NCBI RefSeq assembly: GCF_963921235.1
Contig: NC_086107.1
Location: forward strand, 103,790,001 to 103,854,000
Direction: 5' to 3'
DNA length: 64,000 nt
DNA from: Mobula hypostoma
Lineage: Eukaryota
The notes below the pieces were generated by a model. That model did no database searches and was not told the origin of the DNA. It saw nothing but the letters and a program-made list of their open reading frames with translations. The translations under genes and the position numbers were made by a program. How positions within the stretch are numbered: position 1 is the stretch's first letter; each line of letters starts with the position of its first letter. This document shows, one piece after another, positions 1 through 64,000 of this stretch.

Positions 1-415
1 TCCAAGGTGCAAAGAGGAGGGAGTCCTCGTGCAGGATTGCTGAAAGTTTGATTTGCAGGTTGAGGTGGTGGTGAGGAAGGCAAGTTTAATGTTAGCATTC
101 ATTTCGAGAGGACTTGAATATAAAAGCAATGATATAATATTGAGGCCTGATAGATGTTTATTAGATTAAGAAGGGCATGGACAGGGTTGAAATGTCATAC
201 TAGAGGGCATGCATTTAAGATCAAGGGTCTACCAACCTCTGCCCTAAATATACCCAATGACCTGGCCTCCACAGCCACCTGTGGAAACAAACTACCCTCT
301 GGCTAAAGAAATTCCTCCTCATCTCTGTTCTAAATGGACTTCTCTCTATTCTGAAGCTGTGCCCTCTGGTCCTAGACTTCCCCACCATAGGAAATATCCT
401 CTCCACATCCACTCT
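1..415. mobile_element. CR1 LINE fragments (both orientations)
   Basis: Minus-strand DVERIFPMVGKSRTRGHSFRIERSPFRTEMRRNFFSQRVV is a CR1 ORF2 C-terminus. Confidence 0.8.
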
Positions 416-1198
416 ACGAGAGGCTGGTCAGCCTCTCAAGAATTCCCAACTCACAGCATTCCCATTTTACAGCAACCTATCTCTTTCACTTGCTGATCAA
501 CATGACAGACAACTCCTCTGGTCTACAGGCTGTCTCCAGGGACGCACAGGGAGACAAACGTCAAGTGCTGACGGCAGATTATCATCTCAGTGAAAGACAC
601 CCCTGGGTCGGGACAGTTTACAACGACCAATTAGTACGCCTTTGGACCGTGGGGGGGGGGGACCGGAGCACTCGGAGTAAACCGATGCAGTTACGGGGAG
701 AACGTACAAAGTCTTTAGAGGCAGCGACGGGAATTGAACCCAGGTCGCCTGTACTGTAAACCACTGTGCTAACGTGCCACCCGTTGATGAAAACATTGAC
801 TATGAACGTAAAGAATGAAAAGGTTTATTGCAATTTTTTTAAATTTTGAATAAAGTTTATTGTGTTTTTTTAAAAAATGCTAATAATCCTTCTTCTCATT
901 TACATCAGAGGCAATCTACAGCGGAGGAAATGAGAGAGCAGCCAGGGAGGCTCAAATGGTCACAGCGAGAAGGTACAATCTTCACACAGGCAGTGACGGA
1001 GGTCAGGATTGAACTTGTGTCACTGGAGCACAAAGCAGTAACTACACCCCCCCCACCACCTCTTTAGCCAATTCCGATTTCGATTCAGAGATGCAGCACA
1101 GTGACAGGTCCTTCTGTCCCAATGAGCCCGCATCGCCCAATTACATGTATGTCTTTGGAAAGTGCGAGGGAACCCACACGGTCATGGGGAGAACAAAC

Positions 1199-1943
1199 TG
1201 TTGTGTATTTAATATTTAAGTAATATTTGAGTAACTTTGTATATATGTTGGTTGATGAAGCATTCCTGTTCATTTAAATAATTAATTACGAGTTATTAGA
1301 TTAGATTATGAGGACACGCAGTCCTCTTTTATTGTCATTTAGTAATGCATGCATTAAGAAATGATACAATGTTCCTCCAGAATGATATCACAGAAACACA
1401 AGACAAACCAAGACTGAAAAACTGACAAAAACCCCATAATTATAACATATAGTTACAACAGTGCAAAGCAATACTGTAATTTGATAAAGAACAGACCATG
1501 GGCACGGTAAAAAAAAGTCTCAAAGTCTCTCGAAAGTCCCAACATCTCACGCAGACGGTAGAAGGAAGAAAAACTCTCCCTCCCATGAACCTCCAGCGCC
1601 GCAAACACCCTGGAAGCACCCGACCGCAGCCGACTCTGAGTCCGTCCGAAAACTTCGAGCCTCTGACCAGCCCTCCGACACCGAGCACCATCTCTGCTGA
1701 GCGCTTCAACCCCGGCCCCGGCAACAGGCAGTAGGCAAAGCTGAGGATCTGGGGCCTTCCCCTCTGGAGATTCTCGATCGCACAGTAGCAACGGCATGTG
1801 TTATATGCATAAATACATGAATGGCATATGACATGACGCTACCACGTAAAGCGAGCATGGCTCACTAAAAGCAAAACACGTTCCCTGGACACCTGTGTCC
1901 TCCTTTGAACTATTTTAATGTTTTGAAGTTGCAGAACATAACT
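1199..1943. mobile_element. Possible solo LTR interrupted by a non-LTR 3' fragment (~1297-1799)
   Basis: Starts TGTTG and ends cataact (near TAACA); sits inside a SINE. The insert begins with (ttaga)n and tttatt, i.e. a reversed 3' tail. Confidence 0.4.
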
Positions 1944-2706
1944 CGTACAAACGAGTGGGAATGAACCCGGGTTGCGGTACTGGAACAGCGTTACGCTGAC
2001 CGCTACACTTTCTCACACTTAATGCCCAGAGGTGAGCGTTGGCCTCTCGCAAACTGCAGGCAAAGTTCTACCACGCTGTGCAAATACACCACCCCCCCAC
2101 ACACACACCCCTGCTCCCTCCTAAGCCGGTTGTGTTTCAGCTACAATCATCTAAGCCAAGCTGGGATCCATGGACCTCTCGGTCAATGGCCGGGATCTGC
2201 CGCATAAAAAAGGTTGGGAACCTCTGATCTAAGCACGCAGGTTGTTTGTCATTTAAAACCCACCATATCCCGACAAGGTGACAAAGAGTCAGATGCAACT
2301 GTCGAGCATTTATTAAAGATATAATCCAGATACAAACAGAGTCCTGGAACTTTTATACCTTAATACTGATAGATCTTCTAAGTACCCTTATATATAATAA
2401 AGCGACCAGAAGTGATCACAAAGTATACTGCACTGCTAATTGCATTTAATACAACTCGGAATTAGAAGACATTGGTGAGTGAGGTTTTCATTGCATTGAC
2501 TGTTTGGGCCAGGATCACTCCAACTCGGAGGTCTGCCCAAGTGTTACAACATGTAGGTGTAGCTTAGAGTGGGACACTGAGTTCAGCAGAGCAAATAGAC
2601 ACCTGGCACAGGTACAACCATGCATCCCATCCCCCATGATCTCACACTTACTTACAGGAAGGAATTATCTGTATACATAATTAACTTGTTAGCCAGTTAT
2701 TCGCCA

Positions 2707-5700
2707 CACTCCCTCAGTACTGTCCCTCTGACAGTATGCACTCGCTCGGTACTGTCCCTCTAACAGTGTGACACTCCCTCGGTACTGTCCCTCTAACAGT
2801 GAGGCACTCCCTCAGTACTGTCCCTCCCACAGTGAGACACTCCCTCAGTACTGTCCCTCCGACAGTGAGGCACTCCCTCAGCACTGTACCTCCGACAGTG
2901 AGGCACTCCCTCAGCACCGTCACTCCGACCAGCGAGACACTCCCTCAGTACTGCCCCTCCGACAGTGAGACACTCCCTCGGTACTGTCCCTCCGACAGTG
3001 AGGAACTCCCTCAGCACCGTCACTCCGACCAGCGAGGCACTCCCTCGGTACTGTCCCTCTGACAGCGAGGCACTCCCTCAGCACCGTCACTCCGACCAGC
3101 GAGGCACTCCCTTGGTACTGTCCCTCTGACAGCGAGGCACTCCCTCAGCACGGTCACTCCGATCAGCGAGACACTCCCTCGGTACTGCCCCTCCGACAGC
3201 GAGACACTCCCTCGGTACTGTCCCTCGGACAGTGAGACACTCCCTCAGCACCGTCACTCCGACAGTGAGACACTCCGTCGGTACTGTCCCTCCGACAGTG
3301 TGACACTCCCTCGGTATTGTCCCTCTAACAGTGTGACACTCCCACAGCACTGTCCCTCCCACAGTGAGGCACTCCCTCGGTACTGTCCGACAGTGAGGCA
3401 CTCCCTCAGTACCGTCCCTCTGACAGTGAGACACTCCCTCAGTACTGTCCCTCCCACAGTGAGACACTCCCTCGGTACTGTCCCTCCGACAGTGAGACAC
3501 TCCCTCGGTACTGTCCCTCCCACAGTGAGGCACTCCCTCGGTACTGTCCCTCTGACAGTGAGACACTCCCTCGGTACTGTCCCTCCGACAGTGAGGGACT
3601 CCCTCAGTACTGTCCCTCCCACAGTGAGACACTCCCTCAGTACCGTCCCTCCGACAGTGAGACACTCCCTCAGTACTGTCCCTCCGACAGTGAGACACTC
3701 CCTCAGTACTGTCCCTCCGACAGTGAGGCACTCCCTCAGCACCGTCACTCCGACCAGCAAGACACTCCCTCGGTACTGCCCCTCCGACAGTGAGGAACTC
3801 CCTCAGCACCGTCACTCCGACCAGCGAGACAGTCCCTCGGTACTGTCCCTCCGACAGTGAGGCACTTCCTCGGTACTGTCCTTCTGACAGCAAGTTACTC
3901 CCTCGGTACTGTCCCTCCGACAGTGAGACACTCCCTCAGCACCGTCACTCCGACAGTGAGACACTCCCTCAGTACTGACCCTCCGACAGTCAGGCAATCC
4001 CTCAGCACCGTCACTCCGACCAGCGAGACACTCCCTCGGTACTGTCCCTCTGACAGTGAGACACTCCCTCGGTACTGTCCCTCTGACAGCAAGTCACTCC
4101 CTCGGTACTGTCCCTCCGACAATGAGACACTCCCTCAGCACCGTCACTCCGACAGTGAGACACTCCCTCAGTACTGTCCCTCCGAAAGTGAGGCACTCCC
4201 TCAGCACCGTCCCTCCGACAGTGAGACACTCCCTCAGCACCATCACTCCGACAGTGTGACACTCCCTCAGCACCGTCACTCCGACCAGCTAGACACTCCC
4301 TCAGCACCGCCCCTCCGACAGTGAGACACTCCCTCAGCACCGTCCCTCAGACAGTGAGACACTCCCTCGGTACTGCCCCTCCGACAGCGAGGCACTCCCT
4401 CAGCACTGTCTCTCAGACCAGCGAGACACTCCCTCAGCACTGCCCCTCCGACAGTGAGGCATTCCCTCAGCACCATCCCTCAGACAAGTGAGACACTCCC
4501 TCGGTACTGCCCCTCCGACAGTGAGGCACTCCCTCAGCACCGTCACTCCGAGCAGCGAGACACTCCCTCGGTACTGTCCCTCCGACAGTGAGGCACTCCC
4601 TCAGCACCGTCACTCCCATCAGCGAGACACTCCCTCAGTACTGTCCCTACCACAGTGAGACACTCCCTCAGTACTGTCCCTCCGACAGTGAGGCACTCCC
4701 TCAGCACTGTCCCTCCGACAGTGAGGCACTCCCTCAGCACTGTCCCTCCGACAGTGAGGCACTCCCTCAGCACCTTCACTCCGACCAGCGAGACACTACC
4801 TCGGTACTGCCCCTCCGACAGTGAGACACTCCCTCGGTACTGTCCCTCCGACAGTGAGACACTCCCTCAGCACCGTCACTCCGACCAGTGAGGCACTCCC
4901 TCGGTACTGTCCCTCCGAAAGTGAGGCACTCCCTCAGCACCGTCACTCCGACCAGCGAGACACTCCCTCAGAACTGCCCCTCCGACAGTGAGGCATTCCC
5001 TCAGCACCGTCCCTCAGACAGTGAGACACTCCCTCGATACTGTCCCTCCGACAGTGAGGCACTCCCTCAGCACCGTCACTCCCATCAGCGAGACACTCCC
5101 TCGGTACTGTCCCTCCCACAGTGAGACACTCCCTTAGTACAGTCCCTCCGACAGTGAGACACTCCCTCAGTACTGTCCCTCCCACAGTGAGACACTCCCT
5201 CAGTACTGTCCCTCCGACAGTGAGGCACTCCCTCAGCACTGTCCCTCCGACAGTGAGGCACTCCCTCAGCACCGTCACTCCGACCAGCAAGACACTCCCT
5301 CGGTACTGCCCCTCCGACAGTGAGACACTCCCTCGGTACTGTCCCTTCGACAGTGAGACACTCCCTCAGCACCGTCACTCTGACCAGCGAGGCACTCTCT
5401 CGGTACTGTCCCTCCGACAGTGAGGCACTCCCTCAGCACCGTCACTCCGACCAGCGGGACAATCCCTCGGTACTGCCCCTCCGACAGTGAGGCACTCCCT
5501 CAGCACCGTCACTCCGACCAGCGAGGCACTCCCTCGGTACTGTCCCTCTGACAGCGAGGCACTCCCTCAGCACCGTCACTCTAATCAGCGAGACACTGCC
5601 TCGGCACTGCCCCTACGACAGTGAGGCACTCCCTCAGCACTATCACTCCGACCAGTGAGACACTCCCTCGGTACTGTCCCTCTGACAGTGAGACACTCCC

Positions 5701-8700
5701 TCGGCACTGTCCCTCCGACAGTGTGACACTCCCTCAGTACTGTCCCTCTGACAGTGAGACACTCCCTCAGCACTGTCCCTCCGACAGTGAGGCACTCCCT
5801 CAGCACCGTCACTCTGACCAGCGGGACAATCCCTCGGTACTGCCCCTCCGACAGTGAGGCACTCCCTCAGCACCGTCACTCCGACCAGCGAGGCACTCCC
5901 TCGGTACTGTCCCTCTGACAGCGACGCACTCCCTCAGCACCGTCACTCTAATCAGCGAGACACTGCCTCGGCACTGCCCCTCCGACAGTGAGGCACTCCC
6001 TCAGTACTGTCCCTCTGACAGTGAGACACTCCCTCAGCACTGTCCCTCCGACAGTGAGGCACTCCCTCAGCACTATCACTCCGACCAGCGAGACACTCCC
6101 TCGGTACTGCCCCTCCGACAGCGAGACACTCCCTCAGCACTGTCCCTCCGACAGTGAGGCACTCCCTCAGCACCGTCACTCCGACCAGCGAGACACTCCC
6201 TCGGTACTGCCCCTCCGACAGTGAGGAACTCCCTCAGCACCGTCACTCCGACCAGCGAGACAGTCCCTCGGTACTGTCCCTCCGACAGTGAGGCACTTCC
6301 TCGGTACTGTCCTTCTGACAGCAAGTTACTCCCTCGGTACTGTCCCTCCGACAGTGAGACACTCCCTCAGCACCGTCACTCCGACAGCGAGACACTCCCT
6401 CAGTACTGACCCTCCGACAGTGAGGCAATCCCTCAGCACCGTCACTCCGACCAGCGAGACACTCCCTCGGTACTGTCCCTCCGACAGTGAGACACTCCCT
6501 CAGCACCGTCACTCCAACAGTGAGACACTCCCTCAGTACTGTCCCTCCGAAAGTGAGACACTCCCTCAGCACCGTCACTCCGACCAGCTAGACACTCCCT
6601 CAGCACCGCCCCTCCGACAGTGAGACACTCCCTCGGCACTGTCCCTTCTACAGTGAGGCACTTCCTCGGTACTGTCCTTCTGACAGCAAGTCACTCCCTC
6701 GGTACTGTCCCTCCGACAGTGAGACACTCCCTCAGCACCGTCCCTCAGACAGTGAGACACTCCCTCGGTACTGCCCCTCCGACAGTGAGGCACTCCCTCA
6801 GCACCGTCCCTCAGACCAGCAAGACACTCCCTCAGCACTGCCCCTCCGACAGTGAGGCATTCCCTCAGCACCGTCCCTCAGACAGTGAGACACTCCCTCA
6901 GTACTGCCCCTCCGACAGTGAGACACTCCCTCAGCACCGTCCCTCAGACAGTGAGACACTCCCTCAGTACTGTCCCTCAGACAGTGAGACACTCCCTCAG
7001 TACTGTCCCTCAGACAGTGAGACACTCCCTCAGCACCGTCCCTCAGACAGTGAGACACTCCCTCAGTACTGTCCCTCCCACAGTGAGACACTCCCTCAGT
7101 ACTGTCCCTCCGACAGTGAGGCACTCCCTCAGCACTGTCCCTCCGACAGTGAGGCACTCCCTCAGCACCGTCACTCCGACCAGCGAGACACTCCCTTGGT
7201 ACTGCCCCTCCGACAGTGAGACACTCCCTCGGTACTGTCCCTCCGACAGTGAGACACTCCCTCAGCACCGTCACTCCGACCAGCGAGGCACTCCCTCGGT
7301 ACTGTCCCTCCGACAGTGAGGCACTCCCTCAGCACCGTCACTCCGACCAGCGGGACAATCCCTCGGTACTGCCCCTCCGACAGTGAGGCACTCCCTCAGC
7401 ACCGTCACTCCGACCAGCGAGGCACTCCCTCGGTACTGTCCCTCTGACAGCGAGGCACTCCCTCAGCACCGTCACTCTAATCAGCGAGACACTGCCTCGG
7501 CACTGCCCCTCCGACAGTGAGGCACTCCCTCAGCACTATCACTCCGACCAGCGAGACACTCCCTCGGTACTGCCCCTCCGACAGCGAGACACTCCCTCGG
7601 TACTGTCCCTTCGACAGTGAGACACTCCCTCAGCACCGTCACTCCGACAGTGAGACACTCCGTCGGTACTGTCCCTCCGACAGTGAGACACTCCCTCAGT
7701 ACCGTCCCTCCCACAGTGAGACACTCCCTCAGAACTGTCCCTCTGACAGTGTGACACTCCCTCAGTACTGTCCCTCTGACAGTGAGACACTCCCTCAACA
7801 CTGTCCCTCCGACAGTGAGGCACTCCCTCAGCACCATCACTCCGACCAGCGAGACACCCCCTCGGTACTGCCCCTCCAACAGTGAGACACTCCCTCGGTA
7901 CTGTCCCTCCGACAGTGAGGAACTCCCTCAGCACCATCACTCCGACCAGCGAGACACTCCCTCGGTACGATCCCTCTGACAGTGAGACACTCCCTCGGTA
8001 CTGCCCCTCCGACGGTGAGGCACTCCCTCAGCACTGTCCCTCCGACAGTGAGGCACTCCCTCAGCACCGTCACTCCGACCAGCGAGACACTCCCTCGGTA
8101 CTGCCCCTCCGACAGTGAGGAACTCCCTCAGCACCGTCACTCCGACCAGTGAGACAGTCCCTCGGTACTGTCCCTCCGACAGTGAGGCACTTCCTCGGTA
8201 CTGTCCTTCTGACAGCAAGTTACTCCCTCGGTACTGTCCCTCCGACAGTGAGACACTCCCTCAGCACCGTCACTCCGACAGCGAGACACTCCCTCAGTAC
8301 TGACCCTCCGACAGTGAGGCAATCCCTCAGCACCGTCACTCCGACCAGCGAGACACTCCCTCGGTACTGTCCCTCCGACAGTGAGACACTCCCTCAGCAC
8401 CGTCACTCCAACAGTGAGACACTCCCTCAGTACTGTCCCTCCGAAAGTGAGACACTCCCTCAGCACCGTCACTCCGACCAGCTAGACACTCCCTCAGCAC
8501 CGCCCCTCCGACAGTGAGACACTCCCTCGGCACTGTCCCTTCTACAGTGAGGCACTTCCTCGGTACTGTCCCTCCGACAGTGAGACACTCCCTCAGCACC
8601 GTCCCTCAGACAGTGAGACACTCCCTCGGTACTGCCCCTCCGACAGTGAGGCACTCCCTCAGCACCGTCCCTCAGGCCAGCGAGACACTCCCTCAGCACT

Positions 8701-11700
8701 GCCCCTCCGACAGTGAGGCATTCCCTCAGCACCGTCCCTCAGACAGTGAGACACTCCCTCAGTACTGCCCCTCCGACAGTGAGACACTCCCTCAGCACCG
8801 TCCCTCAGACAGTGAGACACTCCCTCAGTACTGTCCCTCAGACAGTGAGACACTCCCTCAGTACTGTCCCTCAGACAGTGAGACACTCCCTCAGCACCGT
8901 CCCTCAGACAGTGAGACACTCCCTCAGTACTGTCCCTCCCACAGTGAGACACTCCCTCAGTACTGTCCCTCCGACAGTGAGGCACTCCCTCAGCACTGTC
9001 CCTCCGACAGTGAGGCACTCCCTCAGCACCGTCACTCCGACCAGCGAGACACTCCCTTGGTACTGCCCCTCCGACAGTGAGACACTCCCTCGGTACTGTC
9101 CCTCCGACAGTGAGACACTCCCTCAGCACCGTCACTCCGACCAGCGAGGCACTCCCTCAGTACTGTCCCTCCGACAGTGAGGCACTCCCTCAGCACCGTC
9201 ACTCCGACCAGCGGGACAATCCCTCGGTACTGCCCCTCCGACAGTGAGGCACTCCCTCAGCACCGTCACTCCGACCAGCGAGGCACTCCCTCGGTACTGT
9301 CCCTCTGACAGCGAGGCACTCCCTCAGCACCGTCACTCTAATCAGCGAGACACTGCCTCGGCACTGCCCCTCCGACAGTGAGGCACTCCCTCAGTACTGT
9401 CCCTCTGACAGTGAGACACTCCCTCAGCACTGTCCCTCCGACAGTGAGGCACTCCCTCAGCACTATCACTCCGACCAGCGAGACACTCCCTCGGTACTGC
9501 CCCTCCGACAGCGAGACACTCCCTCGGTACTGTCCCTTCGACAGTGAGACACTCCATCAGCACCGTCACTCCGACAGTGAGACACTCCGTCGGTACTGTC
9601 CCTCCGACAGTGAGACACTCCCTCAGTACCGTCCCTCCCACAGTGAGACACTCCCTCAGAACTGTCCCTCTGACAGTGTGACACTCCCTCAGTACTGTCC
9701 CTCTGACAGTGAGACACTCCCTCAACACAGTCCCTCCGACAGTGAGGCACTCCCTCAGCACTGTCCCTCCGACAGTGAGGCACTCCCTCAGCACCATCAC
9801 TCCGACCAGCGAGACACCCCCTCGGTACTGCCCCTCCGACAGTGAGACACTCCCTCGGTACTGTCCCTCCGACAGTGAGGAACTCCCTCAGCACCATCAC
9901 TCCGACCAGCGAGACACTCCCTCGGTACGATCCCTCTGACAGTGAGACACTCCCTCGGTACTGCCCCTCCGACGGTGAGGCACTCCCTCAGCACTGTCAC
10001 TCCGACCAGCGAGACAGTCCCTCGGCACTGTCCCTCTGACAGTGAGACACTCCCTCAGCACTGTCCCTCCGACAGTGAGGCACTCCCTCAGCACTATCAC
10101 TCCGACCAGCGAGACACTCCCTCGGTACTGCCCCTCCGACAGCGAGACACTCCCTCGGTACTGTCCCTTCGACAGTGAGACACTCCATCAGCACCGTCAC
10201 TCCGACAGTGAGACACTCCGTCGGTACTGTCCCTCCGACAGTGAGACACTCCCTCAGTACCGTCCCTCCCACAGTGAGACACTCCCTCAGAACTGTCCCT
10301 CTGACAGTGTGACACTCCCTCAGTACTGTCCCTCTGACAGTGAGACACTCCCTCAACACTGTCCCTCCGACAGTGAGGCACTCCCTCAGCACTGTCCCTC
10401 CGACAGTGAGGCACTCCCTCAGCACCATCACTCCGACCAGCGAGACACCCCCTCGGTACTGCCCCTCCGACAGTGAGACACTCCCTCGGTACTGTCCCTC
10501 CGACAGTGAGGAACTCCCTCAGCACCATCACTCCGACCAGCGAGACACTCCCTCGGTACGATCCCTCTGACAGTGAGACACTCCCTCGGTACTGCCCCTC
10601 CGACGGTGAGGCACTCCCTCAGCACTGTCACTCCGACCAGCGAGACAGTCCCTCGGCACTGTCCCTCTGACAGTGAGGCACTCCCTCGGTGCTGTCCCTC
10701 CGACAGTGAGGCACTCCCTCAGTACTGTCCCTCCGACAATGAGACACTCCCTCAGCACCGTCACTCCGACACTGAGACACTCCCTCGGTACTGTCCCTCT
10801 GACAGTGTGACACTCCCTCGGTACTGCCCCTCTGACAGTGTGACAATCCCTCGGTACTGTCCCTCTGACAGTGAGACACTCCCTCGGTACTGCCATCCGA
10901 CAGTGAGGCACTCCCTCGGTACTGCCCCTCCGACAGTGAGGCACTCCCTCGGCACTGTCCCTTCGACAGTGAGGCACTTCCTCGGTACCATCACTCCGAC
11001 AGTGAGACACTCCCTCGGTACTGTCCCTCAGACAGTGAGACACTCCCTCAGTACTGTCCCTCAGACAGTGAGACACTCCCTCAGCACCGTCCCTCCCACA
11101 GTGAGACACTCCCTCAGTACTGTCCCTCCGACAGTGAGGCACTCCCTCAGCACTGTCCCTCCGACAGTGAGGCACTCCCTCAGCACCGTCACTCCGACCA
11201 GCGAGACACTCCCTTGGTACTGCCCCTCCGACAGTGAGACACTCCCTCGGTACTGTCCCTCCGACAGTGAGACACTCCCTCAGCACCGTCACTCCGACCA
11301 GCGAGGCACTCCCTCGGTACTGTCCCTCCGACAGTGAGGCACTCCCTCAGCACCGTCACTCCGACCAGCGGGACAATCCCTCGGTACTGCCCCTCCGACA
11401 GTGAGGCACTCCCTCAGCACCGTCACTCCGACCAGCGAGGCACTCCCTCGGTACTGTCCCTCTGACAGCGAGGCACTCCCTCAGCACCGTCACTCTAATC
11501 AGCGAGACACTGCCTCGGCACTGCCCCTCCGACAGTGAGGCACTCCCTCAGTACTGTCCCTCTGACAGTGAGACACTCCCTCAGCACTGTCCCTCCGACA
11601 GTGAGGCACTCCCTCAGCACTATCACTCCGACCAGCGAGACACTCCCTTGGTACTGCCCCTCCGACAGCGAGACACTCCCTCGGTACTGTCCCTTCGACA

Positions 11701-14038
11701 GTGAGACACTCCCTCAGCACCGTCACTCCGACAGTGAGACACTCCGTCGGTACTGTCCCTCCGACAGTGAGACACTCCCTCAGTACCGTCCCTCCCACAG
11801 TGAGACACTCCCTCAGAACTGTCCCTCTGACAGTGTGACACTCCCTCAGTACTGTCCCTCTGACAGTGAGACACTCCCTCAACACTGTCCCTCCGACAGT
11901 GAGGCACTCCCTCAGCACTGTCCCTCCGACAGTGAGGCACTCCCTCAGCACCATCACTCCGACCAGCGAGACACCCCCTCGGTACTGCCCCTCCGACAGT
12001 GAGACACTCCCTCGGTCCTGTCCCTCCGACAGTGAGGAACTCCCTCAGCACCATCACTCCGACCAGCGAGACACTCCCTCGGTACGATCCCTCTGACAGT
12101 GAGACACTCCCTCGGTACTGCCCCTCCGACGGTGAGGCACTCCCTCAGCACTGTCACTCTGACCAGCGAGACAGTCCCTCGGCACTGTCCCTCTGACAGT
12201 GAGGCACTCCCTCGGTGCTGTCCCTCCGACAGTGAGGCACTCCCTCAGTACTGTCCCTCCGACAATGAGACACTCCCTCAGCACCGTCACTCCGACACTG
12301 AGACACTCCCTCGGTACTGTCCCTCTGACAGTGTGACACTCCCTCGGTACTGCCCCTCTGACAGTGTGACAATCCCTCGGTACTGTCCCTCTGACAGTGA
12401 GACACTCCCTCGGTACTGCCATCCGACAGTGAGGCACTCCCTCGGTACTGCCCCTCCGACAGTGAGGCACTCCCTCGGCACTGTCCCTTCGACAGTGAGG
12501 CACTTCCTCGGTACCATCACTCCGACAGTGAGACACTCCCTCGGTACTGACCCTCCGACAGTGAGACACTCCCTCAGTACTGTCCCTCTGACAGTGAGAC
12601 ACTCCCTCGGTACTGTACCTCCGACAGTGAGGAACTCCCTCAGCACCATCACTCCGACCAGTGAGACACTCCCTCGGTACTGTCCCTCTGACAGTGAGAC
12701 ACTCCCTCGGCACTGTCCCTCCGACAGTGTGACACTCCCTCAGTACTGTCCCTCTGACAGTGAGACACTCCCTCAGCACTGTCCCTCCGACAGTGAGGCA
12801 CCCCCTCAGCACCGTCACTCCAACCAGCGAGACACTCCCTCGGTACTGCCCCTCCGACAGTGAGGAACTCCCTCAGCACCGTCACTCCGACCAGCGAGAC
12901 AGTCCCTCGGTACTGTCCCTCCGACAGTGAGGCACTTCCTCGGTACTGTCCTTCTGACAGCAAGTTACTCCCTCGGTACTGTCCCTCCGACAGTGAGACA
13001 CTCCCTCAGCACCGTCACTCCGAAAAGTGAGACACTCTCTCAGTACTGACCCTCCGACAGTGAGGCAATCCCTCAGCACCGTCACTCCGACCAGCCAGAC
13101 ACTCCCTCGGTACTGTCCCTCTGACAGTGAGACACTCCCTCGGTACTGTCCGTCTGACAGCAAGTCACTGCCTCGGTACTGTCCCTCCGACAGTGAGACA
13201 CTCCCTCAGCACCGTCACTCCGACAGTGAGACACTCCCTCAGTACTGTCCCTCCGAAAGTGAGACACTCCCTCAGCACCGTCACTCCGACCAGCTAGACA
13301 CTCCCTCAGCACCGCCCCTCCGACAGTGAGACACTCCCTCAGCACCGTTCCTCAGACAGTGAGACACTCCCTCAGTACTGCCCCTCCGACAGTGAGGCAC
13401 TCCCTCAGCACCGTCACTCCGACCAGCTAGACACTCCCTCAGCACCGCCCCTCCGACAGTGAGGCACTCCCTCAGCACCGTCCCTCAGACCAGCGAGACA
13501 CTCCCTCAGCACTGCCCCTCCGACAGTGAGGCATTCCCTCAGCACCGTCCCTCAGACAGTGAGACACTCCCTCAGTACTGCCCCTCCGACAGTGAGACAC
13601 TCCCTCAGCACCGTCCCTCAGACAGTGAGACACTCCCTCAGTACTGCCCCTCCGACAGTGAGACACTCCCTCAGCACCGTCCCTCAGACAGTGAGACACT
13701 CCCTCAGTACTGTCCCTCTGACAGTGTGACACTCCCTCAGTACTGTCCCTCAGACAGTGAGACACTCCCTCAGCACCGTCCCTCAGACAGTGAGACACTC
13801 CCTCAGTACTGTCCCTCAGACAGTGAGACACTCCCTCAGTACTGTCCCTCAGACAGTGAGACACTCCCTCAGTACTGCCCCTCCGACAGCGAGACACTCC
13901 CTCAGCACCGTCCCTCAGACAGTGAGACACTCCCTCAGTACTGTCCCTCCCACAGTGAGACACTCCCTCAGTACTGTCCCTCTGACAGTGAGACACTCCC
14001 TCAGCACCGTCCCTCAGACAGTGAGACACTCCCTCAGT
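2707..14038. repeat. 11.3-kb minisatellite of 33/34-bp units (cactccctcagtactgtccctccgacagtgaga), ~340 copies, with higher-order block duplications
   Basis: Periodicity is directly visible; identical ORF blocks recur at offsets of 631, 1526, 1861, 1894 and 2157 bp. Confidence 0.98.
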
Positions 14039-14663
14039 GTAGCTCCGGTGCCTCAGCCTGAACTTTGGGCCCGTGAAAGGTGCGGTTCTGCAGCCTGGGC
14101 TGCAAGTGCTCAGTCACATGAAAAAGATGTCCGCACCCCCAAGAGAGAAGATTAAAATTGCACCAGTCCGGCTGATACAGCGAGGAGGACCATCTGCCTG
14201 ACGTCTAGTACAATGAGCAGGAATGAACAACCACATCCTGATAACCCCAGCATGCAGCCTGTGATAATGTTGTTAAAGAATACGTCTATGAAATGTAAAA
14301 ATTGGGACAGGATTCTGCCAGAACTCTCCATTGTGAGAGATACCATGGTTTACTGATGACCTTCTAAATACCTGACTCAGCACCATTTCTCAAATCTGCA
14401 TTTCAGAACCCACCTACAGCGGAAGATGCCACTGCCCACAAGGCTAATCCCAGGGAAGGTTCTCCAAAATCCCTTGAGTTCAGGGTGATCATGGAGATTT
14501 ACTGCAAAGTCTCTGCTCAGTGTGACACAAGCCAGGGGCTACTGTTGGTTACTGAAGGGATGGCCTATACTTTCATCGGAAAGAAACCTTTCCTGTCCCA
14601 CTGCTGATCAGCGCACAAGGCATCTTACAGAAAGCTTTGAAGGCCTCCAGTGGCGTTTCTCTG

Positions 14664-14860
14664 GGCCAGTGGTGTAGTGGTATCCACCCCCCCCCCCGCC
14701 CCAGACTTCGGAGCGAGAGGTCCCAGGTTCAAATCCAGCCGGCTCCTTGCTCTCTTTCCATTCGTGCTGGGTTGAGCGCCAAGCTGGCGACCCGGCCTCG
14801 TAAAACGGACGAACGGTGGAAAAAGAAACGCGGCAAAGTTGCCGCCCGATGTGCCAGAAG
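14664..14860 (+). mobile_element. tRNA-derived SINE
   Basis: A box TGGTGTAGTGG and B box GGTTCAAATCC, followed by a non-tRNA body. Confidence 0.65.
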
Positions 14861-16548
14861 GTACATTATTTCACCAGTGGGGTCAGGAATGAAAAGACAA
14901 CGAGCTTGGGCATTGCAATCAAAATGGAGAGGAATTATTTTGAAACAATTCATTAACTATTCACTGCAACAAAATCATGAAAACTTTAAAAAAAACTCCC
15001 TTTAAATTAATAATGCAAGGCTTGCATGCTTGCATCCAATTGTGTGTTCTTCACTCTAACTTCAGAGCACTGTAATGAAGATTGCCACACCATGCATGCT
15101 TGGAAAAGCAAACTCTACACCAACACTACTTCTGAACCCACAAGATGTCCAACCGTACTGAAATGGTTCTGGAGGACCTAAATGGGCAGTGACAGCCACT
15201 TTATATAAAGTCCAACTGACAAATCAACAAACATTCCACTAAGACACCAATCCACATTTGATTTCTGCTCATTCAACCTGGAAAAATTGTTGATTTTTAA
15301 CAACCTAAGTAAAAATCAAAACACACTCGTGTTGGTGTCTATATCATCCAACCCCAATCCGTTGGCCGGTCAGGAACAAACTGAAGTCTAGTGCAGGTGG
15401 AAGGATTCCCCGGACAAAACGTAATCTTTTCCAGTATGGAATGTTTCACCGTGGTCCCGATTCACATCCATTGGGTCGATTCTACTCCCCGATAAAATGC
15501 CAGGGTCTCATGGATTGTGTTGAATTCATTTCTCTGGAGTAAAATGGTCTAGATTAAGGTTAGTAGTGGGAGTCCATTATTCCCAGCGGGTTCAGTATCA
15601 GAAATGTAGATCCCAGTCAAATCCCTCCAGGGATTAAACACTGAATTAGAAGTAAAATTACGGCAGGAAGATTTAAAAGAGAAAAATAAACTTGGCTGGT
15701 TTTCAATCCTTCCACACTTGCCCACAAGGTTTCCAGTTTACTGAAAGCGAATGAGTTTGTCGTAGTCGGGGTCGATGTTTCTACACAATAACATCGATAG
15801 CGACATCCCAAGGAGCTGTGGGAGAGGGAAGGGAGAGTGTGAATGTAAGTCCGACCTGGAGCGCAGGGGAGTGGTATCCCCTGCGGGCGCGGCGACATGG
15901 CGTGCACTATTTCACCTGGAGCGAAAGTCCAAGCGCTCAAGCCACCATTACACACTCACGCCCACAGGACAGAAATCCCCAATCACCCTTCCCAGCTCGC
16001 TGGTTAAAGACTCACTGCAATGCACCCAGCTCTTGGATTTATGTGCAAGAACTCTCAATATTATTCGTCAGTAGGGAGGTGCAGGTCACAGCTGGGGCCT
16101 CCTCCCCACCGAAGGGACGGGTGTGGAATGAATATTCCACTGTGGAAGGTTTTGCAGATAATCTCTGTGCCCTCGCATCGCCTGCGGAGCAGAAGGTCTG
16201 CCCCCGGCTGACTTTGACAATCTAACAGAAGCCAGTCTGGACACTCGGCTTGGGGTCCCCACATGCAGCTCAGGCATCAGTAAGGTTACAGGCAAATCAG
16301 CCCACTATGCCCCCCTCATCCCAGAGTTAACTGCTCCTGTTCCTCCCACTTCCTCGCTTGCCTCCTCACGTGATGAGGGATGCTGACTCCTCCACACAGT
16401 CCACAAGCCAACCTCAGACCCTCATGCCCTCAGGGTGGAAATATCTTTCCACTTCTCCAACTCCACCCTCCCCCCCCACTTCTTCCACCAGCCATCATTT
16501 TGCGGTTCGATTCTGAACACCTCTGACACCTCAAACCTGCAAAGAACT

Positions 16549-16554
16549 TTTAAT
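16549..16554 (-). terminator. Candidate polyadenylation signal ATTAAA
   Basis: Followed on the minus strand by GT-rich ggtttgaggtgtcagaggtgtt, downstream of the stop at 16721. Confidence 0.4.
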
Positions 16555-16720
16555 TAGGCAGATAATGACAAGCGGTTCCAAAAGGGACGGATCTCAGCTT
16601 TGTCGCGGCTCATTGGTCAGTATTCTCTGCGTGGTGTAGTCAGTGTTAACTGGCACACCACAATGCTGGCAGTGCACGAGTCTATGTCCTTTCACTAGGT
16701 CCTCCAAAATGCTGTACAGT

Positions 16721-17530
16721 TCACTCAGCGGTAGTGGACAAGTTATCTGACAGACCTAACTCTTCTCTGTTCTGTACGGCCTGCTCTGTTGTAGTAGATG
16801 GGCGAGTTAACTGATCTAACTCTTCTCTTTTCTGTAGGGTCTGCTCTGTTGTAGTAGATGGGCGAGTTAACTGATCTAACGCTTCTCTCTTTTGTAGGGT
16901 CTGCTCTGTTGTAGATGGGCGAGTTAACTGATCTAACTCTTCTCTTTTCTGTAGGGTCTGCTCTGTTGTAGTAGATGGGCGAGTTAACTGATCTAACGCT
17001 TCTCTCTTTTGTAGGGTCTGCTCTGTTGTAGATGGGCGAGTTAACTGATCTAACTCTTCTCTTTTCTGTAGGGTCTGCTCTGTTGTAGTAGATGGGCGAG
17101 TTAACTGATCTAACTCTTCTCTTTTCTGTAGGGTCTGCTCTGTTGTAGTAGATGGGCGAGTTAACTGATCTAACGCTTCTCTCTTTTGTAGGGTCTGCTC
17201 TGTTGTAGTAGATGGGCGAGTTAACTGATCTAACTCTTCTCTTTTCTGTATGGCCTGCTCTGTTGCAGCAGATGGGCGAGTTAACGGACGTAACTCTTCT
17301 CTCTCCTGTAGGGCCTGCTCTGTTGCTGTCCATCGCCCTAACTGCTTTCCCTGTGGCTCCCCCTGCCTTGCTGTAAAAGACGGCTTAGCTGGCAGCTCTG
17401 TCTGCTCCAGTTCATCTCCAGAGAGGCTGGAGGGCCCAGAGGTTGCTCCCCTGCGCTGTCGTAGTCTATCTGCAGTGCTGAGCATATGGTGGTTCACTAG
17501 CTGAACGGATGACAGGGCAAGCAGCATCAG
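16721..17530 (-). CDS. cd37: Probable terminal coding exon: TM4 end plus 269-aa repeat-containing cytoplasmic tail
   Basis: Strong acceptor ttttcctgccttctccttccag in phase 0. LMLLALS is in register with the family E-L-x-x-hydrophobic-x-L-S pattern. Frame stays open 810 nt to TGA; ATTAAA lies ~170 nt after the stop. Confidence 0.6.
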   Translation of the reverse strand: MMLLALSSVQLVNHHMLSTADRLRQRRGATSGPSSLSGDELEQTELPAKPSFTARQGEPQGKQLGRWTATEQALQEREELRPLTRPSAATEQAIQKREELDQLTRPSTTTEQTLQKREALDQLTRPSTTTEQTLQKREELDQLTRPSTTTEQTLQKREELDQLTRPSTTEQTLQKREALDQLTRPSTTTEQTLQKREELDQLTRPSTTEQTLQKREALDQLTRPSTTTEQTLQKREELDQLTRPSTTTEQAVQNREELGLSDNLSTTAE

Positions 17531-20500
17531 CTGGAAGGAGAAGGCAGGAAAAGCGACTGAAAATTGGCATTCACCTGACATATCTGCTTTCATTTGTACT
17601 GCCCGCGTTTGGAATTTGTGCCAATGCATACACCCAGTGGCCACTTTATTAGGTACACCAGCTCGTTAATGCAAATATCTAATTGGCCAATCATGAGGCA
17701 GCAACTCAATGCATAAAAGCATGCAGACATGGCCAAGAGGTTCAGTTGTTGGTCAGACCAAACATCAGGATGGGGAAGAAATGTGATCTAAGTGACTTTG
17801 ACTGTGGAACGATTGTTGGTGCCAGATGGGGTGGTTTGAGTATCTCAGATACTGCTGATCTCCTGAGATTTTCAGGCTCTGGAGTTTACAGAGAATGGGG
17901 CAAAAAAACCCCAAAAAAACATCCAGTGAGTGGCAGTTCTGTGGGGGTAAACACCTTGATAACGAGAGAGGTCAGAGGAGAATGGCCAGACTGGTTCAAG
18001 CTGACGGGAACGTGACAGTAACGCAAATAACCACCCGTTACAACAGTGGTGTGCAGAAGAGCATCTCTGAATGCACAACTCAGTGATCCTTGAAGGGGAT
18101 AGGCTACAGCAACAGAAGATCACGAACATAGACTCAGCGGCCCCTTTATTAGACTCAAGATTGCTTAATGTCATTTCTAGTACGCAAGTGTAAAGGAGAA
18201 TGAAATAATTGTTTCTCCAGATCTGATGCAGCCCAAGAAAACCCCACAAAAGATAAAGAATGCAATAATAATGATAAAAAACACAATATAAATACAGAAG
18301 TTAGCTTATATACATGGACTGATGGGGTACTGGAGTTACCTAATAAAGTGGCCACTGAGTGTATGGAGGGGCTCGAGAGAGGGGTTTGCATTGTCAGTGT
18401 CACCCATCTCCACCCTGAGCTGTAGTCAGACCTGCTTAGCTTGGAACCCTGCCCAATGTTCAGTCAGCTCCTCAATCCAATTCTACCCCTTAGATCATCC
18501 GATCCACATTATTGCTCGCTCTGCCTGTTATCGATAACACAGATATCAGTACACTCACAGCAACAAAGACAGATTGTGATAATATTATTTTCTATTCAAT
18601 CCTATACTTTGAGGTGGAATGGGAAAAGGGAGAAAGAGCTCTCGATTCCCAATTTCTCTTTCTGAGTGATGAGAATTTCCCTGAGCTTGACCACACTGAC
18701 TTTCACTAGAGAAACACACACACACACACTGAACCTCACTGGGGGAACAGGTCACACACACACACTCTGACCCTCACTGGGGGAACAGGTCACACACACA
18801 CACTCTGACGCTCACTGGGGGAACAGGTCACACACACACACTCTGACCCTCACTGGGGGAACAGGTCACACACACACACTCTGACGTTCACTGGGGGAAC
18901 AGGTCACACACACACACTGACCCTCACTGGGGTAACAGGTCACACACACACTGACCCTCACTGGGGAAACAGGTCACACACACACTCTGACCCTCACTGG
19001 GGGAACAGGTCACACACACACTGACCCTCACTGGGGGAACAGGTCACACACGCACACACTGACCCTCACTGGGGGAACAGGTCACACACACACACTGACC
19101 CTCACCGGGGGAACAGGTCACATACACACACTGGCCCTCACTGGGTGAACAGGTCACGCACACACACTCTGACCCTCACTGGGGGAACAGGTCACACACA
19201 CACTGCCCCTCACTGGGGGAACAGGTCACACACACACACTGACCCTCACTGGGAGAACAGGTCACACACACACACTGACCCTCACTGGGGGAACAGGTCA
19301 CATACACACACTGACTCTCACTGGGTGAACAGGTCACACACACACTGACCCTCACTGGGGGATCAGGTCACACACATACTGACCCTCACTGGGGGAACAG
19401 GTCACACACACACACTGACCCTCACTGGGGGAACAGGTCACATACACACACTGACCCTCACTGGGTGAACAGGTCACACACACACTTTCCTCACTGGGGG
19501 AACAGGTCACACACGCACACTGCCCCTCACTGGGGGAACAGGTCACACACACACACTGACCCTCACTGGGAGAACAGGTCACACACACACACTGACCCTC
19601 ACTGGGGGAACAGGTCACATACACACACTGACTCTCACTGGGTGAACAGGTCACACACACACTGACCCTCACTGGGGGATCAGGTCACACACATACTGAC
19701 CCTCACTGGGGGAACAGGTCACACACACACACACTGACCCTCACTGGGGGAACAGGTCACATACACACACTGACCCTCACTGGGTGAACAGGTCACACAC
19801 ACACTGCCCCTCACTGGGGGAACAGGTCACACACGCACACTGACCCTCACTGGGGGAACAGGTCACACACACACTGACCCTCACTGGGAGAACAGGTCAC
19901 ACACACACTGACCCTCACTGGGGGAACAGGTCACACACACACTAACCCTCACTGGGGGAACAGGTCTCACACACACACTGACCCTCACTGGGGGAACAGG
20001 TCACACACGCACACTGACCCTCACTGGGGGAACAGGTCACACACACAGTGACCCTCACTGGGGGAACAGGTCACACACACACACACTGACCCTCACTGGG
20101 AGAACAGGTCACACACACACACACTGACCCTCACTGGGGGAACAGGTCACACACACACTGACCCTCACTGGGGGAAAAGATCACACACACACTGACCCTC
20201 ACTGGGTGAACAGGTCCCACACACACACTGACCCTCTCTGGGGGACAGGTCACACGCACACACACTGACCCTCACTGGGGGAACAGGTCACACACACACT
20301 GACCCTCACTGGGGGAACAGTTCACACACACACTGACCCTCACTGGGTGAACAGGTCCCACACACACACTGACCCTCACTGGGGGAACAGGTCACACACA
20401 CACTGACTCTCACTGGGGGAACAGGTCCCACACACACACACACTGACCCTCACTGGGGGAACAAGTCACACACACACTGACCCTCACTGGGGGAACAGGT

Positions 20501-21284
20501 CCCACACACACACTGACCCTCACTGGGGGAACAGGTCACACACACACTGACCCTCACTGGGGGAACAGGTCCCACACACACACACACTGACTCTCACTGG
20601 GGGAACAGGTCACACAGACACTGACCCTCACTGGGGGAACAGGTCACACACACACACACTGACCCTCAATGGGGGAACAGGTCACACACACACTAACCCT
20701 CACTGGGGGAACAGGTCACACACACACACTGACCCTCACTGGGTGAACAGGTCACACACACACTGCCCCTCACTGGGGGAACAGGTCACACACACACACT
20801 GACCCTCACTGGGAGAACAGGTCACACACACACACTGACCCTCACTGGGGGAACAGGTCACATACACACACTGACTCTCACTGGGTGAACAGGTCACACA
20901 CACACTGACCCTCACTGGGGGATCAGGTCACACACATACTGACCCTCACTGGGGGAACAGGTCACACACACACACTGACCCTCACTGGGGGAACAGGTCA
21001 CATACACACACTGACCCTCACTGGGTGAACAGGTCACACACACACTTTCCTCACTGGGGGAACAGGTCACACACGCACACTGCCCCTCACTGGGGGAACA
21101 GGTCACACACACACACTGACCCTCACTGGGAGAACAGGTCACACACACACACTGACCCTCACTGGGAGAACAGGTCACACACACACACTGACCCTCACTG
21201 GGGGAACAGGTCGCACACACACTGACCCTCACTGGGGGAAAAGATCACACACACACACACACTGACCCTCACTGGGGGAAAAGA

Positions 21285-21324
<40 letters not shown>

Positions 21325-24300
21325 ACCCTCACTGGGGAAAAGATCACACACACACACACACACACACACTGACCCTCACTGGGGGAACAGGTCACACACA
21401 CACACTGACCCTCACTGGGGGAAAAGATCACACACACACACTGACCCTCACTGGGTGAACAGGTCCCACACACACACTGACCCTCACTGGGTGAACAGGT
21501 CCCACACACACACTGACCCTCACTGGGGGAACAGGTCACACACACACTGACCCTCACTGGGGGAAAAGATCACACACACACTGACCCTCACTGGGTGAAC
21601 AGGTCCCACATACACTGACCCTCACTGGGTGAACAGGTCCCACACACACACTGACCCTCTCTGGGGGACAGGTCACACGCTGATTCTAACTGGGATATTG
21701 GTTCCTTTACCAGGTGGTCCCAAAAGCTATCGTTGAAGTCAAATCTATAGCCAATTCAACGGCACAAAACTAATGGCTTTTGGGACCGCCTGGTCAAGGA
21801 AGCTAATTAAACTCCAGGAAAAGAATTTTAACAAAGACGAAGGTCTCACTCTGAAGTAAGAACTGGAATTTGATTGTACAAAAGGTGGAAGAGCAGAAAC
21901 CTGATTGGATGACGACTAACCAATCAGGAGGGATGGACGATGGGGGTATAAATACCACCGAACTAGACCTGCCCGGGAGTCAACCCTGAAGAAGATGGCA
22001 GAGTTTGTCATCGAAACGTCAGTTATAATCAATACCTGTACTCAGCTGGAAGCCTGAGAAGAGGTTAATTCATACAGCGTCTCGTCACACCATAATTGGC
22101 GTGGAAGTAAATAAGCACACCCACAAACACTCACACGACATGCAGATGTTAATTTTCACCTGTTCAACTGAGAGTTACCTTGCCAATATTCTAAGTAGGA
22201 AGCTCTGGGTGTGAAATGCAAGCAAACGAAGGAGATTTGGGTTAGTACAGCCGGCGACTGACAACACAACACTTCACACACTTGCAAAGCCAGGCAGCTG
22301 TGAAAAGGAGGGCAAGTTTGGAGCTCCCCAATACTGCCCCCCCCACTGTTAAAATCGACTCCAGTCCTTCCTGCCATCCAACTCCCCTAACTCACCATTG
22401 GTCAACTCATTGCCTGAGCCCACCTCCCCCGAAGGCGTTAACAAAACAAAAACGCTGGAGGAACTCAGAGGGTCAGGCACCACCGGTGGTGGGGAATGGA
22501 CAGTCAACGTTTCGGGTCGAGACTGTTCCTGCTCGTGCTCCAGATTCGCTGAACCTCGATACACTTGACAAAAAGAAACCAATTTTGTTTTGGAGGATTG
22601 TTGGCCGACCTTGGAGGTTAGGTCGCAAATGTTTCGTCGCTAGTCGAGGGGACATCGTCAGTGCACAATTAAGTATTGTTTCTGCTGGGTGCTTGTGCTC
22701 ATATTGGTTTGACTCGTTGTTCTGCGTGATCAGGACCAAGGAGTGAGCGCTGGACGTCTGAGGAACCAGCACTCACAATGACTGATAATCAGGGATACAG
22801 GCCGGTGGAGATCATTCAGCCTTCCAGTGGGCCAGGACCCAGTGCAGACCAGTAGCCAGCATGACAGCCAAACAATCAAAACGATAAGTCGGACGATTAT
22901 AAACACGAGCACTCGGCAGAAACAACTCAATTGTGCACCTCCACTGGTGGTGAAACGTTTGCGGTCCGACCTCCAGGTTCGGCCAACAACCCTACAAATG
23001 AGTAGCCAGTCTGAGCTACCAATCTCCCCTTTCGCTTCGATTCGCCAACCTATCTGCCATCGCTCGCCTCCGTTTTCCTCGCCTACCGAGAAGGCTCTTC
23101 GGGGTGTGCCCACCCTGCAGAAATGTCCTGCTCTCCCTGACCTGAGTTCTCCAAGACCCTCCCTCTCTGCGGGTCCCGCTCTCCAACCACACTCTCATGC
23201 AGGCTCACTGAACTGCCCAGACGAACGGTCCCAGCCCGAAACATCGACTGCCCATTTCCCACCACAGGTGCTGGGGTCCTCCTGCAACTTATCTGTTGCT
23301 GCGGATTCAAGCATCTCCAGACCCTGGTGCACCCTCCCCTCTCCCCACCGCTATAGGGTTACTCTGTCCGATAGTTACCTCACTCACCCAGTCCAACCTC
23401 TCCCACCTACAGTCTCCACTGCCCATTACCTGTTCCACCCCTCACCACAAAGAACCTGCCCTAAATTCCCCAGCAGACCCAACCTGAGGTCGTCTACTCC
23501 AGACTCCCTCAATACCACTACACCCACTCTCACTGACCAAATCCTTCCACTCGCTCTCTTCAGAAACTGCTCTGAAGTTTCCACTCCCCCGGGTGAGCCT
23601 CTCCATTCGTGCACCCTCCACCACCCCTTCCAACACCACAGAATAGAGTCTGCAATCTCCTGGAGCCCAGGTTGAGGGGTTGAGGAGTGGAGGGTGTTGG
23701 AAGAGGCGGAGTGGGTATGGGAGATAGAGGAGGATTTCCTTCCACAGTGCTGAATATTGACTCTCGCTCGTGAGGCTCTTTTTTGTTGCTGACGTCCCCT
23801 CCCTGGACTACCCCCCCCCGTCCCCCCGACCATTTCAAACACTGCAAAGTTCACTGCAGTCGAAACATCAAAGCCCAGGCACCTGGTGGGGAGCATTGGG
23901 AGATCAGCCCAGGATCCCGCGCGCTCGGTCCGGTTCCAGCCCAGGCAGCATTTCAGGCTACAGCAGAGAAGCTGCAGGAACTGAACACATCGTGACTTAG
24001 TAGCAGGCCCTGATTCCTTCCCAGCCCCCACCCCGAACCTAGCCCCGCGTGGGAAAGGCGTAGAGAGATACGGCCCAAATGGGGGCAGATGAGACTAGCT
24101 TAGACCGCAAAATGGAGGAGCAGAATTAGGCCCTTTCATCATGTCTGATCCATTTTCCCTCTCATCCCCAATCTCCTGCCTTCTCTCTTCACCCATTCAT
24201 GCCCTGAGCAATGAAGAACCCATCAATGACTTGGCCTCCACAGCCACCTGCGGCAACAAATTTTACAGCTTAGGTAAGCGTCTTGGTCCAAAGGGTCTGT

Positions 24301-25642
24301 TTCCATGTGAAATAGCCCCACCACCTCCCCTCCAACCATTCCACTGAACACCCCACAGTCTTCCACTTGAAACAGTAACTCTAGCTTCTCTTCCCGCAGA
24401 TGCTGACCGACCTGCTGGGTGTTCCCAGCATTTTATGTTTTTATTTCAGGTTTTCAGCATCTGCAGTGGGCTTTTCTCCCCTCAATTTTTCTCACACTGA
24501 ATCTGACCCCCACCCCCCAAGTCTCACTGTGCGCTCTCTGGGCCCCCTCCCCCATACGTGTCAGGCTTTCCATAGTGACTCACCTCTACCACAGTGATAC
24601 CAATGCAGATGATCGTTATGCTGATGACGTTTTCTTGCACCCACTCAAACACCCTCTTCCTGCAGCCCTGGGAAAGAAAGACAAAAAGCCCGGTCACCTC
24701 GGCAGCGTTTCCTTGCCCTCACCCGGCATTACCGCAGCGAACGGTGGGACCCTCAACTGCATTGATGCATGGAGGATCGTTGAGGTCCATTGCTCCCAGA
24801 CAGTGGCGGCTGAGGGAGATACGGACGTCGTAGGGCACACTTACTTTTATTAATCGGGGCACTGAGTTCTAGGGTCAGCAAACCAAGTTGCAGCTTTATA
24901 AAACTTCTGGTATCTCATTTAATTCTGGTCTCCACAGTATGGGAAGAAAGTGGAGGCTTTGGAGAGGTATACCAGGCTGCCTGGAGTAGAGGGCTGTGGT
25001 TTTGGGATGATGCAGATGAGAGGTCAGTTGGTCCCTTTCCAAAAGGAAATAGCCAGGACCTCCTGATTAGGATGATACTGTCCAGTGAGGCAGTATTTTT
25101 GCTCCCTTTTGGAACTACTTTTTTGTTCTATTTTTTATTATACCTTATAAATTTTTATCATATATTGCACTGTCCTTCTGCCACAAAATAGCAAATCACA
25201 CAGCATATGTCAGTGACAATAAACCTGATTCTGACTCACACAGTACTGTGCAAAAGTCTTTTAGGCACATATGTATAGCTAGGCTGCCTGAGACTTTTAT
25301 ACAGTACTGTAGTAATTTTATCTACTGCATTGTACTGCTGCCGCAAAAAAAAACAAAATTCATGACCCATGTGAGTGATGATAAACCTGATTCCGATTTA
25401 GGTTTCTATTCTGGACTGAGAGTGGGAAGGGGGCAGGGAGAGGGGAATCATGGTTGGGAAAAGGGGAAGGGAGAGGGGAGGGAGTGGGAAGCACCAGAGA
25501 GACATTCCATAATGATGAATAAACTAATTGTCTGGAATCAAATCATCTTGCCTGGTGTCTCAGAGCTAGGTTTGTCTGCACCCATGACCCCCCACACTAA
25601 CCCTGACACTCCTTCCTGTCCCACAGCCTTCCACCCTCACCA

Positions 25643-25686
<44 letters not shown>

Positions 25687-28600
25687 ATAGCTCTGGGCCT
25701 CTATTCGCTGGAATTCAGAAGAGTGAGGGGTGGATCGCATTGAAACCTATCGGATGTTGAAAGGCCTCGATAGAGTGGATGTGGAGAGAACATTTGCTAT
25801 GGTGGGAGAGTCTCGCACCAGAGGACACAGCCTCTGAATTAGAGGGGTGTCCTTTTCGAATGGAGATGAGGAAGAATTTCTCCAGCCAGTGGGTGGTGCC
25901 TCTGTGGGATTTGTTGCCACAGCGGATGTGGAAGCCAAGTCAGTGGGTGTATTTAAGGCAGAGGTTGATAGATTTTTGGTGAACACAGCAGGCCAGGCAG
26001 CATCTATAGGAAGAGGCGCAGTCGACGTTTCAGGCCGAGACCCTTCGTCAGGACTAACTGAAGGAAGAGTGAGTAAGGGATTTGAAAGCTTACTCACTCT
26101 TCCTTCAGTTAGTCCTGACGAAGGGTCTCGGCCTGAAACGTCGACTGCGCCTCTTCCTATAGATGCTGCCTGGCCTGCTGCGTTCACCAGCAACTTTGAT
26201 GTATGTTGCTTGAATTTCCAGCATCTGCAGAATTCCTGTTGTTTGATAGATTTTTGATTGGTTAGGGCATGAAGGGATTTGGGGAGAAGGCAGGAGACTG
26301 GGGCCAAGAGGAAGAATGGATCAGCCATGATGAAATGGCAGAAGAGACTCAATGGGCCGAATGGCCTAATTCTGCTTGTTTATCTTATATGTGTCTAAGG
26401 CTTTTACACAGAGCAGTATCCAGCCAGAACCCAGACTACTCTGGGGCAACAGTCTCTGATATTGAGTTGACTGGACTCTCAGCACCAACCCACCCATGCT
26501 GGTTCCAGGGATCGGTACATCATCAATTGCTGAAAAATTAACAGTCGGATGGACCTTTATCATTGGTGCATTTCCGATCGTCTCATCACAGGAAGGGTGT
26601 GGAGACTTTGAAGAGGGTGCGGGAGGTTTACTCGGATGCTGTCTAGGTTAGAGGGCACGTACTACATGAAGGATTCTCACAAAGTGGGTTTGTTTTTTCT
26701 GGAGGATCAGAGACTGAGGGGGGTCCTGATAGAGTTTGTAGGATTTACAACGGTTTTCTGGTTTGATTTAATATCAGAGAGCGTGTGCAGTTTACAGCCT
26801 GAAATTCTTACCCTTCACAGACATCCACAAAACAGGGGAAAAAACCCAAAGAATGAATGATGGACAACATTAGAACCTGAAGAACCCCCCACTCCCCCAT
26901 CAAGCTGCAGTAATGTGTCAATGCTCCCCCCTCACTTGCTCCAGAAAAAAATCAACCCCCTCCCCCAGGGGAAGCGGGGGAAGGAGGCTAGTTGGAAGGC
27001 AATAGGAGAAGCCAGGTGAGTGGGAGAGGAAGGAATCTGATAGGAAAGGAGAGTGGACCATAGGAGGAGGGGACCCAGGGGGAGGTGAGAAGGTAAAACG
27101 TCAGAGTGGGGACATTTAATTAGCCTGGCCTAACATTGTGGGTGAAGGGCCGCACTGCTCTACGTTCTGATCAAAGGGTAGACCCTGCAACCAGGCTCAC
27201 AGGACAGGGGGACAAGGTCAAGTTGAACAGAGACTGTCCCAGCCCAGACTAGTCCAACCCATTCAGAATCAAAACGAGAAGCTGTTGGAAATACTCAGTG
27301 GGTCAGTCTCCATGGGTGGGAACAGATAACATTTCAGGTTAAAGACCGTTCATTAGAAATGGAAGGAGGCAGAAGTTCGTTCACCTGTAAGGAAGGTGGG
27401 TGAGGGGAGACATTGCTGGTGGGGTGAAACCAGGGTGCATTTTCAATTGCAGCACCAACCTGCTAGAGGAACTCGGTAGATCGAGCAGCATCTGTGGGAG
27501 GGGGGCGGGTGGTTTACAGGAATCGTCCATGCTTGGATTCATACTGGAGTGGGAAGGAAGCTGCCCCTTTTCCCTCTCCTCTTTACACCGGCTTTCTTGC
27601 CTTCTTTCCCCTCTGCCGTCAGTCCCAATGGAGGGTCTCGATCCTAAACATCAACAACTCTCTTCCCCCACTCCCTCCCCACACACAGAGGCCGCTCACC
27701 CCGCTGAGTTCCTCCAGCACCTTTTGTTTTAGCTGACTCGTCAGGGCCCCCCCCCCCCCCCGCTCCGCTCCCCGCAGACGCCGCCTGGCCTGCTGAGTGT
27801 TCCAGCACCCTCTGTTTTTATCTCAGGTTTCCCCGCGGCTGCGGTCCCTTTCGATTTGCAGCCCATGGGCTCGAAGGTGAGGCCGGCACAGTCTGAGTCC
27901 GGGGAGCATTACCTGGGTCTTCTCCGTCAGTGGGCTGCTGCCAGGAGCTCGGCAGAACCCAACTTCCTGCGTGACGTTCAAGTCGGTGAAATTTTTGGAG
28001 AAAGAGCTGTGGCAGGAACACGGGAAGGGGAAGAACTGTTTTTCACTCGGCTCTGAAGCATTGCTTACAATGCTAGGGTTCTTCTGCCACTCCATAGAGT
28101 TGTTCCAGCCGCAACAAGCGAACTACAAAAGGGGGAAAAGGTTTCGTTCATTAAACATGGTACTCCATGGCTAGAACATGATGTGTCAGTCTGTGACTTT
28201 ACAGTAGCCCAACTATAAATGTTTAATTCCACTCATGAGCTGAAGTAAAGTTAAAAAAAAAACCCTCCCCACCCCCAAAGCTCCAGGGTAAAAATTAGCC
28301 CCTGCCCTGCAGAGACTTGTGTGGAATCACCCCCCCTCCACCCCACTACCAAACTGGCAAATCAATTTCGTACTGTCACACCTACCAAGGTACAGCGACA
28401 TAACTTGGATTTGCACGCTGCCCAACATCAGTACATCGAGTAAGTACAAGGGAAGAGAGCAAGCGCAGAGCGCAGAATAGAGTGTAGCAGTCACTAAGAA
28501 AGCACTGAGCTCGCTGTCAATAAGGTGCAAGGCATGACAAGGCAGATCCTGAGGGTGACAGTGCGTATTATCATACAAGCACTCTGCTTAATCGTTTCAC

Positions 28601-31600
28601 AAGTGCGGGATAGGAGCTGTCCTTCAGACCGGTGGTACAGGCTTCCAGGCTTTTGTGTCTTTTGCCTGATGGAAAAGGGGGAGAAGAGGGGATGCTAGGG
28701 GTGGGGGGAGTGGGATCGTTGCATTGACTGCTGCTTGTTGAACGCAAACTGCTGGAGAAACGCGATGGGTGGGGCAGGCCGTTCGCAGCAGCCCTACATT
28801 AATTTCATTTTATTTTAAAGATTGGCTTTACCCGCCGCGTGCGCGTCGAAGCGCCGGATGCGCCGAGGACCGGCACGGTCCGAGGGTGTGCTGGGGGCGG
28901 CCCGCAAGTGTCACTAGGCTTCCCGCGCCAGTATAGCACGCTGCGCACCCCACTCCCGCTGACCCACACAGCCTCGGAATGTGGGAGGAAACGGGAGCAG
29001 CCGGAGCAATCCCACCCGGTCACGGGGAGGCGTTCGGGCAGCGGCGGGAATTGAACCCCCAGTCGCTGAAGTTGTGCAGTGTTACACTGACCACGGTGCT
29101 ACTGTGATGCCCTTCTGCATTCCTCAACAGCACCCGTCCGAGTTTACCACTCAGCCACATGCTAGAGGCTACACACAGCAACCAACTAATCTCGCAGCCT
29201 GCCCACCCACCTTCCCCCTCGAGTGGTCTCATCTGCCGGCTTCTATTCTTTCCCCTCCCCCCCCCAACACACTTATTCTGGCTTCTGCCACCTTCCTTTC
29301 CAGTCCCGACGAAGGGTCTCAGCCTGAAATGTTAACTGCTTATTCTCCTCCGTAGACGCCGCCCGACTGACTGAGTACTTGCCGCATTTTGTGTGTGTGT
29401 TGCTCGAGTTCCCCAACGTGCCCTGAATCTCTCTCTGCTCACAACCTACCGATCAATGCGCTTTCGGGACGTGGGAGGGACCCAGGGGAAGTCCACACGG
29501 TTACAGGCAGAGGATGCAAACTCCACACAAACAGCGCCGGAAGTCAGGTTGGACCCGAGGTCCATGGCGCGGCGGGAGAGCGGCCCAACGCCGTACCACC
29601 GTGCAGACCCGCAATGAAGACAGTCCGTGTCTCAGGCAACTGCTAGCCTTGCCAAGGAAGACCATATTTCCCAAATACATTTTTTAAAAACCCTCATCTG
29701 GAAGGAATGTGCTTGCAATTTTTCCCTCCGCGCCGCCCATTCTCCTGCCCAACGTACGTAACTGAGCAAAGTGTCCATCCATTGAAAGGTCAGGGATTCA
29801 GCCTGCAGGATCTACCCTGGGCCCTACACTTTGATGCAATCACGATGAAGACATGGCTGCAGCTCTACTTCATTAGAAGTTTGAGGAGATTTGGTAATGT
29901 CAGCAAAGACTCCAAGCAAAATGTCTGCACAGAGGTGGAGAGCACTCTGCTGGCTGCAGGAACCTGCAGAGGGTTGTAGACCTAACCAGCTCCCTCATGG
30001 GCACAGGCCTTCCCTCCATCGAGGCTATCGTCAGAGGGCAATGCCTCAAAGAGGCAATATCCATCATTAAAGACCCTCACCCTCCAGGACATCCCCTCTT
30101 CTCATTACTTCCATCAGGGAGGAGCTACAGGAGCCCGAAGACCCACACCCAGTGTTTTAGCAACAGCTTCGTCAGATTTCTGAACGGTCCATGAACCCCT
30201 GAAAGTTACCTCGCTCTTTCTCTTTTGCACTTTTTTATTGTAAATAATTTTAATCTTATCATGTCTTGCACCGTACAGCTGCCACAAAACAACAAACTTC
30301 ACAGCACATCACCGAGGATCTCACGTGGCCTGTACATACCGGCTGTGTGGTGAAAAAAGCACAACAGCACCTTTCACCTCAGACGGTTGAAGAAGTTTGG
30401 CATGAGTCCCCAAATCCTAAGGAGTTTCTACAGGGGCACAATTGAGAGCATCCTGACTGGCTGCGTCACTGCCTGGTATAGGAACTGTACTTCCCTCAAT
30501 CGCAGGACTCTGCAGAGAGTGGTGCGGACAGCCCAGTGCATCTGTAGACTTCCCACTATTCAGGACGTTTACAAAGAGAGGTGTGTAAAAAGGGCCCGAA
30601 GGATCATTGGGGACCCGAGTCACCCCAACCACAGACTATTCCAGCTGCTACTATCCGGAAAACGGTACCGCAGCATAAAAGCCAGGACCAACAGGCTCCG
30701 GGACAGCTTCTTCCACCAAGCAATCAGACTGATTAATTCATGCTGATACAATTGTATTTCTATGTTATACTGACTGTCCTGTCGTACATACTATTTATTA
30801 CCAATTACTATAAATTGCAGAGTGCACATTTAGACAGAGACATAACGTAAACAATTTTTACTCCTCATGTATGTGAAGGATGTCTGTAATAAAGTCAATT
30901 CAATTCTGCCGTTGTTGACAACAGGAATTCTGCAGATGCTGGAAATTCAAGCAACACACATCAAAGTTGCTGGTGAATGCAGCAGGCCAGGCAGCATCTC
31001 TAGGAAGAGGTGCAGTCGACGTTTCAGGCCGAGACCCTTCGTCAGGACTAACTGAAGGAAGAGTGAGTAAGAGATTTGAAAGTGGGAGGGGGAGGGGGAG
31101 ATCCAAAATGATAGGAGAAGACAGGAGGGGGAGGGATGGAGCCAAGAGCTGGACAGGTGATTGGCAAAGGGGATATGAGAGGATCATGGGACAGGAGGTC
31201 CGGGAAGAAAGACGGGGGGTGGGGGGGGACCCAGAGGATGGGCAAGAGGTATATTCAGGGGGACAGAGGAAGAAAAAGGAGAGTGAGAGAAAGAATGTGT
31301 GTATAAAAATAAGTAACAGATGGGGTATGAGGGGGAGGTGGGGCATTAGCGGAAGTTAGAGAAGTCGATGTTCATGCCATCAGGTTGGAGGCTACCCAGA
31401 CGGAATATAAGGTGTTGTTCCTCCAACCTGAGTGTGGCTTCATCTTTACAGTAGAGGAGGCCGTGGATAGACATGTCAGAATGGGAATGGGATGTGGAGT
31501 TAAAATCTGTGGCCATTGGGAGATCCTGCTTTCTCTGGCGGACAGGGTGTAGGTGTTCAGCAAAGCGGTCTCCCAGTCTGCGTCGGGTCTCGCCAATATA

Positions 31601-34600
31601 TAAAAGGCCACATCGGGAGCACCGGACGCAGTATATCACCCCAGCTGACTGCTGTTGTTGATGCTGGTTGCGTTGTCCTGCTGAGCATTGTAGGCACCAT
31701 ATTTCGGAGCTGGAATACATAGTGACACTTGCGGTCTGCCTCCAGCATGTCCTTAGTAATGTTGGCTGTTAACACAAACGACCAACTGTATGTTTCGATG
31801 TAGGTGTGTTAAAAAAAAATTTGGATCTTAATCTGAATGTCAGTAATTCTGATCCGGCCTGTAGGGGAGAGATTGGCCAGAGGGTGGCGCTGCCATTCAC
31901 CCTCCATTCCTTTCCTGTCCACATACCTATCCAATTTTTTTTAAATGACAAAATCGAACCTGCCTCTACAGTTACATCGAAACCAACAGTGAAACGCGTC
32001 ACTTGCGTCAACGACTAACACAGTCCGAGGATGTGCTTGGGCAGCCCGCAAGTGTCGCCACGTTTCCTGCGCCAACGTAGCACGCCCAGAACTTACTAAC
32101 CCTAACCCGCACGTCTTTGGAATGCTGGATGAATCTCACACAGTCACGGGGGGATGTGTGAACTCCTTACAGTCAGCAGTGGGAATCGAACCCCCGTCGC
32201 TGGCGCTGTAAAAGTTCCACGCTAACCACTGCGCTACTGTGCGCCCTTTCCTTCAGTCATTAGCTTCCTGAACCAATCCGCACAACCCTAATCGCCAGGG
32301 TTTAGCAACACACTTAAATCACTTTTCACTAAAATGGACTGTGTTTCACACACACACACACACACATTACTTCATTAGGGTTTTGAGGAGATCTGGTACG
32401 TCATCAGAGACTCTACAGATGTACTGTGGAGAGCATTCTGAGTGGTCGTGTCAGTGCCGGGAGTGGAAGACTCCCAGCTCCATCACGGGCACTACCTACC
32501 TGTGATGGAGAGCACTTGGTCAAGACACTGCCTACACACGCTCATTCACTCACAAACATCGGCTTGTCCTTCTGCTGAGCGCAACGTCTTCCTGGTATGT
32601 TGCCATAACGGGCCCTAAACCGAGCTGATGCGCTCGGGTTGGCTTTTTGGTGCCTTTCCCGCCAAACACGGCAAAATATTCAATTTCTTTAGTAATGGGG
32701 ATGTATAAATGTGTATATGCTGTCAGTGGGCACGTGGCCAAGTGGTTAAGGTATTCGACTAGCAATCTGAAGGTCGTGAGTTCGATCCCCAGCCGAGGGA
32801 ACTTGTTGTGTCCTTGAGCAAGGCACTTAATCACACATTGCTCTGCGACCACACTGGTGCCAAGCTGTATGGGTCCTAATGCCCTTCCCTTGGACAACAT
32901 CAGTGTTGTGGAGAGGGGAGACTTGCCCAGGCCTGCGCCCTGGAGAGTGAAGACTTTCCAGGCGCAGATCCATGGTCTCGCAAGACTAACGGATGCCTTT
33001 ACTTTATGCTGTTTGTATTTAAGGTAGATACTCCTGTTTATTTTGCCGGTCTTCCATACAACCTTGCCCAGGCCTGCGCCCTGGAGAGTGAAGACTTTCC
33101 AGGCGCAGATCCATGGTCTCGCAAGACTAACGGATGCCTTTACTTTATGCTGTTTGTATTTAAGGTAGATACTCCTGTTTATTTTGCAATATGATCGTAA
33201 GTACATTGCGGGCTGCATCGTATTCTGATTCACGTGTAGTCTTAAGTTAACATTGTTGGTATGTCCTACAGTTAAAAAAAAAGGAGCTGATCACCTTCAG
33301 TAGGGGAGAGAGATAGGGGCTGCTAGAGGGTCACACTGGACATGAAAAAAGTTGGAGTTTTCAGTGTGTTCTCTTCTAGAATTTTTGTTTAAATATTGGC
33401 ATATTTCCTTTCACTGATTTTTGTAGGTTTTTGATGCACCTAATACACTAAAGTGCTTAGTGACTCCAGCCAGCTTCTCTTTGCTCATAACCTCCATATT
33501 TAACCGTCTTTAAAAGGTGATGCCGCAAGAGGTGGTATCCTTCGTGAAGGACCCTCACATCCAACTCAAGCCCTCTTCTCTTTCCCACCATCAGGAAGGA
33601 AGCACAGGAACCTGAAGATGTACACTCAGTATTTTAGCGACAGCTTCTCCCCCTCCACCACCGGATTTCTGAACATCCATGAACATTACCTCACTATTTC
33701 CCTCTCTTTTTGCACTGCACATTTATTTTTTAATCTATTTCTTATTGTAACCGATAATATTTTTTAATGTTATGCACTGTACTGCTGCCACAAACAATAA
33801 TCTTCACGACATATGTCAGTGATGATAAAGCCAATTCTGTTTTCGTGCTTGTAAAAATGTTGTGCATTACTCATGTTTAGATTATTTCTTGCAAATGCAA
33901 ATTAAATGTCGCAATGTGCCCGTGACGCCACCACAAGGAAGCTTTTCATTGCACCTGTACACGTGTTTGTGCAGATGACGATAAACCCGACTTTGACCCC
34001 GCACCTAATCAACACGCACAGCACGCTGGGGGAACTCAGCAGGCCAGGCAGCATCTGCGGAAAGCAGTAAACAGTCGCCAGTTCAGGCCCAGACCCTTCA
34101 TCGCGACTGGAAAGTCAGAACAAGAAGGTGGGGGTGGGGGGGGGGAATGGTGGGGAAGAAGGACAAGGTGGCAGGTGATGGGTGAATCTGGGAGAGGGGG
34201 AGGGGTGAGGTAAAGAGCTGGGAAGTTGGTAAGTGAGAGAGATAACAGGGCTGGAGGAGGGGGAATTTGATAGGAGAGGGTAGAAGACTGTGGAAGAAAA
34301 GGAAGGGGGAGGAGCACCCAGAGGGAGCTGATGGGCAGGTAAGGAAACAAGGTGAGAGAGGGAAGCAGGTACTGGGGGAACGGTGAGGGGGGAGGGGCAA
34401 TTACTGAAAGTTTGAGATTTTGATGTTTGCGCCATTGATGTTCATGCCCCATACTTGATGTTTGACTCTGACTGGAATTGCTGGGGTGAACGTCTTCCGA
34501 CCAAGGTGATTCGCTGTTGCCACGGTAACAAACCACCTGAGTCCTTTAACTACGTTACCCGGCAACCATTAGCGTTATAATGAGGGAACGAGATCAGCCA

Positions 34601-37600
34601 TTCATAAATATTACATTGGTGTAAGATCAGATACGAAGGGACCATGGTACAGGCGGCCTGCGGCTCCCTCTATTCATCTGGTTTCAGTTTCCATTCACAA
34701 ATCAAAGGTTAAAGTGTATGCGACTTCAGAGCTCAGCTGAGCAGTGCCACTGTAATCAGAAACCATCTGCTCCTGATCTGTGCAGGGTCTAAGATCGATC
34801 CAACCCTTCCCTCCCACATAGCCCTCCAGTTTCCTTTCACCTAAATCTCTCTTGAGTATCCCTAATGATTCTGCCTCAGTCAGGCCTCTCTTCTCTCTAC
34901 CACCATTGGACCCACACCACCAGGCTCAGAAACTATTATGACCCTACACCCACCAGGCTCCTGAACCAGCATGGATAACTTCACGCGACCTCAACTCTGA
35001 ACTGGTTCCACAACCTACAGACTCACTTTCGCGGCCTCTACAACTCATGTTCTCGGTGTTATTTATTTTTGTATTTGCACAGCTCGTCTTCTTTTGCACA
35101 TTGGTTGATTGCCCGTCTTTGTGCGTTTGTTTATTGACATAGAGTGCTATGGAAGCTTGTACGGCGTATAGCTCTGGGTTTGTGCTCCAAATGGGTTTTT
35201 TTTTTCCTCGTTTTTTTTTGTTAGTAGGGGTTCTTTTTCCCTTCTTTCTTTTTTCCAAAAAAAAGCTTTAACTTTTTTTTATTATATTATTGATATAATG
35301 TTTAGCTTGGTGATAGTTTAACTCTTATTATACATATTGATATGTTGACTTGATTATTTTAATGTATTTTTTTGTTGTTGATCTTCAACAATAATTAATA
35401 AAAAGATTTAAAAACGAAAATGAATGACATACAGTGCAGAGTTGGCCCTGAGCCACCCCACCCAGCAACTCCGCCCCCCCCGCCACTCCTCACGGTCACG
35501 GGGAGGTCCCTGGAACTGTAAAGCGTTGTGCTAACCGCTACCCAACCACGCTGCCCCATATAGATATAGTTTTTCATAAGTTCTATCGTACTTCTTTATT
35601 TCCCTGTAAATGAGTCTCAAGGTGACATATACGTACTTTGATAACAGATCTATTTTGATGCCAACCACCACCCCTGACGCACATACCCATCTCCGACTGA
35701 GAAACCTGGCCCCGATATCCTTCTGTACTTATATCCAAAGCCCTTGTGTTAGCCACAGCGTTTGAATTCTCCTCTCACCTTGAGCTGGATATAATCCCAA
35801 CTGTCCTCCAGGTTCTGAAACTGTTTGTCATTCCGGTTGTACTTCGTAATCAGGTCTTTCACTGCGAAACTTAGCTTCCTCTCAATCTGAGTGAGGACGA
35901 GGAAGATGGAAAACAGGCTCAGCTGAGCTGGAGTAATCCCAGAGGCCCCAGAACTTCACACCCACGTCCATTTCATCCACCCCTTTACCTCGGACAGATC
36001 TCCCACGTTTCATGGCCGTCAGAGGGAGCCTCGAGGGGAGGTGAAACGGGGTTGAATTGTCGAGTACCGGGGGAATAGCTTTACGGCGAGAGGGGGAAGG
36101 TTTTAAAGATGTGTGGGGCAAAGTTACTTTTTAACACAGTGCTTAGAGTGAGCTGCCAGGGGAAAATACAACTGTCGCGTTTAAGAGGCTGTACAGCCAA
36201 GAATGTCAGGAATCAAGGAAGGGGTCCTTGGTATGAGCTGGGATTTTGCAGAGGAGATTGAAAGGTGATTGATCGAAGTGTATAAGAAGCACAGACAGAG
36301 TGGACAGCCGGTACCTTTCTCCCCAGGCTAACAATGGCCAGTTCTAGAGGATGTCCTTTCAAGATGAGCAGGGGGAAGTTCTGAGTAGGATTTTGGCACG
36401 GAGAGTAGTAAATACTTGGATCACCCTTCTGGGTGCAGTAGTAAATACTTGGATCACCCTTCTGGGTGCAGTAGCAGTGGCAGATACACTTGGGACATTT
36501 AAAAGACTCTTAGACAGGCCGACGGATGAAAGAAAAATGGAGGATGATGTGCTTTGTGGGAGGAAAGGGCTAGATCAGGGGTCCCCAACCTTTTTTATGA
36601 CCTGCACCAATGCCATTAAGCAAGGGGTCCTCAGACCCCAGGATGGGAACCCCTCTTGGAGTAGGTTTAAAGGCTGGCACAATATAAAGCACTGGTGAGG
36701 CCTCACTTGGAGCACTGTGGGGCCCCTTATCTCAGAAAGGAAATGCTGACACTGGAGAGGGTTCAAAGGAGGCTCACGAAAATGATTCCAGGATTGAACC
36801 CGCTTGTCATATGAAGAGCGCTCTGAGCCTGCATTGACTAGAATTCAGAAGAATGAGGGGTGACCTCATTGAACGGTGAAAGGCCTTGATAAGAGCGGGT
36901 GTGGAGAGGATGCTTCCTATGTCTATGTGTGGAGAGTCTAAGACCAGAGGACCCAGCCTCAGAATAGAGGGGTGTTCTTTGAGAATGGAGATGAGCAGAA
37001 ATTCCTTTAGCCAGAGAGTGGTGAAACTATGGAATTCTTTGCCACTGGCAGCTGTGAAGGCCAAGTCTTTACATATACTTAAGGCAAAGGTTGATAGATT
37101 CTTGGTTGATTGTTCAGGGCATGAAGGGATACGGGGAGAAGGCAGGAGATTGGGGCTGAGAGGAAAATTGGATCAGCCATGGGGAAATGGGAGCACAAAC
37201 TCAATAGGCCGAATGGCCTGATTCTGGTCCAATATCTTGTGGTCTTATGGCTTAACATCATGGGCAAAGGGTCTGTGCTGTTCTATGCCATAATATGCAG
37301 GGAACAGAGGGATATGGATTACGTGCAGACAGAAGATATTTGTCGTTGTGTCCAGCACAGACTTAATGGGCCGAAAGGTCTGTTCCTGGAGCTGGTCACG
37401 GTTCTACTTGACCAATCACTCAGTCAAAGAGCTGGGCTTTAGAGAGCTTCTGTGATAGTGGGGGGCTGGGGAGGGGGACGGTTGGAGGAATGGGGTGAGG
37501 TGATTGGGATGGCCAAGAGAGATGGGATATCTGAGCGGCCGTGGGGGAGGAGGTGAATGGGAAGGGCGGAGGGTGGCTGAGGGAGGCTGAGAGGAGAAGG

Positions 37601-40600
37601 GAGCAAGGGTGGCGGGGGGGCAGAGGGAGGCAGGAGACCAGCCTGGGGAGGGGGTGTGGGGTGGATGCCCATGGGGAGGAGGGGAGCGGGGCGAGCAGCC
37701 CAGACAGAGGGGGTCCTCTCAGAGGGCAGATGGGATTAGAAGGGGCAAGTGGTGAAGTCACAGGGAAGGGTCCAAAAGTGGGGCACACAGTCTCAAGGGA
37801 GGCCAAACAGATCAAAACTGCAGGAAAAAGGAGACCTTGGAAGATCGGTGGCAACATTGAAGGGCAAGATCCTGGGGTATTAGGGCAAGGAGGGCACTTC
37901 ATCACACATCCCCACCCAACCATCTTCCTGTCCCCAAATTCCCACCCACCTCCCTACCCTATTACACCCTCTCCCCTCACTCCATCCCACTCACCCCTTC
38001 CTGTCCAAACCAACCGCCCCCCCCCAACACACACACACACCTCCCACCTCCCCTCCCCACACCCTTTCTCCTCCTTCCTCCAATATTCCCACCCGAACCA
38101 CACACCTCCCCACAATGAAATCCATAACCCCTACTCACCACCTTCCTCTGTGTGTAAACCAGAACTCCGATGGTGATCTGGAATGCCATCAGGAACACAA
38201 GTAATATGAAGTACTGGGAACGACACAAGCAGACCGTGTGTGAGGCTGGCCACTACAACTGCACCCCCTCACACCATTTGCTGATCCACAACTCCGAACA
38301 GAAAGGGAACCACTCTGATACCTCCCCCACCCCTCCTTCAGCTTTCCTACACCAACTCCACATCTCTGAGGTTTCCTCATATCCCATGTCCCTCGTAGCA
38401 GTGCCTGTACTCACTGGAGTCTGGAGTTCAGGAGGTCTCAATGAAGACTACCAAGCATTGAAAGGCCTAGATGGAGTGAACATGGCGAGGATGCTTCCCG
38501 CAGTCGGGGAGTCTAGCATCAGAGGGCAAAGCTGAAGAATATGAGGATGTCACTTTGGAACAGAGATGAGGAGTTTCTTTAGCCAGTCTGTGGAAGTCTT
38601 TGTCCCAGATGGCTGTGGAGGCCAGATCATTGGGTATATTTAAAGTGGAAGTTGATAGGTTCTTGATTCAGGGCATCAAAGGTTACGGAGAGGAGGCAGG
38701 AGAATGGGGTTGAGAGGGATAATAGATCGGTCATGATGGAATGGCGGAGCGGATTCAAAGGGTTAAATGGCTTAATTCTGTTCCTGGGTCCTTATGGTCT
38801 TCTGGTCTATCCCTGGACTTGTAGGCCAAAGTCCCAACCCAACCCTCCCTCCACATAGATGGTGTTGAGCCTGTGGAATGCGTTGCCACGGGCACCTGTG
38901 GAGGCCAGGTCATTGGGTATATTTAAAGTGGAGGTCGATAGGTTCTTGATCAGTCAGGGAGTCAAAGGTCACGAGGAGAAGGCAGGACAATGAGGTTGAG
39001 AGGAAGAAAAATCAACCATGATTGAAGGGCGGGACAGGCACGATGGGCTCAATGGCCTAATTCTGCTCCTATGCCTATGGCCTTTATCAATTCCTGACCT
39101 CTGACCTCTGACCCATAGGCAACCTTTATCGAACACCTGCCGGGACCTCCCTCCTCCAATCTTTCAGCCGTCGCCAAAAAGAGGAACCAGGCGTAAACAA
39201 TATTAAATTAGAAGATGCCACCTCTTGAAAAGCCGCAAGAATTTTTTTGAGAAAAAGGGGAAATGAGTAATTTGAGCTGTTTCGATCATTTAGCCCAAAA
39301 TAAAACCGGGGTAAAGCACAAGTGTGAACGAGGGAGAATCTCTTCCTGTTGACAACCAACCCCAACACATGAAGTATCCAGATAAAAATCGGCGCCACCC
39401 CGCCCCCCCACCCCGAGCTCCTCAAGGAGAATGCTGGGAAAACTTAGCGAGTCAAGCTGTCTACATGGAGACAGAAGGTATTAAGTTGATCCTTCAGGTT
39501 GAGAGTGTGCACCAAGATTCAAAGTACCTTTATTGTCAAAAAATGTATAAATTATACAATCTTGAGATTTGCTTCCTCACAGGCAGTCACAAAAGGAACC
39601 CAAATTAAAGAAAAAAAATGAAAATAAAAATAAAAGGCCAACACTCGACGTGCAAGAGAAAGGGGGGAGAAAGCATCCTATAATGAGCAGAGTTGTGGTT
39701 TTTGAGGAGGATGCAAAGAATATCATGGACGAAACGAATATCTAACGAGGACATCATGAACAGAGCAAACACAAAAAGAGAAATAATGTATGAGATCATG
39801 AAAAGGCAACGAAACTTCATTGGACATGTGATTAGGAAAGAGGAATTAAAATGCATGGTAATTATGGGAAAGATTGAAGGGAAGAAAGCAAGAGGAAGGC
39901 AAAGACAAATGATGATGGAGACAGCAGCCAGAGAACTGGAAATGAATACCAATGAATTGATCCACTTGACCCGAAACAGGAGTGTGTGGGCCATGGCAGT
40001 CAAAGCTCAAACTGGGCACAGCACCTGATGATGATGATGATTATGAGGCGACCAGAACTGAATGCAATACTCCAAGTGTGGTCTAACCAGGGACTTATAG
40101 AGCTGCAACATTACCTCGTGGCTCTTGAACTCAATCCCCGACTAATGAAGGCCAACATACCCGTCCACCTTTTTAACTGCCCTGAAAACCTGTAAGTGTT
40201 GCAATCATGCAACTAAGCCATCAACAGCAAAATGGTTAGACACGGAGCAGTGATCCCTCTGCACCGGGGGCCCCAACCATTTTTACGCCATGGACTCCCA
40301 CCATTAAGGAAAGGGACCATGCACCCCAAGTTGGGAACCCCTGCTCTACACGGTCCCATTACGCAGTCCCAATGCACGGTTCCGAGACAACAGTGGCGCA
40401 ATGGTGCGGATGCTTTACACCTGGAGAGATCCTGGTTCAGTCCTGACCTCGGGCACTGTCTACGTGCGACAGCATGTTTCCCCTCAGAGCTCTGGTTTCT
40501 TCCCCACGCCCTGATGGTAGGTTAATTGGATGCTGTAAATTGCCCGTAGTGAGGGGGTGAATGGTGGAACTTAAGGGGAGGTGACGTCGGAATTTTAAAA

Positions 40601-43600
40601 TAATGATTAATGTACTATTACAGGGGTGAGGATGGATAGTAAAGACCTAACGGGCCAATTGGCCTAATTCCATGCTGCCTCTGTCTGAGTGAGAAGGGCA
40701 GCAGGGGTCGGACAGAGAGGGAAAAAGCTCCCAGAAATAGAAGAGGCTCTGATTATACTGCGTCCCCTTTAACATGCCTCCAGCTAACTGTGCAGACGCG
40801 TGACCCCCCCACCCCCACCCCCATGCCCTTCCCGACAGGCTCCAGGCTGCGAAGAATCTGCCCTTTGTTCTGCCAGCTCCCACACACTGGGAACTACCAT
40901 TGCCACTTGTCTCCACACAGTCGCTACGCCTCAGCCGAGGGGGGGGGGGCGGCCAGAGAGTCTTCTATCAACCCTCCCTCCATTCCCGACACTTTGCCCA
41001 TTTCTGAGAAACAACTTTATGCAAAAATTTGCAGAGTTTTGTTTTGAGATTCAAACCAGGAGTGGCTGAAAGCTTTGGGGTACTCGAGTGAGGAACAGAT
41101 GTTTACTGAAAGGTCCTCTCTTTCTTTATTTAGCAGTTGGTTGGTTTTCCCCACCTTAAAAACTCGTTGCGCACAATTACAGCAAGAATGCTGAAACTCT
41201 CTCCTTCCTCTCGGGTCAAGACACTGTCGACAAGAGAGGCTGCCGATGCTGGAATCTGCAGCAACGCAGAAGGTACTGGAGGAACTCAGCGGGTCAGGCG
41301 GCAGCTGTGGAGGGAACTGAGCTGCTGATGTTTGGGGTCTTCGAGGGTCTTGACGCGAAATGTCAACTGCCCGTTCTGCATTTCATTATCGACATTAACC
41401 CCAGTCCAAACCCATCCACTCAGCCCTCCTCCCAGAACTGCCTTTTCCCCGTGGGTAAGGCGACGATCAAATCAGACAGCCCTCACCAGCCCTACCCCGA
41501 CCATCAACCTCCCAATCACAGCAATCCTACGCAAAGGACATTTTCATCCTCCCCACAGTCATAGGCTGCTATAGCTCCGAAACAGGCCCTTCGGCCCCTC
41601 TAGGCTGTGCCAAACTGTTAATCTGCATCGTCCCATTGACCTGCACCTGGAGCACACCCCTCCCGAGTACTTTTTCAAATTTATCTTAAATGTTGAAACC
41701 TGCATCCAACCACTTCCACATTAACTTCCGCATCCCCCCCCGCCACATGAGGGGAAATTTATAACGATACTGACTCGTACATCTTTGGGAAGGGGAACCA
41801 GAGCACCTGGGTTCCAGGGAGAACGTGCAAACTCCACATAGAAAGCACCTCCTCCCACTGGGCAGAAAGTACAAAAGCCTGAGAAAATGTACCAGCATCA
41901 GCTTCTATCCCAGTGCTATCAGACTCTTAAGAGCTCCCCTCGAGCTAACAGATGGAGTCTTGATCTCAAAGTCTACCTCATCGTGGCCCTGTAACTGGAT
42001 CACTTTACTCTGCTTTCAGTTGTTGCTCTTTCCCCCGGTCCCACCTCCCTGCACTGACGTGATGAAATATCCTGTACGGACGGCAATGGAAACAAAGTTT
42101 TTCACCGCACCTTGCTGCACGCGGCAATGACGGCCCAGTTTGCCGAGGTCAGGATCGAACCCGGGCCTCTGCGGTTGTGAGGCCGCGGCTCCACCGCTTC
42201 ATCGACCGCCTTCGCCCCACCCAGCGCAAAACGTGGGACTTCCTGATGGGCACTCGCTTCAATTCTATTTCCCATTCCGACATGTCAGTCCGGGGCCCCC
42301 GCTATGGCCAGGGAAAGGCCGGACTCAGGTTGGAGGAGCAACACCTTATCTTCCATCTGGGTGGCCTCCAACATTCTCTAGTTTGAAGCTCCTGATGCAG
42401 GGCCTCAGTCCACAAACATTTCTTAACCAGTAAGTCAACAAGCCAAAGTTTGAACTGGATTATGCAAGTCAAGGACAGTGACAGCAGGAACATCGATTTC
42501 TCAAACTTCCAGTAACTGCCTCCCCGCCCCCACCTTCTCTTTCACCGTTCCCCATTCCTGTTTCCCTCTCCTACCTTATCTCCTTACCTGCCCATCACCT
42601 CCCTCAGGTGCTCCTCCTCCTTCCCTTTCTTCTACCCTCTCCTATAGATTCCCCCTTCTCCAGCCCCGTATCTCTTTCACCAATCAACTTCCCAGCTCTT
42701 TACTTCAACCCTTTCCCCTCTCCCGCTTTCACCTTTAACCCAGCACCTTGTACTTCTTCCTCCCTCCTCCCCCTCAACCTCATGTTCTGACTTTCCAGTC
42801 CTGATGAAGGGTCTCCGTTAGAAACGTTGACTGTTTACTCTTTTCCATAGGTGCTGCCTGGCCTGCTGAGTTCCTCCAACATTTTGTGTGTGTTGATCTG
42901 GATTTCCAGCATCTGCAGGCTTTCTTGTGTTTTGGGCCCTACCGGCTGCCCCATCCAGCTCCCCCATCTGATCAGATCAACCCCATTGCTTCCCTCAGCT
43001 CGCAGTCCCCTGAGTACACCAGCATCAAAATCTCTGACGGACTCCCCCCAAACCATCCCCCCCCCCCGCGTGGCACAGAGACCCTTCTCTGTGTGTCTGG
43101 ATTCCCCCCACACACACCCCAACGTCCAACACGGCGCCCGCCCCCATCCTGCGACGTCAGCGCTGTGACACAGGAAGCATGGCTGCCTCTGTACACAGCG
43201 AGATCCCACTCAGAGGGACGCGACGGGGACCTGCGCGGAGCCAGTTCGGGCCGCACCCCTCTCGTGCCCTCCCCCTCCTCCCACGGGCAGGAAGGGAATC
43301 ACTGGAGTGTTCGCGGCTGAACCCGCGTGGACCGGATGCCTCGAGCTGTCCTGACAAGTGGAGTGCGAGCAGACGACAAAAGTTAGGAGAGGGGGCAGGT
43401 GGCGTTGAGGAGGCAGGGAGTCTTCAGAAAGACTTGGACAGATTAGGAGAATTGGACAAAGGAGTGGCAGTACGGTCATGGACTTCGGTGAGAGGAATAA
43501 AGGCAAAGATTATTTTCAAAACTGGGAGTGAATTTAGAAATCAGAGGTGCAGAGAGGTGCACCACAGGATTCCCTAAAGGATAACTTCAGTAGTAAGAAG

Positions 43601-46600
43601 GCAAATGCCCTGTTAGCAGAGAATTTCCAGGGGACTAGAATATAAAAGCAAGAATGTAACGCTGAGGCTTCGTAAGGCGTTGGTCAGACTGCACTTGGAG
43701 TATCGTGAGCCGGTTTTGGGCCCGTGATCGAATGGCGGAACAGACTCAATGGGGCATCTGGCCAAATTCTGTCCCCACACCCAGTGGCCACTTTCTCAGG
43801 TACGCCTGCACACCTCGTTAATGCAAATATCTAATCAGCCAAGCTGGCGGCAGCAACTCAAGGCATAAAAGCATGCAGACATGGTCAGGAGGTTCAGTTG
43901 TTGTTCAGGCCAAACCTCAGAACGGGGAGGAAACATGATCTAAGTGACTATGACTGTCAGATGACCGTTGGTGCCAAATGAGGTGATTTGAATCTCAGAA
44001 ACTGCTGATCTCCTGGGAGTTTCAGCCACGGCGGTCTCTGGAGTTTACAGAGAACAGTGTGAAAAACAAAAAAAAACATCCAGTGAGCGGCGGTTCTGAG
44101 GGTGAAAACGCTTTGTTAACGAGAGAGGTCAGAGGAGAATGGCCAGACTGGTTCAAGCTGACAGAAAGGTGACAGTAACTCAAAGAATCACACATTACAA
44201 CAGCGAGAAGAGCATCTCTGAACACACAGCATGTCAAGCCTTGAAGTGGATGGGCTACAGAGGCGGAAGATCACAAACATACACCTAGTGGCCACTTTAT
44301 TAGGTACAGGAGCTACCTCATAAAATGGCCACTGACTGGATGCCTTATGATCTGTTGTTTGCTGATATGATCAGCTTTTGTCCCTCCTCTTTATTCACAC
44401 CCGGAATGAAGGGGGAGGAGCTGGGACTGCAGGTGTCAGTGACATTGGCGGTCACCACTACCTCAGTCCCCGGCCGGCAGTCTGCCACAACACCCGTGTG
44501 AAGAGCTGTCCAGCCAAGCTTCGGTCAGTGCCGGCTGCAGGGCCGTGCGGCCCGGCTAACAGGCTTTGGTCTCGGCGGTTGCCAGCGCCGCGCCTACTTA
44601 CAATTCCCAACATGCACTTGATTTCCTTCAGCGCACCGAGGCACCCGAGGAACCCCATCATCATGGTGAAGATGCCGAGGCCGGAGAACAAGTACGACCA
44701 GAGGTGGAGAGGGACCGATGCGGTTTCTGGTGGGGAACAGCAGGCAGGTCACCAAAATGGGCCAACGTCACATGGCTGCATACGCAGATACATGGGCTCA
44801 CACACGTGTACACTCAAATACACACAGAGACAAACACGCACACACAAAAAAATACACACACACGCACACACACAACACATCCACAAACACACACACACAA
44901 AAACACACCCACAAACACACTCACATACAGAAACACAGGCGTGCACACCTCTCAAAGAGCAGAGAACACGGTACAGCACAGAAACAGGCCTTTCACCCCA
45001 CATTGTTGTACCAAACTAATTAAACTAGTAACTAACCTAATCCTAAACAAGAGAAAATCTGGAAATCTGAGCAACACACACAAAATGCTGGAGGAACTCA
45101 GCAGGCCAGGCAGCATCTATGGAAAAAGTTGACATTTCGGGCCAAGACCCTTTGACGTGTGCTTTTTCCCATAGATGCTGCCTGGCCTGCTGAGTTCCTC
45201 CAGCATTTTGTGTGTGTTACTAAACTAATCCTTCTGTCTACACCACATCCATACACCGCGTCCCCCCCCCCCCACATTCTCTGCATATTCACGTACCTGT
45301 GTACAAGTCTTTTAAATGCCTCTATCACTTCCTCTACTACCACCTCAGGCTTCTGAGGGTTCTGAGTACCCTCCTTCACAGAGTGAGAACAACATGGGAA
45401 AAGATCCTTCACAGAGTGAGAACAACATGGGAAAAGATCCTTCACAGAGTGAGAGCAACATGGGAAAAGATCCTTCACAGAGTGAGAACAGGATGGGAAA
45501 AGATCCTTCACAGAGTGAGAACAACATGGGAAAAGATCTTTCACAGAGTGAGAACATGGGAAAAAATCCTTCACAGAGTGAGAACAGCATGGGAAAAGAT
45601 CCTTCACAGAGTGAGAACAGGATGGGAAAAGATCCTTCACAGAGTGAGAACAGGATGGGAAAAGATCCTTCACAGAGTGAGAACAACATGGGAAAAGATC
45701 CTTCACAGAGTGAGAACAACATGGGAAAGATCCTTCACAGAGTGAGAACAGGATGGGAAAAGATCCTTCACAGAGTGAGAACAACATGGGAAAAGATCCT
45801 TCACAGAGTGAGAGCAACATGGGAAAAGATCCTTCACAGAGTGAGAACAGGATGGGAAAAGATCCTTCACAGAGTGAGAACAACATGGGAAAAGATCTTT
45901 CACAGAGTGAGAACATGGGAAAAAATCCTTCACAGAGTGAGAACAGCATGGGAAAAGATCCTTCACAGAGTGAGAACAGGATGGGAAAAGATCCTTCACA
46001 GAGTGAGAACAGGATGGGAAAAGATCTTTCACAGAGTGAGAACATGGGAAAAGACCCTTCACAGAGTGAGAACAACATGGGAAAAGATCCTTCACAGAGT
46101 GAGTACAACATGGGAAAAGGCCCTTTTGCCCAACTTGTCCGTGCTGTAGCATTAGACATTTCAACCCTGGGATAAAAATATCAGCTCTTTATCCCATCTA
46201 TGCCTCCTATAATGACAAATGCACTGACACGTACACATACTCACAGACGCGTGCACATAGACACACATACACACACGCACAGAGCTACAATGATACAAAC
46301 ACACACACACAGTGCTACAAAGATACAAACACACACACAAAGATACAAATACACACACAGCTACAAAGATACAAACACACACATATAGCTACAAAGATAC
46401 AAACACACACAGTTACAAAGATACAAACACACACACAAAGATACAAACACACACATATAGCTACAAAGATACAAACACACACACACAGCTACAAAGATAC
46501 AAACACACACACAAAGATACAAACACACACAAATAGCTACAAACACACACATATAGCTACAAAGATACAAACACACACACACAGCTACAAAGATACAAAC

Positions 46601-46722
46601 ACACACAAATAGCTACAAACACACACACAGCTACAAAGATACAAACACACACACAAAGATACAAACACACACACACAGCTACAAAGATACAAACACACAC
46701 ACAAAGATACAAACACACACAT

Positions 46723-46758
<36 letters not shown>

Positions 46759-49700
46759 CTACAAAGATACAAACACACACACAAAGACACAAACACACAC
46801 AAATAGCTACACACACACAGCTACAAAGATACAAACACAAACACACACACACACACAGCTACAAAGATAAAAACACACACAAAGATACAAACACACACAC
46901 ACAGCTACAAAGATACAAACACACGCATGCACACACACACACACACACACGAATGCAATTCAGAACTCTTATAAAACCACTCCCACTCACAGTACCTACC
47001 TGATCCATAAGGGACAAGAGTCTCTCACCAGACTAGACTCTCCCTGCCCACCCCTCCCTGCTGCTCCAGGGATCATTAATTACCAAAAAAATAACATTGA
47101 TCACTTTCTCTGATAGAGGCTGGCAGATTTTTAGCACTCGGGGCATTGTGTGCAGTTCTGGTCACCCCATTACAGGAAGGATGTGGAGGCTTTGGAGAGG
47201 GTGCAGAGGAGTGTTACATGGAGAATGGGGCACTTGACTGCTCATTCCCTCTGTCACTGAATAAGATCAAGGCTGGACATTTCCCACAGTGAGGCTTTCC
47301 TTCAGTAACTCCACGTCCTGTAGGATGTTGAAGAGCACGGCATAAGAACTGACCCTTTGGGTGATGAGTTCTGCACCAAACACAATGCTGAATCCAACCA
47401 ATTCCCTTCTGCCTGTACGTGATCCTTTCTTCTTAATGGTTCGGTGTCTGTATCTGGGTGTCAGCATTCTAGCCCAACCCTAACTGGCCTCCGGAAGGTG
47501 ATGGTGCACGTTGAGTTGGTCGGGTGAACAATTGTTTTCTCTGTGCTGCAGATCACGGTCTGCCTGTTGCTTGCTTGGTGGGTGGTGGGTTCTGATCTTT
47601 TTTTGCTGAAATGAGTGGGGGGGAGGAGGAGGGGGGAGAGTTGATGCTTTGCTGCTGCTTGTGCGTGGGAGGGAGGGATTGGGGAGGGCCTTTGGGGTTT
47701 TAACGTTTTTACTGTCACTCATTCTTTGGGGTACTCCTCTGTTTTTGTGGATGTCTGTGAAGAGTAAGAATTTCAGGTTGTATACTATATACATTCTCTG
47801 ATATTAAATGGAACTATTGAAGTATTGAGCCTCCCTGAGGGGCTGCTGAGCGTGCGATGAAGGAATCCCCCACAACACTGTTGGGGTGGGAGTTCCAAGA
47901 CCCCAGAATACAGAAAGGCTGGTCACGATTTCCAGTCGCCACGGTGCGTGACCAGGAGGGCGTCGTGCAGACAGTGGTGATCCCCTGCCCCCCCGTTACC
48001 CTCATCCTTCTTGGGGGTAGAGGTCACAAGTGTAGAAGGTGGCTATCAGACTACCCCAGGCAAGTCACTCTGCAGCCACAGATGAGTGCTCAGGGGTGTT
48101 GATGATGTGTCAGCCAAGTGGGCTGGATTGTCCTGGATGGGATTAACCCTCTTGAGAGCCGCTGGTGGTGCGGGCACCCAGGCTACCGGAACGCATTCCT
48201 TAACACCCCAGACTCATGCTTTGTAGATGATAGGCAGGCGTTGGGGTGTCAGGAAGTAAGTCAGTCACTGTACGATACCCAGGCTCTCCACCTTCCCCTG
48301 TAAGTGATGTGGCTGGTCCAACTGAGATTCGGGTCAATGAAAGGCAAAGATAGAGTGAGCATGGAGAGGATGTTTCCTGTAGTCTAGGCCTAGAGAGCAC
48401 AGCCTCAGAATACAAGGGCATCCCTCCACAGCAGACATGAGGAGGAATTTCTGGGGCCAGATGGTGGTGAATCTGTAGAATTCATTGCCACAAGTGGCTG
48501 TGGAGACCAAGTCATTGGGAATATTTAAAGTGGAGGCTGATAGGTTCTCCATTAGTCAGGGCATCAAAAGTTACAGGGAGAAGGCAGGAGAGTGGGGTTG
48601 AAAGGGATAATAAATCAGCCATGTTGGAATGGCTGAGCAGACTCGATGGGTTGAATGGCCTAATTTTGGTTCAAAGTCTTTATGGTCTTCTGGTCTATAT
48701 ATACAAAGGTCGATCAATCCGTAGACCCACAGACCAAACTCCCAACCCTTGCCAGCCTGTCACACACTGGAGAGTGGTGAATCTGTGGAATTCAGTGCCA
48801 CAGGCAGCTGTGGAGGCCAATTAATTGGGTACACTTAAAGCAGAGGTTGATAGGTTCCTAATTAGTCAGGGCATCAAAGGTTAAGGGGAGAAAGCAGGAG
48901 AATGGGGTTGAGAGGGTTAATAAATCAGCCATGATGGAATGGTAGAGCAGACTCGATGGGCCGAATAGCCCAATTCTGCTCCAATGACCTATGGTGACCC
49001 CATTCCTCACCCCCTCAGGACATTGACGGTGGGAGGTCTGACGAAAGTTGGTGGTTAGGTCCTCCCTTCTCAGAAATGGTGACTGCCTGGTACTTCCCTG
49101 GCACAAGTGCGACCGATGGCTTACAAGCCCAAGCCTGGATGTTCTCAAACCTTGCTGTATGTGGGCTTGAGCTGCTTCGTTTGATGAGGAAATGTAAATG
49201 CTATTGAATATCGTGCCTGCTTCTGGTCGTATGATGGAAGGAAGATCATTGATGAAACAGCTGAAGGTGCTTGGGACGAGGAACAAGGATCTCCTGCAGT
49301 GATGTCCCAGAGCTGGAACTATTGGCCTCCAACAACCACAGCCATCTTCTCTTATGTAAAGGACAACCCCTTTGATGACCATTGACCAGTTTTACCAGAT
49401 CCTGGCAAAACCCAATCTGGGCATCAGTGAGCTGGGCTTTGGGGAGTAAATGCCAGTTGAATTCAACGATGACTTCCATCTGATGATGTCTCTCTCACAT
49501 GGTGACAAAGCGTTTGCAGATGGATTGCCAAGATGGGAGAACAACTCAACTCAAACCTTCAACCACTGAGTTACACATTTTCCGAGTTACTTACAATGAC
49601 CTTTCACTTTACTGAAGGTCAAGAGGAGATGGATTGGGTGGCGGTTAGTCAGATTGGATTTACAAAGCATAGTACATGGAACAGCACGGTGTAGGCCCTT

Positions 49701-52700
49701 CAGCCCACCTTTAACTTAATCCAAGAGCAATTTAACCCTTCTCTCGCACACAACCCTTCATTTTTCTTTCATCTTTGTGCCTATCTAAGAGTCTCTTAAA
49801 GGCCTCCTAATGTGTCTGTCTCCACCACCACCCTCATTAGTGTGTCCCGCGCTCTCCGGGTAAAAACACCTACCTCTGATATGCCCCCTATACTTTCCTC
49901 CAAACGCCTTAAAAGTATGTCACCTCACATTAGCCACTGCTGCCCTGGGAAAGAGGCACTGACTATCCACCTTAACAATGCCTCTTATCGTATTAGACAT
50001 CTCTGTCAAGTCACCTCTCATCCAGCTTTGCTCCAAAGAGAAAAACCCCTAGCTTGCTCAATCTTTCCTCATAAGACATGGAAATGTCAAATCTCCTCTG
50101 CACCCTCTCTGACCCCTGTCTTGCTTTCTGTGAACAGGAAGAGCCTGGGCATTTTCCACAGTGTTGGCTGGATGCCGGTGTTGTAACCGCACTCGAGTAA
50201 CTTGGCTCTAGGCACAGCCCATTTCTAGAGTCAGGGTGCTGCCCGGTGCCACAGTCTCTGCTATCTCCAGCACTCTCAGTGGATCCAACCCCGCACTTCC
50301 GCTGGAGCCTCGACACCTCGGTCCTGTGCATCGCTCTCACATTCTTGGAAATGAAGAGGTCCCTGGTGACAGGTCCACCGCCACACGGGGACTGGACGCG
50401 GCTCGGACTGACTGAGCCTCACTCTGATTGTTGGCTGTGAAGTGACTTTGCTGCATCAACTGCTAACTGTGTCTATTCCCTTTTATATTCTCAGCATCTT
50501 GATAAAACCCTCTGCATCTTCTCTTAGTGGTGTCACATCCTTCCTGTGGTGGGGGAGCTGGAATTTACCAGCTGCGGTCGAACAATTGCAAGTTTAACAT
50601 ATTCTCTCTGATCTGGCACTCCAATGATGGCAGAGAGCTGGTATATGACATCCCTAACCGTCTAAACCTACCTGTCCAGGGTTAGTCGCTCTCATTCCAC
50701 ACGTGCCAACAAACTTACCCCACCCCCCTCTCCAATTATCTTAGCCCTGCCAGTACTCTGGCATGGATGGCTGAGGGTGTCAAGGCTCATAAAGCACCTG
50801 AACAGGCCTTCGGTCCATGTCTGCACCAACAATTAAGTTGTATATATATTACTACAGTACTCCGCAGAAGTCTTAGGCACCCTAGCTGTATATATCTGCC
50901 CAAGACTTTTGCACAGCACTAATCTTGCTTGCCAGCACTTGGTCTGTCACGTCGTATGCCTTGGTGATTGAAGTCCTTCAGGGTTGTGAGAGAACCTGTC
51001 TCCACTGCTGCCCCTCAGGGAGAGCAAGTCCAGCTCCCCACCGTCCTCTAAGTGCAAAGGTGTTCTTCCTGAGGTCCCCTCTAAACTTGCCACCCCAATC
51101 TAGGACAACGTCAGCAACTCAGATACGCCAACAGAAAGAGTGAGAAGGATTCAGGCCAACGGGGGACACGGGCCGCTCGTTCTACTTACCCAGCACTGCA
51201 ATGAAGCTCGTTTTGTCAATAAGAATCCAAAGGCCAAAACCCAACATCACTCCGCCCAGGAACTGCAAAGGGTTAAAAAGGAGGGATCAGCTCGCAATTG
51301 CTTCACATCCAGTGCCAGCGCTTAACACCAAAGTTTGACAGCCTGCACTCGCTGGAGTTTAGAAGAACCAGGAGGGAAACCTACCGAGTATTGAAAGGCC
51401 TAGATAAGAGTGGACGTGGAGAAGATGCTTCCTGTAGTGGGGGAGTCTAGGACTAGAGGGCACAGCCTCTGAAAACAAGAGCATCTCTTTAGAGATGAAG
51501 AGGAATTTTTTTAGCCTGAGGGTGGTGAATCTGTGAAATTTACGGCCACCGATGGCTGTGGAGGCCAAGTGATTGGGTATTTTAAATTGGTTAGTCAGGG
51601 CATCAGAGGTTACAGGGAGAAGGCAGGAGAATAGGGTTGAGAGGGAAAATAAATTAATCACGATGGAATGGCGGAGCAGACTCAAAGGGTTAATTACGGT
51701 CTCGCGGCCTAAAGCAGAGTAAGTGTCTTCTGGCTTTACATGGGTTCAGCTGAGGTGTTCAGGAACACCCTGTTAGCTGGTAAGGTCAAGTTCAAAGCTA
51801 CACCACAGCAGGAGAATGATTCCCAAACACCAGTACCTGGCTACAGGCCTCAAACAGCTTTGGTGGGCCAACAGATCTACACCAAACTACCCAGCCACCT
51901 CCCCATCTTCTGAACAAATTGCCACGATTCAGTCAATGTCCCTGTACCGCCGAGACACGGAACCCTGCAGCTGCTAGAATCGGGAGTGAAAACAGAAAAA
52001 AAAAACTGCTGGAGGAACTCAGGGGGTCAGGCAGCATCTGGGGAGGCAGAGGGACAATCGGCGTTTCAGGTCTGCATTTGGACTGTCCTGTCTCTGGGCG
52101 TAGTCAGTGTGAGTGGAGATGAGAGTATAGCTCCCTCTACACTGTCCCAGCAAATGCCCACAGGACAGGGGCAGGCCTAGTTGGATTCAGAGTGAAGCTC
52201 TCGCCATACCAGGGGTTCCCAACCTTTTTTCATGCCATGGACTGATGCCATTAAGCAAGGAGTCCGTGGACCTCAGGGAACCCCTGCTCTGTACCGTGCC
52301 ATCACAAACTCACAGGGACAGGAGTATGGGTTAGGAGGAGAAATGGAAGAAAAGGGTTGAACATGGAGCAGAGGTGTTTTATCGCAATCCTGGCACACAC
52401 TTGCAGCTCAGGGAGAAGCAGGGGTAAAGAACTGCATGGAGAAGTGATGCGGAAGATTGTGACATCAGAACAGCGAGGTGCTGGTCTCCGCTCTCGTTGT
52501 TGCACGAGCGACCTCTCTCTCCCTCGCTGGAGATACCAAAGGGCTGGGTTATGGACTCTAGTTCAGGATCTCTTTTGGGGGGCTTTTGCTATTGCTTGCG
52601 TGGTGGGAGAAGGGAGTGGGGGGGGTCAGTGTTTCTGCTGGTGCGTTAGTAGTGGGAGGGGCGTGTCGATTATTCTGCGGCTGCTTGTGCGTGGGGCGGG

Positions 52701-52987
52701 GGCTTTTGGGTTCTGATGTTACCATTATTCATTCGCTGAGGAGTTTCTTGTTTCGTGGATGTCTGTGAAGAGTAAGAATTTCAGGTTGTGTACAGTACAC
52801 ATTCTCTGATATTAAATTGAACGATTTGAACATTGCCCACATACTCCCAGGGCACAGAGCGTACAGGTTAGACAGAGTAAAGCTCCCGCCAGACCACCCC
52901 TCAAGCCTGAATGATACTTACAAAGAAAAAGAGGTTGAAGATAAACAAGAAATACTTTGTGATAGCGATACAGCTTTTTGAAGCCAT
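16721..52987 (-). CDS. cd37: Tetraspanin, CD37/CD82 subfamily (CD37-like); spliced CDS join(52987..52922, 51262..51190, 44726..44602, 38213..38139, 35886..35779, 28122..27913, 24667..24584, 17530..16721), ~516 aa
   Basis: Exons of 66/73/125/75/108/210/84 nt have GT-AG ends and compatible phases. They join into one [158 protein letters not shown]...PCSC...GFCRAPG...[28 protein letters not shown]. Motifs DKTSF, VPLxxWS, GIFTM, QITxGxLxxTQR, SWDY and ISIxxICxG resemble CD37 as I recall it. The last exon and the CD37 versus CD82 call are less certain. Confidence 0.88.
16757..17330 (-). repeat. 60/57-bp tandem repeat, ~10 units, encoding [20 protein letters not shown]
   Basis: Unit starts at 16757, 16817, 16877, 16934, 16994, 17051, 17111, 17171, 17231 and 17291; the only length variants are 3-nt deletions. 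Confidence 0.95.
17631..18361 (+). mobile_element. Non-autonomous Tc1/mariner element with transposase N-terminal remnant and a nested insertion (~18152-18325)
   Basis: TA|CACCCAGTGGCCACTTTATTAGGTA ... TACCTAATAAAGTGGCCACTGAGTG|TA; encodes [35 protein letters not shown] (Tc1 HTH-like). Confidence 0.9.
18712..21680. repeat. ~3-kb compound minisatellite: ctgaccctcactgggggaacaggtc + (ac)n, roughly 75-80 units
   Basis: Directly visible; an internal block is repeated at offset 1560 (19352 vs 20912). Confidence 0.97.
21702..22070 (+). mobile_element. Penelope-like 3' end / pseudo-LTR with short 5' inversion
   Basis: 29-bp inverted repeat (21702-21730 / 21773-21801), then CCAAT- and TATAAATA-like motifs followed by the hammerhead. 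Confidence 0.6.
21982..22024 (+). ncRNA. Hammerhead motif of a second Penelope-like family
   Basis: aacc-CUGAAGA-a-gauggcag-agu-uugucauc-GAAACGUC-aguu: 8-bp stem II, one mismatch in stem I. Confidence 0.62.
22588..22998. mobile_element. Inverted pair of Penelope-like terminal repeat fragments
   Basis: 22588-22700 is a diverged reverse complement of 22895-22998; the left arm keeps the hammerhead core and the right arm has lost it. Confidence 0.6.
22625..22664 (-). ncRNA. Degenerate hammerhead motif of a third family
   Basis: gca-CUGACGA-u-guc...gac-GAAACAUU-ugc. Confidence 0.5.
24584..24667 (-). CDS. cd37: Coding exon 7 (EC2 end and TM4)
   Basis: tttttgtctttctttcccag|[28 protein letters not shown]|gtgagt; 84 nt; has the GC motif and the TM4 glutamate. 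Confidence 0.95.
25241..25309. mobile_element. ~70-bp palindromic Tc1-like MITE (second copy at 50855-50920)
   Basis: cagtactgtgcaaaagtct...agacttttatacagtactg|ta. Confidence 0.65.
26019..26056 (-). ncRNA. Minimal hammerhead motif, mirror copy, sense to the cd37 pre-mRNA
   Basis: Exact reverse complement of 26110-26147. Confidence 0.72.
26110..26147 (+). ncRNA. Minimal type I hammerhead ribozyme motif (Penelope-type)
   Basis: uaguc-CUGACGA-a-gggu-cucg-gccu-GAA-ACGU-C-gacug: stem I, conserved core, stem II, palindromic stem III and GUC cleavage triplet. Confidence 0.75.
27913..28122 (-). CDS. cd37: Coding exon 6 (EC2 variable region: CCG, PCSC, GFC)
   Basis: ttttgtag|[70 protein letters not shown]|gtaatg; 210 nt; N-glycosylation sequons NNS, NAS, NFT, NVT. 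Confidence 0.93.
30308..30905 (+). mobile_element. Rex1/Babar-type non-LTR retrotransposon 3' end
   Basis: Encodes [30 protein letters not shown]...[18 protein letters not shown]; ends with aataaa and (caatt)n. An older related fragment lies at ~29800-30305. Confidence 0.8.
30919..31648 (-). mobile_element. 5'-truncated Penelope-like retroelement: GIY-YIG endonuclease C-terminus plus 3' repeat with hammerhead
   Basis: ORF remnant [31 protein letters not shown]...[22 protein letters not shown]; flanked by a 13-bp direct repeat ctgccgttgttga / ctgctgttgttga (30906-30918, 31649-31661). Confidence 0.9.
31013..31050 (-). ncRNA. Minimal hammerhead motif in the Penelope 3' repeat
   Basis: Same 38-nt motif, ~300 nt downstream of the GIY-YIG stop. 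Confidence 0.75.
32728..33187 (+). mobile_element. tRNA-derived CORE-like SINE with a duplicated 3' end
   Basis: A box TGGCCAAGTGG (32735) and B box GTTCGATCC (32780); CORE-like tgtgtccttgagcaaggcacttaa; 125-bp direct duplication 32922-33046 / 33063-33187. Confidence 0.8.
34010..34450 (-). mobile_element. Penelope-derived short element (degenerate)
   Basis: Same terminal sequence (gaactcagcaggccaggcagcatct...) and purine tract as the other copies. Confidence 0.65.
35779..35886 (-). CDS. cd37: Coding exon 5 (EC2 helices A/B)
   Basis: cttcctcgtcctcactcag|[36 protein letters not shown]|gtgaga; 108 nt; WDYxQ motif. Not in the ORF track. Confidence 0.95.
36680..37250 (+). mobile_element. CR1 LINE 3' fragment (similar ones at ~38420-39080, 43380-43770, 48335-48990, 51340-51710)
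   Basis: Encodes [38 protein letters not shown] and has the shared 3' tail. Confidence 0.8.
38139..38213 (-). CDS. cd37: Coding exon 4 (TM3)
   Basis: gttcccag|[25 protein letters not shown]|gtgagt; 75 nt; has the polar Q of TM3. Confidence 0.95.
39680..40045 (+). mobile_element. RTE-clade LINE 3' end
   Basis: Encodes [18 protein letters not shown]...FIGHVIRK...[13 protein letters not shown]...W, stop, then a (TGA)n tail. Confidence 0.85.
40265..40343. mobile_element. ~80-bp hAT-type MITE (other copies at 36576-36655, 52210-52286, partial ~2165-2227)
   Basis: Ends c(a/g)gggg...ccaacc / ttgggaacccctg; 8-bp TSD ctctgcac / ctctacac. Confidence 0.75.
42230..42930 (+). mobile_element. Degenerate Penelope 3' fragment
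   Basis: Encodes [10 protein letters not shown]...[16 protein letters not shown]; pyrimidine tract; hammerhead-like motif at 42796-42833. Confidence 0.75.
43778..44338 (+). mobile_element. Second copy of the same Tc1-derived element
   Basis: Same TIRs and a body colinear with 17631-18361. Confidence 0.88.
44602..44726 (-). CDS. cd37: Coding exon 3 (TM2 and inner loop)
   Basis: ttccccaccag|aa+[41 protein letters not shown]|gtaagt; 125 nt; carries the tetraspanin GFLGCxGAxxExxCxL signature. Confidence 0.96.
45373..46119. repeat. 33-bp minisatellite ccttcacagagtgagaacaacatgggaaaagat, ~22 units
   Basis: Directly visible, with 30- and 32-bp variant units and an internal block duplication at offset 359. 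Confidence 0.96.
46260..46950. repeat. CA-rich compound minisatellite (acacacacagctacaaagatacaa)n
   Basis: Directly visible. Confidence 0.93.
51190..51262 (-). CDS. cd37: Coding exon 2 (TM1 end and EC1)
   Basis: ctttgcag|[24 protein letters not shown]+g|gtaagt; 73 nt, phase-1 end. Confidence 0.95.
52922..52987 (-). CDS. cd37: Coding exon 1 (N-terminus and start of TM1); the exon begins at 53003 with 16 nt of 5'UTR
   Basis: Acceptor ctttatcttttgtcttgcag; ATG in strong Kozak context gagATGG; encodes [22 protein letters not shown]; donor gtaagt. Confidence 0.95.
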
Positions 52988-55140
52988 CTCTGATAATGTG
53001 CTCCTGCAAGACAAAAGATAAAGATCAGATTGTCAGTAACGTTCTGGAGAGTAACAAAGTGTGGAACTGGAGAAATTACACAACTCAGGGGAGAGAGGGG
53101 AAGCAGGTCCAAAAACCATGAGATGGGTATCTTGGTCTGCATCGACAAGAGGGGCTGAAGGGCCAGTTTCTGGATTCCATGACCACTACAGCTCATTTAT
53201 ATAGATTGTATGGTCACACCTCCCTTGTTTTGCGATCCAGCTGCACGTGCTTCCTGAAGGGAAACTGGGTTGATTGGATGTGACTCACTGTGTGAGCCCT
53301 GGGAATGCCGAGGGTTATTCTACAAACTGCAGAGCAACTCCCAAGCCACAGGTATTTCACATCAACAGCTTAGAAATTCCTGCAACGCCTGGAGCTTAGG
53401 CTCGACGCTCGGGGCAGCTGTGCACCACAGGCTGCCTCAGACACGCGTCCATCCGTGCCGATCCCAGTGGGTCCAGAAACCCAAGCAGCTGAGCAACACT
53501 AAATTGGCACTGGAGGCAATATGCTGCCCAAAGTGAAGCCTGCTGCTGGGGATGGGAACATGGATGGTCGAGCTTGGGTGATCGGGGAATTCAGGAGTGA
53601 GATCAGTGCAGGGATTGGGCTTGGGGAGATCTGGGGGGGGGGAGACCAAAATATTCCAAGGCCAAGTCTAAGGTTGACTTGTGTGGGCTTCCACTCCAGC
53701 ACCAACCTGACTCCCCCACCCCCCCCGAGTCATCATCATCATCTGTCGTGTTGTATGACATCATCACTATGCGCCATATTGCCTATCGTGGGAAAACATG
53801 GTCCCATGACCATGATTGTTCTTGGCAAAATTTTTTGACAGGTTTGCTATTGCCTTCTTCTGTGCGGTGTCTTTACAAGATGGGGGACTCCAGCCATTAT
53901 CAATACTCTTCATTGTCTGCCTGGCATCAGTGATCACGTAACCAGGACTTGTGATATACACCGACTGCTCATACGACCATCCGCCACCTGCTCCCATGGT
54001 TTCACGTGACCCTGATCGGAGGGGAGGCACTAGGCAGGTGCTACACCTTGTCCGAGGGTGACCTGCAGGCTAGCGGAGGGCTAGCAGAGGGAAGGAGCAC
54101 CATACACCTCCTTTGGTAGAGACACATCTCCACCCCAACTTCCTGATAACTCCCACAAATTCCCTACACAGTGCTCTGAAAGGAGCAAGTGTCATAACGT
54201 GCGTAGCATGTCATGTTTAGAATGCACAGATTGAAATCACTAGTTGAATTCATAGTAAGGAGCAATTCCATCTGGAAATGGTCATGTTCCGCACTGGAAA
54301 GAAACTGATTTGCTAACACCGAGCACTGTAGAAGACTGCAAAATAAATTCAAATTTCTTGCACTGCATGCGTTACCAGAAGTAGTTCCAACATCATCTCC
54401 CACTCTCCGGGGAGGGAGCCTGTGCTCAGCACTGTCTCCCTGCTATCCACCCACACGAAGGGGTGGACCGGTGTTAGATTAGTAGAATAAGCCAGGCCCT
54501 TCAGCCCAACCCTCCCATGCTGACCAAGATACCCAAATGAGGTTGCCCCACCTGCCCTCATTTAGCCCACGTCCCTCTAAATATTCCCCAGCTATCCAAG
54601 TATCTTCTAAATACTGGTGGCACAAGAGATTCTGCAAGTGCTGGATATCGCCAGCAAGACACATAAAAATGCTGGAGGAACTCAGCCACCATGGAGAAAA
54701 ATGAGCCGTCAACAAGGGTCTCGGCCCGAAACGTCGATGGTTTATTTCCCTCCATGGATGCCGCCTGACTTCCTGAGATCCTCCAGCATTTTGTACGCAC
54801 TGTTCTTCAAAGGCGTTACGGCATCTGACTCAACTAGTTGCTCCAGCAGCTCGTTCTGTATATGCACCTTCCTTTGTGAAAAGGAATTGCCCCTCAAGTC
54901 TCTTTTAAGTCTTCCCCCGCTCACGTTAACCCCCTGCCCACTCGTTCCGGATTCCTTCTCCAGGGACAAAGACCGTGTACATTCAAAAGACGAGTTGTGT
55001 ACACAGTGCTGATGTATTACTGCCACATGTGTCAATGGCTTTCATTTGTATGACACCCAGACAGATCATTCTGTATACATGGACGTCAGAGCAGTAGAGA
55101 GAATGCAGAACAACACGCATAAAATGCCGGAGGAACTCAG

Positions 55141-55179
55141 CAGTCCTGATGAAGGGTCTCGGCCCGAAACGTCGACCTG
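55141..55179 (+). ncRNA. Minimal hammerhead motif
   Basis: caguc-CUGAUGA-a-gggu-cucg-gccc-GAAACGUC-gaccug. Confidence 0.7.
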
Positions 55180-55304
55180 TACTCTTTTCCATAGATGCTG
55201 CCTGGCCTGCTGAGTTCCTCCAGCATTTTGTGTGTGTTGCTCGGATTTCCAGCATCTGCAAATTTCCCCTTGTTTGTGAAAGAATACAGAATAAACACGA
55301 GAAT

Positions 55305-55920
55305 GTCTGTGTATGCTGGAAATTCAGAGCAACACGCACAAAATGAAGGAGGAACTCAGCAGGTCAGGCAGCAGCTATGGAAATCAATAAACGGTCGACA
55401 TTTCTGGCTGAGACTCTTCTTCAGGACTGGAGAGGAAAGGGGAAGACGCCAGAATAAAGAGGTAGTGGGAGAGGGGAGGGAAGCTAGCCGGAAGGTGATA
55501 GATGAAGCCAGGCGGGTGGGAAAGGTTAAGGGCTGGAGACAAAGCGATCTGATAGAAGAGGAGAGTGGAGCACAGGAGAAAGGGAAGGAGGAGGGGACCA
55601 GGGGGAGGTGATAGGCAGGTGCGGAGAGGTGGAAGGAAGAGGGGAGGGAGAGACTGTTTTTTTTAAGCATCAGAAGGAGAAATTGATCTTCATGCCATCA
55701 GGTTGGAGGCCACCCAAATGGAATACAAGGTGTTACTCCTCCACTCTGAGGGTGGCCTCATCTTGGCATAAGCAGCGGCCGTGGACCGACACGTTGGAAT
55801 GGGAATGGGAATCAGAATTGAAATGTTTGGCCACCGGGAAGTCCCACTTACAGCGGACGGAGCCAAGACGCTCGACGGAGCGGACCCCAATTTAATGACG
55901 GGTCTCATCAATGTAGAGCT
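55305..55920 (-). mobile_element. Degenerate Penelope 3' fragment
   Basis: Colinear with 30919-31648; degenerate hammerhead at ~55392-55429. Confidence 0.75.
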
Positions 55921-58619
55921 ACAGTGTTTCAGCCACTGAGTAAATAGACACGTAAAACACAATTGTCTTGCTGAGGGCGATTGAGAGTCAAGAGTTTATC
56001 TTCAGAGTAGGAGGGGGCTGTACCAGATTATGTAACAGTGGGGTAGAAGCTGTCCTTGAGTCTGGTGGCTTGTGCTTTCAAATTTTTGTACCTCCTGTGC
56101 AGGAGAAGAGAGGTTGGTCAGGATGGGTGGAATCCTTGATTATGTCGGCTGCATTCCCAAGGCGGTGGGAAGTGCAGACGGAAGCCGGTTTGAGTTATGG
56201 ACTGGGCTGTGTATGGAACTGGTGATTCCGTCGGCATCTGCTGTCGAGCATCAGGTGGTCAGGTGACTATTTCAGAAGGACAAGAGGGGAGGGAACAAGC
56301 GGTTCCGATCTCCTCAGGACACGGGTGGCCAGGCCGTAAGGGAAACGACTGGGACTGGGACTGACCAGGACCAGACCAAAGCCATGCCAGGGTGCCAGGG
56401 TGCCAGGGTGGCCTGGCACCATCAGGAGGAGCAGGGGGCACAGAATGGACTCCTGTCAGACACCGGCGCTCCAGGAGAGGGAGATCCCAGCATGCAGGCA
56501 GGGGTTAAAGGTTGTGCTCCCCTGACCTTGTGACTCTGCTGTCTGGTACCCAACGTGCTTTAACTGGTCCCCTCCCCGCTTGTCCTTCTGGAACAGTGAC
56601 TTGACCACCCAATGCGAGGGAGAGCTCGACAGCAGGTGCCAACAGAATCTCCCCGTCCCAAAGGCAGCCCAGTCCATCATGCAGACCGGCTCCCCTCCAT
56701 TGACTCCGTACGCACTTCCCGCCGCCTCGGGAAAGCGGCCAACACAATCAAGGAGGAGCCAGGCTTTGAATTCACTGTCCCCGGAGCTGGGGAGCCTGCC
56801 TGTCGCCCAGCCAACAAACAAACAGCATCCAGAGAATGGCTGGATGGGAGCCAGCCAGGCAAAAGAGCTTCACAGCAGAACTGCCTGGTGATCCAAGTGG
56901 GGACGAGAGGACACGGAGGAGGTGGGGGAGAGACAAAGGGCAGCGGGGAGCGAAATGAGGGGCAGCAGTGGGGAGACAAGGGGAAAGGGGGGAAGGATAG
57001 AGGAAAGGGTGGGTGGAGGAAGTATAGAGGAGAAAACAGAGACTGAGGGGAAGGAGAGGGGGAGCGATAGAGTGAGAAAGGGGGAAGGGGAGAGACTGTG
57101 AGGGGGTAGAGGGAAGCGGGTTGAGGAAGGGGGGCTTGAGAGAGGGAGGAAGGGGAACTGGGAAAAGGAGTGGGAGTGAGAGGATGGGGTGTGAGGGAAA
57201 GGAGCAACGGCAAGGGAGGGGGAGGAGGTGGGGAGCGGAAGAGGAGAGATAGAGGAAGTAGGAGAGATAGGGAGAGGTGAAACAGGCGTGCAAGGGTTGT
57301 GAGAGAGAGAAACCACGGGGGTAAATAGGGAGGGTGTGACAACGAGTGAGAGAGTGCAGTGACAAAAGGGGTAAGGGACAGAACCCACCCCCCCCACACC
57401 CAACAGCCAACCCATGATAAAGGGACAGTGACAGTTGTTGGGCGAAAGGGTGAGAGATCTGTGAACATCTGGGAGATTCCACAAAAAAAACTCAGCCTGA
57501 GAACAAACGGGCAATGGCGAGAACGTTCCCTAATCTCCAACACAAATATCCTGACATCTGCAAAGTTATTAGCAACGTGCAGCCCAGTTCCTGTCTCCAT
57601 AGATCCTGTTGTTCGGAATAAAATTCCTGGAACAGGCATACGTACAAGGGGAGGACTGTTGGCAAACAGCAGCGTTCCCCTCCCCCCCCGCCCCCCCCCC
57701 CGGCTTCTGCAGCCGATTCCTGACGACTCCCACTTCCCAGTCCCATGTTTTCTGCTTCGATCCGCTTTCTTCTCATTTCTTCCCGTGGCTTTCTCCACCG
57801 TGACACCTTCTCTCCCGTCCAAACCCGTCTCCCCTCTCCTCTTCTCTCTCTCTCCCTCTGCCCTCTTCTACTAACTCTCCCCCCTCTCCATCACTCTCAC
57901 TCCCACCATCTTCCTCCCTCGTCAAAATATGGAGCATATTTTCTATTTCTGACTTCGAAAGGTGTTGGTGTCCGGAAAGATATTTGTACTCAAACTACTG
58001 CAAGTTACAACTACTGCGACAAGTAACGGGAACAGGCACAATACACTGGCCTGTATTACAGGAGGGTTTGATATGAAAGTAGAGACATCTTGTTTCAATT
58101 ATACACAGCCCTAATAAGCTCGTGTTTGGAACAACGTGTACAAATCTGGTCATAAAGAAAGTGAAATGAAGGTCCACGAGTTTTGACAGGTTCGTCCCTT
58201 GAGAAGGCGTTCCTCAGACTGGACGTTAGAAATGATCTCATCGAGCTCGAGCGAGGAATGATCTTATCAAAAGGTACAAACTTCTTACGAGGCTCCACAG
58301 AGGAGCACTGGCACTCCTGGCTGGACCAGGATTCGCAGTCAGGACAACCAACCATTCAGGATCGAGGTGACAAGGGATATATTCACCCACAGGCTGGTGA
58401 AGCTTTGAGACTCGCAACCCAAGAGGTTGAGGAAGAGTCTGGTTCAAGATTCAGATTTTCAGTGGGTCTTTAGAAGTGAGGGAGCTGGGGTTGGAACGTG
58501 AGAGTGGCATAGAGGTAACAGGGTCTGACTGATTTAGAGCACGGATGTGCTACGGCTGGCATTACTGAGCATCCCTGCCCCTCACAACAAGATTTGATGT
58601 AAGTCACCTCCTACCCTAC

Positions 58620-59440
58620 CCTTTGCCCTTGCACCCCACTCTCTCTCACTCCACCCGCACATCTCCCTCCTCTATCCTCTCCCCTTCTCCCCATTCCGAG
58701 CTTACTCTTTGCCCCCTCTCTTCCACCTCTTTTTTACTCCCTCCTGTCACCTCTCGTCCTCCCCCCCGCCTCTCGCTCTTAACTCTCTCCCCAGTCATTG
58801 CCCTCCTCTTTCCTTTTCTCTTCCTCCACCCTTCTTCTCCTTGCCCCTCACCCTCCCGTTCTCTGCCGCCCCCTCTTCCTCACCTGCCTGCTCTATCTCC
58901 AGCTTCCCCCCTCCATCACACACACACACCACCTCCTCATCCTCTCTGTGTTCCACAACCTCCCTCCTCCTCTCCCCACTCTGCCCTCAGCCACCCCCAT
59001 TTTCCCACCAGTCTCTTTAAACACCCTTTGTTTCAATCTCCTGTTAATATCCCTCACCAACTCCCTCCTGATCCCTTTTCCATCTCCCCCAGTCTCCATT
59101 TCACTTTCCCTGCCTCGATCTCTCTCTTCTATTTTTTTCTGCCTTCCTTTTCCACATCTTTTTCTTGCCATCCCCTTTCCCCTGTTCCTCCTACCTCCTT
59201 CTCCCCACCTCTCTCCTTTTTCCAATGTCTTCCTCCCTTCCACTCCCACTTCTCTTTCTTGCCCTCTTCATCTCCTATCCCTCCTGATTCCTCCTTCCCC
59301 TTCTCCTCTCTCTCAAACTCTTTCCCATTTTTCCTTCTTTAATCCCCCAGAGTGCTCTCTCACCCTCCCCTCCGTCCCTCCTGCCCACCCTCTCTCGCTC
59401 CCTTTCTCTTCCCCCCACCCTCACCCCCCCTCCCCACCAT
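58620..59440. repeat. Polypyrimidine low-complexity tract (polypurine tracts also at 56900-57330 and 37450-37720)
   Basis: Composition is directly visible. Confidence 0.85.
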
Positions 59441-61685
59441 TTCTGTTCTTTGACACGGCTGAACTCAGATCCAGCCAGATCCCTGCAGTAAATGCCATTA
59501 ATTCAAACTTCAGATAAAGACTGCGTTTCAGGCCACATTCATAATCACCCAGAAACAGACTTAACCGACACTTGCACTGCTGTACACACACCCAAACACC
59601 ACACCGCACCCCCTTCCCTCCCCACCCAGCCACATTTTAATCACACAGACCTGCAACGCTGCCTGCTTTCTGTCGAATAACGGACTGGCAAAGATTCTGT
59701 GCAGGCTGTTATCCAGGCAGGACAATGGGAAGGATCTGTTCAAAACAGATTTGGCTCGCACACACTCGCAGAGCACTCAGAGATGGCTTCCTCAGGCAGA
59801 TTCAATGTGGTATCACAGGAAGCTGCACAAAACTCACACAAACAGGAAAACGGAACTTTCTCATCTTTAACTGGTTGATTGGAACACGTTCTTTCAAAGC
59901 CAGGTGGCTGGGTGCCAGCTCTGGGAGAGCTTGCGATTAAGTTTCAGTGAACCAAACACACTGTAACAGAACGTAGAGACTGACCTTGTAATCCAAGATA
60001 AATCAACAAAAGCCCTGAGGAGAGTGGCCTGTCAACACGGCATTAACCAGAGGGGCCTCCCCTCTCGCTGCCCCAGCGATACTCGTGAAAATGGCCCAAT
60101 CTTCCACTGGCGAACTCTCGGTTGTACCTCAGAGGACCCCCCTCCCACGGCAGAGAGTTGTAGGGACTCAGGATCGACCCTGACCTCGGACACTATCCCT
60201 CCACTTCTCCCTGTGACCGGGGGGGGGGGGTTTCACTGCGGTTTCCTCCCGCAGGTCAGTATATTAACTGGGCGCCGCAAATCACCTCGAGCGTGCGGGT
60301 GGGGGATAGAATCTAGGAGTTGGTGGGAATGCAGGGAGCACAAAATGGAACTGCGTGTAGGATCAGGTAGAAGTGGGTGGTTGATGGTCAGCACAAAGTG
60401 GGCCGAGGAGCCTGTTGCCCCACTGTATCTCACTACGACACACCACCGCCAAGTTTCAGCAGGTAGGCCAATAGGTACATTTCATGTCAGAGAAGGGTAT
60501 ACAATATACATCCTGAAATTCTTCTTCTTTGCAAACATCCACAAAAACAGGAGTGCCCCAAAGAATGAATGACAGTTAAATGTTAGAACCCCAAAGCAAT
60601 GACAGTTAAACGTTAGAACCCCAAAGCACCCCCCCAGCTCCCCCCTCCCACACATAAGCAGCAACAAAGCAACGACAACTGAAGTTCAACTGACATCTAG
60701 ACACAAGAGGAATCCTGGCATCTCCCTTCCATTACTGCTTCATCCATTCCCTTCACCCTGAGCATCTAAGTCAAAGTCAAGTTTACTGTCATATCCATAC
60801 GTGCTTACATGCACTGGTGCGGTAGAAAGCTTACTTGTGACGTTGCTGCAAGTTTTTCACTGCCCCTGTCCATACATGTCCTTGTGCCAGCTCTCTTGAC
60901 CATTCTGCCCATTGTGTCTCTGCTATCTCGCAGCACATTTCCAGTCCTTCACAGCCTCAAGTTCTAGTTCAAGTTTATGGCCACTCAACCATACACATGT
61001 ATACAGCTAAACGAAGCAATGTTCCTCAGGGCCAAGGCGTACATAAATCACACACAACACATAATAATAACAATCCATTAATATTAACAGATAAATAAGG
61101 TACTCTGTAGAGGTACAAGTTGCCAAATGATAGTTAAATAGACAACAATAGATTGTTACAGCCTGATGTGGTAAAGGGGATTAGCCCCCACTATCTATTA
61201 AATGCTCCCAGTGGGGTGCGATTCAAATAGCCTCTGACAACCAAGTCCAGCTCCCAGCCTTCACGTGTGGCTTAGCTGCTAAACCTGGAGGTACAGTTTC
61301 TACTGACAGGAGAAGGGGCAAAGGTGGGTTACTGGTGCCTTAAAACCAGTCGCTTCAGGCAGATGGAACTCGTCAGCTGTTGCTGGCAGCTCTTCTAGGA
61401 GAAGAGAAACTCTGATCTCAAACCTCCGCTGCCTTGTGGCTATCCCACTCATGGGGAAGGCCTCGGGAGTAAACCTCCGAGGGAAAAATCCAGAGCTAGA
61501 GTCCCAAAGGCAGTCCTATGTTGAGTTCAACGCTGACTAGCAACTCCTGCGACGCTGCTGGTACCAAACTTTAGATCTGCCGTTCCTTTAGATTCATCAG
61601 ATGCATGGGGAGGGGGAGTTTGCTACATGGGCAACAGCTTGCCCTCCATATCGTACTGCCCAAGCTTATGTAATCTGGACAATAA

Positions 61686-62200
61686 AGGCTGATTTATACT
61701 TCTGTGTCAAGTCGACGCCGTAGGTACGGCGTTGCCACAAACCCTACGCAGAGCCAACGCGGATCCCTACGCCGTAGCCTGACGCGCACCTCTCCCAAAA
61801 TGTAACTACGCGTCGCGGCAACGCAGAACGCAACAGCTGTGATTGGCCCGCTTGGTAGCATCGCATTTCCTCCTACGCTGCAATAGCCTCCCATTGGGTG
61901 ACTGAAGGACAGGGAAGGAACTCTGGCTGCAGTGCTTTCCATAAAGCTTTACAGACCCCCGAAATTATGGAGGACACATTTCGCTTTTACGAAAAAAGAC
62001 GCTCCCTTTAAACTTGTTTACCCCGAGAAAGACTACCGTGACCATGAAGCCTTGCGCGGGCAGGTGTGTGCACATGCGTGACGTGCCCGAATTGTAGAGC
62101 GGCGCAGACACACCAACGCACAATTATAAATGCTCACAACGTGCGTAGGCCACTTGCGTAGGTTACGGTGTCCATTTGACGCAGAAGTATAAATCAGCCT
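61686..62200. mobile_element. MITE, probably PIF/Harbinger-type
   Basis: 26-bp TIR aaggctgatttatacttctg(t/c)gtcaa at 61685-61710 and 62176-62201; TAA/TGA flanks; CpG-rich interior. Confidence 0.8.
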
Positions 62201-64000
62201 TGAGGATACAACATTCATGGTCGAACCTGATCAAGAGTGCCTCAAGGTAGCAGAGTATTCAGAGAAGTCTACTCAGAACCTGTTCTCCCTTGTGTGCCTA
62301 TCAAGGCCCCTCCAATCCTCCTGCCCCCACCCTCCCCACCGACAGTGGGGGGAAAAACAGAGAAACTACTGGAAACATTCAGCAAATCGGGCAGACCTTA
62401 TGGAAAGAATGACTGAGTCCATTTTTCAGGTCACAGACTTTCTGTCAGAGGAAACAGGTTAGCTTTAGGCAGCACGGAGAGTTGGGTGTGGTGGTTAGAA
62501 TAAAGACAATATTTTGCTGATAGGGTGAGACCAGTGGTGTCCCTGTGATGCAGTCATTTGGTTAGTAGGTTCATGAGGATACTCGGGAAGAGAACACCAT
62601 CAACAAAACAGAAAAGACATGAAATGAGGGAAGTTTGAAAGAGAGAGTGAACCAAACAAAGTAATGTAGAAGCCACGAAACGCAGAGCTGTAGGAGGTGA
62701 GGAATGATAGGTAGGCATCACAGGGGCAATTGACAATGTCAGGAATGCAAAGAACCCAGTGTAAAACTCACACAGTCACAGGGAGAACATACAGACAGCG
62801 TCAGAGATCAGGACTGAACCTGGTGACTACCAGTTTACCACATAGTCACAGGGAGAATGAATGTACAGTGTGAAAGATGGACAGTGTCAGAGATTGGGAT
62901 CGAACCTGGTGACTACTAGTTTACCACACAGTCACAGGGAGAACATACAGTCTATACTCAAGGACAGTGTCAGAGCCTGGTTTCCTGGCACCTTCACTGC
63001 CCTGGCTCTCAGGAGACCCTGGAGAGGGTCCAGAAGATGTTTATGAGAATGATCCCGGGAATAAAAGGGTCAACACACAACTGCAGAGTCCCCGAAAGAG
63101 GATGCACGGCCACGGCGCCCCGATCAGCGCTGAGGCAAGTGAAGTCCATCCAGGAGCCTGATGGTTGCCGGGCGACAACTGCTGAACTGGGCAACGTGGG
63201 GACCCAAGACTCCTGCAGCTCCTGCCCAACAGTGGTAGCAAGAAGAGAGGGAGAGAGGTCGGACACAGGCAGACGCCGCTGAACACCTGCCTGTTTCCCG
63301 CTCTCAGCGATGTTAATCCTGCTCGATGCTTTAATTGGCGTGGAGTCACAGAGCTGAGCACGGGTTCATCTTCTGCCATCAGGCCTCAACCCCCAGCGAT
63401 GGCCGCCCGGGCTGTACCCGCAATCTCCAGAGTCTAGTTCACCGAATCCCCAGGAGATCAGAAAAGCACCAGATCATTTAATCAGTTCAAAGGAACATCC
63501 TTAAAAGGGAAATTACAGGCTGCAAACTTCAGCGATCACAGTTGATAAAATTTGTATAGGTATATGGATGAGAGAGGAATGGAGAGCTATGGTCTAAGTG
63601 TAGGTTGATGGGACTCAGCAGGACAATCGTTTAGCCTGGACTAGATGGGCCGAAGGGCCGTTACTGAGCTCTGGTGTTCTATGACCCTGTTAGAAAGGGA
63701 TTGAAAGGAGTGACTCCCAGCAAGGGTAAGTGAGAATTAAGCAAATGGCGAGCTGAGTGGACAATGGCATTCCTGGAGGGGAAAACCTTTCCTGGCACTG
63801 GCCAAGGGCCTGGGGATCATCCATCTTTATGGTCAAGTCTCAAGCAACGCTTCCTCTCCTCTGCTGCCCTTGTGGTTAATTATTGTCACATACGCCAAGC
63901 TACAGCTAAAAGCTTGCCTTGCACCCCGTTCCTGCAGATCGAATCGTTACGCAGTGCGTCGAGGTAGAATGAGGTAAAATGATAACAGAATGCAGAACAA

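Follow-up and report, generated by a model that had tools for sequence, protein, structure and literature searches.

In all likelihood, the hammerhead motifs in the introns of a CD82/CD37-like tetraspanin gene of Mobula hypostoma sit in the pseudo-LTR end repeats (pLTRs) of 5′-truncated, often folded-back Penelope-like copies, which are probably inert and leave the host pre-mRNA uncut. The evidence supports their assignment to the Penelope-type minimal hammerheads, with three unrelated stem families (A, B and C, Table 1) within the window, i.e., the whole stretch of 64,000 nucleotides that was analysed. The full core, CUGANGA followed by one extra nucleotide, stem II, GAAA-CG-UC and stem I, was found in family A at 26110, 26019, 31013 and 55141 (motifs are named by position), with predicted cuts after 26142, 26024, 31018 and 55173, respectively. 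The initial annotation had called these four cores intact, and a hammerhead descriptor recovered all of them, although stem I of 55141 has just 3 bp. The descriptor gave five matches in 21400-56000, four of them palindromic, against a mean of 0.005 (maximum 1; palindromic 0.0) in dinucleotide shuffles (n = 200). The search with hammerhead models was positive for the descriptor but not for Rfam, which returned no match at the gathering threshold; in E-value mode, its 19 sub-threshold matches in 21000-57000 were mostly to hairpin-driven miRNA models and did not include any hammerhead family. As a chance control, a core-plus-spacing, tail-anchored pattern was scanned over metagenome contigs and matched 73 loci, one of which had both stems and none of which was related to family A by blastn. 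A scan of viral contigs for the family-A motif gave no matches. Three of the four motifs folded as monomers were no stabler than shuffles (z −0.35 to −0.59; 21982, z −2.34), and the folding z-score was therefore dropped as evidence.

Table 1. Features of the window discussed in the text
Feature	Position	Strand	Basis and remarks
CD82/CD37-like tetraspanin gene	15741..53003	−	tblastn
Family C	21702..22060	+	fold-back 21702-21801, short frameshifted ORF remnant, hammerhead about 21982-22020
Decayed family-A fragment	22441..22528	−	blastn
Family B, old head-to-head fold-back	22589..22998		hammerhead about 22624-22665 (−), ACAU for ACGU; second homologous arm near 22930-22975 (+), CUGANGA box lost, ACGU kept
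Decayed family-A copy (23213)	23159..23321	+	blastn, alignment
Decayed family-A fragment	24388-24466	+	blastn
Young head-to-head family-A fold-back	25977..26242		101-nt arms, 99% complementary; inside LINE-like fragment; right arm long tail, left arm short tail; 14-16 bp target duplication 25965-25980 / 26243-26258
Intact minimal hammerhead, intron 6, sense to pre-mRNA	26019..26056	−	fold-back arm; predicted sequestered in hairpin
Intact minimal hammerhead, antisense to host gene	26110..26147	+	descriptor
Heavily decayed family-A copy (27620)	27600..27730	+	4 core mismatches; placed by alignment, missed by blastn
Decayed family-A copy (29301), antisense to gene	29210..29413	+	blastn
Young family-A Penelope-like insertion	30918..31648	−	5′-truncated GIY-YIG ORF end, pyrimidine-rich 3′ UTR, hammerhead, long tail; 13-bp target duplication 30906-30918 / 31649-31661, 1 mismatch
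Intact minimal type I hammerhead, intron 5, sense to pre-mRNA	31013..31050	−	descriptor
GIY-YIG endonuclease remnant	31349..31651	−	tblastn; 93% identical to P0004
Older family-A copy reaching last ORF codons (stop)	34007..34435	−	4 core mismatches, short tail
Decayed family-A fragment	41240-41333	−	blastn
Older family-A copy	42180..42930	+	GIY-YIG remnant (tblastn 42180-42512), UTR, hammerhead 42796-42833 (full core, stem II broken), long tail
Family-A fold-back absent from the initial annotation	45046..45221		junction inside hammerhead; 14-bp target duplication 45031-45044 / 45219-45232, 1 mismatch
Decayed family-A fragment	51959-52070	−	blastn
Old family-A fold-back	54622..54792		direct arm begins at stem II, so CUGANGA box absent
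Fold-back holding hammerhead 55141-55178	55108..55276	+	inverted arm short, direct arm long; candidate 14-bp target duplication with 2 mismatches and an ambiguous boundary
Older family-A copy	55295..55918	−	GIY-YIG remnant (tblastn 55676-55918; 61% to the 31013 remnant), UTR, hammerhead 55392-55429 (stem II and palindrome broken), long tail

The core boxes CUGANGA and GAAA...UH are complete in 26110, 26019, 31013, 55141, 42796, 55392, 21982 and 22625, and broken or absent in the remaining 10 aligned family-A copies. The palindromic positions 15.2-16.2 (ACGU), which replace helix III, are present in 26110, 26019, 31013, 55141, 42796 and 21982 and are lost in 22625 and in five of 10 full-span family-A copies. 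The pair 10.1-11.1 is G-C in 55141, 21982 and 22625, and G·U (G10.1·U11.1) in the three young copies. Seven decayed copies had been reported, near 23213, 27620, 29301, 34072, 42796, 54715 and 55392, and all are present. The motifs at 21982 and 22625, described earlier as versions with unrelated stems, do represent separate stem families, but 21982, with its 7-bp stem II and ACGU palindrome, is rejected by the descriptor because its first stem-I pair is C·A, and 22625, with three contiguous base pairs in stem II, reads ACAU, so that its palindrome is broken. The ORF remnant of family C presumably resembles a Poseidon-type EN C-terminus. Protein searches with open stretches of 44-46 aa gave two candidates for family C, neither of them significant, and for family B only three unrelated repeat proteins, with no RT or GIY-YIG link.

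The statement that the stems differ but still pair holds between the three families and not within family A, where a two-sided stem change was found in none of nine pairs across 16 aligned window copies. Covariation within family A (0.136, compared to 0.169 shuffled) was computed on 16 decaying copies from one window and has little power. The core is kept slightly better than the tail (91% and 85%); the three near-identical young copies inflate both figures. The copies show CpG-type decay. Within the motif, decay has gone furthest in the palindromic CG, which agrees with the majority in 15/20 cells, compared to 100/110 for the core. The 97% mutual identity of the young copies and their intact target duplications point to a recent insertion.

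Family A is tied to a protein-coding element by its layout, in which a GIY-YIG remnant is followed by the UTR, the hammerhead and the tail. One motif had been placed directly downstream of a GIY-YIG ORF remnant, and this is indeed the case for 31013 (Pfam PF01541 at 31346-31768 (−), E 7.5e-05, above cut-off) and also for 42796 and 55392, while 34072 reaches the ORF stop. Of 78 candidates, 21 are relatives of the 31013 remnant, the best matches being from rays and sharks. One relative, P0004, is a 422-aa Mobula hypostoma protein; it carries YIDD and a C-x4-C-x2-C linker, as do P0008 and P0009, and P0008 combines RVT_1 (below cut-off) with GIY-YIG. The linker fits the CX2-5CxxC zinc-finger-like motif between RT and EN that defines the Neptune/Nematis clade (PMC8557442); it was seen in the relatives and is absent from the truncated window copies. 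The window holds only the 3′ ends of elements and no RT sequence. A PDB search with P0008 gave no matches, and an atlas search returned only HTH_animal/RVT_1/GIY-YIG clusters. These protein relatives suggest an autonomous parent of the Neptune/Nematis RT-EN type. The copy counts do not include two pyrimidine/purine-rich blastn rows (56979-57285 and 58606-58789; 61-63%) or the row 26967-27096, which covers the UTR only.

Each of the four family-A fold-backs has its own junction and joins one long-tail to one short-tail arm. Across 15 copies and arms in the one window, the 3′ end falls preferentially at one of two points, about 67 or about 100 nt beyond the predicted cut (about 34 nt apart). Target duplications scored 10, 13, 11 and 8 at four of 12 tested sites and were unconvincing at the other eight; 2 of 150 random window pairs scored at least 8. 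The fold-backs, the long and short arms and the 13-14 bp duplications match published Penelope anatomy, with its inverted pLTR, one-sided 30-40 bp tail and target duplication (PMC8557442, PMC3846280). In the mechanism that we propose, a Neptune/Nematis-type RT-EN element would nick the two target strands at positions some 14 bp from each other, and reverse transcription would be primed at two internal sites of the element RNA; two RT start sites have been shown in vitro for an Anolis element (PMC11167929). Most insertions would keep the pLTR end only because copying stopped early, and the joining of two arms would produce the fold-backs. Any activity of the ribozyme would be expected in the tandem transcript of the parent, as a same-family dimer or aided by the element protein, while sense copies in the host pre-mRNA would pair with antisense copies into long double-stranded RNA rather than form an active dimer.

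The coding exons of the host gene lie at about 53003-52922, 51262-51190, 44726-44602, 38213-38139, 35886-35779, 28122-27913 and 24667-24587, with alternative last exons at 17533-16724 and 15818-15741. By tblastn, P0001 (Mobula hypostoma CD82-like) was 100% identical over the exon cores, and P0002 was used for the alternative end. The GT/AG exon ends were read in the sequence, with a splice acceptor at 53003, and a further exon upstream of 53003 is implied. The intronic placement of the motifs stands for those inside the gene, but the copies at 54715-55429 precede the first mapped coding exon and likely lie in a leader intron. The gene is on the minus strand, and minus-strand copies within 15741-53003 are, as annotated, sense to the pre-mRNA; among 14 listed fragments, seven are sense and seven antisense. 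Four sequencing runs were compared as contigs, their RNA nature being a guess and their depth being given no weight as a measure of expression or of copies. One contig of run X5 (314 nt) matches exon 27912-28124 only, as would be expected of spliced mRNA, and none of the variant rows listed for the compared runs fell within the hammerhead. No piled-up ends were recorded for these runs, but contigs do not reveal RNA ends, so this carries no information on cleavage.

According to the initial annotation, the sense copies at 31013, 26019 and 22625 could dimerise in cis; we consider it highly improbable that they do so and cleave the CD82-like pre-mRNA. The motifs 31013 and 26019 are intact, identical over the 38-nt motif and both sense to the gene; they can be drawn as a nested dimer that has stems I of 5 bp and the AACGU helix, and weak cleavage of minimal hammerhead dimers has been seen in vitro (PMC4209133). 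However, the transcript passes through the complement of 26019 (101 bp, 99%) before it reaches 26019 itself, and the resulting hairpin is predicted at −229 kcal/mol, with an unpaired probability of 0.000-0.001 for the core. From 31013 to 26019, the transcript runs over 4,994 nt and one exon, and it meets the antisense copies 29301 (1.6 kb downstream of 31013) and 26089-26242 first. The sense/antisense duplexes of 31013 have nearest-neighbour energies of −80 (38 nt), −152 and −309, and the free dimer is predicted to favour an inactive fold (−30.3) over the active one (−11.5), a value that understates any active hammerhead because these energies ignore core tertiary contacts and Mg2+. The motif 22625 is excluded as a partner because stem I must pair between partners, and its first pair is mismatched with family A in both directions; it also lacks the palindrome. 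Eight of nine Xenopus retrozyme dimers were, moreover, uncleaved in vitro (10.64898/2026.07.22.740005). Hence, the copies are likely silent relics, since inverted copies close by are predicted to lock up the sole pair of intact motifs on the same strand.

Alternatively, 31013 could act as a single sense copy that cleaves intron 5 infrequently, either with another family-A RNA as its trans partner or aided by the element protein. This copy is young, intact and free of an immediate inverted arm, family-A sequence occurs on many run contigs (X1: 16,520 of 1,140,919 records, for the whole stretch), and the Anolis hammerhead was cleaved only upon addition of its protein (PMC11167929). Nevertheless, pairing with the antisense copies of that transcript is predicted to be far stronger, there is no bias against the sense orientation (7:7), and no reads start or end at the cut site in Anolis RNA-seq (PMC11167929), which makes such cutting unlikely. 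Similarly improbable is the view that the short repeat amplifies itself as a non-autonomous fold-back of the retrozyme or MITE kind, moved in trans by a Penelope protein, which is close to its earlier description as a non-autonomous Penelope derivative. Many copies are short and devoid of ORF sequence, the pLTR is enough for trans mobilisation in rotifers (PMC3846280) and is the source of animal retrozymes (10.64898/2026.07.22.740005), and the hammerhead-tail part is covered by thousands of contigs of related runs; the contigs cover the EN part too, however, and none of 17 tandem-repeat rows (14500-64000) contains a hammerhead. Four copies extend into the EN ORF, 5′ ends are scattered and no two of the four fold-backs share a junction, so that we read family A as the 5′-truncated ends of an RT-EN element.

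The Penelope minimal hammerheads described so far share with those of the window the type I core, the extra nucleotide between 9 and 10.1, the palindromic 15.2-16.2 in place of a stable helix III, a short helix I and several unrelated families per genome, and they too occur mostly as single motifs from truncated elements, with close opposite-strand pairs. Family A differs in its short stem II (4 bp) and, in the young subfamily, in G10.1·U11.1; rays are not named in main-text passages on that class. EN+ Neptune/Nematis-type elements (Craig et al. 2021, PMC8557442; Arkhipova et al. 2013, PMC3846280) resemble family A in their C-terminal GIY-YIG, 5′ truncation, head-to-head inverted copy, one-end tail and target duplication, as well as in the Cys-rich linker of its close relatives, but the duplications are of 13-14 bp in family A and of 8-10 bp in the rotifer examples given there, and family A, known here from 3′ ends without RT, is placed in the clade provisionally, by the linker of its relatives. 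The Poseidon element PAc of Anolis carolinensis (Frangieh et al. 2024, PMC11167929) likewise has a hammerhead followed by two preferred 3′ ends bounding the tail, and both-strand nicking of the PAc type would explain the family-A fold-backs, although PAc differs in clade and sequence and the family-A ends were read in a single window. Non-LTR retrozymes, reported in one chondrichthyan genome (PMC7229834; 10.64898/2026.07.22.740005), also carry pLTR-derived type I hammerheads; theirs are head-to-tail tandems of a fixed unit, whereas the window copies are dispersed, variable in length and often inverted. The conserved intronic hammerheads of amniotes (RECK and others; PMC6155905) are type I as well, but single, conserved and canonical, in contrast to the repeat-borne, decaying motifs without helix III seen here.

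There is a slim chance that intact ray Penelope hammerheads are so numerous that intronic sense copies such as 31013 cut pre-mRNAs through trans partners or the element protein, with the fold-backs acting as an antisense brake. If so, copy orientation and spacing would tune intron cleavage transcriptome-wide, and the long/short-arm fold-backs would preserve in the genome the traces of priming on two strands from the two RT start sites. Trans or protein-assisted cutting of a host intron, if shown, would be, to our knowledge, the first in vivo activity of these Penelope-type minimal ribozymes. In summary, the ray family A adds to the known class of Penelope hammerheads, and the locus shows no sign of host use. 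The insertions have left footprints (duplications of 13-14 bp, two tail ends, and long and short arms) that agree with the mechanism shown in vitro for the Anolis element. The in vivo role of Penelope hammerheads is still open (PMC8557442, PMC11167929), and a young, abundant ray family offers a usable test bed for it.

We searched the window with a minimal type I hammerhead descriptor, using 200 dinucleotide shuffles of 21400-56000 as a control. Five matches were obtained window-wide, all of them inside 21400-56000 and four with the ACGU palindrome, compared to a mean of 0.005 (maximum one, none palindromic) in the shuffles. In metagenome contigs, a core-plus-spacing pattern gave 73 matches, of which one had both stems and none was kin to family A. 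Since both controls were nearly empty, the hammerhead motifs are not due to chance. The motif list of the initial annotation was thus largely real, differing in detail: stem I of 55141 is 3 bp, 21982 (7-bp stem II) has C.A as its first stem I pair and was rejected by the descriptor, and 22625 has ACAU in the palindrome position. The three young copies have G10.1.U11.1. Rfam gave no match at the gathering threshold, and its 19 weaker matches did not include a hammerhead family. In the best monomer fold of 31013-31050(-), 26110-26147(+) and 55141-55178(+), the GAYG of the CUGAYGA box pairs with CGUC at the cleavage site, a predicted inactive conformation that could be a potential off state for single motifs. 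The metagenome locus L005:1053-1119(-), where the hammerhead core is complete, stem II is 7 bp, the ACGU palindrome is present and stem I is only 2 bp, is possibly an unrelated animal minimal hammerhead.

Hammerheads, nuclease remnants and family-A fold-backs in the window
Feature	Position	Strand	Remarks
Descriptor match (core C3)	26115	+	
Descriptor match (core C3)	55146	+	
Descriptor match (core C3)	31045	-	
Descriptor match (core C3)	26051	-	
Descriptor match (core C3)	22661	-	
GIY-YIG remnant	31651-31349	-	PF01541, E 7.5e-05
GIY-YIG remnant	55918-55676	-	tblastn; upstream of family-A hammerhead
GIY-YIG remnant	42180-42512	+	tblastn; upstream of family-A hammerhead
Head-to-head fold-back	25977-26242		family A
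Head-to-head fold-back	45046-45221		family A
Head-to-head fold-back	54622-54792		family A
Head-to-head fold-back	55108-55276		family A

On the minus strand, the 31013 copy reads GIY-YIG remnant, stop, pyrimidine-rich UTR of ~300 nt, hammerhead and 100-nt tail, which bears out the earlier claim of a hammerhead downstream of such a remnant, and two further remnants precede family-A hammerheads; the 34072 copy extends to the last ORF codons. Relatives of the 31013 remnant made up 21 of the 78 candidates, the closest being P0004, a Mobula hypostoma protein (93% identical), and the next six coming from rays, sharks and a skate. P0004 and two further relatives of the remnant, P0008 (GIY-YIG above and RVT_1 below cut-off) and P0009 (Stegostoma), have YIDD and, ahead of the nuclease, a C-x4-C-x2-C linker. 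Such a linker characterises Neptune and Nematis elements according to PMC8557442, and family A is likened to these by the linker of its protein relatives. Family A is of Penelope origin and, judging from the sequence, appears to be an autonomous element's 3′ end. The C-terminal read-through residues of P0009 and of P0023 fit hammerhead-like sequence past the same GIY-YIG domain, compatible, at the protein level, with such sequence behind the nuclease in a shark and in a eukaryote-like record.

Of 22 runs, none recorded as RNA, four (16,520, 15,679, 641 and 16,775 records) were aligned to 27850-31700 at 80% likeness; they consist of contigs, from which RNA ends are not readable. Contigs cover both the hammerhead-tail part and the nuclease remnant. 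In one contig of run X5, opposite strands are joined at 31006/31048, which would fit one more fold-back junction at a different locus, and another X5 contig matches exon 27912-28124 only, the pattern that spliced mRNA should give.

Family B consists of an old fold-back at 22589-22998 (60% complementary), the second arm of which lacks the CUGANGA box. A separate fold-back (21702-21801) belongs to family C, in which short, frameshifted coding remnants lie ahead of the hammerhead; we take these remnants to resemble a Poseidon-type nuclease C-terminus. Protein searches with families B and C gave no protein link for either. Hence, the annotation as Penelope-type hammerheads of three families stands for the three unrelated stem families and for family A, whereas a Penelope origin of B and C is presumptive.

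The family-A alignment comprised 16 stretches. Its four fold-backs have junctions at four different positions, and each consists of one long and one short arm. Counted from the predicted cut, the 3′ ends of 15 copies and arms clustered around +100 and around +67, with earlier ends in two arms (26019 at +47, 54715 near +58); that of 23213 was too decayed for placement. Direct repeats of 13-14 bp were found at four of 12 sites (31013, 26k, 45k and, ambiguously, 55.1k), a score as high being reached by 2 of 150 random window pairs. According to PMC8557442 and PMC3846280, Penelope-like insertions have an inverted 5′ copy, a 30-40 bp tail at one end and a target duplication, and according to PMC11167929, the enzyme nicks and extends both strands, with two RT start sites of which the family-A tail would be the counterpart. 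It is possible that the long-arm/short-arm pairing and the ~14-bp duplications in three of the four fold-backs are the footprint of two-strand priming at two RT start sites. The short repeat had been proposed to be a non-autonomous Penelope derivative, but a single such family is improbable, as the four junctions all differ, GIY-YIG remnants precede three copies and 34072 reaches the ORF; independent truncation and inversion would rather have produced the short repeats. Retrozymes, reported in one chondrichthyan genome in a 2026 preprint (10.64898/2026.07.22.740005), were ruled out, because none of the 17 tandem-repeat rows in 14500-64000 contains a hammerhead. The 26k fold-back is inserted within one of many LINE-like 3′ fragments of one family (25740-26390, 36690-37240, 38420-39080, 48330-48990, 51380-51700).

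The host gene encodes a CD82/CD37-like tetraspanin. A 58-aa stretch at 44530-44703(-) is 100% identical to P0001, the Mobula hypostoma CD82-like protein, across the aligned part, which assigns the window to a devil ray or a very close relative. Eight coding exons of P0001, with GT/AG splice sites, were placed by tblastn between 53003 and 15741 of the minus strand. Since the 53003 exon begins at an acceptor and lacks the first residue of P0001, the copies at 54715-55429 likely sit in a leader intron; with a limited pattern set, donor-like sites able to supply this residue were found only at 60810-61044. The Hypanus protein P0002 defines an alternative last exon (17533-16724), where a 60-nt coding repeat (20-aa unit) occurs 9.6 times at 16721-17533(-). 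This tail, which would take the place of the usual short cytoplasmic end, appears to be expanding, because the version in P0002 is much shorter. Other repeats comprise a 33-nt unit arrayed over 11 kb at ~2600-14050 (higher-order spacing 100, 133, 200 and 233) and intronic minisatellites at 18717-21678 (36 nt, 83 copies), 45372-46119 (33 nt, 23 copies) and 46254-46950 (CA-rich 20-48 nt units). A weak Rfam tRNA match at 32733-32795, below gathering score, looks like the head of a tRNA-derived SINE, and a perfect 141-nt tandem duplication (32922-33187) follows this stretch. Two stretches (17620-18360 and 43790-44330) are related to each other, have short inverted ends and are presumably decayed Tc1/mariner-type DNA transposons.

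The initial annotation proposed that the sense copies 31013, 26019 and 22625 could dimerise in cis in the pre-mRNA. In such a dimer, stem I is formed by the 5′ strand of one motif and the 3′ strand of the other. The first stem I pair of 22625 with family A is mismatched in both directions and its palindrome is lost, therefore leaving only 31013 and 26019, which sit in introns 5 and 6 at a distance of 4,994 nt. Transcription of the gene reaches the complement of 26019 before 26019 itself, and the 25960-26250 hairpin is predicted to fold at -229.1 kcal/mol with a core unpaired probability of 0.000-0.001. Pairing of 31013 is predicted at -152.3 with the antisense 29301 copy and at -308.6 with 26089-26242, both transcribed ahead of 26019. 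With units of 38 nt, evaluation gave -11.5 for the active dimer, -30.3 for an inactive dimer and -11.0 for each inactive monomer fold, against -80.2 for the sense/antisense duplex. Neither the tertiary contacts of the core nor Mg2+ enter into these energies, so that any hammerhead is underrated, but this is immaterial because the gap to the 101-bp helix is too large. These predictions make cutting by cis-dimers very hard to credit. Cutting in trans or with the help of a protein, although compatible with the insertion anatomy, is also unlikely. In published work, minimal hammerheads are weak even in ideal dimers (PMC4209133), an Anolis motif required protein for activity (PMC11167929) and one of nine Xenopus retrozyme dimers was active (10.64898/2026.07.22.740005).

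In the family-A alignment, 75.2% of pairing cells were paired, compared to 16.7-43.7% in slid controls. The stems differ yet pair between the three families, but none of the nine pairs of family A shows a two-sided change, and its covariation score lies below the shuffle mean. Across the 10 rows spanning the motif, 100 of 110 core cells matched the majority, as did 140 of 160 in the stems, 244 of 288 in the tail and 15 of 20 in the palindromic CG, which changed mostly to TG or CA. Seven sense and seven antisense fragments lie inside the coding span, by our own list. This pattern is what neutral decay predicts, in a small sample with three nearly identical young copies.

PMC4209133 already describes minimal hammerheads in Penelope pLTRs, with many families per genome, which occur singly in truncated copies and also as opposite-strand pairs lying close together. 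No description of this ray family appeared among the papers listed on Penelope elements and hammerhead ribozymes in sharks and other Chondrichthyes, and Repbase or paper supplements may contain it. In summary, the initial observation was largely real and its interpretation half right: the hammerheads are likely inert relics in 5′-truncated, often folded-back Penelope-like copies within CD82-like introns.
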